A stretch of 64,000 nucleotides of DNA from Candidatus Latescibacterota bacterium (GCA_965208105.1 OZ242318.1:2496001-2560000), one strand, 5' to 3'. Counted from the first letter of the stretch, positions 1-64,000 are shown. Numbers and translations are program-made. The notes: generated from the sequence alone by a model not told the origin.

Positions 1-19
1 CGGAGAGACCGGCTCGAGG

Positions 20-601
20 ATGCTGGCAGTGCTGAAAGAGAATCGCACCCTGCTCAAGGAAGCGGAGAAGACGACCCTGGAGCCCGTCGCCGTGATGGAG
101 CTCGCCCGCCGCTGCGTCTTCGCCGGCCAGTCCGCAGAAGCAGTCGAGCTCTACGAGCGCCTGGGAAAGGAGAAGGGTTGGGAGAGCCTGATGCTGTCGG
201 AGATCGGGATGGCCAAGGCGTCCAGCGGTGATGTGAGCGGCGCGATCGCAAGCTTCGAACACGCGGTCGCTTCCACCACCCAGGCCACCATGAAAGCTCT
301 CAACGACGCCTACCGCGCAGCCCTCGGCGACGCCTACTGGTCATTCTGGGGGTCGGTGGAGATTCTCGAGGTCCGCCAGTGCCAGAACCACGCCTGGCTG
401 GCCGGCCTGCGCACCGGGATGGGCGAGGCAGAGCGCGGCCACGCCCATCTGCGCAGCGCCGTCGAGCTGCTCGATAGCGAGGCAATGTCTCCGATGCGCG
501 CCGTCCTGGCGCCGGAGATGGTGCGGCGTTTCGATCAGATGTTCCCGTTCCTCAGCGATGCGCCCGAACTGCAGACCCTGCGCGAGGAGTGGTTGGAGTG
601 A
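20..601 (+). CDS. TPR-like hypothetical protein, probably 5'-truncated by the window edge
   Basis: Helical repeat pattern (AEAVELYERL, GDVSGAIASFEHAV); frame is open upstream to the window start. Confidence 0.5.
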   Translation: MLAVLKENRTLLKEAEKTTLEPVAVMELARRCVFAGQSAEAVELYERLGKEKGWESLMLSEIGMAKASSGDVSGAIASFEHAVASTTQATMKALNDAYRAALGDAYWSFWGSVEILEVRQCQNHAWLAGLRTGMGEAERGHAHLRSAVELLDSEAMSPMRAVLAPEMVRRFDQMFPFLSDAPELQTLREEWLE

Positions 602-716
602 GGCGCGCCTCGCCGGTCAGGGCCCGCGATCCGCGAGTCCTTGGCCGGCAAAAAGGTAGTTGGCATCTTCAGCGGTGGGAACGCGCCCGCCGACCACTTA
701 GCGAGGATTTTGCAAA

Positions 717-2408
717 ATGTCTAAACAACCCAAGCGCAAAAAGAGCCGTCGCCGGGGTGCCACCGCGCGCGCCAACGCCGAGTTCGGCGCACACATGGCA
801 TCGCTGGGCCTAGAGGCCATTGAATCCTATAAGGTCTGGTGCCGTCAGCACGGATTTAGCGCGGCTCTGAGCAAGACTTGGCAGGAGCGGCGGCAAGAGC
901 GCGCCGCGCACCAGCACGACCAACAGGCCGCCCAAGCCGAAGAAGCCGTGCGGCAACACGTCGCACAACTAGGGCTAGACGAGGTGGCCGCCTACCAAGC
1001 GTGGTGTCGGCAACAGGGGCTCGGCGACGCCATCCACAAAAGCGACGCCCAGCGCAGCAAGGAGGTCAAGCTCCACCAGCAGATCCAGAGCACCCAAGCC
1101 CTACACAAGGGCCGCAAGCACAGCCGGCGCACCAAAGACATCATTCACCAACTCTGGGCCGGAGCCATCGCCGAGAAAGAGCTGCGCACCGAGGTCTTGC
1201 GCCTAATCCATCGGGCCTTTGTCAGTTTGGCCGGCGACCAGCGGGCACAGCTACGGGATTTGCTCTTGCACGTAGAGAAACGGGCGTCCAGCCTGCTCGA
1301 CGCGCGTCCAGCCCTCCAGCGCTTGGGACGAGTGGAGGGCAATACCTTCGTCGAGGCCATCGGCGCTTTGGCTCGGCACAACGACGCGTGGCAGCAGGTG
1401 CCGTCCGAGTGGAAGCCAGACAGCCGCAACCCTCGGCGACAATTCGCCACACTGGTCCGATTCCTATTGGCCCGCTACGACGTGCCGTCCTGCTTGGATT
1501 CGGCGTGGTTCGGCGGCTGGGACAAAGAGGCCCAACGCCAGCAGGGATGGTTCGTCCACGTGGGCAGCGGGCAGAACATCCGCACGGCCGACCTGCCGCT
1601 CGTGCTCTCCAAGCGCATGGCGCACGTCTTTGCCGAGGCACCGAGCGAACTGACGGCGACCGAGGCCCTGCGCTGGGCGCAAGTGATGGGACAGGAAGGC
1701 AGCGATGCACTCGCGCAGGCAGTAATAGCCACGGAATTGGGTCGCAATTTCGCGGACGAATCCTTCTGGAGCACAGTCGTACTCTTCCTCGTCGAAAACC
1801 CCATGCTCGACCCGGACATGGTGGGGCCAATCGTCGATTATATCAACCATCAGAAGTACGTCCCCACAGAGGAAGGCGAGCCACCCCAACCCAACTACAC
1901 CATGAAGGGACGCAGCGCAGTCAAGCTCCTGCGCCAAGTCGAGGAATGGCACGAGCGCTTAGCCCGCGATAACCGCCAGCCTGGGGGAAGTTGGGAGGCG
2001 TCGGGCATAGCGGGATTTGAGTGGGAAGACGACAAAGAGGAAGGGTTGCGTTGGACTATCCGCGAGTTGACTTCCAAGAGAGACCTCACGCTCGAAGGAC
2101 GGGCGATGAAACACTGCGTCGCCTCCTATGTATCCAACTGTCGGCGGGGCAGCAAGTCGGTGTGGTCAATGCAGGTGGCCGATCCAGAGGGCTACAGCGC
2201 CCGCGTGGCGACGATCGCCATACACAATCCGAGCCGCAACATCGTCGAGGTGCGGGGGCGTTTCAACGCCGTGCCACGGCAGTCGGGAAAAAATCCAAAA
2301 AACAAGACATTGGAACGGCCTTATCGAGAGCTGCTGGCGCGCTCTGGTGCTATGTTGCGGAAGTGGATTGAGGCCGAAGAGTTGGGGCGGACGACGCGGG
2401 CGTACTAG
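717..2408 (+). CDS. PcfJ-domain protein
   Basis: 563 aa; C-terminal ELTSKRDLTLEGRAMKHCVASY...EVRGRFN matches the PcfJ-like motif. Confidence 0.75.
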   Translation: MSKQPKRKKSRRRGATARANAEFGAHMASLGLEAIESYKVWCRQHGFSAALSKTWQERRQERAAHQHDQQAAQAEEAVRQHVAQLGLDEVAAYQAWCRQQGLGDAIHKSDAQRSKEVKLHQQIQSTQALHKGRKHSRRTKDIIHQLWAGAIAEKELRTEVLRLIHRAFVSLAGDQRAQLRDLLLHVEKRASSLLDARPALQRLGRVEGNTFVEAIGALARHNDAWQQVPSEWKPDSRNPRRQFATLVRFLLARYDVPSCLDSAWFGGWDKEAQRQQGWFVHVGSGQNIRTADLPLVLSKRMAHVFAEAPSELTATEALRWAQVMGQEGSDALAQAVIATELGRNFADESFWSTVVLFLVENPMLDPDMVGPIVDYINHQKYVPTEEGEPPQPNYTMKGRSAVKLLRQVEEWHERLARDNRQPGGSWEASGIAGFEWEDDKEEGLRWTIRELTSKRDLTLEGRAMKHCVASYVSNCRRGSKSVWSMQVADPEGYSARVATIAIHNPSRNIVEVRGRFNAVPRQSGKNPKNKTLERPYRELLARSGAMLRKWIEAEELGRTTRAY

Positions 2409-2495
2409 GCGGGCGCACGTTGCATCTGGAGTGGCATTGACGCGCAGTTGCTTTTTGGGGCGCTAGGATTCGCTCAGGATACGCCTTGATCTCGA

Positions 2496-2624
2496 TTATT
2501 CCAAGCGTTCTTCGCTCACGATCTTTGCCATGGACCCTTTAAACTTAGATGTGATTCTGAGCACTGCCTCCATCGAGGCCGGGGCCTTCCCCTCCCGCAG
2601 TGTCCGCGCCAGAATGTGGTTGAG
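2496..2624 (-). pseudogene. 3' fragment of a small protein cut at the ori end of element copy 1
   Basis: Reads LNHILARTLREGKAPASMEAVLRITSKFKGSMAKIVSEERLE* with no start before the repeat. Confidence 0.3.
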
Positions 2625-2626
2625 CG

Positions 2627-2939
2627 AAGTATAGGTAAAATGAGGCACCTTTTTGGCCCTCTTGTCAATGCGCCGAACACACCCAAGGGGCAGGGTAAGC
2701 TTGCTGATGATCGTTTGCAGGTCGTTTGTCAGGGCTCGCAGTACAGTTTGGTTGTCTGTGGGCCCCTAGTGCGCTGTTAATGAGTCGGCATTGAGTTTTA
2801 GACCTTGGCCAGTGATACCACGAAGAAAGAAAAATTACAAGTCTGAATACTTAACAGCGCACTAGCGGGTCCAATCCGGTACTCGATGAGGCCGTTCAGG
2901 ACGCACTTCTCCCTACGGCTCACGGCGCCGGGAGCGAAT
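2627..2939 (-). mobile_element. ISCR/IS91-like element copy 1 (ori end plus 3' UTR, interrupted by a MITE)
   Basis: Begins AAGTATAGGTAAAATGAGGCACCTTTTTGG on +; near-identical to the other copies. Confidence 0.9.
2769..2862. mobile_element. 94-bp IS630-family MITE
   Basis: 12-bp TIR GTGCGCTGTTAA/TTAACAGCGCAC, TA on both sides; both halves resemble the ends of the IS630 at 11551-12706. Confidence 0.9.
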
Positions 2940-3285
2940 GGAGGGGAGGGCAGGCCGCGGCTGGAGGCTGGATTCCGAGCCCTTCATCATAATGGCTCGC
3001 AAGGGATGCGGTGGACATGGCCTTCACGGCTACACCAGTCGCCACTTCGACGGAGCTCAGTGCTACACTTTTACAAACGGTCAGTTCCGATTCTGCAGCT
3101 ACTCACCGAGTATCTACGAGACGGAAATGCCGGAATGGTTCGACGAACCCACCGAGGTTCAGAAAGCGGTTCTGGAATCACCTTACGTGCATAGCAGACC
3201 CCTGATAGAGGATGACGTCGAAACACTGGTCCGTCCCGGTGCGGAACCCAAGGACCACATTCCTCGCAAGCGCCACGAATTCTAG
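2940..3285 (+). pseudogene. PhyH-family dioxygenase fragment, 5'-truncated and internally deleted
   Basis: GWRLDSEPFIIM...GHGLHG...FTNGQFR joins directly to YSP...; the DGG...PGSH core seen in the paralogue at 39425 is missing. Confidence 0.6.
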
Positions 3286-3356
3286 GTAGGGAAATCCTCG
3301 CCCCGACGCGGGTTGACTCGCTGCTTTATTCTCCGCACCGCCACGAATTCTTGCCG

Positions 3357-5384
3357 CTAATAGACGCGTATATGATTGCCTCTCATGCCCGTAAACGCGT
3401 CCACCAGCAGCCAGAAACCCGCCGCCACGAACTGGCCCAGGATAATCCCTATAAAAAACGGCTTGGTTCGTTCGTAGAGCGAAGGTCCGCCGTACTTCAA
3501 CACCGCTAGCTTGATCAGCCACGCGCACAGCGTCGACATCCAGGTGGCGGTCAAGACCCACGAGGTACTGATGGCGAAGCCGACGGGATGGAAAGGCCAC
3601 CAGGCAAAGGTGTGGCGCGCGATCATCAAGCCGGCCATGACCGCTGCCCCGATTCCTGACCAGATCCACCCATATACGTTGGCCTCCGGGGCGCCACCGA
3701 TCGCGACTTCGGCGTAGCGGGGCGCCGACCGCGAGTAGACCTGATAGTATCTGCCATTGAGGTTGAGACCTCCGTGCTTGTAGCCCAGATAGATCCAAAA
3801 CCAGGTACCAGCCGCTATGGCAATCGCCGAAGCCGCCATGATGGCGATCGCCAAAGCCCGTCGACGCCGGGTGATCTCCGACCCCAGTCGTAGCGCGTTG
3901 GCCATAGGAGCAGTCATGAAGGTGAGAAAACCGCCGGCCCAAACCAGCGTGTAGCCCGCTGCCACTAAACCCTGCATGCCCAGTGCCGTCGCGCCGACGC
4001 TCGACATCACGAAGGTGGCCGGCCCCATGGAGGGCGTGATGGTGGGTATGCCGGTTTCGGCGATGACCCTCGCCAGTCCGATCATGATAACCAGGATGGC
4101 GAAGATGAAAATCGGCGCGATCCATGCTGGGAAACCCGTCTGCCACAACCAGACGAAGACGACAGCCGCGCCGCCCAGGAAGCAGAGTACGGCGCCCCGA
4201 TACGACATGATTTCCCGCGAGTCGTCCACCGGTGCATCGCTGTTCCAGGCCTTGCGAAAAACATCCTTGAGGTGGGACCGTGCGGTCCAGAGACCAAAGA
4301 GCACCATGACTATCAGGGCGCCCATCATCTGGTGGCCGAAGATGGAGCCGCTAACGGAGGCCCACCAGGGACCCATGCTTTGGTACGGATCTATTCCCAC
4401 GGTTGCGAAGAGACCTTGCTGGGCGAGCTTGAGGAGGTAGAAGAACCAGATGCTGAAGGCGACGCCGGTATTGATGAAGTAGGCAAAACCCAACATGAGA
4501 AAGTTGATACGAAGTTGGACCTCGACCTGTTCCCGAAAAATCATGAACTCGGCTTGTCCCATGAAGGGGGGAATCCAGGGGACATAGTTGTGCAGAATGT
4601 TGGTGCTGTTCATCAAAAAGGAGAAGAGGAAGCCGGCCCACACGACCGGATTCTTGAAGAACGGTTTGATGATCGAATTGGGCCTGCCATTGTCCTGTAC
4701 CATGGCCAGGGGCACCTGGGCCATGGGAAACGCCAGGCGCTCGTTATCCACCCACTGTCGCCGCAGGATCACCAAAGCGCTCAGCAACATGAGGTGGTAG
4801 GCAATAATGAGGACAAACCAACGCGACAGAACCGGCAGCCACAGGTGCCAGGGAATCCGGTCGACGTCCCCGCCGTAGTACAAATCGCTGACCGCCCGGT
4901 CATCGCTGAGCGCGAGCCAGTCCGGCCGTATCAGCTCGACGAGCTCCGTCCAGTTGTTTTCGGGGCTGGCGTAGAAGCTACTCCCCGTAACCCCGACCAC
5001 GAGCCTCCCCGAAACGCCGCGGTTGGGAATGTGCGTCGCCACCGCCATCATGCTGAAAATCAGTACGAGCTCCCCGGGGCGCAGATGCCAGTTTCGCTTC
5101 AGCAAGGTGAGCACCACCTGCACCGTCAGCACAAGGACGAAAAAGAGGATGAATGCGGCCGGCGTGCAGGAGCTGAGCCCGATGCGCGACCCATGGATGA
5201 CGTTGATGGTGTAAGGCAGGATCAGCGCGACACTCAGGGCTGAGAATGCGCCTATAACCAGGCTGCGCAGGGTGATCGCCCACCGGTCTGAACGGTGTGA
5301 TGAACCAGGAGTGCTCACGGATCTAGATGGGCCGCCCGAACTCGGTGAAGCCAACCAGCGCGCGCAAGAAGAATTCCAGGACAT
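3357..5384 (-). CDS. DUF6785/DUF6784-type multi-pass membrane protein (putative transporter); start uncertain
   Basis: Many TM segments; RRQWVDNERLAFPMAQVP and WWPFHPVGF motifs. Confidence 0.75.
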   Translation of the reverse strand: MSWNSSCARWLASPSSGGPSRSVSTPGSSHRSDRWAITLRSLVIGAFSALSVALILPYTINVIHGSRIGLSSCTPAAFILFFVLVLTVQVVLTLLKRNWHLRPGELVLIFSMMAVATHIPNRGVSGRLVVGVTGSSFYASPENNWTELVELIRPDWLALSDDRAVSDLYYGGDVDRIPWHLWLPVLSRWFVLIIAYHLMLLSALVILRRQWVDNERLAFPMAQVPLAMVQDNGRPNSIIKPFFKNPVVWAGFLFSFLMNSTNILHNYVPWIPPFMGQAEFMIFREQVEVQLRINFLMLGFAYFINTGVAFSIWFFYLLKLAQQGLFATVGIDPYQSMGPWWASVSGSIFGHQMMGALIVMVLFGLWTARSHLKDVFRKAWNSDAPVDDSREIMSYRGAVLCFLGGAAVVFVWLWQTGFPAWIAPIFIFAILVIMIGLARVIAETGIPTITPSMGPATFVMSSVGATALGMQGLVAAGYTLVWAGGFLTFMTAPMANALRLGSEITRRRRALAIAIMAASAIAIAAGTWFWIYLGYKHGGLNLNGRYYQVYSRSAPRYAEVAIGGAPEANVYGWIWSGIGAAVMAGLMIARHTFAWWPFHPVGFAISTSWVLTATWMSTLCAWLIKLAVLKYGGPSLYERTKPFFIGIILGQFVAAGFWLLVDAFTGMRGNHIRVY

Positions 5385-5714
5385 TCACGTTCCGGTGGTC
5401 CCTGAAACCGCCTTCGTACTGCAGCTCGTCCCTGGCGACCACAACGATGGCCCATAGGTCGTAGCCGAAGTAGTGCGTGGAGTTGGTAAGGGTAAGGAAA
5501 AGCGTACTGCGCTCGAAACTCCTTCGATCGGAGGTGTCGTCGCGCATCCGGTACGGGAGCGGACCAAATCCCTGAACACCTGCCTGCAGCAGCGTCGTCG
5601 TCGGATTCCATGAACTCGTCGGCGATGTCGTCCACCGTCTGCCAGTACAAATAGTCGTTGCGCATACCGTTGAGATGGTGTCGCCAGAACATAATATCCG
5701 TATGGAAAAATTCC
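5315..5714 (-). pseudogene. Hypothetical gene fragment abutting copy 2
   Basis: Open frame runs continuously from the repeat; family not recognised. Confidence 0.35.
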
Positions 5715-6024
5715 AGGTAAAATGAGGCACCTTTTTGGCCCTCTTGTCAAGGCGCCGAACACACCCAAGGGGCAGGGTAAGCTTGCAGATGATCGTTTGC
5801 AGGTCGTTGGGCAGGGATCGCAGTAGGGTTGGGTTGTCTGTGGGCCCGTAGCGGGTCCCATCCGACCACGGCGTTTTGAGCGCAAAGCAAAGCCGCTGCG
5901 AAGCGAGGAGGCGCAGGCGCCCTGAAGCCAGGGGCGGCCTGGCCACGTAGCGGCACAAGCGTTCGAGTCCCCGCCGGTCCCGGCCCGCGATCCGCCTAGC
6001 CGCATGCAGCGAAAAGCCGCGCGA
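5715..6024 (-). mobile_element. ISCR-like copy 2 (ori end lacks 6 nt; 3' UTR fused to the catalytic Tyr region of the transposase)
   Basis: Repeat followed by GFSLHAARRIAGRDRRGLERLCRYVARPPLA...KTPWSDGT. Confidence 0.9.
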
Positions 6025-6088
6025 AGGCCAAGTCCGGTAACTCCGCTGAAGCGGCCCGGCGACGCACCCGCTCTTCGTGACTGGCCGC

Positions 6089-7552
6089 TCAGTCCGCCTG
6101 TCCCGGGAACGAGGTCTCCTCACCGACCTGAAAGCCGAACAGGGTAGCCCGGTGGAGGTGGAACCGCACCTTCATCACGTGCCCCACCCTTCCCCCGGCG
6201 TCGCTGGTCTGGCCGGGGATTCCGCGCAGCTCCGGTCTCTCCCACCACAGGCGCAGGCGGCCGTCGGCTGCCGCGATCGATCCTGAGGCCGCGCGGTCCC
6301 AACCGGGCACCACGCTGCCGAACGGGTCCAGTATCTCCGCGCGCACGCTTCCCCCGGGGTCGACGTCGGCGACGGCCTGCACCCCCGTCTGCCCGTAGTT
6401 GCAGACCCACCGGGTCTCCACCACGCCGTCGTGATCCGCCCGCAGACCGCACAGGGCCTGCAGCGGCAGTCGCGCCAGGCCGGTGCGGCGGGTGGCGCCG
6501 ACGGTCTTGGGGTTCACCACCGGCGGCTTGGGCCCGCGCTTCAAGCGGTGGTGTCGGTCCACTCCGTTGTAGTAGACGAAGAGCTCCTCTCCCACGGGCA
6601 GCAGCCGCACGGGACAGACCTGCCCGCTGTCGAAGGAGCCTTCGGGACCGCGGGGAATCCACTCCGCCCGCGGCAGGGCGCGGTGAAAACTCCGTCCGTC
6701 CCGGGAGTACACCAGCTCGGTAGTCATGGGAGAGTCCTCCGGGTGGTCGTGAAAGACCCAGAGGGCGCCGACGTGGAAGGTGCCGACGACGGCCGTCGAC
6801 AGGGAGTAGAACTCGGTGAACTCGTCGTCCCCGGAGTCCGGGGTGAGGAGCATCTCCGGGGGGGTCCAGCGCAGAAAGTCGCCGCTTGTGCCGCGGCCGA
6901 CGAAGCGCCGCTTCGGCTGGGTGCGCGGTCGCAGGAACGCCACCCAGCTCCCGCTGTCCCGGTCCCGGTAGGGCTGCAGGCAGTTGGCGTCCGTGATCTC
7001 CTCGAACCCCATCACCAGGATCGGCTCCTCCGGCCATTCCAGGCCGTCACGGGAGAAGCTCACCGTCACCCCGGTGCCACCCCCTTCCGGGAGGCCGGCC
7101 GCGGCCCGGGTCGCGTGCTGGTAGCCCAGGGCTTTGTACCGCCGCCGCGGATCCGGGTCGTCCGGATCTTCGACGATGTTATGGAAGACCGAATCCCCGG
7201 CATCGACTTCCCGGATGATGTTGTTCTCCAGGCTCCCGGCAAAGGACAGCCGCCGGAGAGAAGGCCGTTCCCAGGTCAAGCCGTCACCGCTTTCCGCATA
7301 GCAGAGAAAGTGGCGCTCCGGCCCGTCGCCCTCGCCGGCGGGGCGGTCCGCGCCGCCGATGGAAGCGCGGTACCAGAGTCTGAAGCGACCGGAGGCCCGG
7401 TCGCGGAGCACCGCGTGGAAGGCGGAGCTGCCGGCGGTCTCCCACGGCATCTGCGGTTCCAGAATCGGGTCCGGCTCCTTCTTCGGGGAGCCGAGCACCC
7501 TGCGGACGCCGGCAGTTCGGTCGATGTCGTCGTCGTCGAAGAGCAGCTTCAT
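6089..7552 (-). CDS. Glycoside hydrolase-like five-bladed beta-propeller protein
   Basis: [18 protein letters not shown] repeats, DPDPRRRYK motif. Confidence 0.7.
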
Positions 7553-7656
7553 GGGGCGAGTTTCTCGATCAGCTCGAGCGGAGAAAGGACCAGATGGGTG
7601 GTCCCGTCTGCCCATGGCTCACGGCCGGCTAATGTCTTTGCCTGCGCGCATCTGGA

Positions 7657-8199
7657 TCAACGATTCCGGGCTCGTTCGAGGACCGGTCGGTAATATTCGA
7701 GGTCCGGGACTTTCATGTCAGGGATTTTGCCAGCCTCGTCGTAGAGGCGCAGTTGGATGGCTCGTTCGAAGTATGGGTTGGCTTCAAATTCGCGCGCCTC
7801 CTCCTCTTTGAACGGGCCTCCCTGTACCTCGAGACTGAGCATCGAGGCAGGTGAAACAGTCTCCAGATACTCTGCGTCCGTTGCCACAAGATACCGCTTG
7901 GCCGCGACATGCAGGCGCATCGGTTCGATCACCTCAGGAGGGAAGTGATCGCGCAGCGCTTCGGCTCCCAACTCTTCATGAGTCGCGTCAATACCTCTTT
8001 CGGCGACATCTTCGCCAAGGTCATGTACGAAATGGCCGTAGTCATGCAAGAATGCCGCTGCAATCATCAAATCGTCGGCCCCATCACGCTCGGCAGCTAC
8101 CGCCGTCTGTAGGCTGTGAGCGACAATGGTCACCCGCTCTCCATATTCCGCCTGGGCATTCTTCCGCATGCTGTCAAAAATCTCGTCGATGATGGACAT
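7657..8199 (-). CDS. PhnZ/TmpB-like HD-domain oxygenase
   Basis: HSLQTA, AAFLHDYGH, HVAAKRYL, SLEVQGGP motifs. Confidence 0.8.
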   Translation of the reverse strand: MSIIDEIFDSMRKNAQAEYGERVTIVAHSLQTAVAAERDGADDLMIAAAFLHDYGHFVHDLGEDVAERGIDATHEELGAEALRDHFPPEVIEPMRLHVAAKRYLVATDAEYLETVSPASMLSLEVQGGPFKEEEAREFEANPYFERAIQLRLYDEAGKIPDMKVPDLEYYRPVLERARNR

Positions 8200-8209
8200 C
8201 CTGTCTCCC

Positions 8210-9316
8210 TTATTCTCTATCCAGCACAGCCAGCTTGCTTAGCAGGCTGTCAATGTCCGCATAGCAACCCTGAAAATGGCGATCGCCTGCGCTTTGATAG
8301 CCGATGCGGCCATGGAGAATTCGCTGATTGTCGAAAAGCACCCCATCGCCAGGACCCATTTTGAAAGTGACCTTGAAGCGCTCGTCTTCCAACATGCCCG
8401 CGAACGCGTGATAGGCGGCATAGAATGCCGGCATCTTCTCCGTTTCGACGTAGAACGCCTGTATTGATCGATTGTTGAAATGAATGCCAACGACCTCGCC
8501 GCGAGGGTTGGTCTGGATTATCGTCGTTTCTTGATGTAGGTCGGTGTCCTCACTACTAAAGCGGAAGGTGACCAATGTTGAGGTCAGCAGGGCAAACTGG
8601 TCCGGTGCCTCCTGACGTAACGCTTCCGCCGCGCGAAAACCATCAACCAGGGTACTGTCGCCTCCAGCAACGCAATTGCTCAACACATGCAACATCTGCA
8701 GTGTCGGAACGGGACGACGATAGGGGTTGTCGGTGTGACCGGCGAGCGGTGCGCTCGTATAGGCGAGATTATTCGGGTTGGCCACCACCTCTATGTCGAA
8801 GTAGGGACCATAATTTGTATGGCGCACGTAACCAAACAGGTCTATCACCTTGAACAGCGACTCAGATTCGACAGGAATCTCCGCTATCGTGGCAAAGCCG
8901 TAATCGCGCACATGAGCCAGCATCTCTCGTAAATAACTATCGTCCTTCGTCAATTGTGGAAGCACAAAGGGCAGCTTGGGAAACGTTGCCGCATCCCACA
9001 ACCGCTTGTGGCTGCGACGGGCCTCCATCTCTGACCGCTCATAGGCGTTGGACCGCAGCCATTCGGGGGTGAACTCCGTCACGTGCCCGTCGTTGGCCCA
9101 CTCTATTTTGACGGTTTCGCCTACAGTGACGCTGTTTGCTCTTAGATCAAGCGGGATCGACAGAGTATCAACGAGTTTCTGTCCATTGGCATGCCGGTTC
9201 TCGGGGGCGTTGTCTCTGAGCCAGATATAGTGGAAGATACTGCGATGGCCGTCTTCCCACTCAATGACAAGCTGGTTTTGTTCCGCGCTATGACCAACAA
9301 TGACGTTTTCGCTCAC
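8210..9316 (-). CDS. Gamma-butyrobetaine hydroxylase-like Fe/2OG dioxygenase (TmpA-like)
   Basis: N-terminal WLRDN domain, HTDNPYR, FDNQRILHGR. Confidence 0.8.
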   Translation of the reverse strand: MSENVIVGHSAEQNQLVIEWEDGHRSIFHYIWLRDNAPENRHANGQKLVDTLSIPLDLRANSVTVGETVKIEWANDGHVTEFTPEWLRSNAYERSEMEARRSHKRLWDAATFPKLPFVLPQLTKDDSYLREMLAHVRDYGFATIAEIPVESESLFKVIDLFGYVRHTNYGPYFDIEVVANPNNLAYTSAPLAGHTDNPYRRPVPTLQMLHVLSNCVAGGDSTLVDGFRAAEALRQEAPDQFALLTSTLVTFRFSSEDTDLHQETTIIQTNPRGEVVGIHFNNRSIQAFYVETEKMPAFYAAYHAFAGMLEDERFKVTFKMGPGDGVLFDNQRILHGRIGYQSAGDRHFQGCYADIDSLLSKLAVLDRE

Positions 9317-9631
9317 CTATAGCCTCCTCAAGTGTGCAGGTCGGTTGACCTCGCCGCTCGCGGACAGAGACACACAATGCGGCACGGCGCGCGACCCGAT
9401 CAATCAATGTCTTGTCCGACAGAGAACTCACCATTCTTGCGAAAGGTTGGACTCCCTGCCCAACTCTCCCCGTACCGCGTCCAAGGCGACGGAGTTTCCG
9501 TGTATATCAGCAATGAGCGCCAATTTCATTGTATCAACCTCGAAAAACCGATCTGGACGAACACTTCTATTCGTTTTCACGGTTTGGGGAACCGCGAAGC
9601 TGTTGCGGAAGGCTAAAGTACGTCAGCGGCT

Positions 9632-10039
9632 TCACGACTTGCTCAGATTCATCGTTGCACCATGAGCCATCTCAAAGCCATGCCGCTCGTAAAATGGGAC
9701 AGTGTCTTCTCGACAACGTAACAGAACCTGCTGGATTCCGATTTCTGTAAGACGTTCCACGAGCCGCCGCATCAGCTCCGAACCGATGCCCATACCACGT
9801 TTTGACTCCTCCACCACCACATCATCAATCAAGGCGCGATAGATTCCATCGCTAATAGCTCGTGCAAACCCAACGAGGTGGTCATCTTCCCAAACGCCCA
9901 AGATTACAGCAGTTCCTTCGAGCATCGTGTGAATTTGCTCGGAGTTTCTGTCTTTTGCCCAAGCTGTTTGCCGGAGCAGGACCTGCAATTGCTCAGGTTT
10001 GATGGACCGTTCAAAAGAATATTCCACTGCGCGGAGCAT
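9632..10039 (-). CDS. GNAT N-acetyltransferase
   Basis: LVGFARAISDG, RGMGIG, FYERHGF. Confidence 0.8.
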   Translation of the reverse strand: MLRAVEYSFERSIKPEQLQVLLRQTAWAKDRNSEQIHTMLEGTAVILGVWEDDHLVGFARAISDGIYRALIDDVVVEESKRGMGIGSELMRRLVERLTEIGIQQVLLRCREDTVPFYERHGFEMAHGATMNLSKS

Positions 10040-11550
10040 CCCCTTGCCTACGTCTGGCTAACGTGTGTATACCGAAATGAAGCGCAGGTTAATAGTCTAT
10101 ACCCCTCACTCCTTATCAAAGCGAGGGTGCGAAACCCAATAGACTTTTTCATCCCTGGCGCACCTTTGCACCGGCGACCAATGGGCCCCTTGTATGCCGC
10201 CATTGAAACGGCAGACTCTTACACTTCGTCGGGTCGCCGCCGGCTACACTGTTCCTGGCGAACGCTTGATCTTCCCGTGACTTTACTCGGCGTTGCGGCT
10301 AGAAAACTCCGCCATCTCCTGGAACGAACCCTTGAGCTGCGGATACAGAGAACGATACATCTCGAAGGCGCGTTCATACACCTTGTGAGATTGAGGGTTC
10401 GGATCTGTTGAACCGGTAACGACGATCGTGGCTGCCGCAGCCTCGGCTGCATTCCTGAACACCCCGGCGCCGATCCCTGCCAGCATCGCCGCTCCAAAGG
10501 CGGCCCCCTGCGTCGCATTGGTCGTGACGATCTGCGCATCGAAAACGTCCGCCAGCATCTGCCGCCACAGCCGGCTCTCCGAAGCGCCGCCCGATGCGTA
10601 GATGCGCTGAATCTCCATGCCGAGGCTACGGATGATCTGCAGGAGATCGTACAGACCGAAGGTGATGCCTTCCATTACAGCCCGGACCAGATGCGAAAGC
10701 GAATGCCGCTGCGTCAATCCAATCCAGCCTCCGCGGGCAAGAGGATCGTCGTACGGCATCCGTTCGCCACTCAAATAGGGCAGAAAAATCAGCCCGTCGC
10801 TGCCTGGAGATACATGGTCGGCAAGCCCGGTCAGCTGATCGAAGCTGATCTGCCCGTGCGCGCTCAAGGTGTCCCTGAGCCACTGGAACGAGCCGCCGGC
10901 CGAGAGCATGACACCCATCACGTACCATTGATGACGCACACTGTGGCAGAACGCATGCAGCAGCCCGTCGGGGTGGCGGATATGCCGATCGGCCTGGGCG
11001 AATACGACGCCGGATGTTCCGACGGTTACCGAACAGAGCCCGGGTTCGACGATCCCGCAGCCCAACGACTGAGCAGGTTGGTCGCCCGCCCCGCCTACCA
11101 CCGGCGTCCCCTGCAATAGCCCGGTCGCGGCCGCCGCCTCAGAGCTCACCTCGCCAACTACCTCATCGGATTCCACGCAGCGCGGCAGCCACTCTCTTGG
11201 CATGTCCAGCGCACTGACCATAACATCGGACCAGGCGCGCCGCTCCATATTGAGAAGACAGGTTCCGGATGCGTCGGAAACCTCGGTCGCGACGTTGCCG
11301 GTCAGCATATAGGTGATGTAATCTTTGGGCAGCAGAACATGCCGAACTTGGGCGTAGACCTCGGGCTCGTGGCGCCGCACCCACTCCAGCTTTGGCGCCA
11401 CAAAGGAAGCAAACAACGGATTGCTGGTCTCGGCGAGAATCGTCTCCAGGCCGATCTGCGCGGTCAGGTCTTCGGCCTCGTCGACACTGCGCTGATCGTT
11501 CCACATGATACAGGGGCGGAGGATGTTCCCGTCGCGGTCGAGCAGCACTA

Positions 11551-12706
11551 GTGCTCTGTTAAGGATTCAGGCTTGTACTTTTTCGTACATGTTGGTATCA
11601 TGGGGACCTATGTCCATTTTTCTGGGAGGGTCCTGCCATGTGCCTCCATGCTCGAACACCGGATGCTGCCGAATCGAAAGAACTGGGCCGATGGCTGAAG
11701 CGGCCACGCAATGCCGTACAGATGCGACGAGGGCAATTGATCTCCCTCAGTGCCCAGGGTATGCGGGTCCAGGAGCTGTCGGCGACGCTGCATCTGCACG
11801 AGGAATACATCCGCTCCCTGGTCCGACGATACAACGAGGAAGGGCTGGCGTCGCTTCGCACGCGAGCCCACCCGGGGCGCACCCCAGCGCTGACGCCCGA
11901 AGACGAGTCCGTGGTGGTGGAGATCGCCAAGATGCCCCCTCGGGCTTTCGGCCAACCCTTCAACCAGTGGTCGCTGCGCAAGCTGACCGACTGTCTGGTC
12001 GGGCGCAAGATGATCCCCAAGGTCTCGCACGTGACCATCGCCAAGGTCTTGGACCGGCATAAGGTCACCTACCAACGTACCCGCACCTGGAAGGAGTCGA
12101 AGGATCCGGATTTCTCCTCGAAAAAAAACGCATCGACCGCCTCTACCGGCGTGCGCCGAAGGACTCGGTCGTAGTCTGCTTCGACGAAATGGGGCCCGTG
12201 CAGATCAAGCCCCATGCCGGCTCCTCCTGGGCGCCGCAGAAGCACCCGGTGCGGCACCGAGCCACCTACACCCGGCACGCCGGGGTCAGCTATTTCTTCG
12301 GCGCCTACAACGTCCACGAGGACGTCCTGTGGATGCATCACAAGCGAAAGAAGCACGCCTCGGAGGTGCTCACTTTCCTCAAGGCCATCCGGCACCGCTA
12401 CCGCAAGGCCCAACGCATCTACCTCGTTCTGGACAATTTGTCGACGCACGCGACCCCAAAGATTCGGCAATGGTGTCGGCAGCATCGAGTCTCCCTCGTC
12501 TTCACCGCTACCAACGCCTCCTGGATGAACCGTCTCGAATGCCATCTGACCGCCGCCCACTACTTCGTCATCAAGAACAGCGACCCAAGGGACCATCGAG
12601 ACATCGGCCAGCGCATGCAGGAATACCTCGTATGGAGAAATCGAAACCAGGACGATGCCAAGCTCGCCAAAATACAAAATTCAATGCCCACTCTTTAACA
12701 GCGCAC
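11551..12706 (+). mobile_element. IS630-family insertion sequence (1156 bp)
   Basis: TIR GTGCTCTGTTAA/TTAACAGCGCAC; TA duplication at 11549-50 and 12707-08. Confidence 0.95.
11638..12698 (+). CDS. IS630 transposase, two ORFs joined by a probable programmed -1 frameshift
   Basis: HTH ORF plus DDE ORF (FDEMGP, LDNLSTH, ASWMNRLE); A8C tract at 12121-12129 gives KKRIDRLY...VVCFDE in the -1 frame. Confidence 0.9.
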
Positions 12707-13319
12707 TAGACCGACCATCTGACCGGACACCCCGACGCCTTTGATCTGGCTGTTTTTCGTTCCCGACGCGTCCAGCGCCCTCTTCACCCCGGCACAGCCT
12801 GCGTCCCACCAGTCGGCCGGTTGCTGCTCGGACCATAGCGGGCCCGGAGTGCTGGTTTCGTATTCCTCGGTCACATTCGCCGATATGGAGCCGTTCTCCT
12901 CCAGCAGGATGACTTTTGCCCCCGTCGTACCAATGTCGATTCCCAGTAGACTCAATCTTTTCCCCCCTCTGTCGATCTCAGGCCCCCGGATTCTCGCACT
13001 TCCAGCGTCAGGCCGCCGTATGACGCAGCGCGCCCTTTCCAGCCTATCTTGATTCTACACCTTCCCACCCATCAGAATCGCCACCGCCTGCGGGACGGCC
13101 TCGAGAACGGCGGCAGAATTGCGTTTTCCCGGATCCAGAAGTCCGACTCGGGCGCCGCCCAAGCTGGTCAAGCGGATTGCGGGTTCGGTTCCTGACATAG
13201 CACCGCTCCTTACGTTGGGAGTGTTCGGGTCGCGCTTCGCGACAAATATGGTGAATGATGCAGCGATAGCAAATCCAAATCAATATCGCCTTTTCCACCT
13301 CCAGCTATCGCCGCCGGAG

Positions 13320-13411
13320 CGGCATTGATCATCTCATCAGCTGACCAGGTCAGGCGATGTGAGCCTGGAATCACACACGTGCCACCATCGGCAGGACCGA
13401 CGTCGGTCAAA
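13320..13411 (-). pseudogene. Internal PhyH dioxygenase fragment
   Basis: ALTDVGPADGGTCVIPGSHRL joined to the transposase N-terminal piece. Confidence 0.6.
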
Positions 13412-13593
13412 GCGGCAGTTGGTGCTCGAAGGTTCGGGCTTGCTGGAGAAAGGTTTCCAGATGCCCGGCGAGGATCTGGTAGAGGGGCTCCTTTTCCGGT
13501 TGGCGGCGGCGGTACGCGGGGGTGCGGATAAGTGCTGTGGCCGGCATGGTATCGGTCCAACAGCAATGGCCGGACCACCCGTGCTCGCGTCCG
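13412..13593 (-). mobile_element. 5' end of the ISCR-like element with transposase N-terminus
   Basis: ATG at 13547, MPATALIRTPAYRRRQPEKEPLYQILAGHLETFLQQ, typical of IS91-like transposase N-termini; upstream 19-mer recurs at 44570-44588. Confidence 0.75.
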
Positions 13594-13784
13594 TTGTATT
13601 CCGGCACCACATATCGTTCAAGGTTGGCAATGTCGACCGCAGCGCAGGCGAGCTCAGGGGAGCGGGCGTGGACATTGCCGTCGAGCCCTTCGACGCGGAG
13701 GGGACCGATATCCGCCTGAGCTTCTTCAACGGCCCGAATGACGTACTCCTACAGCTCTTTCAACGTGAGTCCGATCCCGCCTGA
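13594..13784 (+). pseudogene. VOC/glyoxalase family 3' fragment
   Basis: HHISFKVGNVD...FFNGPNDVLLQL*; no N-terminal half. Confidence 0.65.
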
Positions 13785-13825
13785 AGGGACCTCTTCTTAC
13801 TCCAAAGTCGGCAAAAACGAATAAA

Positions 13826-13857
13826 AGAAACCGTACGCCCGGCGGCGTACGGTTTCT
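13826..13857 (-). terminator. Intrinsic terminator downstream of the serpin
   Basis: 14-bp stem AGAAACCGTACGCC/GGCGTACGGTTTCT followed by a T-rich tract on minus. Confidence 0.7.
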
Positions 13858-13892
13858 CACTGGCGTCTCCGCATTGGCCAAGGACGCAGTGA

Positions 13893-15221
13893 TTATTTCC
13901 GCGGATCCATCACGCGTCCGACAAACAGGATCGCATCCGTGGCATTGTCCCTTATGAGGAAGATGAACGGCCGGTCGGCCGTGAAGGCCGGCGGCAACGA
14001 GGTGACACCGATCGTCCCGCCCGTGGCCGCGCCTGCCTCGGTACCCCGTTCGTCCAGCTTTACAAACGCCTTGTGAACGACCGCCGAAAGGTAGAGGCCC
14101 TTCCCATCGGCCATCCCGGAAAAGTCCGCTGATTCGGAGTCGAAGGCGTTGGTCATCCCCATACCGTCGAGCGTATCGGCCAACCTGAATTCAGACGTGA
14201 ACTCGAAGGACGGTACGGAAAGCCTGAGGCGGATGGGTCTCATTCGCTTCGAAATCTCACTGACGAGATCCGCGCTCAACGCGTCTTCGAACTGGTCGTA
14301 TTTGCCCTTAGCCGGGAGGAGGATGATCAGCGACGCCTCCTCGCCGGCGTAAAGTAATTCCACGGCCTGGATCTGGTGCGTTTCGTGCAGCGCGTAGTTG
14401 AAGGTCTCCGTCTGGCGCATCATCGGTACGTCGACCCGATTGCCGCCTGGCAATTGGAATGGTTCACTCGACGTCCGTCTCTCGTCGAAAGGGAGGTGCC
14501 AGGCCGAATTGAAATAAATGGCATTTGTCAGTACCAGCCTCGTCAGGTGGTCGATGACGCCCTGTGGAATCAGGTCCTGGATTGTTTCCTCGGTCCTTTC
14601 CGCGACCCAGTCGTTGATGGCCGTACGCGACGCCTCCGGATTCTCCACGAATTCCACCGCACGCATGCCGGCGCCGTAGTTTTCGGCCAGTGTGTCGAGA
14701 AAGCGCGGCAGAAACGCGTACCCCTTCTGTCCCCATATGGAATTCGCGATGTTCAACCGGAATTCGCCACGCTCCTGGCTTCCGCTGTTTTCGCCGCGGG
14801 ATGAAAGCGCGAGGTCAAGGACGTTGAAGGCGGGGTGCAGCTGATCCGGAGGAAGCTGAAAACGAAGGACCTCCTCCATCTGCCGCGCCGTCTCGCCTCT
14901 CGCACCGGCGTACATCATGGCCAGCGCCACGGAGATGCTGTGCGGCGAATAGAACAGGTTCCCTTCCCGCTCTCGCAGTGTGCCGTATAGGTCCAGCGCG
15001 AACGCGCTGTTTCCCCGCACGAGATCGTCCAGCTTCACGTCCGACGCGGACAGAGAGGTCTTTCGCGCCTTTTCAGACCGCAGCACTTCGGTCGACTGGC
15101 CTTCCCTTTCATCCTCCGTCTCGTCAACTGGCGACTTCCCTCCGCATCCCGGTTGGGCGGTGATCACTGCGACAGCAAGTACAGGTACAAGCATCGATTG
15201 AAACAACACAGAAGATCTCAT
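13893..15221 (-). CDS. Serpin (serine protease inhibitor), probable lipoprotein
   Basis: NLFYSPHSI, LVLTNAIYF, DERGTEAGAAT hinge, FTADRPFIFLI; signal peptide followed by Cys. Confidence 0.92.
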   Translation of the reverse strand: MRSSVLFQSMLVPVLAVAVITAQPGCGGKSPVDETEDEREGQSTEVLRSEKARKTSLSASDVKLDDLVRGNSAFALDLYGTLREREGNLFYSPHSISVALAMMYAGARGETARQMEEVLRFQLPPDQLHPAFNVLDLALSSRGENSGSQERGEFRLNIANSIWGQKGYAFLPRFLDTLAENYGAGMRAVEFVENPEASRTAINDWVAERTEETIQDLIPQGVIDHLTRLVLTNAIYFNSAWHLPFDERRTSSEPFQLPGGNRVDVPMMRQTETFNYALHETHQIQAVELLYAGEEASLIILLPAKGKYDQFEDALSADLVSEISKRMRPIRLRLSVPSFEFTSEFRLADTLDGMGMTNAFDSESADFSGMADGKGLYLSAVVHKAFVKLDERGTEAGAATGGTIGVTSLPPAFTADRPFIFLIRDNATDAILFVGRVMDPRK

Positions 15222-15453
15222 GCGAGTTGGCCCTCTCTTCGATCTGTCTGTTTCGGGCTGAGAGATGATGGGAGGGATCGTCTTAGCGGACGGGGATCCA
15301 GGTGCCTCAATGGGTCGCTGATGGATTCTTGTGCAATCCTTATCCCGAACACAACTACGGGTCATTGGTATTGGACGCCTGGCGCGGCGGAGAGTTGCCG
15401 ATTGTGGTGCGAGACGGGGGCTTCATCCGTCGAGATCAACTGTCGTAGCACGA

Positions 15454-15851
15454 AAGTATAGGTAAAACGAGGCACCTTTTTGGCCCTCTTGTCAATGCGC
15501 CGAACACACCCAAGGGGCAGGGTAAGCTTGCTGATGATCGTTTGCAGGTCGTTGGGCAGGGCTCGCAGTACGGTTTGGTTGTCTGTGGGCCCGTATCGGG
15601 TCCAATCCGGTACTCGATGAGGCCCTTCAGGACGCACTCCTCCCTACGGCTCTCGGCGCAGGGAGCGAATCGCGGATGAGATCAGGCGGCGAACTCGAAC
15701 TGCGGCTGCGGCGGGGCCCTCGGCGGAGGCACCGCCGGCAGCCCTACCCCCTCCAGATAGGTCCGGATCGGTCAGGGCGGGGGGACCAGAGCCGCCAGCT
15801 TCTCCAGCAGTTCCATCGGAGAGAGCAGGAGATGGCGGGTCCCATCCGACC
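15454..15851 (-). mobile_element. ISCR-like copy 3 (intact ori; two internal deletions)
   Basis: Repeat, transposase C-terminus and SDGTRHLLLSPMELLEKLAALVPPP. Confidence 0.9.
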
Positions 15852-15944
15852 GACAATCAAAACCGGAAGGAAAGCAACGACCAGGGCTCCCGCCACCGAA
15901 TTCCGGAGAAACCGGTAGTCGCGGCTTCCGAACAGAATCCCGTC

Positions 15945-17063
15945 CTAGACAAAGGTGAGTGCGTTGAAGGGCGCCGTTACGATAATGATCCACCAGTACT
16001 GATCGATGATCGTCGTCAGCGAGGTGTCGTTGGTGAAGATCATCTGGATTGGGCGCGCGCCTGCGTAGAATAGAAGAGAAAACGCCGCTCCTGTGACAAA
16101 ACCGATCAGCAGTAGACGTTTGCCAAGCGTTTGCCATTTGTCTGGACGGCCTGCGCCAAGAAATTTGCCGCCAAGCGACGTTGCTGTCACGGCAATTCCA
16201 TCCACGAAGAACGAGGTGAACACCCACACCTGAAGGCCGATCTGGTGCGCCGCGACGACGTCGGATCCAAGTCGCGTCGCAATGGACGTGGCGATGAAGT
16301 ACGACCCGGTCAAACATCCGGTGCGAACGAACATGTGTAACGCTTCAACGCCGAAACTCAAGATTTCGGCGAATTCGAATCGCACCTTCTCGAGCACGGC
16401 GGAAGTGGCGTTGTTCTTCACCAGCCAGCCAAGCCCCAGCAACGTCGCGAGTGCAAACGACCCCGTAGTACCAACGGTGGCGCCGATGAGCCCCGTATTC
16501 ATGATGTAGAGGGCGAACCAGGTGGTGAAGATGTTGCTCACCGTTAGCACGGCAATGAGCGCAAACGAGAAGGGGATGCGCTGCAAGCCTCGAAGGATGC
16601 CGAGCAGAGCCGTGGTTATCATCACGAATGGCACCCCCAAACAACGCACCGAGTAGTACGGGTACGCCAATGCGACCAGTTCGTCAGAGGCTCCCATTAC
16701 GTGGACAAAAAGCGGCGCCCGGATCGCGTACAGGAGTGCGCCGACCAGGACACCGAGGACCAGTGCCGTCGAGAGCGCTAGACGAATCTGCATCCCAAGT
16801 AGCTTGCGGTCCCCCGCGCCGACGGCCTGCGCGACCCGGGCGTTGACGGTGTAGACCAGAAAGTTGAATGCCCAGGAGAACGTCGTGAGCACACTGACCG
16901 AGACCGCCAACCCGGCAAGCCACATGGTGTCTTTGCGACCGACCAGTGCCGTGTCCACCATGGCCGCGACAGGTTCCAGCGCGACCGATAGGATCGCGGG
17001 CAGTGAAATTCTTATGAGATGGGAATAGCTGAGCTCAGACGGTGAGGAGCAAGTAGCGGTCAT
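15945..17063 (-). pseudogene. MATE (DinF-like) efflux transporter, 3'-truncated
   Basis: VDTALVGR, AAHQI motifs; stops at about 372 aa before the final TM helices, close to copy 3. Confidence 0.7.
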
Positions 17064-17124
17064 TCGAGCCCATCGATGTGTCGCTGATTGTCTCTTGGAC
17101 CGAATGGACGTGGGGGCTGTGCCG

Positions 17125-18240
17125 TCAAGTTGAAAGCTGCCGAATACATTCGCACAACAGGGGAATTCCTTCGCGAATGTCCTGCAGCGATGGCAAGCCG
17201 AAGGCAAGTCGAAGGCTCGGAATGTCTTCGTTGCGCACGTGGAACCTGGCACCGGAGGCGTAGCGCACATGGCGAGCGGCCGTCATTTCTGCCAGCCGCC
17301 GCCGATCGACCGAGTCGGGAAAGCTCAGCCAGATGAACAGGCCGCCCACCGGTCGCGACCACGTACAGCTGTCCCCAACACCCCGCTCGAGCTCGCCGAA
17401 GACGGCGTCGCGCTTCTCCCTCAGCGCGGCGTTGGTTCGCGCGCAGTGCTCCCACAGGTTGTCGCGGAAGAACCGGGCCAGGATCGACGCTGCCAGCAGA
17501 CTGTTGCCGCCGTCGTAGCGCCGGTCGAGAATCCGCGTCATCATCGGTGGCCGCGCCATGAAGTAGCCCATGCGGACACCGGGACCGAGGATCTTCGACA
17601 GCGAGCAGATGTAGACCTGGTTCGGGCTGTCGTCCAGGGCGTAGAACGCGGGCTCTTTTTCCCCTTCGAAATGCACGTCGCCGTAGCAGTTGTCCTCGAC
17701 GACGATGCAGTCGAACTGGCGTGCTACCTCGATGAGCTCGAGTCGACGCGCTCGCGGCATGACCGATCCCGTCGGATTCTGGTAGCTTGCCAGGGTATAA
17801 ATGAAGCGCGGCGGCGAGCCCTGATCGTGCAATCGCTGCAATGTCGTCTGCAGCTCATCGACCCGCATGCCGTGCTCGTCCAGTGGCACACCGACCATCT
17901 CGATGCCCAGTCTGCGGTACGCCCCTATCGTCCCGCTGTAGGTCAGCTCTTCGGTGACGACCACGTCGTCCTTGCCCTTCATCAATGCTTCCGCGATCAG
18001 GGTCACCGCCTGCATGGACCCGTTGGTGAGCGCAACCTGCTCCGGAGAGACATCGATTCCCTCGCGGTCCGACTCGCGTTGCGCCATGACTTCGCGCAAC
18101 CCGAGGTGCCCGAGTTCGCCAGGGTAGCGCACGAAGGCCTCTCCGACATCCGGAATCGCCGCTGCCGCGGCTATGGCCAATGCCTCGGCCGGAAAGGTCT
18201 CTGGATTGGTGCAGCCACTGGCGAATTCGAACTCGCTCAT
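17125..18240 (-). CDS. PLP-dependent class I aminotransferase (MocR-like, no HTH)
   Basis: YQNPTG, EDNCY, SLSKILGPGVRMG. Confidence 0.85.
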   Translation of the reverse strand: MSEFEFASGCTNPETFPAEALAIAAAAAIPDVGEAFVRYPGELGHLGLREVMAQRESDREGIDVSPEQVALTNGSMQAVTLIAEALMKGKDDVVVTEELTYSGTIGAYRRLGIEMVGVPLDEHGMRVDELQTTLQRLHDQGSPPRFIYTLASYQNPTGSVMPRARRLELIEVARQFDCIVVEDNCYGDVHFEGEKEPAFYALDDSPNQVYICSLSKILGPGVRMGYFMARPPMMTRILDRRYDGGNSLLAASILARFFRDNLWEHCARTNAALREKRDAVFGELERGVGDSCTWSRPVGGLFIWLSFPDSVDRRRLAEMTAARHVRYASGARFHVRNEDIPSLRLAFGLPSLQDIREGIPLLCECIRQLST

Positions 18241-18470
18241 GTCAGTGCTCTTCTTCGTTGATGTGATCGCAGATACAGGCTGCCGTTCCTGTAATAGCCG
18301 TGGTCCGTCGCGAACGAACAGTTTAAAAACTGGCGCCGAATTGGACAATACTCAAGATGGGTTGCCGGTAGCGTCGAGGCGTCGGATTCGAGTCGAGGCT
18401 TGACAAAGGCCAAGCGCGCGTCCCAATATTGACCACCGCCCAATCAAAGCCAAACAAGATGGAAAGCCAA

Positions 18471-20051
18471 ATGAGCGCAAAACCGTTTCAGATTCCGATC
18501 CGTCAACGCCAACTCTTCCTAGACGATCACGGAGTCGCCGAGATTCGAGATCTCCAGCGCACCATGCACCAGCCCCAAAAGAGAGGTGCGGTGATCGAAC
18601 CGCAGGATGGCGAGAAGAATGTGCAGATCCGCTGCGCGCCGGCCTGGGATCCCGAAACGCGCAGCTACAAGCTCTGGATTACCTGCGAAGGGGGCATGGG
18701 GCTAGCGGAAAGCGCCGACGGCCTCCACTGGGAGCGTCCCGTGCTGCGGGTGCGTGAGCACAAGGGTTCAGTGGAAAACTGCCTGGTGGCAGGACCGTGC
18801 GGCGAACAGGTAGTGTTTGACCCGCAGGAAGCGGATCCGTCGCGGCGCTACAAGAGCCTCAAGCTGCGGGGAGCGTCGGAACGGGTGGTGAGCCCCGTCG
18901 CCGACCACTGGAAGATCCGCCACAACCCATGGCGCCTGGCGTACCCCCGCGGCCACGTGCTGAACAATCCGCGCCAGTACCAGCTCAGCTGGGTCATCCA
19001 GGTCAGCGAGCGTCAAGGCGCGCCAGCCGGGGAGCGATTCGAAGGCATGGGTCGTTTCCAGACGCAGGACCTGGTGGTCAGCGCTGACGGCATCCACTGG
19101 CGCAAGCTGGACAGGCCCGGATTACCTACCGGCGATGAGGCCAATCTCAGCATCGACGATGAGGCGGGGATCTACATCGCCACGCTCAAGGAAGGGGAGA
19201 TGGGTCCGTACGGACGCTCGATTTCGCTGGCGACAAGCAAGGACTTCGAGCACTGGAGCGATCCGGGGCTGGTATTCCACGCCGACGAAAAGGACCAGGA
19301 GTTGAACCGCGAGGTGATCGCGGCGCGGTACGACAACCCCTCGCTAACGCACCCCAAATACAACGTCCCGGACGAGTATTTCGTCGACGTTTACAACATG
19401 GGGGTCTTCAGGTACGAGGGATTGTATATCGGCCTCCCAGCTTTCTTCCACCACACCGGGGACCGGAATGAAAACTCGGATGGTTTCCACCGGGTGCAAC
19501 TGACCTGCAGCCGCGACCTGCGTGCCTGGACCCGGTTGGGTGGGCGGGAGCCGTTCATCGGACCGTCCACGATCGAATCCGGGGCATTTGACCTGAACGG
19601 GATCATGCCGCCATCGAACGCAATTTTCAGAGGGGACGAGCTCTGGTTCTATTACAACGGCTCGAGGTACCGCACGACTCCTGCCGATGCCGACCCCAGA
19701 CATAGCGCCGCCTGTCTGGCTGTACTGCGAAGAGACGGATTCATCTCACTAGATGGCGGGGCGGGCGGAGGTTCGGCGTTGACCAAGTCATTCCTATTGC
19801 CGACTCCGTGGTTGTTCATCAATGTCGATGCGACGGGGGGCTCGGTCGAGGTGGCGATATTGGACGAGTTGGGCAGTGTTGTTGCAGAGTCGGAGGCGGT
19901 CAGGGGGGATCACCCACGTTACCCGGTGCAATGGAACCGCGGCGACCCGGCCGCATCGGTCAATCGTCCGGTGCAACTGCGCTTCAACGCGAGCGGGTCT
20001 TCGATCTACTCCTACTGGTTCGACGAGGTGCCAGCGCCGGCGCCCCACTGA
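18471..20051 (+). CDS. Glycoside hydrolase-like beta-propeller protein
   Basis: RQLFLDD, ESADGLHWERP, LRRDGFISL. Confidence 0.7.
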   Translation: MSAKPFQIPIRQRQLFLDDHGVAEIRDLQRTMHQPQKRGAVIEPQDGEKNVQIRCAPAWDPETRSYKLWITCEGGMGLAESADGLHWERPVLRVREHKGSVENCLVAGPCGEQVVFDPQEADPSRRYKSLKLRGASERVVSPVADHWKIRHNPWRLAYPRGHVLNNPRQYQLSWVIQVSERQGAPAGERFEGMGRFQTQDLVVSADGIHWRKLDRPGLPTGDEANLSIDDEAGIYIATLKEGEMGPYGRSISLATSKDFEHWSDPGLVFHADEKDQELNREVIAARYDNPSLTHPKYNVPDEYFVDVYNMGVFRYEGLYIGLPAFFHHTGDRNENSDGFHRVQLTCSRDLRAWTRLGGREPFIGPSTIESGAFDLNGIMPPSNAIFRGDELWFYYNGSRYRTTPADADPRHSAACLAVLRRDGFISLDGGAGGGSALTKSFLLPTPWLFINVDATGGSVEVAILDELGSVVAESEAVRGDHPRYPVQWNRGDPAASVNRPVQLRFNASGSSIYSYWFDEVPAPAPH

Positions 20052-20169
20052 ACGCGCAGCCCCTGACGCCGGAATCACCTTGTCAGTCGGGAAAGCCCCG
20101 GCGCCCCGGTCGGCCGTGGCAGCGGTCGGCGGCTGTCCAGGTCGACGGATTGCTCGCGCGTTAGCGCGA

Positions 20170-20676
20170 TCAGCGCCGGTCAGGTCTGATGTACTGGAGC
20201 GGGTTCAGAGACCGCTTGCCCTGGGTAATCATGTAGTGCAATCCGGGGGCCCTGGTATTTCCGGATTTTCCGATCTTGCCGATGACATCGCCAAGATCGA
20301 CACGCTGTCCCCTCCTGACGGTGGAAACATCCAGGTGTCCGTAGGAGGTCTTCACATTGGCGCCGTGGTTGATGACCACGTAGTTCCCAAGACTATTGTT
20401 GGTCCCGACCCTCTCGACGACCCCGGGGCCGGTCGCGAGAACCTCGGTGCCCGGCGGGCCATTGAAGTGGGCGCCATGGGGCGAGCCGCAAATCGCCTTT
20501 TCTCTGGGCGTCGGACCCTTCAGTTTGCATCCGACGCCACCGTCGCCAACCGGCTTCGAGGCGACCGAGCATCCGGAATTCTTACGAACCGGCGAGCCGT
20601 TCGGCACGCCGCCGTTATAGGCAGCATGCGCGGCTTGCAAGAGGGCAAAAATGCTCAGAAACGAAATAAGTCGCAT
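20170..20676 (-). CDS. M23 family metallopeptidase-like secreted protein
   Basis: GTEVLATGPG, GNYVVINH, YGHL, IGKSG; metal ligands look partly degenerate. Confidence 0.65.
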   Translation of the reverse strand: MRLISFLSIFALLQAAHAAYNGGVPNGSPVRKNSGCSVASKPVGDGGVGCKLKGPTPREKAICGSPHGAHFNGPPGTEVLATGPGVVERVGTNNSLGNYVVINHGANVKTSYGHLDVSTVRRGQRVDLGDVIGKIGKSGNTRAPGLHYMITQGKRSLNPLQYIRPDRR

Positions 20677-21050
20677 TGGGCACCTTCCTAAGTTTCGTTC
20701 CTAAGATTTAGATATTGTGTGCGCAAGAAGCAAGTGAATCTTTTGAACTCGATTCGTACAGCTCAACTCGTTCTTGCGACTCTTCATATGAAATCTCTAG
20801 TGATGGATCGATTAATCTCCGTACACCGATTGCTTCAAGGGCTCCTTCTATTGTTTCCTTCAATCGAGACCCCCCGTTGTAGGAAGCCTTTTCCTAGGCA
20901 CAGGTTATGGTATTCGTCAAGCCCTTCCGGATATCGTCGTATTTCTTCCGTATTGGTAGTTGAGCAGCATAGAAGTGTATCTCGCCAATGCGTCTTGCGC
21001 TTTTCCAGGTTGCTTAACGATCAGTCCGTGCGGACGGCTGGAGTCCATGA

Positions 21051-21392
21051 TCAAGCTTCATGCTCCAGGGCAGCGAGGCGCCTATCGATCTGCTTCGCTT
21101 TCAGGAAGAAAAGGGAAGGGTTGCGAGACTCCTTGGATAGCTCAATCCCGTTTTCGCGTTCCAAGATCTCGATCTCCCTAACAAGCCCATCGATTATCCT
21201 TCCCGAAGAAAATGCACTGACGCTCAGCCTGCGAAGACTCCGCACCCGCTCTTTGGCATTTCCCGAGGCAATCTGCTCTAATCTGGAAGCCAGTCCCTTC
21301 AACTTTTCTCTTCTTCGATCCAGATCCCACATGAAGTACACGATGAGTGAGAGAGCGGCAAGAAAACCTAAAGCAGCTGTCATGGTTTGCAT
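21051..21392 (-). CDS. Small membrane-anchored coiled-coil hypothetical protein
   Basis: N-terminal TM helix, AAGGG RBS; lower-GC segment. Confidence 0.45.
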   Translation of the reverse strand: MQTMTAALGFLAALSLIVYFMWDLDRRREKLKGLASRLEQIASGNAKERVRSLRRLSVSAFSSGRIIDGLVREIEILERENGIELSKESRNPSLFFLKAKQIDRRLAALEHEA

Positions 21393-21582
21393 TCCCCTTA
21401 AGTCTTATCAATGAAATAAACCCCTGATCATTGCAGGGGGAAAGACAAAACTGCAGGGGAGTAAACCCTCTTCAACAAAAAAAATTGGGAGCGGAATCAA
21501 CAGACCAATGCGCATTGTCATTTCAACGCATCAATCGCACAGAAGCGCATAGAGAATGCGTGCCCGAAACAATCGCTGCCGC

Positions 21583-23070
21583 CTAGAGGAACTGGAACGA
21601 ATAGAGACACGCGCTCCGAATTTCCAGGTGCAGACGCACGGGCTTCCCTTCCAGTTGAGAAAGATCCGCGTCGCCCCACGTTATTTCGTGAACGCCGCTC
21701 TCCAGAATCTGGCTTGACCGTTCGAATGAAAAACCCTCGATCTGGCCGCCGGACTGATCGGTTATGGAGGCGCGTACCTCGCATTCATCGAAGTTCATCT
21801 CTTCCGTCGGAATGCTCTGGGGCACCGACGCGTCTACGTCGATCAGCAGCTTCGAGCCTTCGAAGATGACGGGCCTGGTGATGATCCGGCCTTGATTGGG
21901 CCCCGCCAGCAATCCCGCCCAGCGGTCTTGTGGCGTCGTGGCCAGGTTGACGGTCATGACACAGCGCTCCCCCAGCCTAGTGGGATTGGCGCTGTGGGCC
22001 CCGCTGAAGCCGGTGTAGTAGATCCAGATCTGGCCGTCGTGCAAGATCGGTCCGGAAGGCATCAAATAGCCGGCATCGTAGGAGCCGACCTCGCCACGGT
22101 AGAGAAAGGGCATTTCGCGGTCCACCCAATTCCAGTGGAAACCATCGCGGCTGCTCATCAGGAAGACATCCCAGATCTGGTCGTGGGTTTTGTGGACCAT
22201 GAGAAAACCCAGGTAGAATTTCCCAAAGATGCCCGCGGTGAAATACTGGTACTGGTGGTCCACCCGGTCCTTGGCGTCGGGTGCCAGCATCATACGCGTA
22301 TCGGTCCAGTCTTCGAAGTCATCGCTTTCGGCATACCCGACAGTGCGGATGTGACGATGGCGGCCGATGTTGTCGATTTCATAAGCAAGGGGGTGGCCGG
22401 GTCTAAAGTATCCCACGTACTTCTCCCGCAGGTGATCCCACCCGAGAACGGAGTTTGCATCGGCAACGTTGGTAGGATAGAGCACGACAGCCTTGTTGTT
22501 GTAGGTCCAGTGGATTCCGTCGGGTGAGTAGGCGTTCACCATGCCGCCGGGAGGGTTGTGTCCTCCGGGGCCGTGCATCTCACCCTGGGCTTTGTAGCGC
22601 CGTTGGGGATCGGGATCACGCAGGTCTTTGAAACAATTGTAATAGCTGGGTTCGCCGTGGATGCCGAGCAGGTTGTTCTGCGTCGAACCTTCGAACTCGG
22701 TGATGCCGAGCTCCGGTTTGTCCCAATTGTAGCCGTCCTTCGAAGTTGCGTAGCACCAGGGCCGACGGCCCTTGTCCAGCGCCCACGGCACGTACCACAT
22801 CTTGAAGATTTCTTCCTCCTCGTCGTAAAGAACCGTCTGACCGACGATCTCCACGCCCTCGTTCTTACCGCCGTATTTGCCTTGCTCCCAGGGGCGATCA
22901 GCCACCATGATCGGGTTGTCAGCGCACTTGGCGGGTCGATACTGATAACGCGAAATGCGGCTGGCTTCATCGACCAGCAGATCGTCGACGAACAGCTGTT
23001 TGGTGCCGCCGATATCGGCAATGCCCGAGACCGGAGTTGACGCCGGCTCGAATATGGATCCGGTTTTCAC
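21583..23070 (-). CDS. Glycoside hydrolase-like beta-propeller protein (paralogue of 47741-49246)
   Basis: KQLFVDD, YATSKDG, DPDPQRRYK, SRDGFHW; GAGG RBS. Confidence 0.75.
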   Translation of the reverse strand: MKTGSIFEPASTPVSGIADIGGTKQLFVDDLLVDEASRISRYQYRPAKCADNPIMVADRPWEQGKYGGKNEGVEIVGQTVLYDEEEEIFKMWYVPWALDKGRRPWCYATSKDGYNWDKPELGITEFEGSTQNNLLGIHGEPSYYNCFKDLRDPDPQRRYKAQGEMHGPGGHNPPGGMVNAYSPDGIHWTYNNKAVVLYPTNVADANSVLGWDHLREKYVGYFRPGHPLAYEIDNIGRHRHIRTVGYAESDDFEDWTDTRMMLAPDAKDRVDHQYQYFTAGIFGKFYLGFLMVHKTHDQIWDVFLMSSRDGFHWNWVDREMPFLYRGEVGSYDAGYLMPSGPILHDGQIWIYYTGFSGAHSANPTRLGERCVMTVNLATTPQDRWAGLLAGPNQGRIITRPVIFEGSKLLIDVDASVPQSIPTEEMNFDECEVRASITDQSGGQIEGFSFERSSQILESGVHEITWGDADLSQLEGKPVRLHLEIRSACLYSFQFL

Positions 23071-23357
23071 GGTTTTTCTCCTCTTCTAGTTGCCACTGTA
23101 AAGCCCGCTTTGATTTCCGGGACCAGTGAAACATACCATTGCCATTGTATTGGTCAAGCGCTTTCCGGCGATCACCGAACACCCCGAACTTTTTGCTTGA
23201 CTTTGCCATTCGGGCAACGTAGGATTCCGTTTAGTGCGCTGCAGAGCGCCACCCGTCCGCGGCAAGGGAATAACGCCCATCTGTAATCAGACCTTCTCGT
23301 ACCTCCTTTCGGCCTGTACCAAGCGGACAACGGGCACAATGCGAAAGGCGGTGCTGC

Positions 23358-24716
23358 ATGACCCCCTCCAATTCTCGTTCCGTCAAGGAACTCCCGTCCA
23401 ATCCCAGCCTCGGCCTGTTGGCGAACCTCGCCAAGGAGCTCCGCAAGGACCATCGATCCGGCGCCGGGGAGGCGTTTCGCCGGTTAAAGGCCGGACACCC
23501 GCGATTCGCCTCATTCACCGACTCTCAGCTGGCGACCATAGATCTCACGCTGCGCGATGCCCAGCTGGTCATCGCTCGGGAGTACGGCTTCGACAACTGG
23601 GTCGAGCTCAAGCGCCAGGTTGTGGCGCTCCTGGAAGGGGGCGCCGCAGACGTCGCTATGAAGGATCTGATCCAGGCGGCCAACAACGGCGACGACGCCA
23701 CTGTGCGCCGGGTGTTGGAGGACTTTCCGGAAATCATCGACGAGCGCGGCGGAGAGTCGACCCGAACCGCATTGCACTTCGCCTCCATGAACGGTCACAA
23801 AACAGCCGTAGAGTCACTGCTCGGGCGTGGCGCGGATCCGAACATCCGCTGCGAGGGAGACAACGCCACGCCGCTTCACTTCGCCGCGGAGAAGGGGCGC
23901 CTCGACATCGTTGAACTGTTACTGAGCCACGGCGCGGATCCGAACGGTCACGGCGATGTACACGGATTGGATGTCATCGGCTGGGCTCTCTGTTACGAAC
24001 GGGTGTGGGTCGAGGTGGCTGAGTGCCTTCTGGCGCACGGTGCGCGGCACAACATCTTTTCGGCGGTGGCGATGGGGGATACGGAGGAAATAACGAGGTT
24101 GGTGTCGGTTTACCGCGACGCGCTGGAAAAGCCGATGGTGGTTTGGGAAGAACGGAAAAGTCCCCTACATCTGGCAGTGGTCAAAAAACAGCCACTAGCG
24201 GTGGCCAAGCTGATCGAGCTCGGCGCCGGTCTTGAGATCACCGATGTGAACGGGCTCACCCCGTTGGACCGCGCTGCGCTAAGCTCCGCATCGGAATGCA
24301 CTCGCTTGCTGATAGAGGCTGGGGCGCAGGTCCCGTTGCCGGCGGCTTTCGGTTTGGGACAAGAGGATCGGATTGAAACGCTCATGAGCGAGGACCCCGA
24401 CTGCTTGAAACCCGGGGGAAGGTGGGAGCGCCTCATGGGCATTGCCGTCCAGTTTGCGCGAGGAGAGGTCATCGAATCGCTGTTGAGATGGGGTGCTTCG
24501 GTAGACCAGATCATCGATTCCGAAGCTTTCGGCACGAGGGGGTATACGCCGCTCCACGAGGCGGCCTGGTTCGGCAATATGGAAGCGGTCGAGGTGCTGG
24601 TTGAACATGGTTCCAGTCTCCAGGCCAAGGACGCGACCTACGACAGCACTCCACTCGATTGGGCCGATGTGGCCAAGCGGGAAAAGGTCGCCGAGTTCTT
24701 GAGGGGGCAGTCATGA
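23358..24716 (+). CDS. Ankyrin repeat protein
   Basis: Repeated TALH/TPLH...GAD units; N-terminal DAQLVIAREYGFDNW. Confidence 0.9.
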   Translation: MTPSNSRSVKELPSNPSLGLLANLAKELRKDHRSGAGEAFRRLKAGHPRFASFTDSQLATIDLTLRDAQLVIAREYGFDNWVELKRQVVALLEGGAADVAMKDLIQAANNGDDATVRRVLEDFPEIIDERGGESTRTALHFASMNGHKTAVESLLGRGADPNIRCEGDNATPLHFAAEKGRLDIVELLLSHGADPNGHGDVHGLDVIGWALCYERVWVEVAECLLAHGARHNIFSAVAMGDTEEITRLVSVYRDALEKPMVVWEERKSPLHLAVVKKQPLAVAKLIELGAGLEITDVNGLTPLDRAALSSASECTRLLIEAGAQVPLPAAFGLGQEDRIETLMSEDPDCLKPGGRWERLMGIAVQFARGEVIESLLRWGASVDQIIDSEAFGTRGYTPLHEAAWFGNMEAVEVLVEHGSSLQAKDATYDSTPLDWADVAKREKVAEFLRGQS

Positions 24717-24883
24717 CAAAAATACCGGTATTTTCAGTGCGCCGAGCGGCTCGACTCTACGCGACCAACAAAGATGCAGCCGCCGCGCTCGGAATCGACA
24801 TGCGCAGTTTTGCGCGCATCTGCCGACGCCATGGCATCCCAACGCCGTACGTGAGAAAACGGCGGCGCAGGCGCGAAGTTTGA
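24713..24883 (+). CDS. Small HTH-like protein
   Basis: AAAALGIDMRSFARICRRHGI; ATGA overlap with the ankyrin gene. Confidence 0.5.
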   Translation: MTKIPVFSVRRAARLYATNKDAAAALGIDMRSFARICRRHGIPTPYVRKRRRRREV

Positions 24884-24933
24884 GTGCCAGCGCTGATCTA
24901 GACTGCCAACACGCCCCGTTTAAGGAGATGATC

Positions 24934-25076
24934 ATGTCCTCTCAAATGGTGGAAAACATCATTCCGATTCTGCCCTGTGGTGATTTTCAGGCCAATCTGG
25001 AGTACTATCAACGCGCCCTTGGGTTCAAACTCGAATGGACCCACGAAGATTTATTCGGCTGCGTATCCCGCGATGG
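24934..25076 (+). pseudogene. VOC/bleomycin-resistance family gene cut by copy 4
   Basis: IPILPCGDFQANLEYYQRALGFKLEW, then repeat sequence; AAGGAG RBS. Confidence 0.7.
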
Positions 25077-25538
25077 ACGGTTTGGTTGTCTGTGGGCCCG
25101 TATCGGGTCCAATCCGGTACTCGATGAGGCCCTTCAGGACGCACTTCTCCCTACGGCTCTCGGCGCCGGGAGCGAATCGCGGATGAGATCAGGCGGCGAA
25201 CTCGAACTGCGGCTGCGGCGGGGCCCTCGGCGGAGGCACCGCCGGCAGCCCTACCCCCTCCAGATAGGTCCGGATCGGTCAGGGCGGCGACGATCCTCAG
25301 GCGCCCGCCACAGGTCGCGCATGCGCTGAGGTCGGAGGAAAACACCCGCGCCAGCAGGGCCGCCCACCCCAGGCGATGGGTGCAGGACGGAGCGCTCGTA
25401 TCGCCGTCCGCCGCCGGCTCGGCAACCGGCTTGGTCGGCACGATGCGGCCGCGGTCGCGGGCACGGGGGGCCAGGACCCCGTGGCAGCGCAGGAGATGGA
25501 GCCGGGGCGGGGGGACCAGAGCCGCCAGCTTCTCCAGC
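25077..25538 (-). mobile_element. ISCR-like copy 4 (no ori; transposase C-terminal part)
   Basis: LEKLAALVPPPRLHLLRCHGVLAP...CATCGGRLRIVA plus partial 3' UTR. Confidence 0.9.
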
Positions 25539-26062
25539 GTCTGGATTGTCGGGTTTCCACTTGCGTCTGTGTCAAACTTTCCGTGGCAGTTCCAGTTGTA
25601 GATCAGGCGAAGGGAACGGACATCTCCGATGGCCTTTGATGCCAACAGTTCTCGAATCTTAAGTACGCAGGGGCTGAAGCGATAGCAAAATGCCGTATAC
25701 AGGGACACGCCGGCCGCGTCTGTAGCCGCAACCATCTCGGCGGCCTCGCCGCGATCCATGGCCAGCGGCTTTTCGCAGAGGATTGGCAAACCACATCGGG
25801 CCGCATCCAACACGTTTTCTTTGTGGCAGGGGGCGGGTGACGCGATGGCTACAGCCTCAATGCCGGAGTCAAAGAACATCCCGGCGTCGGTAAACGCTTC
25901 CGGTATGCCATGCGGCTTTTGCGTGCGCTCGAGTGCATCCGCTCTGGGATCGTAGATTGCGTGCAAGCTAAGTCCGTCTGTTCGCTGAATGGCCGGAATA
26001 TGGCCGTAGTCCGCAACGGTACCACAGCCCATCAGTCCGATGCGTCGCGGCTGTCCAGTCAT
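25539..26062 (-). pseudogene. Gfo/Idh/MocA oxidoreductase N-half fused in frame to transposase sequence
   Basis: IGLMGCG, ILCEKPLA, then LEKLAALVPPP. Confidence 0.8.
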
Positions 26063-26079
26063 GAGGTCTCCTCGCAGAA

Positions 26080-26132
26080 CTCATAGATGACCTGCGGCCA
26101 GATTAACCGGCCAAGTTCAGGTCATCTATGAG
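26080..26132. repeat. 15-bp perfect inverted repeat
   Basis: CTCATAGATGACCTG ... CAGGTCATCTATGAG. Confidence 0.7.
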
Positions 26133-26153
26133 GCCAGCTTCAGTTCGCTGGGC

Positions 26154-26549
26154 TCACTCGTGGTCAATCGACTCTCGGTAAGAGCGCCAGCCCCTGAATT
26201 CGGTGATCTCTTTGTGCCCTTCGCAAAGGACGGGTTCGCCAATGACCCCCAATACGCGTTCGCCGCTAGCAAGTTCTACTTTACCGACACTGAGTCCAAC
26301 TGCTTCGCGGTTCAAAATGGCAACAAATCCAGTCGCTGTCAGTTGCCACACTTCAAGTGCTATGGCTGCACCGCCTTTGCTGACCCGAACCATGGCAGGA
26401 AACTGGTCGTCGATGGACCAAAGGCGGTAACGTTTGGCCGTTTGGTCGTTGCGAAGGAACTCACCACCTGCATCGAACATGGCATGGTTACTGCGCATAC
26501 CGCTCATCAATCCGCCGTTTACTGCAAGCAGTACTCGGTCCATATGCAA
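26154..26549 (-). CDS. Allophanate hydrolase C-terminal domain-like (GGCT-like) protein
   Basis: LAVNGGLMSG, LEVWQL, GKVELASG, ITEFRGWRSY. Confidence 0.7.
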   Translation of the reverse strand: MHMDRVLLAVNGGLMSGMRSNHAMFDAGGEFLRNDQTAKRYRLWSIDDQFPAMVRVSKGGAAIALEVWQLTATGFVAILNREAVGLSVGKVELASGERVLGVIGEPVLCEGHKEITEFRGWRSYRESIDHE

Positions 26550-26579
26550 GTCTCCTCATCACTCTTTGCTAATAACCTT

Positions 26580-26699
26580 GGAGCCGTAACCAGCCAGCCA
26601 CCGAGGGCAAAGCCGCCGAATGGTATTCTCCTCCGGGCCGCCAGGAGCCTGCATGACGCCATCCAACGTGAGGAAAGCCGTTGCGGTCAATTCACCCAT
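26580..26699 (-). pseudogene. Dihydrofolate reductase/RibD-C family 5' fragment
   Basis: MGELTATAFLTLDGVMQAPGGPEE, then frameshifted GGFALGGW. Confidence 0.6.
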
Positions 26700-26838
26700 A
26701 TGCCTGCTACCCCTGCAGTGGTTGTTTTGCGCCCAACGCAGAGATGACCTGTTGGCGGACCACCAGCCATTTCATGTGATCAGTTCGTAGCCGACTCATC
26801 TCGGCATATGTCGAGGCGATCGACCGGCGCCTCCACAC

Positions 26839-27885
26839 TCAGGCTCCGGTGAGGCGATGGACGTTACGCAGGCGCACGGTCGTGAGTCCACAGGAACATG
26901 GATCGTCAACAAGAGTGGCACCATCGCCGTTTGCCAGCCGAAAGAGCTGTGAGCCTCGGTGAACTTCTGATTGGCCAGTGCTGTCTGCTCCAGAGAGACG
27001 CGTGACAACGAGCCGGCCAGACTGCCCGCTTTCCACCCGCACACCCAGATCATCGACGACCTCTACAAGAACGTAACCTTGAGCAACGTGATAGTCACCG
27101 GGATGATCCGGGCACGATATGGCGAAGACTCCGAACTCAGATGAACCGTACAAGTTGCTTACGGACTCGACTCCCTGGCCCTTGGCCCTGCTCACAGTGT
27201 CTTCTGTGAATCCCCCGCTGGATCCCACCCACCAGCGTACGGCAAACTGCTTGAGCAAGTCCGGATTACCGGCTAGAAGCTCGGCCAAACCAACACCCTT
27301 ACCTCGCAAAGTTTGCTCCGGAAGAACGAGCGTATCGAACTCGAACAGTGACATCTGCTCGGCCGTCGAGAATTGCTCTTCAGGATGATGACTCCGGTCG
27401 TAGACCGTTCCGCCCAGTCGCTGGAGGGCCGCATGATACATTGGCCCCGTCAGATGTCCCTGGCCGTAGCCGTTGAAGACTGTCGGCGACTGCATCGGAC
27501 TCTGTGGCCGGAGCATACGCGCGGCCGACACCACCAACCCCGCCCAATCGGTCTTCGTCCACATGGAAACGGTCGATCGGCCTGTGGTCCCACTCGTCCA
27601 GCGACAGACTTCCACTTGGCCGCTGCTGCTTGCTGGCAACAGCTCGCCTGGAGGCAAGCCGCGGAGCTCTGCCTTCTCCAGAAGAGGGAAGCGCCCAAGA
27701 TCGGACAGCTCCCCAAGCTGGCTCTCATCGATCGAGACCGCTTCAAGACGCTCGGTCCAAAAGGGGACACTGTCCCGCATGAAGGCGATCTGGCGTCGTA
27801 CGGCATCGACGAGAGCAGCGTCGCGATCTGCGGGTTCGCAGGTGTCCAGCGAGGGATCGTCTAGTCGCATACTGACTCGCATCAA
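26839..27885 (-). CDS. Phenylacetate-CoA ligase-like adenylate-forming protein
   Basis: TSGTTG, YGSSE, GRLVVTRL, PCSCG. Confidence 0.7.
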   Translation of the reverse strand: MMRVSMRLDDPSLDTCEPADRDAALVDAVRRQIAFMRDSVPFWTERLEAVSIDESQLGELSDLGRFPLLEKAELRGLPPGELLPASSSGQVEVCRWTSGTTGRSTVSMWTKTDWAGLVVSAARMLRPQSPMQSPTVFNGYGQGHLTGPMYHAALQRLGGTVYDRSHHPEEQFSTAEQMSLFEFDTLVLPEQTLRGKGVGLAELLAGNPDLLKQFAVRWWVGSSGGFTEDTVSRAKGQGVESVSNLYGSSEFGVFAISCPDHPGDYHVAQGYVLVEVVDDLGVRVESGQSGRLVVTRLSGADSTGQSEVHRGSQLFRLANGDGATLVDDPCSCGLTTVRLRNVHRLTGA

Positions 27886-28688
27886 TCCAGTGGAAGACTC
27901 GCCTCGAAGCGCTCGACTTCGGGATAACTCGTGTTGCCGCGCAAAAGGCGACCCAGGCGGGGCTTGCGATTGTTGTAGACCTCGACGGCGTCAGCATCAG
28001 CATACCGCAAAAATAAGATGCGTCGGTCATGATCTTTTGATCGGTTACCTTCAGAGTGATGGAGTAGGTGACAGTGTAAAAACAAACATTCACCGGCCTT
28101 CATCGGGATCGGAATCGAGCCGCTTTCCTCTACCTCCAATTCGACGGGACGTAAGGCACGGCGATCTTCATCAGAAAGATCGAATTCCCTCTGCCCTTCC
28201 TTATGGCTGCCGGGAATGAGCCACAAGCAACCGTTTTCGAGGTTCGCGTCATCTAGAGTGGTCAGGCAACTTATGGCGTTGCTGGGATCCAGCTCACCGT
28301 AGACATTGTCCTGGTGCCAAGCGAACGGCATCGTGTTGCCGCGCATCTTGAACGTCAATTGTGACGTCGCGGCCTTGATGTTTGGCCCCAACACTTGCTC
28401 TGCAGCGTCCACCATAGGCCCACTGAAATAATACTTGCGGACCACGTCGGACTGGTGATGGATGTCGGGCAAAAGGGCGTTCTGTAGCCATGTCTTGTTC
28501 GGATCAAAGGGCCCCTTCTCAGCGACCCAGGCTTCCATGACCTGACCCAGCATTTGCTCTAAACCCTTGTTCGTCAGAGTTCTTCCGACATTCAAATAGC
28601 CCTGCTCAGAATACTGTTCCAATTGCTGACCCGTGAGCTTGGGATAGATGAATAGATCGGAATGTCGTCGGCTAGAGAGTTCGGCCAT
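27882..28688 (-). CDS. PhyH-family dioxygenase
   Basis: WHQD, ENGCLWLIPGSH, LLHHS. Confidence 0.85.
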   Translation of the reverse strand: MAELSSRRHSDLFIYPKLTGQQLEQYSEQGYLNVGRTLTNKGLEQMLGQVMEAWVAEKGPFDPNKTWLQNALLPDIHHQSDVVRKYYFSGPMVDAAEQVLGPNIKAATSQLTFKMRGNTMPFAWHQDNVYGELDPSNAISCLTTLDDANLENGCLWLIPGSHKEGQREFDLSDEDRRALRPVELEVEESGSIPIPMKAGECLFLHCHLLHHSEGNRSKDHDRRILFLRYADADAVEVYNNRKPRLGRLLRGNTSYPEVERFEASLPLD

Positions 28689-28743
28689 AGGCGTTAATTT
28701 TGGGTGTTCAGCGGCGGCGAGAAGCGCCGTCCGGCTGCTGTAA

Positions 28744-29442
28744 CTAGTTGTGCGAAATCAGTCTCTGCTCGATGCGCCTGACGGTGCCAAGCTTTCCCAA
28801 AGCCAGCGCATTGAAACTATCCAATTCGTAGGGCCAATCATTGGCGAGTAATCGCGCGAATCGATGGCACTCCATGTGAAAGTTCAGCACCTCGGAATCA
28901 TCCCTTACTCCAAACTTCCTACCGTAGGGAGTTCGCTTAAACGCTGATAGATGCTCCTTGAAACGCACGCCTCGCTCTTCAGCAAGTTTGGCAATTCTAT
29001 CTAGCCAATCGGGTTGCTCCAAAAAGATCAGATACGGACAACAGGGACGAATGGCGTCAACAAAGCGACGATAATAATCTCTGCAATCATCGCGCGTGCC
29101 AAGCATCTTGAGCATGTTTCCGATGGTCAGATGGAAAGGATATCCTTCCATGACCACGCAGAGGTCTCCACTTCGGACTGTGTCAACCAATGCTGACGTC
29201 TTTTTCAGGATGCGTCTGATAAACCTTTGTGAATCGTATGGCGCCTCGATCACCTCATTCTCAATTGCACCATCCCCCCAAGTCCAAAACGAATTCAGGG
29301 GGTTGTCGTGTTCGTTGTAGAATTCGACCTTCGTGCCGATCTGCGCGATCTTAGAGTGCTTGAGCGCCTCGACGGTAGTGGTCTTTCCTGCACCCGACAG
29401 TCCTTCAATGAAAACCAACCTTGAATTCATTTGTAGCCTCAT
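28744..29442 (-). CDS. P-loop nucleotide kinase-like protein
   Basis: FIEGLSGAGKTT Walker A; lower GC than neighbours. Confidence 0.7.
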   Translation of the reverse strand: MRLQMNSRLVFIEGLSGAGKTTTVEALKHSKIAQIGTKVEFYNEHDNPLNSFWTWGDGAIENEVIEAPYDSQRFIRRILKKTSALVDTVRSGDLCVVMEGYPFHLTIGNMLKMLGTRDDCRDYYRRFVDAIRPCCPYLIFLEQPDWLDRIAKLAEERGVRFKEHLSAFKRTPYGRKFGVRDDSEVLNFHMECHRFARLLANDWPYELDSFNALALGKLGTVRRIEQRLISHN

Positions 29443-29526
29443 GACTCGGCCTATATCTCGGTGGCGAATCGGGCTTCGGTGCGGAGGTAGCTGCGCCATC
29501 CCCCTGGCACCTTCGCAAGGATCGCT

Positions 29527-29838
29527 AAGTATAGGTAAAATGAGGCACCTTTTTGGCCCTCTTGTCAATGCGCCGAACACACCCAAGGGGCACAGGGTAA
29601 GCTTGCTGATGATCGTTTGCAGGTCGTTGGGCAGGGCTCGCAGTACGGTTCGGTCAGGGCCCGTCGCAGGCGCTGACCCGAGCGTGCCCCGGTGGCGATG
29701 AGTCCTCGCACCGAAGCCGCGGTGAGAGCCGCCAGCACGGGCTCCTCGGCGGCGAGCGGATCGGCTTGAGTGTCGTCGAGCAGGCCGTGTCGGCTACACA
29801 GGCGGATGATGAGGCGCGCACTCGTCTCCACGATCTGC
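29527..29838 (-). mobile_element. ISCR-like copy 5 (intact ori fused to a middle transposase piece)
   Basis: Repeat, then QIVETSAR...LAALTAASVRGLIATG...ALTEP. Confidence 0.9.
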
Positions 29839-30267
29839 GCTCAGAGCGGCATCGCGCGTGCCTATCGGCACGGGGGAAAAGATTCAGGGGTACCGCGATT
29901 GGTTCCCCTTTATCGTCGATGGCGGCATCGACGTGTTACACCCCGATCTGTGCTGGTGCGGCGGCATCAGCGGCGGTCGCAAGATTGCCGAGCTGGCCGA
30001 TCACTACGGCCTGCCGGTGGCGCTGCACAACTGCGGTACGCTGGTGCACAATATGGCCAACGTCCATTTCGGAGCCTGTGTGCGCAATTTCAGCATGAGC
30101 GAAACTCGACTCTACGAACGTCAGTACATCGCCGAGATGGGGGGCTCGATGGCTTCGATCTGATCGACGGCAAAATGGCGGTGCCCAACGGGCCGGGACT
30201 AGGTATTGAACTGGTGCTCGAAGTACTGCGCGCCGAACTCATGGAAGGCGAGCCCTTCTGGGAATGA
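29839..30267 (+). pseudogene. Mandelate racemase/enolase superfamily 3' fragment, frameshifted
   Basis: PIGTGE, PDLCWCGGISG, VPNGPGLGIEL split over two frames. Confidence 0.7.
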
Positions 30268-30281
30268 CGGTCGGGTCCGAG

Positions 30282-31988
30282 CTATGGTTCAGAACAAAAC
30301 ACCAGCAGCTCGCATTTTTCCACCGACGGCCAATTGGGTCCCACCCCGGGTCCGATTCGGTGCCAGCCGCTGGGGGATTGGATGCCTTCGAGAAGGACCA
30401 GCACCCGGTTTTCTCCGTTGATCAAGGGCGGATCGTCGACGATCAACCAGGACGCGCCACTCGAGTTCTCGATGCTCCGCGCCGCGCCCAGGTCGAAGCT
30501 GGTTCCATTCACTTCGCAGGTGAGTCGATCGAGACTCATCTCGTGCTCGCGCAGCTGCAGGCGGAGCTCGGTCTTGCGGATGCGGCCGCTGGCCAGCCCT
30601 TCTTCCACGTCGTCTGCCACGCACAGACGCATGGCGTGAAGCGGTCCGGCGCCGCGTCCGCGAATCGCAACCTTGAACGGAATCTGCGCTTCGAAGTCGC
30701 CGGCATGCTTCAATGCGCACAGGTTGTAGCAACGGTTCAGCCGTGACAAGCGTTCTGGATCGGCGAGATCGCGCAACAATTGGAGATCTTTGCGGGTGAA
30801 ACGGTCCGATCCGTGCCCCCCCATGCGCCCTTTGAACAGCGGCGGGTATTCCACCTCGGGAAGATCGCACGGGTCCTCGGGATCGACTGGCCGGGCCCGA
30901 ACGTTGCCGTAGTCGTAGTTGAACAGATGCACGCCAGCAGCGCCCTGTCGATAGGCATTCAGGGCGATACCTCGCCTGACTGTTGGCTGGCCTGACTCGT
31001 ACCCTTCCTGCGGCGAAGCGGGCGGGACCGCGGTGGAGCCGACATAGACCAGGGCTCCGGTGCTCTTGGCGGCGGCCACCGCCCGCGGAACATCGTTCTC
31101 CAGCTTGCCCGTGTGTGAAACGGCTACCATGTCCACGAAACCCTCCCGGATCCAGTGTTCAGCATCCAGACCCTGCTCGGCACACGCGTCAAAACTGGAC
31201 GCGATCCGACAAAGAAGCCTGATCTCGCTTCCTCTGCGCTTTTCATGTGCGCGCACAACCTCGCGCGCGCGTCCCATGAACCTGTTCATGGTGCCGATAT
31301 GTTTGAATCCCTGAAAGCGCCGGAAGAAAGGGAAGTTGCGACAAAAATCCAGCTCCAGACCATCGACCTCGTAGCGGGTCAACACCTCGTCGAAGCGGCC
31401 GAGGAAGCGGTCGTGCACTTCGTCGAGGGCCCAGTTCCACTGCCAGCAGAAGTTGAATCCGCGGCCGTTCCCTTCGAGCTCGCCAGCCCCGATCATGAGG
31501 TGTTGGTTTTCCAGCGCGAACTTGGAGCGCCGGCCGTCGGCCATGCGGTGTTCGGTGTTGGCGTTGGCGGCGTTCATGCGGAACGACGCGAAGATCCCCA
31601 AACTGAGTTCCCGGGCGCGATCGACGTATAGCTGGTAGACGTCGTGACCATCGTCGACCATCGCCCGCAGAGCCATCTGCAGCAGGTCGTTGGGTTCGAG
31701 ATTAAGGGCAGCCTTCGATCGCGGCTCGCCGCTTTCGGTGAGCAGATCGTCGATACTGTAACCAAGCGTGTCGCCCCAAAGCTCGCCGTACGGGCTGCCG
31801 CGCCAGCTGAGGTCGTCGTCCACACCGACGAGGGCGCAGATCACGTCGACCCCAGTGTCGGCGAGAGGGATCATCAACTCGGTAACATCCTCTGGATGGC
31901 GCCGCCGCAGGTACTTGAAAGCCTGGCAGCCATCAAAATTCATCAGGATGCGCGGGGGCCAACGATACAGTTGGTCATTGGGACTCAT
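30282..31988 (-). CDS. Hypothetical glycoside hydrolase-like (TIM-barrel) protein
   Basis: 568 aa; ASFRMN, YEVDGLELDFCR, GVHLFNY. Confidence 0.6.
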   Translation of the reverse strand: MSPNDQLYRWPPRILMNFDGCQAFKYLRRRHPEDVTELMIPLADTGVDVICALVGVDDDLSWRGSPYGELWGDTLGYSIDDLLTESGEPRSKAALNLEPNDLLQMALRAMVDDGHDVYQLYVDRARELSLGIFASFRMNAANANTEHRMADGRRSKFALENQHLMIGAGELEGNGRGFNFCWQWNWALDEVHDRFLGRFDEVLTRYEVDGLELDFCRNFPFFRRFQGFKHIGTMNRFMGRAREVVRAHEKRRGSEIRLLCRIASSFDACAEQGLDAEHWIREGFVDMVAVSHTGKLENDVPRAVAAAKSTGALVYVGSTAVPPASPQEGYESGQPTVRRGIALNAYRQGAAGVHLFNYDYGNVRARPVDPEDPCDLPEVEYPPLFKGRMGGHGSDRFTRKDLQLLRDLADPERLSRLNRCYNLCALKHAGDFEAQIPFKVAIRGRGAGPLHAMRLCVADDVEEGLASGRIRKTELRLQLREHEMSLDRLTCEVNGTSFDLGAARSIENSSGASWLIVDDPPLINGENRVLVLLEGIQSPSGWHRIGPGVGPNWPSVEKCELLVFCSEP

Positions 31989-32325
31989 ACGTTCTCACAG
32001 TGACATTCTCGTCGAACTAATGATCGTTCAACCAGCCTCGCCCCCACGCCTCTGCTCCCTGCGTGTGCAAGCCCATTATCCAGATGTGGCGTATTGGCAC
32101 GAAAACGTTGGTTGCCTCCAGTTCACGAGTGCTCAACGTTCTCGCTGTGCGCCTATGGGTATTGTTACAGCGTTTCTGCGAAAGGAAATAGCGTGAAGTA
32201 CCTTCCAAAGGAATCGACCCGCCCAAGCAGGGGCGATTGTCAGGTATTTACTGTAACTGTACAGCACTTCTTTCATGAGCGATTCTTCTCCATCGATACC
32301 GGGTAGACCACTTTGACAAGACCTG

Positions 32326-33291
32326 TTATCTCTCAGTGATTACCCAATATTGGGTCCCGTCGGTTTGAATTTCAATATGGCCATATTCCCAGGTCCGATA
32401 GATTTCCATGCTGGTCGCCTTCAACTGATTGTAAACCCGCTCCCCGTTTGGGTTGTTCACTGAAAGACCCCGAGGCATAGAAGCCACGCCGACTCTTGCA
32501 TTCACAGCCTTAGCCCATGCTTCGCTGGTGCTACCGGCTCCGGCATGATGGCCTATCTTTAGAACGTCGGAGGTCAAATCTTTTCCCAACGCCATGATAC
32601 GGTCTTCTTGTTCAAAGCCCGAATCCCCTGCAAGCATCATAGAGAAGTCCTTGTAGATGAGCCGCGTGACAATTGAATTATTGTTAATATAGTTTGGGAC
32701 CTCCAACTCCGGCTCTGCCACTGACAAAACATCACCGAAAACACCGTCACCCAGGTCGAACATCTCTGCCTGTTTAACTTCAATCATAGGTATCTTCTTT
32801 TTCGCACAGCCCTCTCTTATCTCCTGCACCATCTTTATGTAGATTGGCGCCCAACGCTCCGCCTCCAGGAGTTTCTCATCGGGTACAGGCGACCACAGAA
32901 AAGCCTTAACCTCCACATCTTCTGACAGAAGGATTTCTGGCATTCCCCCAATATGGTCATCATGAATATGGCTGGCCATCATCCAGTCTATGGTGCTGAT
33001 GCCCCGCTGTCTCAGAAAGGACAATATCAAGTTTGTGCCATAACTGGGCTCTTTCCCGTTCGGATGAACAAAGTCAGAGGGCCATGAGGAATCGATGAGC
33101 ATAGTTTTGCCGCCAGGTGTAAGTATAAGAATCGCCTCGCATACAAACCCTTCAGGTGTTGCTGCGTTTTCATTATTGACGTTGAGCGTGATTATCCGCA
33201 GCAGGCTTTCTTCCCCGCCTTTGCTGAGACGTGGTGGCTCTTGGACCAGTTTGGCGCCCTGGTCTCTCCCATCTAGCAAGGTATAATTCAT
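32326..33291 (-). CDS. MBL-fold hydrolase (ComEC/Rec2-like beta-lactamase domain)
   Basis: SHIHDDHIGG, NNNSIV, GD, LKIGHH; markedly AT-richer. Confidence 0.8.
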   Translation of the reverse strand: MNYTLLDGRDQGAKLVQEPPRLSKGGEESLLRIITLNVNNENAATPEGFVCEAILILTPGGKTMLIDSSWPSDFVHPNGKEPSYGTNLILSFLRQRGISTIDWMMASHIHDDHIGGMPEILLSEDVEVKAFLWSPVPDEKLLEAERWAPIYIKMVQEIREGCAKKKIPMIEVKQAEMFDLGDGVFGDVLSVAEPELEVPNYINNNSIVTRLIYKDFSMMLAGDSGFEQEDRIMALGKDLTSDVLKIGHHAGAGSTSEAWAKAVNARVGVASMPRGLSVNNPNGERVYNQLKATSMEIYRTWEYGHIEIQTDGTQYWVITER

Positions 33292-33365
33292 GTTGGCTTT
33301 ATTTTCTCCTTTTTCAGCTTCTCAACTGCTTTGTTTCCACGAATCGAGGACCACATTGGTCCGAT

Positions 33366-34847
33366 TCACGAGCCGAATCTGTAAGAGTAAAGAACCCCGG
33401 GGCCGTCGACGCGGAAATGCAATCGCACCGTTTGATCTACAAACCGTCCCGGGTTGTTGCGTTGCGTTCCCCAGGTAATCTCGAAATCGGTCTGGTCGTC
33501 GCGCGTAAGCCCGTTGCAGGCCTCAAACCCGTATCCATCTGGCACCTCTGCGTCGCAAACGACACGAACGAGAATGCGCCCGTTCTCGCTTGACCCCTTG
33601 GTGCCGAAGACGCTGGCGTTTAGGAACAGCCGCGGAGCTTCGACCCGCACCGGTTCGGTCATCAGCTCGCCACCTCCCCCCGTGCACATCCCCACGAAGC
33701 CATCCTTGCGCAGAGTCGCAAGACCGATGGCCGCCTGAAATCTGTCATCGCTGCCGTGACGGCGCATGCCCGAATACCAAATGTGCAGGGTATTGTCTTT
33801 GAGTATGGGCGGATTCAGTGACGAGGATACCCAGCCGTTGTCCCATGCACCCGGGGATCCGATGGGCAGGAACGCTTCGCGCCGTGCCACCCGGCTCCAC
33901 TTCATGATGTCGCGGGCGGTGGCAAGTTCCGTCGCACCCTGGCCGGTTCCGGTGTAGAAAACCGCAAGAAACCCCAAGTACTGATTGCCGTAGACAAACG
34001 GCGTCATCAGCTCGAATTGGTCGCGCTCGTCGTCGAGGTCGTCCGGTTTCAGCACCGTTTGCATTGGCGTCCAGTGTGTGAAGTCTGCGCTCGTGCTCAG
34101 GGCGACCACTTTGCGGTACTGCTTCCACTGCAGAATGAAGTGATCAGCGATCGTGCCGGCGCGCCGAGACACTGCTATGTAACGCCGTTTCCCCGGATCA
34201 AAGAGTACGGCGCCGCCATCTCCCGATCTGGGGATAGCCGGTTCTTCATCCAGGGTCCAATGGATGCCGTCGGGCGAGTGGGCGGTGTACATTCCGTGCC
34301 TGTCGAGAACCGATTCAAAGTATCTCCGGCGCGCTTCTGGTGCAGCGCCTATCCCCGCTCTGGGAACATTGCCGGGGCGCTCCTGGTAATACCCCATCCT
34401 GTAACTCCGTTGCGGATCCGTTGCGTCGTCATCCTTGATGATCCCCCACGGATGCAGCGAGCTGTGTTCCGGGGGCGTTTCAGGCGTGGGATAGACGATG
34501 TTGTTGGCCTTGGAGCCGCGCCATACGCAGATGCCGAGCTCGGGCTTGTGCCAGCCAACGCCGTCCGGGGACGTGGCGTAACAGATGTACTTCTGCCCCT
34601 CATTCCCTGCGCCGGCGGGACCGTGAGTGAAATACCACATCTTGAAGAGGTTGTCGTTGCGGTCGTAAAGGACCGAACCCCACATCTGCACCGCTCTGCC
34701 CTCCCACGGTTGGTCGGCGCGCAGCACCGGCTCGACCTGCATCCGCGCCGGTTGCTGCACCTTGCGCACGAAGCCGGGATGATCCTGGATCTCGGCATCA
34801 TCCACGAAGAGGTGTAATCCTGGATCGTAGAGATCGCGGACCGTCAT
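33366..34847 (-). CDS. Glycoside hydrolase-like beta-propeller protein
   Basis: HLFVDD, FKMWY, SPDGIHW, LRKDGFV. Confidence 0.7.
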   Translation of the reverse strand: MTVRDLYDPGLHLFVDDAEIQDHPGFVRKVQQPARMQVEPVLRADQPWEGRAVQMWGSVLYDRNDNLFKMWYFTHGPAGAGNEGQKYICYATSPDGVGWHKPELGICVWRGSKANNIVYPTPETPPEHSSLHPWGIIKDDDATDPQRSYRMGYYQERPGNVPRAGIGAAPEARRRYFESVLDRHGMYTAHSPDGIHWTLDEEPAIPRSGDGGAVLFDPGKRRYIAVSRRAGTIADHFILQWKQYRKVVALSTSADFTHWTPMQTVLKPDDLDDERDQFELMTPFVYGNQYLGFLAVFYTGTGQGATELATARDIMKWSRVARREAFLPIGSPGAWDNGWVSSSLNPPILKDNTLHIWYSGMRRHGSDDRFQAAIGLATLRKDGFVGMCTGGGGELMTEPVRVEAPRLFLNASVFGTKGSSENGRILVRVVCDAEVPDGYGFEACNGLTRDDQTDFEITWGTQRNNPGRFVDQTVRLHFRVDGPGVLYSYRFGS

Positions 34848-34853
34848 AGGCGC

Positions 34854-35012
34854 TCAGATAATTTCGTGGTGTGTAACCCAGTACTCGATGAAGGCGAGGT
34901 CGGCATCGAGGCTGCCGTCGATGACCCAGTTCCGGCCCCAGTCCTCTACCTGCGCTTCCATGCCCAACCGCCACAGGAGCCGCACCGGCACGAAGAGCTC
35001 AACGGCTCGCAG
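34854..35012 (-). pseudogene. 3' gene fragment cut at the second-type ori end
   Basis: RAVELFVPVR...YWVTHHEII* with no start. Confidence 0.4.
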
Positions 35013-35090
35013 AAGTATAGGAAGAATAAACACCGTTATCGGTAGTCGCGGCAAGCCAGCGGGTATGTGATCCTGTCCACCAGGCATTTG
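35013..35090 (-). mobile_element. oriIS-like end of a second, different ISCR-type element
   Basis: Minus strand GGTGTTTATTCTTCCTATACTT(C); shares CCTATACTT with the main repeat, the rest is unrelated. Confidence 0.65.
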
Positions 35091-35272
35091 AAGTATAGGT
35101 AAAATGAGGCACCTTTTTGGCCCTCTTGTCAAGGCGCCGAACACACCCAAGGGGCACAGGGTAAGCTTGCTGATGGTCGATACCAGCGGCCCACCACGCG
35201 CAGAAACACCGCCAGTACCTTCGAGACCCACTCGCCGTCGTAGGCGAGGCGGTAACGAATCGAGAGGGAGAG
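35091..35272 (-). mobile_element. ISCR-like copy 6 (intact ori fused to an N-proximal transposase piece)
   Basis: 85 bp of repeat, then IRYRLAYDGEWVSKVLAVFLRVVGRWYR, overlapping the start of the piece in copy 11. Confidence 0.85.
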
Positions 35273-35273
35273 G

Positions 35274-37703
35274 TTAGGGTACCCGCTTGCCGGTGCGCAG
35301 AAAGGTGATGTAGCGGCGCCGGTACTCCGCTTTGTAATCCGCGACGGCCTGCTCGTAACTCAACTGAGGTGCGTCGGCGATCGTGGCACCAACCAGTACC
35401 AGTTCGCGGGCCGCCAGTGGGAATAAGACGTGGCCGTCCTGCACGCGAATCTCGCTGCCGTCCAACTCGGCACGCTGCACATCGAAGAACCACGGTACCC
35501 GCACCCGCACCTGCTTCGGCGCCCAACGATATGCCGCGGGCAGGCGGATAATGATACGGTCGTTGTAGCGCTTCACCGTGAAGCTGAGCGGCCCGAACGA
35601 GGTGGGGGCATCACGGACCTCGAGGGGATTGTCCGGCTGCAGCCACTCGGGCGACAGGGCGGAGAGCAGGACGAGGTCCTCGCCCTGTTCGCGCACCAGC
35701 ATGTTGCGAATCAGCTCGATGGTCTTTGCCCCGGTAAGCCCCTGAGGTAGAAGATTGTGGGCGTGGTTCACCTCGCGGGTGCTCCACGGTATGGTGCCAA
35801 ACTCGCCCGGTAGATGGGTCGAGGTCGTGTGCAACAGCAGGGCATACAGAATGCGCACCGCTTCTTCCTGGTCAGCCAGGTGTCCCCGCACCAGCAGAGT
35901 TTGCGCATTGTTGGGCGACTGCCAGTAGTGGATGCCGGGTTGTTCGTTGTAGCGGATCTCATCGCCCTCCTCCGCGATCGCCATTGGCCAGGTGTAGGCG
36001 AGCAGACCTTCCTGGTAGCGTGCACGGGTGGTGTTCAGGGTAGCGTCGACGCGCGGGTCCTCCGGATCAAACAGTACCTCGGGGTACAGCGTCAGCAAGT
36101 TGTCCCAGTCGTTACCCGCCGTGGTGCGATCAAGTGCCGGCGGGATGTAACCACCGGTCAGCGCCGTCTGCTTCTCCAGCAGCCGCTCGAACGCCGCACG
36201 GAAGCGCTGCGCCTGCGCCTCGAAACGAGCCGCCTCGTCGGACCTGCCCATCTCCCGGGCCATGAAAACGGCGTGCCGCAGACCGATAAGGGCCCAAAAG
36301 TGCTGGCCCGTCTGGCGGCAATCCTTGAGGTAGGCATCGTCGGAAATCGTGGTCGTTGGAAAGACCCCAAACTCGTCGGCAGCGGTGATACGCTCGTGCC
36401 ACGCCACAGCTCTCAGCACCCCGGGATAGACGGTCTCGAGAAAGGTTCGGTCGCGGGTGAGCTGGTAGTGGCGACCCCAGTTCCACAGGTTCCAACCGAA
36501 CAGCTCCCAGTACCGCGGTTCCTCCTCGTCGTCGAACATGGGAAAAACTCCGTCAGGACGTTGCCTGGAGAGGAAGTACAGGAGCGCTTGCCGCGAGTCG
36601 TCGAGCAGTCCCATCAGTTCAAACGCGTGGACCATGGTGCCGGTGTCGCAGCCGCCGTACCAGTGGTGATACTGGAACTTGTTGACGTTGACGACCGTGT
36701 CATCGCCGATCTGATCGATGGCCAGCAGGTTCGAAACGGTGTTGGCCAGCAGATACTCCTGCACCTTCGCCTCGGGGAAACTGAACGGAGCGACCGCCGC
36801 GACCTTACCCTCCCAGAACGCCATCGTCTCCCGGAAGAGGGCATCGATGTCGGCGCCCCGGACCTGGCTGGCCGCGGACGAGTCGCCGGGTAGTGGCGTC
36901 AGCGGCAACCTGAAATCCAGCGACCTGCTCTGACCGGCCCCCAGCGGCAGGCAATAGATCGTCACCCCGAGCGGCGCGTGGGCGTCGAAGTGGTATTGCC
37001 GTTCCGACCCCGCCACACCAGGGCCGCGCTCGCCCTCGACCTCACCGGAGAAAAACCGCACCATGCGGACAGCCGCATCCCCCAGCGCCATGGTTCGTTT
37101 GGGCGCCGGGTCGGTCGGGAAGACGTATAACATGCGGTCGTCGCGCAGCAGCGCGTCGCTGCACCATGCGTAAGTCCAGGACGGGTCATAGTCCGTTTGT
37201 CCCTCGACCAGCTCTCGCTGGAGATGCTCCGTTTTTTGTCGAAAGCGGTAATCGGGCACGCCCCGGCTGTAGATCGTGTTTGCCGGTGCGCTGAATCGCC
37301 AGGCGGCGCTCACGTGCGGCGTGCGCGGTTCCGAAGTCAGCGTGTTCGTCACCGTGACACGCAGGAAGCTGACTGGCATTCCCCGCAGATCCCCGCCAAG
37401 GTCAGCGGCAAAACACTGGAAGAAGTACCTGACTCCGTCCCGATCGAGATCGTACTCGATCACGGGCAGGTAGCCGCGGTTACGGGTGCGGATGCGGGCT
37501 TCGACCGGCTCGGGCGGATTCCCGGTAAAGACCATCAATTCGCCGAACCCTGTGTAGAGATATCCTTCCGGGGTAACCTCCACCGCCACCGGCGCCCCCC
37601 AGGCACCCAAAACATCGTTCGGGTGTGCGAAGTACGAGAAGGGCTTGTCCGGAGGATCCATCCGTTCGGGATCCACCATGCCCAACGATTCGGTATTTAT
37701 CAT
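35274..37703 (-). CDS. Large hypothetical protein, probable (alpha/alpha)6 glycosidase-like fold
   Basis: 809 aa; YFLSRQRPDG, HYQLTRDRTFLETVYP, DPRVDATL. Confidence 0.6.
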   Translation of the reverse strand: MINTESLGMVDPERMDPPDKPFSYFAHPNDVLGAWGAPVAVEVTPEGYLYTGFGELMVFTGNPPEPVEARIRTRNRGYLPVIEYDLDRDGVRYFFQCFAADLGGDLRGMPVSFLRVTVTNTLTSEPRTPHVSAAWRFSAPANTIYSRGVPDYRFRQKTEHLQRELVEGQTDYDPSWTYAWCSDALLRDDRMLYVFPTDPAPKRTMALGDAAVRMVRFFSGEVEGERGPGVAGSERQYHFDAHAPLGVTIYCLPLGAGQSRSLDFRLPLTPLPGDSSAASQVRGADIDALFRETMAFWEGKVAAVAPFSFPEAKVQEYLLANTVSNLLAIDQIGDDTVVNVNKFQYHHWYGGCDTGTMVHAFELMGLLDDSRQALLYFLSRQRPDGVFPMFDDEEEPRYWELFGWNLWNWGRHYQLTRDRTFLETVYPGVLRAVAWHERITAADEFGVFPTTTISDDAYLKDCRQTGQHFWALIGLRHAVFMAREMGRSDEAARFEAQAQRFRAAFERLLEKQTALTGGYIPPALDRTTAGNDWDNLLTLYPEVLFDPEDPRVDATLNTTRARYQEGLLAYTWPMAIAEEGDEIRYNEQPGIHYWQSPNNAQTLLVRGHLADQEEAVRILYALLLHTTSTHLPGEFGTIPWSTREVNHAHNLLPQGLTGAKTIELIRNMLVREQGEDLVLLSALSPEWLQPDNPLEVRDAPTSFGPLSFTVKRYNDRIIIRLPAAYRWAPKQVRVRVPWFFDVQRAELDGSEIRVQDGHVLFPLAARELVLVGATIADAPQLSYEQAVADYKAEYRRRYITFLRTGKRVP

Positions 37704-37721
37704 GGGTTGATCCCCTGCGAA

Positions 37722-38528
37722 TCAGGCGGGCGACCGGATCGCTTTGACGATCTCCTTGGTGTTGGTGATGTGGGTTATTGCCATCAACTCCAAGGTTTCC
37801 GGGGATAGACTCGCTCGGGTCTCTTCCGACAGGTCGACAACATCGATGCCGTAGTGCTGCGGATAGTACCGCAGGGCCAGGGTGCAACGATCCCGCTCGG
37901 CCGGCTTCCAGGGCAGGGTGCCGTGAGTGAGCAACTCGGAGATGATGACGAAATCACCGGCGCGCGGGGTAAGATTCACTACGCCGGGAGGGATGTCTGC
38001 CGTGATTTTATTGCCGCCATAAAACAGGTCGCGGGGACGTTCGAACTGTGATTTGTGGGAGCCGGGAACGACAATAAGGCCGCCGTCGCCGGGGAAAACG
38101 TCCGTGAGGTACGGGAAGACCACCAGATTGTCGCAGAAGATGCGGCCGTCTTCGATTGTATAGCGCGTGCCCGGCCCCTCCCAATCTTCGCGGGCGCAGT
38201 GCAGGTTGGTGCCCTCGTTTTTTCTGTCGACGAGCAATGTGCCGCTGCCGAAACGCGGCTTGTCGTGGGTGAGATCGCAAATGATGGGCAAAGTAACCGG
38301 ATGTCTGGTCAGGATTTCGAGAGCCTCGTCGAAGGCAAAGCCGTTGTCGTAGCCGTAAAACCCCGGCTCCAGCTCACGACAACCAAAGTCATGAGGCAGC
38401 TGCTCGGGCGGGGTGCTGACATAGCGCTTGACCGCCTCCTGTGCCCGGCGCAGTTCCTCGTCGCTGAGGGCGTTTTCGAGATGCAGGTAGCCGGTCACGT
38501 CGAAGAGATAGCGCTGTTCGGGCGTCAT
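37722..38528 (-). CDS. PhyH-family dioxygenase
   Basis: MTPEQRYLFDVTGYLHL, DGGLIVVPGSHK, LTHGTLPW. Confidence 0.85.
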   Translation of the reverse strand: MTPEQRYLFDVTGYLHLENALSDEELRRAQEAVKRYVSTPPEQLPHDFGCRELEPGFYGYDNGFAFDEALEILTRHPVTLPIICDLTHDKPRFGSGTLLVDRKNEGTNLHCAREDWEGPGTRYTIEDGRIFCDNLVVFPYLTDVFPGDGGLIVVPGSHKSQFERPRDLFYGGNKITADIPPGVVNLTPRAGDFVIISELLTHGTLPWKPAERDRCTLALRYYPQHYGIDVVDLSEETRASLSPETLELMAITHITNTKEIVKAIRSPA

Positions 38529-38768
38529 TGCGGGTCCTTTCGTTGTTGGCCGCCGCGAGCTCGTTCGGTTACTCAAAACCGCGACGCGGTGTGATCATCG
38601 AGGGTCCAGAAGCCCCGGAGCTACAGAAAAATCGGATTCGACCACGCATATCCGTCTTCGCCGTCCCAGATCTCGCCGCGGAAATAGCACCCTGCCGGCA
38701 TCGGGTTGCTGATGAAGCCTAGTTCCCGCATTCCCGCGATCAGGGCCTCGGTCCGCGCCGGCGTCGCC

Positions 38769-39043
38769 AAGTATAGGTAAAATGAGGCACCTTTTTGGCC
38801 CTCTTGTCAATGCGCCGAACACACCCAAGGGGCACAGGGTAAGCTTGCTGATGATCGTTTGCAGGTCGTTGGGCAGGGCTCGCAGTACGGTTTGGTTGTC
38901 TGTGGGCCCGTATCGGGTCCAATCCGGTACTCGATGAGGCCATTCAGGACGCACTTCTCCCTACGGCTCTCGGCGCAGGGAGCGAATCGCGGATGAGATC
39001 AGGCGGCGAACTCGAACTGCGGCTGCGGCGGGGCCCTCGGCGG
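38769..39043 (-). mobile_element. ISCR-like copy 7 (intact ori, full 3' UTR, last transposase codons)
   Basis: Repeat identity; PRAPPQPQFEFAA*. Confidence 0.9.
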
Positions 39044-39424
39044 CGAATATCTTGACCATCGGGGTGATGAGGCCGTACATTCCGTAGGCGCAGATCTTTG
39101 TTGGCATCCGTGATCCCCTCTCCTATCAGTTCAAACGCAGACCCAGAGAACCGTCTGACCCCTGTTGCGACCAATCTACGCGGCCGGGATCGGCCAGGGC
39201 AGCGGCTGCGGATTCCACGCCTGCGCTTTCAATGCCATAGAAAGCTTGGCGATTTCCGGCATCGGCGCCAGTGAGCGCGAGAATCCCGCTGCGAGGTAGC
39301 AGCGATGTCGGGGTTTTGGCACTTTTGAGTGTTCAACCGGGGCCGGCGACGGGTTGACGGCGCAGCGACTCGAACTGCAGGATGAACCTGCCAGACAGAA
39401 AGCCGTTGCCGAGCAGGATTGCGA

Positions 39425-40222
39425 ATGAACGAAAAAGAGCGGTTTCTGTTCGACCTGCGGGGTTACGTGGTCGTGGAGGATGCGCTCGCTCCTTCCGATT
39501 TGATCGCTGCCAATGCCGCGGTCGACCACCACCTCCATTTGATCCGGAAGCGGGAACCCGGACTCGCCCAGGGCGGGGAAAACCTGGTGGCGGCGACCGG
39601 TAGGGGGGAATTCCGACAGGATCCGCTGACGTTCGAACGTCCCTGGTGCGAACCGTTCCGGGAGATGCTGACTCATCCGGCGATCGTCGACATCTTCAAC
39701 GAACTTCTGGGCCCGGGATTCCGTCTGGATCACGGTCCCGGTCTCATCCAGATGGACAATACCACCGAAGGCCACCGGCTGCACGGCGGCATGACCTTCG
39801 ATCCCAGCCAGTACCATGGTTTCAGTCATGGCAGAATGCACTGCGGGCTCTGTGTCGCCGCCTGGCAGTTGACCGATGTGGAGCCCGGGGATGGCGGGTT
39901 CGCCTGTATTCCGGGCAGCCACAAGGCCAATTACAAACCGCCGCTGGAGGTGCTGAAACTCGACCAGGACTGGGGCTGCGTCGAGCAGGTGGCGGCGCCC
40001 GCCGGGGCACTGGTCATCTTCAACGAGGCCCTGGTTCACGGCACGCTGCCGTGGAGACCGCCCGATCGCCTGCGTCGCTCGGTCCTGTTCAAGTATTCCC
40101 CAGGGTTCATCTCCTGGGGCGCCCCACACCAACAATGCCCGATCGCCGATGCGACCCCCGAGGAAGCCGCACTCTACGAGCCGCCGCGGCGAACCGACCG
40201 CCCCGAACTGGGGGGAGCTTGA
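39425..40222 (+). CDS. PhyH-family dioxygenase
   Basis: FDLRGY, LHGG, DGGFACIPGSHK, LVHGTLPW. Confidence 0.85.
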   Translation: MNEKERFLFDLRGYVVVEDALAPSDLIAANAAVDHHLHLIRKREPGLAQGGENLVAATGRGEFRQDPLTFERPWCEPFREMLTHPAIVDIFNELLGPGFRLDHGPGLIQMDNTTEGHRLHGGMTFDPSQYHGFSHGRMHCGLCVAAWQLTDVEPGDGGFACIPGSHKANYKPPLEVLKLDQDWGCVEQVAAPAGALVIFNEALVHGTLPWRPPDRLRRSVLFKYSPGFISWGAPHQQCPIADATPEEAALYEPPRRTDRPELGGA

Positions 40223-40351
40223 GGCGCCGCCTCGTCTGGCGTACTCGACCGACAACCGGAGCTTGCCGGGTGGTTGCTTTTTTGGTTAGGTATGGCCCGC
40301 CTCGACGTCACCTTCATCGCCACCAGAGCCCCCGCGGAGAAGACCGGAATC

Positions 40352-41674
40352 ATGCCTCAACCCAACATCCTTTTCATCCTTGCGGACGACTTGGGATGGG
40401 CTGATTTGGGAATGCATGGCGCTCCCGTATCGACCCCCAACATCGACCTGCTTGCCAAAGAGGGCGTGGAATTGATGGCCCACTACGTCTGCCCCATGTG
40501 CACGCCGACGCGGGCGTCGCTGCTGACCGGACGTCACCCCAGTCGTTTTGGACCCAACCCCACTTCGCCAACAAACCTACCGGTGCTGCCGGACGGGTAC
40601 GAAACCCTGGCGACACTGCTGCGAGACGCCGGCTACGATACCGGGTTGTTCGGCAAGTGGCATCTCGGCTCCAGCCCCCAGTTCGGACCCAACCACTACG
40701 GGTTCAACAGATCGTATGGCTCGCTGGCCGGCGGCGTGGATCCATTCAACCACTTCTACAAGGAAGGCGAGTATTCGACCACCTGGCACCGCAACGGCGA
40801 GCTTCTGGAAGAGCGCGGTCACGTTACTGACCTGATCGTGCGCGAAGCCCGCGAGTGGATCGAGAGCCGCGAGCAACCGTGGTTTTGCTACGTTCCGTTC
40901 ACCGCGGTGCACGTACCGATCAAACCCACCTCCGAATGGTACGCGCGATATGCCGGGGAGCAATTCGATGAGGACCCGCTGCGCGACCTCTCCTACAAGA
41001 AATACGCCGCCTATACCAGCCACATGGACCATGGGGTCGGTCTGTTGCTCGACAGCCTGGAGATCACCTGCCAACGCCAGGACACTATCGTCGTGTTCGC
41101 CTCCGACAACGGCGCTATAAACGATTGCCCGCTCCACGGAACGGACAAATATCCCGGCTGGCAGGTCGACTACCCGCGACTGGGTTCGAACCTGCCCTTT
41201 CGCGGTGTGAAGGCGCAACTCTACGAGGGCGGAATCCGCACTCCAACCATCGTCAACTGGCAGGGCAAGCTCGATCCTGGCGTGCGCGACCGACCGGTGC
41301 AGGTGGTGGATTGGATGCCGACGTTCATGGCTATGCTGAACCTGCAACCCCAGCGCGAACACCAGTTTGACGGCGTCGACATATGGCCGCTGATCTCTGC
41401 CAACAAGCCGGGGCCCGCACGCAATCTCTTCTGGAATTTCCGCGGTGATCGGGCATTGGGTTTGAGACACGGCGATTGGAAGCTGATCGACACTGCCGCG
41501 GAGAACGGTCGTGTGCGGGAGTTGTTCAACATCGCCGAGGATCCCGGGGAAGAAAAAGATCTGGCCTCAGAAAGGGCTGACCTGGTTGCGGAGCTGAGCG
41601 AATTGATCGAACAGGAACGCCGGCTGGACGGCAGCGAAGCGCGACCCGACGTGACCGACTACGAGGATATGTAG
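40352..41674 (+). CDS. Formylglycine-dependent sulfatase
   Basis: PNILFILADDLG, CTPTRASLLTG, GKWHLG. Confidence 0.92.
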   Translation: MPQPNILFILADDLGWADLGMHGAPVSTPNIDLLAKEGVELMAHYVCPMCTPTRASLLTGRHPSRFGPNPTSPTNLPVLPDGYETLATLLRDAGYDTGLFGKWHLGSSPQFGPNHYGFNRSYGSLAGGVDPFNHFYKEGEYSTTWHRNGELLEERGHVTDLIVREAREWIESREQPWFCYVPFTAVHVPIKPTSEWYARYAGEQFDEDPLRDLSYKKYAAYTSHMDHGVGLLLDSLEITCQRQDTIVVFASDNGAINDCPLHGTDKYPGWQVDYPRLGSNLPFRGVKAQLYEGGIRTPTIVNWQGKLDPGVRDRPVQVVDWMPTFMAMLNLQPQREHQFDGVDIWPLISANKPGPARNLFWNFRGDRALGLRHGDWKLIDTAAENGRVRELFNIAEDPGEEKDLASERADLVAELSELIEQERRLDGSEARPDVTDYEDM

Positions 41675-41699
41675 AGGCGCCGGGGCTTCTTGCCGTTCC

Positions 41700-42116
41700 C
41701 GTTTGTCCTGTCCACGGGAAGGCTCCATGAAACTTCAAAGCAAAACCGTCCAGCATCTCTTCATCCGGTTGCTCGGGGAAGATACCTCCTTTGGTGGCCC
41801 CGGCTGCGTTTATCAGGATGTCGCATCGTCCGATTGCCCCGAGCGGAGCTTTGGTGGCCTCCTGGCAGCTGGTCAGCTCGCGCAAGTCGGCGGCATGGAA
41901 CGCCGTCTCCACGTACGGAAAGGTGTGATTCGGGTAGTTGTCGTAATAACGGAGGGCGTAGTTGCGGTACTGAGGTCCGTCCTGGCGCAGAAACGGTTGG
42001 GATGGATGCTCTTGTTGTAGCCTGACACGTTCGCCAAGCGCGTCAGTTGCCGCCAACCCCACCCATGACACGAGAATGAGGGCGATTATCATCGGTCTGT
42101 CATGCTTCTTGTTCAC
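41700..42116 (-). pseudogene. Chimera of a secreted-protein N-terminus and an SDR internal fragment
   Basis: Signal peptide...NYPNHTFPYV, then AADL...CDILINAAG...LKFHGA. Confidence 0.6.
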
Positions 42117-42132
42117 ACTCGGACCCTGCCTG

Positions 42133-42933
42133 CTAGGCGGCGGCGAGACTGGTTTTCACGATCTCTTTCACATGCTTGAAACCCTGAAACTCGATGAGCT
42201 CGCGGGTCTCCGGCAGCAGCCTTTCCAGAACTACGTCAGGAATGCTGGTGGCTCCCCCTTCGTTCTGTGGTTTGTAGCGAAGTACCAGCGTCCGGCGATC
42301 GCGATCAGGCTTCCAAGGCAGGGTTCCGTGGGTCAATAGCTCGGAGATGATGACGATATCCCCTGCCTTCGGGGTTATATTCACCACCCCTTCTGGAATC
42401 TCATCGGTAATCTTTCCGTCGGGATAGAACATCTCGAGGGGTCGATCGAACTCCGCTTTGTGTGAGCCCGGCAACACTATCAAACCGCCGTCGCCGGGAT
42501 TCACGTCGGTGAGATACGGGAACACTACCAGATCGTCGCAGAAAATCTGGCCATTCCTGACTTCGTAACGGGTGCTGGGCCAACCGAAATCCTCGCGGGC
42601 GCAGTGCAGGCGAGTTCCGTGCTGCTTGCGGTTCACCAGAAGGGTGCCATTGGAGAGTCTGGGTCGTTCTCGCGTCAGCTCGAGTATGATCGGCCAGCTG
42701 GCTGGATGCATGGTGAGCTTCTCCAGTGCTCGATCGAAAGCAAAGCCGTACTCGAACCGGTACCATCCGTCGTCCTTGTGGTCGATGTTGAAACCGGGTG
42801 GAACCTCGTCGGGTTTCGTGTTGACGTAGCGCTCTGCCGCCTCCTGCGCGGCCGCGAGATCCTCGGGCTCGATGCCTCCCCTGAGGTGGAGATAACCGAA
42901 GATGTCGAAGAAATATCGTTGTTCGGGGGTCAT
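42133..42933 (-). CDS. PhyH-family dioxygenase
   Basis: MTPEQRYFFDIFGYLHL, PGSHK, LTHGTLPW. Confidence 0.85.
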   Translation of the reverse strand: MTPEQRYFFDIFGYLHLRGGIEPEDLAAAQEAAERYVNTKPDEVPPGFNIDHKDDGWYRFEYGFAFDRALEKLTMHPASWPIILELTRERPRLSNGTLLVNRKQHGTRLHCAREDFGWPSTRYEVRNGQIFCDDLVVFPYLTDVNPGDGGLIVLPGSHKAEFDRPLEMFYPDGKITDEIPEGVVNITPKAGDIVIISELLTHGTLPWKPDRDRRTLVLRYKPQNEGGATSIPDVVLERLLPETRELIEFQGFKHVKEIVKTSLAAA

Positions 42934-42943
42934 GGTCTCCTGC

Positions 42944-43747
42944 TTAGGCAGCGGGTCTGCTCTTGTTCACGATCTTTTTTATGGTGTTGAAACCCTCTTC
43001 GGCTAGCAGCTCGCGCGTCTCCGGCAGCAACCGTTCCTGCACCGGCTCGGGTATGATAGTGGCGCCTCCCAGGTGCTGCGGCCGATAGCGGAGAACCAAC
43101 GTGCGGCGGTCGCGATCTGGCTTCCAGGTGAGGGTACCGTGGGTCAATGCTTCGGAGATGATGACGATGTCCCCCGCCTTCGGCGTGATATTCACGATGC
43201 CGTCGGGAATCTCGTCGGTGATCCTATCCTCGTCGTAAAACATGCCGGGCGGACGCACGAACGACGCCTTGTGGGACCCCGGCAGCACGACCAAACCGCC
43301 GTCGCCGGGATTCACGTCGGTGAGATACGGAAACACCACCAGGTTGTCGCAGAAGATCCGGCCGTCCTTGACCAGATAGTGGGTGCGCGGCCAGGCGATG
43401 TCCTCCTCCCGCGCGCAATGCAGGTGCGATCCCGGATCCACGCGATTCACCAGCAGCGTGCCGTTCATCAGCCGCGGGCGATCCTGGGTGAGCTCGCAGA
43501 CGACGGGAAAGCTGGCCGAGTGCATGGCGAGCTTCTCCAGGGGCCGATCGAAGGCGAAGCCAAACTGAAAAAGGAGAAAGCCTTCCGACGGCTCTTTGAT
43601 GCCGAACCCGGACGGCATCTCATCCGGCGGGGTCCTGACGTACCGTTCCGCGGCTTCCTGAGCCGCCTTCAAGTCATCCGGCTCAATGGCTCCCTTGAGG
43701 TGGAGGTAGCCAAAGACATCGAAGAAGTACCGTTGTTCAGGAGTCAT
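42944..43747 (-). CDS. PhyH-family dioxygenase (tandem paralogue)
   Basis: MTPEQRYFFDVFGYLHL, PGSHK, LTHGTL. Confidence 0.85.
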   Translation of the reverse strand: MTPEQRYFFDVFGYLHLKGAIEPDDLKAAQEAAERYVRTPPDEMPSGFGIKEPSEGFLLFQFGFAFDRPLEKLAMHSASFPVVCELTQDRPRLMNGTLLVNRVDPGSHLHCAREEDIAWPRTHYLVKDGRIFCDNLVVFPYLTDVNPGDGGLVVLPGSHKASFVRPPGMFYDEDRITDEIPDGIVNITPKAGDIVIISEALTHGTLTWKPDRDRRTLVLRYRPQHLGGATIIPEPVQERLLPETRELLAEEGFNTIKKIVNKSRPAA

Positions 43748-44032
43748 CAGTCGATTTTTCCTCAGGACCCTGCGAATGGCTGCGGAGCGAACGGCCGGCA
43801 TGCCTGGTCGGCAGAGATCGCCCAGGGCCAATAAGGTGGAGCCATATAAGCAAAGTTATAAAACAATGGATGCAAATCCGACCGGGACCGTTGCCGCTTC
43901 ATTGCGGACGTCGGCACCGGGGACCGACCAACTGCTTCAACTACTGGTCCGGGTCAACGCAGTGCCTATTTTTTGGTTCGCTTCCCGATCGCGTCAGGAG
44001 GCCCGCTCAACGACCCCAACAGGATCGACGCC

Positions 44033-44153
44033 ATGAAAATCGAACAGCAGCCTCAGCTTCCGAAGACCCTTCGTCCAATCGTCTGTATTGGCGGTGGTGG
44101 CATCATGCGCGATGCCCACCTGCAGGCCTACCGAAAATCAGGTTTTCCAGTAG
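44033..44153 (+). pseudogene. Gfo/Idh/MocA 5' fragment cut at the ori of copy 8
   Basis: IVCIGGGGIMRDAHLQAYRKSGFPV, then repeat. Confidence 0.65.
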
Positions 44154-44588
44154 AAGTATAGGTAAAATGAGGCACCTTTTTGGCCCTCTTGTCAATGCGC
44201 CGAACACACCCAAGGGGCACAGGGTAAGCTTGCTGATGATCGTTTGCAGGTCGTTGGGCAGGGCTCGCAGTACGGTTTGGTTGTCTGTGGACCCGTATCG
44301 GGTCCAATCCGGTACTCGATGAGGCCCTTCAGGACGCACTTCTCCCTACGGCTCTCGGCGCAGGGAGCGAATCGCGGAGGAGATCAGGCGGCGAACTCGA
44401 ACTGCGGCTGCGGCGGGGCCCTCGGCGGAGGCACCGCCGGCAGCCCTATGCCCTCCAAATAGGTCCGGATCGAGGCCGGATCGGTCAGGGCGGCGACGAT
44501 CCTCAGGCGCCCGCCACAGGTCGCGCATGCGCTGAGGTCGGAGGAAAACACCCGCGCCAGCAGGGCCGCCCACCCGTGCTCGCGTCCG
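44154..44588 (-). mobile_element. ISCR-like copy 8, a putative two-ended mini-element
   Basis: Intact ori, 230-bp UTR, transposase C-terminus, then the 5'-end 19-mer. Confidence 0.88.
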
Positions 44589-44595
44589 AGTCTGC

Positions 44596-47124
44596 TCAGC
44601 GCAACAGGAGCATCTTGCGGACTTGTGACCGTGAGCCGGCGTGCAGGCGGGCAAAGTACACCCCCGTAGCCAAGTCGTGGCCGCGGGAGTCGGCCCCGTC
44701 CCATGTCGCATGATGAACGCCGGCTTCGAGCAACCCGCTGCGCAACACTCGCACTTGCTGGCCCTGCAGATTGTAGATTGTCAGCTCTGCCCACATCGGT
44801 GCCGGCAAGGCAAAGCGGATCTTGGTTGCCGGATTGAACGGGTTGGGGCTGTTGGCGTCGAGCTGGAACGACCGCGGATTTGTGGCGGTGTCGGTGATCG
44901 ACGTCGGCCGCACGCGATCGGCATCGGGCGGCAACTCAGCGAAGAAGACATCATCGAAATAGACCTCGTCGCCCTTGCCAAGGCCGTACATTTCCAAGAA
45001 GATGAACGCGTGGCTGTTTACCGCAGTGAACTCCGGCACCACCAGCTGTGTCCATTCGCCATCCGAATTCTCCCACGAAACGTAGATGTCGTAATCGCCA
45101 CTGGCCTGGTAGAGGCCGATGCGTCCATACGACACCGCGCAATTGGCCTTCACCCACAACCGCGCGGTGTACTTCTTTCCCGGGGTGATCGGAATATTGG
45201 ACCTGCTCCAGCGGCCCTTGTTGGTCGAACCGTCGCGATAGACAATTCTGAACGACTTGTCGCCGGTATGCCCCGATCCAGAGGGCGTGTCAATCGTATA
45301 AGACCCACCCTGTATTCTTTCGGCCGACCAACCCATCGAGCCGCGTTCGGCGCCGGGATTGATCACCAGATTCTCCCCGATGCCGGGTATCGTGGCTGGA
45401 TCGACAGATATCGACTTCAGCCTGTCAAAGATCTCCTGCTCCGCCTGCACCGCATCGATATTGCTTTTTGAGCCTCCGCGCGCAGTTGCTGCCGCCTCAT
45501 CGAGGTGACGCTGCAGGCCGCCCATGGCATCGCGAAGGGCGGCAGGAAAGAGCTGGTAGGCGGAGGTATACATCGCCAGCGACGGCATGTTGCTCCGCAG
45601 GGTCGTCTCGTAGAGCGCATGGTAGGCCATCATGCTCGCCGCCGCCGGGCCGTACATCCTGGCGCTGTAATCGTCGAGAAGACCGTCATACCCGAGCGCT
45701 GTATCCCAGCCGCACTGGGCCAGAGCGTAGGCCGGCAGCCGCAGGCTGTCCCAGTGCCGGGGCTGCGTTTCCGCCACGATCCCTTTGAGTCCTGCTTCGA
45801 GCAGCTCCGGGTATTCCTCGCACAAGGTGCGGGCGATGGGCGATGGTGCGTAATCGACGCCCGAAAAGTAGTAGTATTCGTAGAGCGTCACGTGCTTGGC
45901 CTTGTTCAGCCAGCCCCGTAACTGCCGCATGATCGGGGCATTGCTCGGGTCGCTAGGGTCGGTGAGTTTTTTCAGGAAATTCCGGCCGGTGGTGGTCAAC
46001 CGGATCGCCACGTTGGGCGACACCTCGATGTCCGCCGGCTCGCGGTAATTGTCGTAGGCCAATGTCAGGAACAGCTTGTCAGGATATTCCTCCGCCAAGG
46101 CATCGGCCACCGTATTGACCAGCCGGATCAGACGATTGGAGTAGATCGCCGTACCCTGCTGGTCGCCGTCCCACGCCAGGCAGTCCGGGTTCTGGCACCA
46201 TCCGTAGCTGCCATCATTCGGAATGATGCCGAATGTTGTTAGCGTCGGATAAGCATCGAAGAGACCCCGCGCCTTGTCGATGATCACCTGTGCAACACCG
46301 GGTTGGGAAACACAGATCTGCATGTTGACGCTGTTCGAGCCGCTGCATTGTCGCTTGCCGCCGATCTCGGGGAAATATTCTGGATGGCTGTCGAAATACT
46401 CGTCGCACGGAACCAGCCAGTGAAAGGTGTGCTGGCCGCCGTCCGGATCGATGCCGCGCGCCGCCAGGCGGCCGGCTACCGAGCCCATGTGATACGGCAA
46501 CGTCGGCTTGTAGTTGAGCCGGTTGTGGGACATCCAGGCGACGATGCGATTTTCGTAATGGGGACCATCGACCTCACCGCCGATATGCAGACCTCGAAAG
46601 TCAAAATCGGGTGGTTCCCGGGTCATGTATATCTCGTCCACCGCAACCGTGGTCTGAAGCGGACCCAGCCGCATCGGACCACTGTCGTACGCCGGCCAGG
46701 AAACCTTCAGCACCTGCTCACAGAAGTCCATCGTTGCCCACATCACCTCGCGGTGCTCGCGGCCCACGATGTTAATGTCATCGCCCGAGCGGAATACGCT
46801 GATGTCCTGGTCGGCGGGAATGTCTATACCTGTTTCCGCAAATGCTTCCACGGTGCCCAGCCGAATTTCAGCCAAGCCGTCGATAGGACCGGTCTCCGGC
46901 CGCACGCCCGTCGCCGCTTCGAAGGCATCCGTCAGCTTGCGTGCGGCATAGGTTTCGACGGTGCGATAGCCGTACAGACGGCTGGGCTCGTCTCCGAGAA
47001 TGACGATGCAAACGTTGCTCCGGCCATTGTCGATCAGGGTAAGAGGTTCGGGAAAGGTGGGGGAAACCACGGTCAGAAGCGCAACCAATGAGCCGAAGGC
47101 AATGAGTCTGCTGTTCCTCAACAT
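44596..47124 (-). CDS. Secreted DUF4838-like protein with CBM-like and FlgD Ig-like C-terminal domains
   Basis: Signal peptide; FDSHPEYF, QICVSQP, PNDG; NPGAE; PNPFNPAT...TGVYFARL. Confidence 0.75.
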   Translation of the reverse strand: MLRNSRLIAFGSLVALLTVVSPTFPEPLTLIDNGRSNVCIVILGDEPSRLYGYRTVETYAARKLTDAFEAATGVRPETGPIDGLAEIRLGTVEAFAETGIDIPADQDISVFRSGDDINIVGREHREVMWATMDFCEQVLKVSWPAYDSGPMRLGPLQTTVAVDEIYMTREPPDFDFRGLHIGGEVDGPHYENRIVAWMSHNRLNYKPTLPYHMGSVAGRLAARGIDPDGGQHTFHWLVPCDEYFDSHPEYFPEIGGKRQCSGSNSVNMQICVSQPGVAQVIIDKARGLFDAYPTLTTFGIIPNDGSYGWCQNPDCLAWDGDQQGTAIYSNRLIRLVNTVADALAEEYPDKLFLTLAYDNYREPADIEVSPNVAIRLTTTGRNFLKKLTDPSDPSNAPIMRQLRGWLNKAKHVTLYEYYYFSGVDYAPSPIARTLCEEYPELLEAGLKGIVAETQPRHWDSLRLPAYALAQCGWDTALGYDGLLDDYSARMYGPAAASMMAYHALYETTLRSNMPSLAMYTSAYQLFPAALRDAMGGLQRHLDEAAATARGGSKSNIDAVQAEQEIFDRLKSISVDPATIPGIGENLVINPGAERGSMGWSAERIQGGSYTIDTPSGSGHTGDKSFRIVYRDGSTNKGRWSRSNIPITPGKKYTARLWVKANCAVSYGRIGLYQASGDYDIYVSWENSDGEWTQLVVPEFTAVNSHAFIFLEMYGLGKGDEVYFDDVFFAELPPDADRVRPTSITDTATNPRSFQLDANSPNPFNPATKIRFALPAPMWAELTIYNLQGQQVRVLRSGLLEAGVHHATWDGADSRGHDLATGVYFARLHAGSRSQVRKMLLLR

Positions 47125-47161
47125 GGCGATGTCCTGGGAGCGAGGGCGCTGGGGCCGGGAG

Positions 47162-47459
47162 AAGTATAGGTAAAATGAGGCACCTTTTTGGCCCTCTTGT
47201 CAATGCGCCGAACACACCCAAGGGGCACAGGGTAAGCTTGCTGATGATCGTTTGCAGGTCGTTGGGCAGGGCTCGCAGTACAGTTTGGTTGTCTGTGGGC
47301 CCGTATCGGGTCCAATCCGGTACTCGATGAGGCCCTTCAGGACGCACTTCTCCCTACGGCTCTCGGCGCAGGGAGCGAATAGCGGATGAGATCAGGCGGC
47401 GAACTCGAACTGCGGCTGCGGCGGGGCCTCGGCGGAGGCACCGCCGGCAGCCCTATGCC
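47162..47459 (-). mobile_element. ISCR-like copy 9 (intact ori)
   Basis: Repeat identity through GIGLPAVPPP. Confidence 0.9.
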
Positions 47460-47634
47460 GGCACCGTAAGGTGCGGTCGCACTGTTTGAAGACGATCCGC
47501 CGGAGCCACGGGGCGAAAGCCGCCGCGCCGTAGACCTTTTCCTGCCCGGCGAAAGCCTCGACGAACGCTTCCGGGGCCGCATCCTCGGCCAGGTGGAAAT
47601 CGCCGAGCACCGCCCCGGCGTACCCCACGGCCAT
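47460..47634 (-). pseudogene. ECF sigma-70 region 2 fragment cut by copy 9
   Basis: AVGYAGAVLGDFHLAEDAA.EAF...FAPWLRRIVFKQC. Confidence 0.65.
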
Positions 47635-47740
47635 GAAGCTGTTTCGTTTGGGCGTTTCGTGGCAAAAAACGGTATGGTAGGCGCGTTTTCATTTTCCCCC
47701 AGCATCCAAGTCAACCCCGTAGCATGCGATCCATAGGCCA

Positions 47741-49246
47741 TCAGACAAACTGAATGGTGTACAGGCAGACGCTGCGCATGTCCAGACGCAGGCGCACCGG
47801 CTCACCCTGCAGGCGCGACAGGTCCGCCCCTTCCCAGGACACCTCGTTAACCCCGCTCTCCAGAACGGTGGTTGAATTCTCGAAGGTGAAGCCCTCGATC
47901 GGGGCCCCCGACTGGTCTGCCAGGGCCGCGCGCACCTCGCACTCGTCGAAATTCCTCACCTCCCTGGGAAGCGCTTCCCCTATCGCCGCATCCACATCGA
48001 TGAGCAGCTTCGAACCCTCGAAGGTCAAGGGATGGGTGGTGATCCGCGCCTGCTTCGGTCCGGCCAGCAGGCCGGCCCAGCGGTCCTCGGGCAGGGTGGC
48101 CAGGGCGATGTTCGTCTCGCAGGTATCGCTGAGCCGCGTCGGGTTTTCGGCATGGGCGCCGCTGTATCCGGTGTAGTAGATCCAGATCTGGCCGTCCTGC
48201 ACGATCGGTCCCGACGGCAGCAGGTATCCCGCGTCGTAGGTGCCGATCTCGCCGCGCCCGAGGAAGGGCACGTGGCGGTCGACCCAGTTCCAGTGGAAGC
48301 CGTCGCGGCTGCTCATCAGGAACACGTCCCACACCTGGTCGTGGGTCTTGTGGATCATCAGGAAGCCGACGTAGAACTCGCCGCAGAACCCGGCCGTGAA
48401 GTACTGGTACTGGTGATCGACCCGGTCGCCGTCGTCAGGCGCCAGCATGATCCGCGTCGGCGTCCAGTGCTCGAAGTCGTCGCTCTCGGCGTAGCCCACG
48501 GTGCGGATGTGGCGATGGTGGCCGCTGCCGTCGATCTCGTGGGTGAGTGGGTGGCCGGGGCGGAAGTAGCCGACATACTTCTGCTTCTTCGGATCCCAGC
48601 CCAGCACGGTGGAGGCGTCGGCCACGTCGGTGGGGTACTGCACCACCGCCTGGTTGTTGTAAGTCCAGTGCAGGCCGTCGGGGGAATAGGCGTTCACCAT
48701 ACCGCCGGGGGGCTGATGGCCGCCCGGACCGTGCATCTCGCCCTGCGCCTTGTAGCGGCGCTGCGGGTCCGGATCGCGGGGATCCTTGAAGACGTTGTAG
48801 TAGTTGGGTTCACCCGCGTCGCCGCCCCGGCGGAGCATGTCGACGATATTGTTCTGCCTCGAGTCTTCGAACTCGATCAACCCCAGATCGGGCTTTTGCC
48901 AGTAGAAGCCGTCGGTCGACGTGGCGTAGCACCAGGGCCGGCGGCCATCGGGGAGGGCGGATGGCAGGTACCACATCTTGAAGAGGTTCTCTTCTTCGTC
49001 GTAGAGGACCGTCTGACCTACGAGCTGCACATCTCCAGTCTTGCCGCGGCCTCTGCCCTCCTCCCAGGGCCGGTCTGCCACCATGATGGGATTGCCGGCG
49101 TGCTTGTTGGGCCGGAACATGTAGTGGGAGATGCGGCTGGCTTCGTCGATGAGCAGGTCGTCGAGGAAATGCTGCTTGCGCTTGCCGATGTCGACGATGC
49201 CGGCTGCCGGGGTGGAGGCGGGTTCTATCATGGATCCGGTTTTCAT
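47741..49246 (-). CDS. Glycoside hydrolase-like beta-propeller protein (paralogue of 21583-23070)
   Basis: Collinear, with long identical peptide stretches. Confidence 0.75.
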   Translation of the reverse strand: MKTGSMIEPASTPAAGIVDIGKRKQHFLDDLLIDEASRISHYMFRPNKHAGNPIMVADRPWEEGRGRGKTGDVQLVGQTVLYDEEENLFKMWYLPSALPDGRRPWCYATSTDGFYWQKPDLGLIEFEDSRQNNIVDMLRRGGDAGEPNYYNVFKDPRDPDPQRRYKAQGEMHGPGGHQPPGGMVNAYSPDGLHWTYNNQAVVQYPTDVADASTVLGWDPKKQKYVGYFRPGHPLTHEIDGSGHHRHIRTVGYAESDDFEHWTPTRIMLAPDDGDRVDHQYQYFTAGFCGEFYVGFLMIHKTHDQVWDVFLMSSRDGFHWNWVDRHVPFLGRGEIGTYDAGYLLPSGPIVQDGQIWIYYTGYSGAHAENPTRLSDTCETNIALATLPEDRWAGLLAGPKQARITTHPLTFEGSKLLIDVDAAIGEALPREVRNFDECEVRAALADQSGAPIEGFTFENSTTVLESGVNEVSWEGADLSRLQGEPVRLRLDMRSVCLYTIQFV

Positions 49247-49374
49247 TGGATTGGCTCCTCTGCGTGATGCCCCCTATGGCATGGACCGAAGAAGGGACGT
49301 TGTCTGTTGTCTGGGTCGTGCCGGCGCCAGCCGAAGACGCGGCCAGCCGGCGGGTGCGCAAACGGGCAATGTTC

Positions 49375-50112
49375 CTAACGGTCGAATGACTCCAACTGGT
49401 CAGGTACTAGTCGACAATGATCTCCCAGGCGCTCCCGGATGTCCTCACCCAGGGAGCCTGCGATTTCATACTGCGGCCGCGTATTCGGGCAGCTGAACCC
49501 GAGGTGAATCGCCCGTCTGGGCGACGAAGAAAAGTTCGCCCGTCCACCGTGCCAGACGTCTCCATGCAGTATGATCGCGGATCCCGCGGGACAGGTGGCA
49601 TATATCTCTCCAGGAATATCCGCCTTGGGATCTGAGACCACGTCTCGCGGCCAGGGGCCTTTGTGCGAGCCAGGAACGAGACGAGTTGCTCCGTTTTCCT
49701 TCGTCATCTCATCGATGGCCCAGACGACATTCAGATAGCCCGTGCAATTGGGGAAAAACGATCGATCGGCATGAATGGCCTGATGAGGACGGGGATCGCC
49801 CGGTATGGGATCGTGGAAATTCATCGCTTGCCAACGCACATCGCTCCCAATCTCTACTTGGGCGGATTCCAGCGCGAGTGGATCGGTGGCCAATTCCGCC
49901 AGCGAATCACCCTTGCCAATGAGGTTGCACAATCGCCGAACACCAGGCTGACTTGATCCTTCCGAGCCCGCCAGGTCACCCTCAAAGACGTACCTGTTCT
50001 CCAGCTCCTCTCGCAGTGCTTCCAGCCGTCCTTCTGTCAGCCAGCATTCCACGATCAGGTAGCCGTGCTCCAGGTAAAACTCCCATTGATGTGAGGATAT
50101 CATCTCATCCAT
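49375..50112 (-). CDS. PhyH-family dioxygenase
   Basis: IHAD, ENGATRLVPGSH, VWHGG. Confidence 0.85.
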   Translation of the reverse strand: MDEMISSHQWEFYLEHGYLIVECWLTEGRLEALREELENRYVFEGDLAGSEGSSQPGVRRLCNLIGKGDSLAELATDPLALESAQVEIGSDVRWQAMNFHDPIPGDPRPHQAIHADRSFFPNCTGYLNVVWAIDEMTKENGATRLVPGSHKGPWPRDVVSDPKADIPGEIYATCPAGSAIILHGDVWHGGRANFSSSPRRAIHLGFSCPNTRPQYEIAGSLGEDIRERLGDHCRLVPDQLESFDR

Positions 50113-50196
50113 GTGCCTGGACTTCAGCCAATCCGGCGACTCGGGAAACGCGTCGAGGCGGAGCGGTGCTGGCAAATCCTCATCTTGAATGGATTC

Positions 50197-50684
50197 CTAA
50201 AGCAGGCTGTCCAATACTTCCGCATAGAGCATTTCTGCTCGAACGACGCATTTTTCAGGGAGTGGACCGGTCGTGCCACCACATTTTTCGCGTAATCTGG
50301 TAAAACCTTCTATCTCATAAGCCGCGGGTCGAAAGTTGTGTTCTGGTGGTACCGGTTGCCAGAATGCTTTCATCATGCGACTAGCAATTCGCGTATTTTC
50401 TTCGTCATCGAGGTACAGGCCCAGTGGCAGACCAGGACGGGCACGTTCGAGCATGAGCGTGCCCGATTCTTCATCGTAGTCGAGTAATTGAACGGCGCTA
50501 TTTCCATCACAAAGTTGCAGCGCATGGCATTCATTTTGTTCATTCTCCAATCTTTGAACGGGCGAGTTAATTTTGAGAATTACTTCCTGGCCGTCGGCGC
50601 GCCTTGCAGGTGCAATGTAGCTATAAGACATTTCGACATGTTCTTCGGTCATAGGTGCTTCCATGCGAAGTTCCCAGCGTTTCG
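50197..50684 (-). pseudogene. APH(6)/hydroxyurea-resistance kinase family fragment, truncated at both ends
   Basis: VILKI, ECHAL...GNSAVQLL, LMLERARPG; ends before the HGD motif and starts at the ori of copy 10. Confidence 0.65.
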
Positions 50685-51204
50685 AAGTATAGGTAAAATG
50701 AGGCACCTTTTTGGCCCTCTTGTCAATGCGCCGAACACACCCAAGGGGCACAGGGTAAGCTTGCTGATGATCGTTTGCAGATCGTTTTACAGGGCTCGCA
50801 GTAGGGTTGGATAGCCTGTGGGCCCGTAGCGGGTCCAATCCCGTACTCGATGAGGCCCTTCAGGACGCACTTCTCCCTACGGCTCTCGGCGCAGGGAGCG
50901 AATCGCGGATGAGATCAGGCGGCGAACTCGAACTGCGGCTGCGGCGGGGGCCTCGGCGGCAGCCCTACCCCCTCCAGATAGGTCCGGATCGGTCAGGGCG
51001 GCGACGATCCTCAGGCGCCCGCCACAGGTCGCGCCTGCGCTGAGGTCGGAGGAAAACACCCGCGCCAGCAGGGCCGCCCACCCCAGGCGATGGGTGCAGG
51101 ACGGAGCGCTCGTATCGCCGTCCGCCGCCGGCTCGGCAACCGGCTTGGCCGGCACGATGCGGCCGCGGTCGCGGGCACGGGGGGCCAGGACCCCGTGGTA
51201 GCGC
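50685..51204 (-). mobile_element. ISCR-like copy 10 (intact ori, C-terminal transposase with small deletions)
   Basis: Repeat; RYHGVLAPRARDR... Confidence 0.9.
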
Positions 51205-52117
51205 GGGCACTGGCATCTGCTCCGGCGAAGGGGGCATGTTACCCGAAGAGCAGGCGGAGAACAGTCGTTACTTTTATGAACTCGCCTCTGCATGCTTCGG
51301 CTATTCGTGGGATAAGCTGCATCTGGTTCAGGCGTTCCACTTCAAGGGTGGGCAGGGTGCGAAGACAGGCACCGGCGGCCACCTTCCCGGTGCAAAGGTG
51401 CAAGAAAAGATTGCTGAGGTTCGTGGTCTCGTTGCAGGGCAGCCGGCGATTTCTCCTGCACGCTTCCCAGACTGGCACACCTTGGACGACTTCAAAAACT
51501 TTGCCGAAGAAGTCCGCAAGGAAACCGATGGCATCCCGATTGGCTTTAAGTTATCTGCGCAACATATTGAGGAGGATATCGAAGCCGCAATCCAAATTGG
51601 GGCGGATTATATCATTCTTGACGGTCGGGGCGGCGCCACCGGTGCAGCACCGCTCATCTTTCGTGATAACATTTCGGTCCCAACGATGCCAGCGATTGCA
51701 CGAGCGAGGAAGTACCTTGATGAAACAGGCAATGGTGATATAACCCTGATCGCGACGGGCGGATTAAGATTGCCAGCGGACTTTGCTAAGGCACTCGCGC
51801 TTGGCGCAGATGGTGTTGCCATTGCGAACTCAGCGCTGCAAGCAATTGGCTGCGTGGGTATGCGTGCCTGCCATACGAACAGTTGCCCGGTCGGAATTGC
51901 CACGCAAAAAGAGTATCTCCGTGCCCGGCTCATTGTTCATCAAGCCGCCCGGCGGCTCGACCGATTCCTCGGAGCAGCGGTTGAATTGATGCAGGTAATG
52001 GCGCGTGCCTGTGGGCATACCCACCTGAATCAATTTTGCATTGGTGATCTCACAACGTGGAAGCGGGAGATTGCATATCTGACCGGGGTTAAGTACGCTG
52101 GGGTTGTTCCTCTATAA
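51205..52117 (+). pseudogene. FMN-binding glutamate synthase family, 5'-truncated by copy 10
   Basis: SGEGG, GQGAKTGTGGHLPG, CxxxxxCxxxxCPVGIATQ. Confidence 0.8.
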
Positions 52118-52124
52118 GGAAGTG

Positions 52125-52334
52125 CTAGGGCGTGTTGATATTTATGTAACACGTGCCCATAATTCGCCAATAAGTATCCAATCGTAGGGGCGAGGTTTCC
52201 TCGCCCAATCTCGATTTCATTGAGGATTCTCGCCTTGCGGAACAGGTTGGGCAACCCAACCCCTACGGGAATTGACCTAATGTAGGGGCAACCCTTGTGG
52301 TTGCCCAAAATACTACTTTATCAACAAAACCTAG
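52125..52334. mobile_element. MITE-like element containing GTAG REP palindromes
   Basis: Imperfect IR CTAGGGCGTGTTGATA/TATCAACAAAACCTAG around REP-like hairpins at 52184-52206, 52245-52266 (inverted) and 52282-52306. Confidence 0.6.
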
Positions 52335-52395
52335 GTAAACGTAGAAAACGCAGATCTGCGTTCCCTATAAGGTAAAAGTTGAATAGGAGGCAACT

Positions 52396-53154
52396 ATGCC
52401 CGACGAATTGATGACCACCTTTGAAAAACTCTGGGTTGCCCTGCGCGCTGCGTGGTGCGACAATCACGACCTCAATGGCGCATTGGCTTTCAGCCATGAC
52501 CGCGCAGCGATGGACTTCTTTCATCGCATTGTGCAGGTGAGCGTGGACGACGCCCAAGTAGACAGGATGATTGACGATGCGATTCGCCTGTTTCAAGAGC
52601 AAAAATACGATTGCATGTTCACCCTTTCGCCGCTAGACCGTCCCACTGATCTTGGCGAGCGGTTGGAGAGGCGCGGTTTCACAGAGGGTATGTTGGCATC
52701 GGCGATGGTCTATGATCCGCCCACGACACCGCCCCCTGTCCAAACTGTCGCAGAAATCGATGTCTCACCCGATGCGGAATATGACCTTTGGGCGGAGGTC
52801 ATGTGTCGTGGATTCGGTCATGACCAAACGATGGGAGAGGTCGGACGCGATGTGCTGATCGTGCCCGAAGTGCGCCGCTATCTAGCGCGTGTGGACGGTG
52901 CGGCGGCGGGCACAACGCTGGTCTACTCACAATTCGGTATGGGCTACGTTGATCATGTCGCAACACTACCAGAACATCGCCGCAAAGGGATTGCCTCTGC
53001 CATGGTTGCACGAGCGGTTGCGGATTCACAGGCGATGGGCAACCGCTGGACGACGCTGGAGACGACAACGGGCAGCAACGCCGAGCAGATATACCAGCGA
53101 CAAGGCTTCCGCATTGCCTATCATCGAAGGCGCTACATCATGCCTCATGGGTAA
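52396..53154 (+). CDS. GNAT N-acetyltransferase
   Basis: VATLPEHRRKGIAS, IYQRQGF; AGGAGG RBS. Confidence 0.85.
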   Translation: MPDELMTTFEKLWVALRAAWCDNHDLNGALAFSHDRAAMDFFHRIVQVSVDDAQVDRMIDDAIRLFQEQKYDCMFTLSPLDRPTDLGERLERRGFTEGMLASAMVYDPPTTPPPVQTVAEIDVSPDAEYDLWAEVMCRGFGHDQTMGEVGRDVLIVPEVRRYLARVDGAAAGTTLVYSQFGMGYVDHVATLPEHRRKGIASAMVARAVADSQAMGNRWTTLETTTGSNAEQIYQRQGFRIAYHRRRYIMPHG

Positions 53155-53222
53155 GGGTAAGGTAGAATCCTTAGCAAAGAAGGTCTATCAAGCAATATTT
53201 CGACAAAAAAGGAGTTCATAAC

Positions 53223-53919
53223 ATGGCACTGCAAGCGTGGATACGCATCGGTCAACCCCTTGAGCCGGTGATGGACGATTACGAACGGATCTTTGATGCT
53301 TGGGAAGCCGGTGGAATCAAAGGCTTTGTTTTTGGTCGCACACTTTTTGCGGATACGCAGGGTCAATTTACTATTCCCGCTTTCCCTTCCAACCCGCAAG
53401 CCTATCGCAATCGCGGGTTAGAACCGAATGTCCGAGACACAGAAACCGATTCCGCCAAAGAGAGAATGCTCCATGCGATGCTTGATAACGCCAAGTCACG
53501 CGGTTGGGAGATTTTCATTTTTGCCCCCGGCAGCGGGGCAACGGGTGCGAAATCACTTCCACTAAAGGAAGATCCCTACGGTGCAGTTGCTATGGCAGCA
53601 GTTTGGGATGAGACATTCGGCAGCTTCCCACAAGTCGATGGTGGTATCATGGATGGTTGGACAGAGTCCGCTTATGAACTGGTATGGCATCACGGCAATG
53701 CCGTATTTGCGGATATACCTGAATCGACCAAAGCCCAAGCTGCTGTCAGAGGGTACGATCCAGATAGGCTTGAACGCGGCAGGCGACATCTCCATGAGCG
53801 TTTTCGTAGTTTAACCCCCGCTGAAGTCCGCTATTATGGCACCTACGGCGTACTGTCGGAGATGAATCTCTTTGATATCAACGAGGCTGCAGTTTACTGG
53901 CTGCGTTGGCGACGGGAGG
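53223..53919 (+). pseudogene. Hypothetical protein, 3'-truncated by copy 11
   Basis: AGGAG RBS; the stop codon is supplied by the repeat. Confidence 0.6.
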
Positions 53920-54653
53920 GATGAGGCCCTTCAGGACGCACTTCTCCCTACGGCTCTCGGCGCAGGGAGCGAATCGCGGATGAGATCAGGCGGCGAACTC
54001 GAACTGCGGCTGCGGCGGGGCCCTCGGCGGAGGCACCGCCGGCAGCCCTACCCCCTCCAGATAGGTCCGGATCGAGGCCGGATCGGTCAGGGCGGCGACG
54101 ATCCTCAGGCGCCCGCCACAGGTCGCGCATGCGCTGAGGTCGGAGGAAAACACCCGCGCCAGCAGGGCCGCCCACCCCAGGCGGTGGGTGCAGGGCGGAG
54201 CGCTCGTATCGCCGTCCGCCGCCGGCTCGGCAACCGGCTTGGCCGGCACGATGCGGCCGCGGTCGCGGGCACGGGGGGCCAGGACCCCGTGGTAGCGCAG
54301 GAGATGGAGCCGGGGCGGGGGGACCAGAGCCGCCAGCACGGGCTCCTCGGCGGCGAGCGGATCGGCTTGAGTGTCGTCGAGCAGGCCGTGTCGGCTACAC
54401 AGGCGGATGATGCGGCGCGCACTCGTCTCCACGATCTGCCGCACCGCTTGGTCCGACAACGGCGGGGCCGCTACGAAAACCGGAGCTTCATCCCCATCGG
54501 CGTAGACCCCGTCGAGCATGAGCACGTGTACGTGGGGATTGAGGTTCAACGAGGAACCGAATCTTTGGACGAAGGTTACCGAGCCCCAACGTGCGCGGTC
54601 ATGACCCATGGCCTGCGCCTGACGTCGATACCAGCGACCCACCACGCGGAGAA
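53920..54653 (-). mobile_element. ISCR-like copy 11 (no ori; longest transposase piece, with HUH motif and in-frame deletion of the Tyr region)
   Basis: QRFGSSLNLNPHVHVLMLDGVY ... LAALVPPPRLHLLRYHG ... FEFAA*. Confidence 0.92.
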
Positions 54654-54728
54654 TAAACCGAACTGGACAATTCAAGCACCACCGGGAATTAGGTCAAAAC
54701 TTCGGGGGATAAATCAAGTAAATCCCAG

Positions 54729-54946
54729 CTACAACTTTTCCCAATCTGACCGACTGACCTCGGCCTGCTGCAAAATCTTGTTCAAAAGACCACGCCCAAC
54801 GTCACCACGATGTGGGTTGGGCAAGACCAGACGTATTGTTTCTCGGATCATATAGTGATGATTGCCCCAGGATACGGGCCTTCAAATCCCAATTGCTTCA
54901 AGTATCGAATTAGGTCGCGGCGACTGATCGGCCCAAATTTGGGCAT
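54729..54946 (-). pseudogene. hicA: HicA toxin with a 1-nt frameshift
   Basis: MPKFGPISRRDLIRYLKQLGFEGPYPG / GNHHYM...LPNPHRGDVGRGLLNKILQQA; the G-run near 54865 is one base short. Confidence 0.75.
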
Positions 54947-55188
54947 CACACAGGCTCCGATACGCGATCCAGGCGCAACCCATCCACCTCCGGAAGCCGG
55001 TGGTCCATTCTCAATCCGAGGATGATCCAGCCCTCAAGCACGGATTGCAATTCTTCCCTGCACTTTTCCAATGTATCCGCATTTGCATACACGCCTTGAA
55101 ATCCTGCGATTTCTCCATAGAACGATTGATCTTCGAGGATCTCGTATCTCGCGTGCTTCATAGCCGCTTGGATATATGCGGTCAACAT
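54946..55188 (-). CDS. hicB: HicB-family antitoxin
   Basis: MLTAYIQAAM...GVYANADTLEKCREELQSVLEGW; stop overlaps the hicA start. Confidence 0.85.
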   Translation of the reverse strand: MLTAYIQAAMKHARYEILEDQSFYGEIAGFQGVYANADTLEKCREELQSVLEGWIILGLRMDHRLPEVDGLRLDRVSEPV

Positions 55189-55269
55189 ATAATGCTCACT
55201 TTCATTTGATTTGCACTATAGCCTCTCGCGCGGGAGTGATTCGCCCCACCTCGAACACCAACAGCGCAA

Positions 55270-56121
55270 CTACCCGCGCGCGGGCTCGCTCATCTTCTCC
55301 TTCGCCCGGCGCACGAGTTCGGCGAGATGGGAATCGTTGGCCATCACCTGTTCCAGGTGTATCCGCCGTTCGGCCGTCGCGGTGCGCACCATTATCTCGC
55401 CGTATTTGCGCTCTGTCCAGAAGCGAGCCGCTCCGCCGATGTAGTCCCGGAGGGCGTCCAGCTTTTCTTCGGGATAACGCTGGCAGAGGTTCATGGTGAA
55501 CATCCGCCGCCTCCTGCCGCCGCCGAAGGCCGCGTGCTTGGCATTGTGGTTGAACACCACCAGGTCGCCGGGCGTGGTCTCGAGAACCACCGCCGGCACG
55601 TCTTCGCCGCTCGTGTCCCACTTGGTCTCGCTTTCCCTAACATGCGCGCTCAGCGAGTCCGCGTAGCTGTCGCCGATGAGATGGCTTCCGGGAATCAGCC
55701 GCAGGGCGCCGGTATGGCGCGTGAGCGGATCGAGATAGAAGGCGATCTTGACGTGCATCGGGTCTTCCGGTTCATGCCTGCCATCGGAGTGCCAGTGCGT
55801 ATCTCCGACGTAGAAGTTGCCGTCGCTTCCCATATAGTTGAAATCGTCGCCCAGCAGGGCCCTGGCAATCCCCAGGATTCGCGGGTCGTCCAGCAGGGAG
55901 GACAGCTCCTCGCTCTGGTCGATGAAGGGTACCAGACACGAATGCGCCGCCCCTTCGTGGGGCTTGCCGTCGTGGCCGCCACCGTGCTCCACCCAGACCC
56001 TTTCAAAGGCTTGCTGGATCGCCTCGATGCGGTCCGCCATCAACCGGGGGAAGAGGAGGTAACCGAAGGTCCTGAAAAAGGAGATCTCCTCCTGGGTGAG
56101 CAAAGGGTGCTGCTGATTCAT
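55270..56121 (-). CDS. PhyH-family dioxygenase
   Basis: WHSD, GALRLIPGSH, HAAFGG. Confidence 0.85.
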   Translation of the reverse strand: MNQQHPLLTQEEISFFRTFGYLLFPRLMADRIEAIQQAFERVWVEHGGGHDGKPHEGAAHSCLVPFIDQSEELSSLLDDPRILGIARALLGDDFNYMGSDGNFYVGDTHWHSDGRHEPEDPMHVKIAFYLDPLTRHTGALRLIPGSHLIGDSYADSLSAHVRESETKWDTSGEDVPAVVLETTPGDLVVFNHNAKHAAFGGGRRRRMFTMNLCQRYPEEKLDALRDYIGGAARFWTERKYGEIMVRTATAERRIHLEQVMANDSHLAELVRRAKEKMSEPARG

Positions 56122-56222
56122 CGAACAAATCTTCCAGGTTTACGGGATGAGCTCTGAGGATTCCGTTTTCCCCGGTTATCCGCCGACCCTGAAACTGCCT
56201 GAACCTTCATCCTTTGCTCCGG

Positions 56223-58091
56223 TCAGCGCAGGAATACCATCTTGCGCGTCAGCGCCAGGGCTCCGGCCTCCAGGCGGTAGAGATAGACCCCGCTGGCGAC
56301 CACATGGCCGCCCTGGTCGCGGCCATCCCAGACCACATTGCGGCGCCCCGAGGCCACCAGTCCGTCGACGAGAGTGCGGACCCTCTGTCCCTGCAGGTTG
56401 TAGACGTGGAGGGCGGCGTGGGCGGAGCGCGGGGCGACGAAGGACAGGACCGTGCCCTGGTTGAAGGGGTTGGGAAAGTTCTGCGACAGCGCCCAGTTCT
56501 CCGGGACGGCTGCCGCGGTGCCGGCGGTTTCCACCTCGGTGAGGCGGCGGATGGTCTCGGGGGGTCCGGAGGTGTGGAGCCGTTCGATGGCGGCAGCGGC
56601 GGGTTGGCCGGCCGGCAGCGGGAAGGGGCGATCGCCGTCGGCAAAGGGGCGGGAGCGGACTTCGCGGCCGTCCGACAGGGTGACAATCAGCTCCCATTGC
56701 TCCAGCGGGGTGTCCTGCGAGCCGCCGCAGTCCCAGCGGGCGCCGGCGAAGCGGATGTTGCCGACCTGGGGCAGGTCGGGGTTGTAGGCGAACATGGGGT
56801 CGACGGTCATCTCGTCGGCCGAGAGGGTGGTGTAGAGCCGGGTGAGATAGGGCTTCTCGGCAAAGAGCTGCTCCACCTCTTCCAGCGGCTCGACGACGAT
56901 GTCATCCAGGTCGGCGGCGAAGGCTCCGGGATTGAAGGCGAGGTCGGCGGTCCAGCGGTCGTAGGCGCGCATATTGTTGTAGAAGGAGCGCTCGGCCAGG
57001 TCCTGGAGCCGGCCTTCATTCCGCGCCTGGTCATAGGCCTGGCGGTCTCCGCCGAACACAACTTCGAGCACCCCCTCCTCCAGCACCGCGGCCGGCATCG
57101 GGATGTGGCGGCGGACCAGGGTCTGCATCTGGGCATCGCGCGGAAAGCCCTGGCCCAGGGCGGCGTCGAGGAAGTCGGCCGGATGCGCCTGCCGACGCAG
57201 TTGCTCCAGATCGAACCTCCAGAAGAAAAAGTCCTTGACGATGCTGCTGGGGCCGGCATAGTCGGTGACGAAGGCCTGGCCGCCGGCCTCGTTGGCGGCG
57301 GCGGTGACTACCTCCGGATAGTTGAAGCCGCCGCTGAACCAGTCGATGAGGGCCTCGTTGATCTGCACGTGAAGGTAGTTCTCGGGGATGGCGCGCTGCT
57401 CTGCGAGAATCCAGGCGAGGACTCCCAGGTCGGGCACGGTGGCCACGGCGGTAAGGCGGATGGGAATGCCCGGGGTCTCTGCCGCGTAGGTCATGGCGAT
57501 GGGCTGCAGGTCGCCGACTTCACGGTCGGCGGCGAGCTTGAGGGCCAGAAAGTAGAAGCCTCCCTCGACGTAGGGGGCCAGCAGCGGAACGCCCAGGTCG
57601 CCGAGCTGGTATTCGTTGTCGACGAGCCAGTCGACGATGGCCTGGGGATCCTCGGAGGTGATGACCGCGGTGTCGTAGGGGCCGATCTGTTCCTGGGCTA
57701 CTACCTCGACGCCGGCTGACTCTACGGTTACGGCAACATCAGACCGGAGGATAATCGGCCGGAAGACGCAGTCGTCCTGCTCCTCGAAGTCCAGTTGGAA
57801 GCCGGGCCGGGTGGCGAACTGCAGGTTGGTGAAAATCTGGTTGTGGCTGACGGCCAGCTCCGGCACCGAGGGCAGGGGCAGGATCCAGGCGAAGTCCGAG
57901 GCCGTGCCGCTGTAAAGAAGCTGAACGTGGGTGGTAACCGTGCCCTCTCCCTGGACGAAGAGAATGTTCTCGGCCACCTGGTTCATGGGGAAGGTGGTGC
58001 AGAAGAAGCCGCCGCAGGCGCGGGAGGCCGGAACGCTGAATACAAAGGAGAGGAAGGCAGCGAGCAGCACTCTGGAGATCATTGCGTTCAT
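56223..58091 (-). CDS. Secreted DUF2330 protein with FlgD Ig-like C-terminal domain
   Basis: ACGGFFC after signal peptide, FAWILPLP; QNFPNPFN...SGVYLYRL. Confidence 0.8.
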   Translation of the reverse strand: MNAMISRVLLAAFLSFVFSVPASRACGGFFCTTFPMNQVAENILFVQGEGTVTTHVQLLYSGTASDFAWILPLPSVPELAVSHNQIFTNLQFATRPGFQLDFEEQDDCVFRPIILRSDVAVTVESAGVEVVAQEQIGPYDTAVITSEDPQAIVDWLVDNEYQLGDLGVPLLAPYVEGGFYFLALKLAADREVGDLQPIAMTYAAETPGIPIRLTAVATVPDLGVLAWILAEQRAIPENYLHVQINEALIDWFSGGFNYPEVVTAAANEAGGQAFVTDYAGPSSIVKDFFFWRFDLEQLRRQAHPADFLDAALGQGFPRDAQMQTLVRRHIPMPAAVLEEGVLEVVFGGDRQAYDQARNEGRLQDLAERSFYNNMRAYDRWTADLAFNPGAFAADLDDIVVEPLEEVEQLFAEKPYLTRLYTTLSADEMTVDPMFAYNPDLPQVGNIRFAGARWDCGGSQDTPLEQWELIVTLSDGREVRSRPFADGDRPFPLPAGQPAAAAIERLHTSGPPETIRRLTEVETAGTAAAVPENWALSQNFPNPFNQGTVLSFVAPRSAHAALHVYNLQGQRVRTLVDGLVASGRRNVVWDGRDQGGHVVASGVYLYRLEAGALALTRKMVFLR

Positions 58092-58900
58092 CCTTCGTTG
58101 GCGGTGCCGGGCTGGTACTCGATGCGGCGCAGGAAGCGCTCGCCGATATCGTAGTCCGGCTGGCCGGAGACGAAGCGCCACAGCCGCACCCGCTGCATGA
58201 CCTCGTAGCGGTGCTCGTTGCCCTCCCAGCCGTGGTTGGTCATCAGGATGCCCCCGATCTCCGGGTCGTCCAGGTCCGCGGTGTCGAAGTTGCGGATCTG
58301 GGGCCGGGTCGGATTGAGCCGCAGCTTGTACATGAAGCGGTCCTCGCCGGTGTAGTTGCTTCGCGCCCCGTGCCATACCCGGGTGTTCCACACGTAGATG
58401 GTTCCTCCCGGACAGGTCGCCCAGATCTTGCCGCGCATGTGGTGATAGATGGCGATCTCCCCGGTGCGCACGTTGCGGAACTGGGTCCCCGGAACCAGGA
58501 AGGTGCCGCCCATCTCGTCCGTGGTGTCCGCCGGAAACAGCGACAACTGGATGTCGAAGTAGTTCTCGCGAAAGTCGATGACCGAGTCCTGGTGCATGTT
58601 GGGGCCCTTGGTCTGCTCGGCCAGGGTCAGGTGCGGAAAGTGGTGGTCGTAGAGGGGCTCGGGGCCGACCAGGGAGTGGATGAGGCTCCGAACCCGGGGC
58701 AGGCGGAAGGCATCACCAAGAGCGGTGCCCTTGGGCCAGGTCTCCTCGAAAGGCGTGCCCACCGCGAGGTATCCGCGATTGTGCTGCATCTCCTCGAGGC
58801 AGGCCCGGCACAGGTCTACCGGCACCATCTCCTCGAACTTCAGGTAGCCGGAGGCGACGAACCGCGCCATCTGCTTCGAGCTCAGAAGATGTTCGCTCAT
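58088..58900 (-). CDS. PhyH-family dioxygenase
   Basis: MHQD, GGTFLVPGT, VWHG. Confidence 0.8.
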   Translation of the reverse strand: MSEHLLSSKQMARFVASGYLKFEEMVPVDLCRACLEEMQHNRGYLAVGTPFEETWPKGTALGDAFRLPRVRSLIHSLVGPEPLYDHHFPHLTLAEQTKGPNMHQDSVIDFRENYFDIQLSLFPADTTDEMGGTFLVPGTQFRNVRTGEIAIYHHMRGKIWATCPGGTIYVWNTRVWHGARSNYTGEDRFMYKLRLNPTRPQIRNFDTADLDDPEIGGILMTNHGWEGNEHRYEVMQRVRLWRFVSGQPDYDIGERFLRRIEYQPGTANEG

Positions 58901-59196
58901 CGCCCGGCTTCCTCCTCTTTCTGCAGCTCGTTGAATTTCGCCAGGACGGTCTGGTAGGGCAGCGGACCCAGCTCGTATCCTTCCCCGGGCGAGCGGTGCT
59001 TGAGCTCCGACATCTGGATGACCTGCCAGCCGTCGCGCATGGCGGCCATGGCGTCCTGGTATGGTGGTTCACTCTCCTCGACCAGGTCGTCGATGCCGGC
59101 ACCTCTGGAGGCCTCGTAGCGGGCCCAGGCGACGACCTGGGCGTCGAGCGCCGGGGTGGTCTGGAAGAATACAAGGATGTCCTGCACGAGGGGCAT
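58897..59196 (-). CDS. Small hypothetical protein coupled to PhyH
   Basis: ATGA overlap; PPYQDAMAAMRDGWQVIQ. Confidence 0.6.
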   Translation of the reverse strand: MPLVQDILVFFQTTPALDAQVVAWARYEASRGAGIDDLVEESEPPYQDAMAAMRDGWQVIQMSELKHRSPGEGYELGPLPYQTVLAKFNELQKEEEAGR

Positions 59197-59312
59197 TGAA
59201 ACGCCTTCCTGCAAAGAGAGTCGAAAATTCAGGGGAGGTCGACAGCAGTACTGCGGTCGACTGAAAAACAATAATTGGGGCAGGGATGACGGTCAAGTGG
59301 AGGCCGCTGCAG

Positions 59313-60017
59313 TCAGGGCGGTCTGAACGGGATTCTTCCCTCCACCCTTATTCCTCCCACGCCCACCCGGGCGCGGCAGGCGATCACCTCTACCCCCGCG
59401 GCGACCGCCCTGGCCAGCTCGGCGGCGTAGTTGGGGTCGATGTCGGCGGCGGCTTCCATGCTGGTGCAGTCGCCCCGGTTGACCAAGAAGAACATCACCG
59501 CGCGCTGCCCTCCCCGGACCACCGACCGGAGCTCGACGAGGTGTTTCGCGCCCCGGGCGGTCACCGCATCGGGGAACAGGGCAACATCGCCGCGGGCAAG
59601 GGTCACGTTCTTGACCTCGACGTAACACCGTTCGGGGTCTTCCAGGCACAGATCGATCCGGCTGTTGCGGCCGTAGAGCACCTCCCGGCGGACGCTGCGG
59701 TAGCCTGCCAATTCCTCCACCCGGCCCCTGGCCACGGCTTCCTCGACCACGAGGTTGGGCATCATCGTGTTGACCCCCACCCACCAACGCCCCACCCGCA
59801 CCAGCTCCCAGGTGTGGCTCAGTTTGCGCTTCTTGTTCGGGCTCTCCGAAATCAGCACTTCCGATCCCGGGTCATCGCACCCCAGCATGGAGCCGGAATT
59901 GGGGCAGTGTACGGTCTGGATTTCGCCGCTTTCCACGCGCACGTCAGCGAGGAAACGCTTGTATCTACGCAGTAGCCGGGCGCGGCTGGTCTGACCCTGA
60001 AACCTCACCATGGACAC
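59313..60017 (-). CDS. sfsA: DNA/RNA nuclease SfsA
   Basis: RYKRFLADV, HCPNSGSM, YVEVKNVT, FPDAVTARGAKHL. Confidence 0.95.
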   Translation of the reverse strand: MSMVRFQGQTSRARLLRRYKRFLADVRVESGEIQTVHCPNSGSMLGCDDPGSEVLISESPNKKRKLSHTWELVRVGRWWVGVNTMMPNLVVEEAVARGRVEELAGYRSVRREVLYGRNSRIDLCLEDPERCYVEVKNVTLARGDVALFPDAVTARGAKHLVELRSVVRGGQRAVMFFLVNRGDCTSMEAAADIDPNYAAELARAVAAGVEVIACRARVGVGGIRVEGRIPFRPP

Positions 60018-60086
60018 CTTCCCAAGGCTGATCGGCCCGCTTCACCAGGTGATTTTTTTCGCGCTGACAATTGCCTCCACCACTTT

Positions 60087-63000
60087 TCACGAGCGCAGCA
60101 GGATCAGTTTGTCCCACTCGGTCACGGTGTTGAACTCCTCCTTCATGATAGGGGCGAAGGGGCTCCGGCTCGCGGGCTCCCCGTTGATGCGCTCCATCTC
60201 GATTCTGGACAGAGGATCGACCCTCCGGCCCAGCAGATGCCGGAACAGGTCCAGCCCCTGGCGCAGGCGGGAATCTTCGGGCCCGACCCCGATGACGCTG
60301 ACGGCGCCATTGCGCTCGGAAGAAAGCAACAGCTCCGCTCCGCAGAACACGAGGTGGGAGCTGGAGCGCCTGGGAGGAAGCCAGCCTCTGAGCTCTTCCA
60401 GCGGCGCGCCGGCGAGCGACAGGGGGTCGGCGGCGTTCATCCAGTAGACCTGGTCGGGGCAGGAACTCCCCTGAAGGAGGTCCAGGCTGGCCGGGGCGAG
60501 GAACTGGGGACCTGGAATATCTTCGAAGAAGTAGCCCGAAATCAGCTCACCGGAAAGCTCCATCAGGCGCAGGGTGCGGAAGAGCTCGCTCCAGCGGAAG
60601 GCCTCGGCTTCCCGCTGCAGCAGCTCGCGGAAGAGGATGCCGTAGCGCCCGATCAACAGCCGCACGCGCTCCTTGTTGCGCTCCTCGCGCGCGGTGAAAT
60701 CGCTCTGCCGCGGCTGCGCCCCGGTCATGAACCAGTTCCCCGGAGCTCTTGTGGTACGCCGGCCCCGGCGCCGGACGGGGCCGGCCTCGGGCGCGCGGAA
60801 ACGGGTCTCGATCCCCTTGCGGATGGAAAAGAAACTGTCGTTGGAAAGCTCGCCGCGCCAGGCGGCCTCCCAGACGAGTTCCCGGACCCGGTCCTCTGAA
60901 AGTCCGGACTTCCGCGCCAGGGCCGCGAAGCTGTAGCGGGCGTCGCTCTCGCTCCAGAGGTCAGTCACGAAGGATTGGCAGTCCTTTCCGGGTTCTTCCC
61001 CTTCACGGGTCATCAGCTCCGCGTCCCGGTCGAGGCAGAAGGCTATGCGCTCGCGGCCGCAGCCGATCCAGTGCCAATCCTCGGTTGCCATGGCCGCATC
61101 CACCCACTGCGGGCGGTAACCGGGACACCGGGCGGGGAACAGGTCGCGCTCCCAAAGCGATGCGGGCGCGGGCAGACAGGCGAGGCGTTCGAGCAGCAAG
61201 GCGAAACCGTCTTCGTCGCCAGTGCCGCTCAACAGGCCCCCCTGGCGCGCCAGGAACCACTGCAGGTAGCGCAGGGGCAATGCTTCCGGGCTGGGCCGTC
61301 TGGCGCCGCTGCGGATGATGCGCTCGAGATTTTCGGCGTCGCACAGGTACTGCCCGCTGACGGAATCCAGGAGCTCGCCCACCACCACCTTGCGCGAGGC
61401 CTGCAGCGGCTGCAGCAGGCGCTCGAGTCCGGGCTCCGAGAAGCCCAGGGAGCGCGGGGGGAAATCGAGGGGGCGGGGCCCGTAGAATTGCAGCCACTGG
61501 TGCAGGAGCTCCGAGCCGCCATTCTCACCCACCCCGGCAGCCTGGAGGGGGAGCGGCGCGCCGGACAGATAGGCGGCCCTCGGCTCGGCGCCGGGGAAGA
61601 AAGCCGCCGCAATGCGCGCCACGTCCTCCACCGCGCATACAAGGGTCACTTCGACTGTGGCAAGGTCTACCAGACAGGCTTTCTTCCCGACCTCCCCCAG
61701 CAGGTCTTCCTCCACCAGCTGGTGGTCGCGCTCCATGCCCTCCAGCAGGCTGCGCCATTCCACCAGGGGGATCGCCACCCTTTCCTTGAGCCAGTCCAGG
61801 AGGGCCTGGCCGTTTTCAGGGGTGAAGCCCGGCGCCAGACGCTGCAGCCTGGCTTCGAAGGCGGCCACGGCCGCAGCCCCGACACGGGGGCGCAGCTGAT
61901 CCGTGAACACCACCTCCTGCAGCCAGTCCGACCCGATGCTGGAACGCACCCTGCCCTGAGGGCTGTCGTCCATGTACATGTACTGGTTCACCTGGCGCCA
62001 GGCGGAGGCGCGGACGAAGGGACTGCCGGTGGCGGTGGCAACCTCCGTGCAGCGGATCTCTCCGGATGCGATTTCGTCGAGCAGCCGATAGAGCGAGGCC
62101 ATCTCGAACTCGTCGCGGAGACAGGTGCGCCAGGCTTCCAGGAGGATGGGAAAGTCCTCGTAACCGAGCACCGCATCCATGAGCTTCCTGGACCGCAGCC
62201 GATTCATCCACAGCGGGGTGCGCTGACCGGGACGACCCCGCCCCAGCAGGAGGGCGCGGCCGGCGCATTCGCGGAAGCGGGCGCCGAAGAATCCTGAAGA
62301 TTCAATCTGGTTCCTGATGAGACGGTCCACGTTGCCGCGGTGAACCAGGTTCGTTACCTGGTGCCCTTCCACCCTCTCCGGAAGAACGAGATAGACCCCG
62401 TCGTTGGTGGGGTAGGACTCCAGGGACAGGCCGAAGCTCTCCTCCCACGCCGCCTCCAGGGCAAGGGAAAACGGACGGTTCACCCGCCCGCCCCACAGGG
62501 TGTGGAGCACCATCTGGTTTCCCGGCACCCCCTGGGGCCCGCTCTCCATGTGCTCCACCACCAGGTGATGGCGGTGGGGCAATTCCGCCCCGGAAATCCT
62601 CACCTGCGACCGCAGGTACTCCAACAGCTGGAGGGCCGCGGCGGGGGTGAGGGCGTAGTCCGTCTGCAGCTGCTGCTCGAAGGCCGGCTCCTCCAGCCGC
62701 GCCCCGGCCATCTCGAGAAACCTGCCTATCTCCTGAGCGAAGTGGAAACCGCGGTCCTGCCCATCGGCCTTCCAGAACGGCGCGGCGGCGGCATGGGGAG
62801 ATGGCGAGACGAAGACGTCGCTGGGGGTGATGCGCTCCACCCGCCAGCTCTGCGCTCCCAGGGAGAACCGCGACCCCTCGCGATTCTCCCACACGAATTC
62901 CTCGTCCAGCTCTCCCAGCCGCGCATTGGAACGGACGTGGCGCATCTGGAAGTACCCCCTGTCCGGTATGGTCCCCCCGCCGGCGTAGATCGCCTGCTCG

Positions 63001-64000
63001 GCCCCACGGTTTGAAGCGGCGGTCCCCTCCAGTCCGTCAACCGAAAGACGGGGCTTCAGCTCCCGTATTCGAGTGCGGGCGAAGCGTCCCGCCAGCATCT
63101 GCACGACGGCGTCGAATTGCCTGCGGGCGAGGTTGCGGTAGGGATGGCTGCAGCGGACCTCGGCGAAGAGCTCATCCAGGTTCCAGGTCTCCGCGCAGGC
63201 CATGGAAACGATTACCTGGGCGAGGACATCCAGAGGCGCTGCAATACTTTCGGTGGCTTCGATCTCGTGCCGCAGCACAGCCCGGCTCAGGACCGCGAGG
63301 TCCAGAAGGTCGCGCTCGTGGGTGGGCATGAAGGTACCCTCGCTCGCCACCCCTACCTGGTGTCCGGCGCGGCCCAGGCGCTGGACGGCGGAGGCCACCG
63401 TCGGAGGGGCCTGCACCAGGACCACGTGGTCTACGGCTCCAACATCGATCCCCAGCTCCAGGGAGCTGGTTGCCACGATCGCCCTCAGTTCTCCCCCCTT
63501 GAGTTTCTGTTCCACCTCGAGCCGGGTTTCGCGGGACAACGAGCCGTGATGCGCATACGCCAGCGGCGGGTTGTCCTCCCCGTTGATTCTGCTGGTGAGG
63601 AACTCGCACAGGCGGCGGCCGTTGACGAAGACGAGGGTGGACCGGTGGGCGGCGAGGGTGCGGCGCAACTCCTCCACCACGGGGGCCCAGAGGTCGACGG
63701 GGTCGGCCTCCTTCATCGAGCTGGCCTCCACCGAGATCCCGTACTTCTTGCGCCCGGCGGATCGCACTACCGACACCGGCCGGCCCCGGTATGCGGCCAT
63801 GTCTCCCCTGGTGGACAGAGCATAGCCTCCCACGAAGCCGGCGACCGCGTCGATAGGACGAATGGTGGCCGACAAGGCCACGCGCTGAAACTCTCCCGCG
63901 AGCCGCACCAGGCGCTCCACCGCCGTCATCAAGTGCACCCCGCGCTTGTTGCCCACGACGGAGTGGACCTCATCCAGCACCACACAGCGCAGCGAGGTAA
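60087..64000 (-). CDS. lhr: Lhr-family ATP-dependent helicase, 5' part outside the window
   Basis: DEVH, LSAT, AHHGSLS, ATSSLELGIDVG, QRLGRAGH, GTIPDRG. Confidence 0.92.
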   Translation of the reverse strand, partial: TSLRCVVLDEVHSVVGNKRGVHLMTAVERLVRLAGEFQRVALSATIRPIDAVAGFVGGYALSTRGDMAAYRGRPVSVVRSAGRKKYGISVEASSMKEADPVDLWAPVVEELRRTLAAHRSTLVFVNGRRLCEFLTSRINGEDNPPLAYAHHGSLSRETRLEVEQKLKGGELRAIVATSSLELGIDVGAVDHVVLVQAPPTVASAVQRLGRAGHQVGVASEGTFMPTHERDLLDLAVLSRAVLRHEIEATESIAAPLDVLAQVIVSMACAETWNLDELFAEVRCSHPYRNLARRQFDAVVQMLAGRFARTRIRELKPRLSVDGLEGTAASNRGAEQAIYAGGGTIPDRGYFQMRHVRSNARLGELDEEFVWENREGSRFSLGAQSWRVERITPSDVFVSPSPHAAAAPFWKADGQDRGFHFAQEIGRFLEMAGARLEEPAFEQQLQTDYALTPAAALQLLEYLRSQVRISGAELPHRHHLVVEHMESGPQGVPGNQMVLHTLWGGRVNRPFSLALEAAWEESFGLSLESYPTNDGVYLVLPERVEGHQVTNLVHRGNVDRLIRNQIESSGFFGARFRECAGRALLLGRGRPGQRTPLWMNRLRSRKLMDAVLGYEDFPILLEAWRTCLRDEFEMASLYRLLDEIASGEIRCTEVATATGSPFVRASAWRQVNQYMYMDDSPQGRVRSSIGSDWLQEVVFTDQLRPRVGAAAVAAFEARLQRLAPGFTPENGQALLDWLKERVAIPLVEWRSLLEGMERDHQLVEEDLLGEVGKKACLVDLATVEVTLVCAVEDVARIAAAFFPGAEPRAAYLSGAPLPLQAAGVGENGGSELLHQWLQFYGPRPLDFPPRSLGFSEPGLERLLQPLQASRKVVVGELLDSVSGQYLCDAENLERIIRSGARRPSPEALPLRYLQWFLARQGGLLSGTGDEDGFALLLERLACLPAPASLWERDLFPARCPGYRPQWVDAAMATEDWHWIGCGRERIAFCLDRDAELMTREGEEPGKDCQSFVTDLWSESDARYSFAALARKSGLSEDRVRELVWEAAWRGELSNDSFFSIRKGIETRFRAPEAGPVRRRGRRTTRAPGNWFMTGAQPRQSDFTAREERNKERVRLLIGRYGILFRELLQREAEAFRWSELFRTLRLMELSGELISGYFFEDIPGPQFLAPASLDLLQGSSCPDQVYWMNAADPLSLAGAPLEELRGWLPPRRSSSHLVFCGAELLLSSERNGAVSVIGVGPEDSRLRQGLDLFRHLLGRRVDPLSRIEMERINGEPASRSPFAPIMKEEFNTVTEWDKLILLRS

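What the first reader, a model, noticed from the sequence alone, without database searches (positions are those of the whole stretch)
2627..54653. 52-kb co-oriented array of ISCR/IS91 rolling-circle element remnants interleaved with captured genes: candidate Helitron/integron-like gene-capture locus
Seen: twelve pieces of one element start at 2627, 5715, 13412, 15454, 25077, 29527, 35091, 38769, 44154, 47162, 50685 and 53920, all on the minus strand. They are separated by about 2.5-11.5 kb of unrelated genes. Eight end at exactly the same sequence (minus ...CATTTTACCTATACTT), about 230 bp past the transposase stop, while the other ends vary. Neighbouring genes are often cut at the junctions (VOC, two Gfo/Idh/MocA, enolase, sigma factor, APH, glutamate synthase). 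No intact transposase, TIR or TSD is present. Established: IS91/ISCR HUH transposases start at a fixed oriIS containing CCTAT, make no TSD, and mobilise adjacent DNA by reading through terIS. Inference: the locus grew by repeated ori-anchored capture with the transposase acting in trans, or the repeat acts as a recombination landing pad. Either way it forms a polarised cargo library. I know of ISCR arrays only as a few copies around resistance genes, not a dozen decayed copies with metabolic cargo.
Basis: partly seen in the sequence, partly recalled or inferred. Interest (0 to 1): 0.92.

Follow-up and report, generated by a model that had tools for sequence, protein, structure and literature searches.

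The report
Co-oriented ISCR-like remnant array with gene modules
A sponge-symbiont chromosome holds a hypervariable stretch where a dozen same-direction stubs of a rolling-circle (ISCR/IS91-type) mobile element separate blocks of accessory genes, and a sister species shows these blocks being gained, lost and exchanged.

Summary
All 12 pieces lie at the stated coordinates on the minus strand. They derive from one 1763-bp ISCR-like IS91-family element with a sharp oriIS-type end (...CATTTTACCTATACTT|) 227 bp past the transposase stop.

The array is larger than reported, spanning window -20956..55258 (76 kb). It is one of three strictly co-oriented clusters in a 4.85-Mb Candidatus Latescibacterota genome that has no intact transposase.

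A congeneric genome (G001) carries arrays between the same flanks at two loci. One is an intact element exactly where the window has a stub (35091). Orthologous copies differ by internal deletions, some with short junction overlaps, so many "variable ends" are in-situ decay rather than capture.

Three large indels are units [cargo + stub + ori] sitting between an ori end and its former flank. In the second array block order is shuffled with polarity kept. Shared blocks are 95-99% identical, against about 84-88% for the flanks.

Best reading (about 0.55): ori-anchored rolling-circle activity, plus homologous recombination among co-oriented ori-proximal repeats, plus deletion. A true HUH-driven, integron-like cassette system is not excluded (about 0.15). 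This is a new variant of a known kind.

The parts
2627..2959 (-). Element stub. The ori end is at 2627. Bases 2627-2767 are element positions 1623-1763 and 2862-2959 are positions 1527-1624.
   Evidence: blastn against the reference element; exact 16-mer end.
5709..6026 (-). Element stub with a degenerate ori tip. Bases 5715-5864 are element positions 1608-1757. They join bases 5855-6026 (positions 971-1142) with a 10-bp overlap. Its ori flank equals the flank of G001 ori@1753423.
13411..13604 (-). 5' piece of the element (positions 49-239, i.e. upstream UTR plus transposase aa 1-45). No ori end.
15454..15851 (-). Element stub. The ori end has 1 mismatch. Bases 15454-15770 are element positions 1448-1763 and 15775-15851 are positions 1130-1206.
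25077..25538 (-). Element piece, positions 1173-1647, with the ori tip missing. It reads in frame with a Gfo/Idh/MocA N-terminal domain (ORF 25151-26062).
29527..29838 (-). Element stub with an exact ori end. Positions 1638-1763 join positions 744-936 with a 9-bp overlap. The orthologous G001 copy is contiguous over positions 744-1763.
35013..35052 (-). Ori-type end of a divergent subfamily ('C-type', ...TTCTTCCTATACTT|). It lies 62 bp downstream of the next stub and is also present in G001.
35091..35261 (-). Element stub with an exact ori end. Positions 1677-1763 join positions 474-559. It is the ortholog of the intact 1763-bp element of G001, with the same ori flank.
38769..39043 (-). Ori-anchored contiguous fragment, element positions 1492-1763.
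   Evidence: Contigs from 4 runs reach into its tip from the cargo side.
44154..44574 (-). Ori-anchored contiguous fragment, element positions 1346-1763.
47162..47455 (-). Ori-anchored contiguous fragment, element positions 1472-1763. An 842-aa gene (47124-44596) starts 37 bp downstream of its end.
50685..51207 (-). Ori-anchored contiguous fragment, element positions 1218-1763. It is flanked by an APH_6_hur fragment on the ori side and an N-terminally cut glutamate-synthase domain on the inner side.
53920..54653 (-). Rightmost element remnant, positions 1182-1601 plus 530-857. The ori tip is missing.
1..55258 (.). The in-window part of the hypervariable region (the whole region is window -20956..55258). 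Accessory modules include PhyH dioxygenases, a sulfatase, DUF4838, a serpin, an ankyrin protein, TauD, GNATs, MatE and an IS630-type insertion.
   Evidence: Boundaries come from synteny with G001.
55270..56121 (-). PhyH-family gene at the conserved right boundary. In G001 its 3' end is duplicated twice inside the array: a 256-bp piece at the left boundary and a 421-bp piece upstream of the intact element.

Best explanation
The locus is a chromosomal accretion zone of an ISCR-like (IS91-family, HUH rolling-circle) element in a sponge-associated Candidatus Latescibacterota genome.

Step 1, inferred from the family's known behaviour plus signatures seen here. Transposition starts at the fixed oriIS end and often ends early or late. 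This yields ori-anchored partial copies and copies that drag upstream DNA with them.

Step 2, shown as a pattern, with the mechanism inferred. Because every product carries the ori-proximal segment, that segment is the common homology. Homologous recombination between co-oriented copies, or with circular or incoming DNA carrying a copy, adds, removes and reshuffles units of the form [cargo + stub + ori]. This keeps all copies in one orientation and keeps them clustered.

Step 3, shown. Copies then decay in place by internal deletions, several of which show short overlaps at the junction. In the window genome no transposase gene survives, and activity would need a transposase supplied in trans.

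Step 4, shown. Modules are exchanged between species more recently than the flanking chromosome diverged.
For: Family assignment: Pfam Y2_Tnp on fragments. Full-length relatives of 476 aa carry PF14319 and PF04986. The best NCBIfam hit is ISCR clade Ia at 354 bits.

Sharp common end with unrelated flanks: 28 ends in three clusters, and every end within a cluster lies on one strand (4/4, 13/13, 11/11).

Ori-anchored gradient of coverage along the element: in the window array, 11-12 copies cover the last 100 bp, 7 cover position 1500, 2 cover position 1100 and 0-1 cover the 5' end. In G001 the corresponding figures are 17, 11, 5 and 2.

Orthology of the array: G001 has an array between the same flanks. 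It has an intact 1763-bp element where the window has the 35091 stub, with identical ori flanks.

Decay in place: in 4 of 4 orthologous copy pairs the window genome's copy retains less of the element. Overlaps at the three window-genome internal-deletion junctions I read are 10, 9 and 4 bp.

Unit-wise gain and loss: 3 of 3 large indels in the collinear part of the array are [cargo + stub + ori] units lying between an ori end and its former flank.

Second array pair: the flanks are orthologous, G001 has 31 ori ends all on the + strand, the order of shared blocks is shuffled, and orientation is kept in all but one block.

Cross-array sharing: a cargo gene is 92% identical between different arrays, with the same polarity relative to the ori ends.

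Recent exchange: shared interior blocks are 95-99% identical. The flanks are 87.8% (32 kb) and 84.2% (33 kb) identical, with identity rising towards the array on the left side.

Read-through capture signature: in G001, 421 bp of the boundary PhyH 3' end plus the ter region are duplicated at 98% identity upstream of the intact copy.

Experimental precedent, from passages read: IS801 gives ori-anchored fragments of 229, 360 and 679 nt in 26% of events and captures 290-1431 nt of upstream DNA (PMC3189936). In ISCR1 the variable region lies on the oriIS side (PMC6218425).

Assembly support: contigs from 4 public runs join cargo to the ori tips on both sides.
Against: - Recombination versus transposase-mediated integration at the ori junction was not resolved. 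Both give the same end structures.
- Insertion versus deletion could not be polarised, because only two genomes were compared.
- The sites that suggest a chimeric G001 copy number only about 4, and gene conversion among copies blurs them.
- Three sequence subfamilies (A, B, C) sit co-oriented in one array, which homologous recombination explains poorly.
- One cargo block is preceded by a C-type ori ending exactly at |CTTGAATG in G001, but by a B-type ori plus 39 bp in the window genome. That is a newly made junction, not a crossover.
- No consensus tetranucleotide was seen at the truncated inner ends, unlike the IS801 miniature fragments.
- No excision or circle joints were seen, but only contigs were available.
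Confidence: 0.55

Rival explanations
1. Rolling-circle cassette system. The ori nick site acts both as initiation and termination site (start at one ori, stop at the next co-oriented ori, release a module as a circle) and as the integration site. A transposase supplied in trans would then move modules site-specifically between ori junctions. This would be an HUH analogue of an integron.
For: - The gain/loss units lie exactly between an ori end and its former flank, in 3 of 3 cases.
- Module order is shuffled while polarity is kept.
- A related cargo gene (92% identical) occurs in different arrays with the same polarity.
- Three subfamilies are co-oriented within one array.
- One cargo block is preceded by a C-type ori in G001 and by a B-type ori plus 39 bp in the window genome, and the C-type end abuts it exactly at |CTTG.
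- Several modules are compact. The gene start lies 27-100 bp after an ori end, and the stop lies 12-63 bp before the next stub.
- Recalled, not from any call here: rolling-circle plasmids and phages with two direct origins initiate at one and terminate at the other.
Against: - In 4 of 5 compared junctions the shared cargo starts 15-44 nt from the ori end, or at an orthologous junction, rather than exactly at it.
- The ori-proximal part of the G001 copy resembles the window copy next to the shared flank. This is what a crossover predicts, not insertion at the nick.
- No ori-to-ori joints appear in 4 runs, though these are contigs only.
- No intact transposase exists in this genome.
- According to the 2018 ISCR1 paper (PMC6218425, passages read), no ISCR element had been shown experimentally to transpose.
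Confidence: 0.15
2. Plain graveyard. Independent full or partial insertions accumulated in a dispensable region. The genes between them are resident rather than mobilised. The common orientation comes from a strand bias of single-strand insertion relative to replication.
For: - One-ended transposition gives short ori-anchored fragments (PMC3189936, passages read).
- Clusters 2 and 3 lie on opposite sides of the cumulative GC-skew minimum and have opposite orientations.
- Accessory regions tolerate insertions.
Against: - Cluster 1 has the same orientation as cluster 3, yet lies in a region of clearly negative skew, on the same skew arm as cluster 2. Local skews are otherwise near zero.
- The cargo differs wholesale between congeneric genomes, in units that include the stubs. 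It is shuffled, shared between arrays, and more similar than the flanks.
- The boundary gene's 3' end is duplicated inside the G001 array.
Confidence: 0.15
3. Ori tips persist because they are domesticated as outward promoters for the downstream gene, like the POUT promoters of ISCR1. On this reading the array is shaped mainly by selection for expression.
For: - In the window genome, 24 of 28 ori ends are followed by a co-oriented gene, against a background of 0.49-0.75. Twelve of these genes start within 140 bp, several with SD-like sites.
- A TTGAC motif is conserved in all three subfamilies.
- ISCR1's oriIS region carries functional outward promoters (PMC6218425, passages read).
Against: - The polarity is not reproduced in G001: 13 of 19 and 21 of 31, against backgrounds of 0.60 and 0.70.
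- The sigma-70 scan finds no promoter in the tips; 4 sites were found against 4.0 expected.
- The tip is no more conserved than the rest of the UTR, about 97% throughout.
- Gene calls came from a crude ORF and GC3 filter.
Confidence: 0.1
4. Assembly artefact: repeats collapsed or mis-joined in a metagenome-assembled genome.
For: The genome is a MAG with 8% estimated contamination. Short-read contigs break at the repeats.
Against: - An independent congeneric assembly shares several junctions, with blocks 97-99% identical and identical ori flanks.
- Contigs of up to 4 runs (2-4 per segment) run from inside one stub, through the cargo, about 28 nt into the next stub: 35146-38798, 39014-42510, 43301-44182, 45597-47189 and 49218-50713.
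- The repeats are short (90-530 bp) and diverged (87-99% identity).
Confidence: 0.03

Closest known systems
ISCR elements (for example ISCR1 in complex class 1 integrons)
   Same: - The transposase is nearest to an ISCR clade model.
- The oriIS region lies about 230 bp downstream of the gene, compared with 232 bp in ISCR1 (PMC6218425).
- Variable genes lie on the oriIS side.
- Copies that lack terIS are common.
- Arrays are thought to grow by recombination of circles (this last point is recalled).
   Different: - Here there are 13 to 31 co-oriented ori ends per array over 60-150 kb of chromosome.
- The cargo is metabolic and symbiosis-type, not resistance genes.
- There are three element subfamilies.
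- Most copies are reduced to stubs.
- The arrays sit at conserved chromosomal sites in a whole bacterial family, with matches in 20 of 24 genomes.
- The NCBIfam score is far below the curated cut-off.
IS801/IS91 one-ended transposition (Pseudomonas syringae, E. coli)
   Same: Fixed ori end with a variable other end. Short ori-anchored fragments and capture of upstream DNA (PMC3189936). The same kind of upstream-capture signature appears in G001.
   Different: - No tetranucleotide consensus at the inner ends here.
- Many inner ends arose by later deletion.
- Dense polarised arrays were not described in the passages I read. Those authors ascribed most genomic IS801 fragments to reorganisation.
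Chromosomal integrons (cassette arrays)
   Same: A polarised array of gene modules separated by a repeated site. Cassette-like gain, loss and reshuffling. Content differs between close relatives.
   Different: - No IntI-type tyrosine recombinase lies in or beside any array. The nearest is a core gene 23 kb away.
- The repeats are transposon ends, not attC sites.
- Modules are 2-14 kb and often contain several genes and gene fragments.
Helitrons (eukaryotic rolling-circle transposons)
   Same: HUH rolling-circle logic and gene-fragment capture by missed termination. Many non-autonomous copies.
   Different: The transposase has no helicase domain; only PF14319 and PF04986 match. Helitrons are dispersed rather than arranged in co-oriented arrays.

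Membership tests
IS91/ISCR family (HUH rolling-circle insertion sequences) | Transposase with a Y2_Tnp catalytic domain and an N-terminal zinc-binding domain | tested here: met
   PF04986 matches window fragments. There is one PF14319 fragment in the genome. Full-length relatives that are 86-92% identical to the fragments carry both domains. An H-V-H motif and a conserved Tyr are visible in P0001; naming these motifs is recalled.
IS91/ISCR family (HUH rolling-circle insertion sequences) | Score above the curated family cut-offs (NCBIfam ISCR clade Ia; IS91 equivalog) | tested here: not met
   354 bits against a cut-off of 925, and 104 bits against a cut-off of 125. It is therefore a related but distinct lineage. 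The closest transposases outside Latescibacterota records are at most 71% identical, mostly 36-45%.
IS91/ISCR family (HUH rolling-circle insertion sequences) | Two different ends, with a conserved ori end downstream of the gene and no terminal inverted repeats | tested here: met
   The sharp ori end ...CCTATACTT| is shared by all copies. A distinct ter end |AATCTTCACACTCC lies about 105 bp upstream of the ATG in 8 of 9 5'-containing copies. Inverted repeats were not specifically searched for.
IS91/ISCR family (HUH rolling-circle insertion sequences) | No target-site duplication; insertion next to a specific tetranucleotide | tested here: inconclusive
   The flanks after the ori end are heterogeneous. 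One new junction abuts CTTG. TSDs were not searched for systematically. The target tetranucleotide of IS91 is recalled.
IS91/ISCR family (HUH rolling-circle insertion sequences) | Rolling-circle, one-ended transposition with capture of upstream DNA | not testable with these tools
   Only signatures are available: the ori-anchored coverage gradient and the duplicated boundary segment upstream of the intact copy.
Integron | IntI tyrosine recombinase next to the array | tested here: not met
   PF00589 gives 9 matches in the genome and none inside the three arrays. The nearest is at window 78270-78782, within conserved flank.
Integron | attC recombination sites bounding single promoterless cassettes | not tested
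   No attC model was run. The repeats between modules are transposon ends. Rfam found nothing in the window at gathering thresholds.
Helitron | Rep fused to a Pif1-type helicase | tested here: not met
   The full-length 476-aa transposase carries only PF14319 and PF04986.

The most novel reading that the evidence does not exclude
The arrays are a working gene-cassette system run by an ISCR-type HUH transposase. Co-oriented ori nick sites delimit modules. Initiation at one ori and termination at the next releases a module as a circle, and any ori junction can receive it. This would be a rolling-circle counterpart of the integron that shuffles and exchanges accessory genes among sponge symbionts.
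Probability: 0.15. Interest if true: 0.9.

Novelty: new variant of a known kind. Interest (0 to 1): 0.6.

Why it matters
ISCR elements are known almost only as one or a few copies beside resistance genes, and their mobility has hardly been tested. According to the 2018 ISCR1 paper (PMC6218425, passages read), no ISCR element had then been shown experimentally to transpose.

Here a whole family of uncultured sponge symbionts carries long, strictly polarised arrays of ISCR-like ends at conserved chromosomal sites. The modules include eukaryote-like proteins (serpin, ankyrin), sulfatases and dioxygenases. They turn over, reshuffle and pass between species.

This is a natural system for asking how rolling-circle elements build accessory-gene regions. 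It could show whether an ori end alone can serve as a recombination site. It could also show how symbiont gene repertoires are exchanged inside a host.

Even under the conservative reading, the locus documents a large-scale role for IS91-family ends as recombination scaffolds.

Tried and rejected
**Replication-strand bias as the cause of co-orientation.** The cumulative GC skew and local skews do not fit all three clusters. Cluster 1 contradicts the idea. The result is inconclusive and the idea was not adopted.

**Outward promoter in the ori tip.** The polarity of the first downstream gene was significant in the window genome (24 of 28; binomial tail 0.008 at a background of 0.63). It was not reproduced in G001 (13 of 19 and 21 of 31). 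The sigma-70 scan found no site in the tips. This is kept only as a weak rival.

**Hairpin at the ori.** DNA folds of the A-type tip are no better than shuffled sequence (z = +0.85 to +1.4). The C-type remnant has a small hairpin (z = -1.7).

**Extra conservation of the tip.** None was found.

**Termination tetranucleotide at inner ends.** None is evident.

**PhyH as special cargo.** The family has 130 matches genome-wide, so its presence in the array is unremarkable.

**tRNA, tmRNA or Rfam features as an integration site.** None in the window.

**Empty site in more distant relatives.** Flank synteny is already lost in G008. The rhodanese gene was not found with this query in G010, G014 or G016.

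**Read evidence.** Only Logan contigs were served. They break at the repeats, so no record spans a stub. One 5350-base skipping joint (37945 to 43296, one run, side 30) joins PhyH paralogues and is not ori-to-ori. No excision joints were seen. Because contigs drop rare variants, this says nothing either way.

**Exact-site search for the 39-bp linker in G001.** The fuzzy-regex script timed out. The BLAST-short replacement did not find the linker in the sampled G001 regions.

**Literature.** Four searches found no description of large co-oriented ISCR/IS91 remnant arrays or of such arrays in Latescibacterota. The term sets were: IS91 / rolling-circle / one-ended transposition / truncated; IS91 / sponge / symbiont / transposase; Latescibacter / sponge / transposase / long-read; and IS91 / ISCR / same orientation / remnants / hotspot / gene capture. 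This covers only the held library. For three papers I read passages through 'find': PMC3189936, PMC6218425 and PMC13393415. All other papers were seen only as search listings. Supplementary files were not opened. The supplementary tables of PMC3189936 and PMC6218425 might bear on fragment and downstream-gene counts.

Full report
**What is in the window.** The longest minus-strand ORFs across them match Pfam Y2_Tnp (PF04986). One is fused to a Gfo/Idh/MocA N-terminal domain.

A search for longer relatives returned 476-aa proteins with Zn_Tnp_IS91 plus Y2_Tnp that are 86-92% identical to the fragments. The best one, P0001, scores highest against NCBIfam 'ISCR element clade Ia' (354 bits, far below that model's strict cut-off). 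It scores second against the IS91 equivalog (104 bits; cut-off 125). So the repeat is an ISCR-like member of the IS91 family, but of a lineage of its own. The nearest transposases outside records titled Candidatus Latescibacterota are mostly 36-45% identical.

**The reference element.** An intact copy in the congeneric genome G001 (locus L001) defines a 1763-bp element.
- The ter end is |AATCTTCACACTCC, about 105 bp upstream of the ATG. It is shared by 8 of 9 copies that contain a 5' part.
- The transposase occupies element positions 106-1536.
- The sharp ori end ...CATTTTACCTATACTT| lies 227 bp after the stop.

**Map of the window pieces in element coordinates.**
- Contiguous ori-anchored fragments: 38769-39043 (1492-1763), 44154-44574 (1346-1763), 47162-47455 (1472-1763), 50685-51207 (1218-1763).
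- 15454-15770 (1448-1763) plus a small 1130-1206 piece.
- Stubs in which an internal segment is joined to the ori-proximal UTR: 5715-6026 (971-1142 + 1608-1757), 29527-29838 (744-936 + 1638-1763), 35091-35261 (474-559 + 1677-1763), and 2627-2959.
- Pieces without the ori tip: 13411-13604 (49-239), 25077-25538 (1173-1647), 53920-54653 (530-857 + 1182-1601).
- A divergent 'C-type' ori end at 35013.

**Genome-wide picture.** The window is G000:C1:2496001-2560000 of a single 4.85-Mb contig.

The 16-mer end with at most 2 mismatches occurs 23 times, and 21 of these are in three clusters. With at most 3 mismatches, 28 of 39 hits fall in the clusters:
- 1.00-1.04 Mb: 4 ends, all on the + strand.
- 2.488-2.547 Mb: 13 ends, all on the - strand. 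This is the window array, which starts 7.5 kb left of the window.
- 4.304-4.377 Mb: 11 ends, all on the + strand.

At least three sequence subfamilies of the end (A, B, C) are present, and they are mixed within cluster 3. There is no intact transposase anywhere in G000.

Coverage along the element falls steadily from the ori end. In the window array it goes from 11-12 copies at the tip, to 7 at position 1500, to 2 at position 1100, to 0-1 at the 5' end. In G001 the figures are 17, 11, 5 and 2.

**Relatives.** P0001 fragments occur in 23 of 41 genomes searched, including G000, and in 20 of 24 genomes of the same family. In the complete genomes they lie in strand-pure clusters. For example, in G001 the listed matches at 1.753-1.805 Mb are all '-' and those at 3.623-3.753 Mb are all '+'. 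Similar runs occur in G016. Record titles name Candidatus Latescibacterota. The cargo stretch 35300-44100 is held in sponge, coral and marine metagenome runs from 9 studies.

**The orthologous array.** G001 has an array between the same flanks.
- The left flank ends with a rhodanese gene at window -20964 (G001 1733278).
- The right flank starts with a PhyH gene at window 55270-56121 (G001 1805146).
- The variable region is therefore window -20956..55258 (76 kb) in G000 and 71.6 kb in G001.

Inside the region, some blocks are collinear and 97-99% identical: window -8688..-1146, 2953-5603 and 29646-35179. The rest is unrelated: window 5604-29645 and 35262-55258, and G001 1761783-1805145.

The intact G001 element lies exactly where the window has the 35091 stub, with identical ori flanks. 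In all four orthologous copy pairs the G000 copy retains less of the element:
- 474-559 + 1677-1763 against 1-1763.
- 744-936 + 1638-1763 against 744-1763.
- 1007-1142 + 1608-1763 against 1254-1763.
- 1716-1763 against 1545-1763 + 334-412.

The three G000 internal-deletion junctions show query overlaps of 10, 9 and 4 bp. These inner ends therefore arose by deletion in place, not at insertion.

**Units of change.** Three large indels in the collinear part have the same form. One genome has [ori end | flank X]. The other has [ori end | cargo ... stub-ori | flank X].
- The flank of G001 ori@1753423 equals that of window ori@5715. The 24 kb between window 29526 and 5715 is extra in G000.
- The flank of G001 ori@1748683 equals that of ori@-1302. 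A 3.9-kb unit ending at ori@2627 is extra in G000.
- The flank of G001 ori@1736111 equals that of ori@-7523. A 4.4-kb stretch with three further copies is extra in G001.

This structure is what results from recombination between two co-oriented copies (loss), from recombination of a circle carrying a copy (gain), or from integration at the ori nick.

In a five-row alignment, the ori-proximal part of the G001 copy shares about 4 variant sites with the window copy next to flank X (5715). It does not share them with the copy that shares its upstream part (29527). That is what a crossover predicts. One row of that alignment was mis-specified by me and is ignored. The evidence is thin, because orthologous copies also differ at such sites, which suggests gene conversion among copies.

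**Second array pair.** G000 cluster 3 is orthologous to a G001 array at 3.611-3.760 Mb. The flanks are 82.6% and 86-89% identical. G001 has 31 ori ends there, all on the + strand. Interior blocks are mostly 95-99% identical, but their order is permuted, and orientation is kept for all but one block.

A cargo gene of the window array (21590-23381) is 92% identical to one in that other G001 array, with the same polarity relative to the ori ends.

At nucleotide level, one cargo block begins directly at a C-type ori end in G001 (...CCTATACAT|CTTGAATG...). In G000 the same block is preceded by 39 unrelated bases and a B-type ori. In three other cases the shared cargo starts 15-44 nt from the ori end, and one junction is orthologous. 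From memory, CTTG is a canonical IS91 target next to the ori end. This is a single case.

**Horizontal exchange.** The flanking chromosome is 87.8% identical over 32 kb on the left, rising from 80% to 95% towards the array. It is 84.2% identical over 33 kb on the right. Shared interior blocks at 95-99% must therefore have moved between the two species after they diverged.

Most of window 35262-55258 has no close match in 25 relatives. Short pieces of 93-96% identity occur in another genus, G008.

**Capture signature.** In G001 the segment upstream of the intact copy duplicates the right boundary of the array at 98% identity. This segment comprises the ter region, a spacer and 421 bp of the PhyH 3' end. 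A further 256-bp PhyH 3' piece sits at the left boundary, next to the left flank.

This is what read-through past terIS gives, and what rescue of such a product by recombination through the captured piece would give. The ISCR1 model of this kind is recalled. IS801 was shown experimentally to capture 290-1431 nt of upstream DNA and to produce ori-anchored fragments in 26% of events (PMC3189936, passages read).

**Assembly.** Contigs of up to four public runs (2-4 per segment) run from inside one stub, through the cargo, and about 28 nt into the next ori tip. This holds for five cargo segments. Several junctions are also shared with the independent G001 assembly. Misassembly is unlikely, but no long read was available.

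**Ideas tested and weakened.**
- Orientation does not follow GC skew consistently.
- In G000, the first gene after an ori end is co-oriented in 24 of 28 cases, and 12 start within 140 bp, several with SD-like sites. In G001 the proportions (13 of 19 and 21 of 31) equal background. A sigma-70 scan finds nothing in the tips. The ISCR1-like outward-promoter idea (PMC6218425) therefore remains weak.
- The tip is not more conserved than the rest of the UTR.
- The A-type tip has no significant hairpin.
- No tyrosine recombinase lies in or beside the arrays.
- The window has no tRNA or Rfam feature.

**Verdict.** The family assignment, the ori anchoring, the polarity and the cargo turnover are supported.

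The mechanism most consistent with the evidence has three parts: rolling-circle activity from a fixed ori (inferred from the family), recombination among co-oriented ori-proximal repeats that adds, removes and shuffles modules (pattern shown, enzyme not shown), and deletional decay (shown).

A site-specific, transposase-run cassette system is not excluded and would be the exciting outcome.

In the searches I ran, I found no description of such arrays.

Noticed in passing
window 10283-12955: An IS630-type element (HTH_32 at 11638-12174, DDE_3 at 12189-12698, + strand) splits an FGGY sugar-kinase gene. FGGY_N profile positions 2-83 are at 12695-12955 and the rest of the gene is at 10283-11548. 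A 98% identical copy lies in the other G001 array.
   Followed up: partly
window 51200-53920: A low-GC (53%) module. It carries an N-terminally cut glutamate-synthase domain, a GNAT gene and a cluster of short GC-rich hairpin repeats at about 52140-52330. These repeats attract 250-740x summed contig depth and many variable joints in all four metagenome runs. It looks like a REP-like repeat common in the community, and the module looks foreign.
   Followed up: partly
G000 whole genome: PhyH (phytanoyl-CoA dioxygenase) domains give 130 matches in 4.85 Mb. None is found in the 14 control genomes.
   Followed up: no
window 21583-23070 and 47741-49246: Two paralogous genes of about 500 aa without any Pfam domain (72-74% DNA identity). 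Relatives occur in the other G001 array (92% and 73-83%) and in G004 and G008. This is a recurrent array passenger of unknown function.
   Followed up: partly
G000 2436980-2475043 against G001 1700001-1733278: Identity of the left flank rises stepwise from 80% to 95% towards the array boundary. This is as expected for a recombination tract that entered through the array.
   Followed up: no
window 13893-15365 and 23358-24716: Eukaryote-like proteins are among the cargo: a serpin of 490 aa, which starts 89 bp after ori@15454, and an ankyrin-repeat protein of 452 aa.
   Followed up: no
window -19801..-8703 (G000 2476199-2487297): About 12 kb specific to G000 at the left end of the variable region. 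It holds a thioredoxin-like gene, a 938-aa multihaem cytochrome-like protein, two roughly 1000-aa proteins without domains, and two HTH_Tnp_1 (IS3-type) fragments. It contains no ori ends.
   Followed up: partly
window 29837-30267 and -4859..-4428: A 432-bp segment is present twice in G000 and twice in G001 (98% identity). In both genomes one copy lies directly against the truncated inner end (element position 744) of a stub.
   Followed up: no
window 56223-58391 and 44596-47124: Proteins ending in a FlgD_ig-type C-terminal domain. The last ~100 aa of the 722-aa protein hit 13-22 further proteins in each of five related genomes, which suggests a secretion-sorting domain.
   Followed up: no
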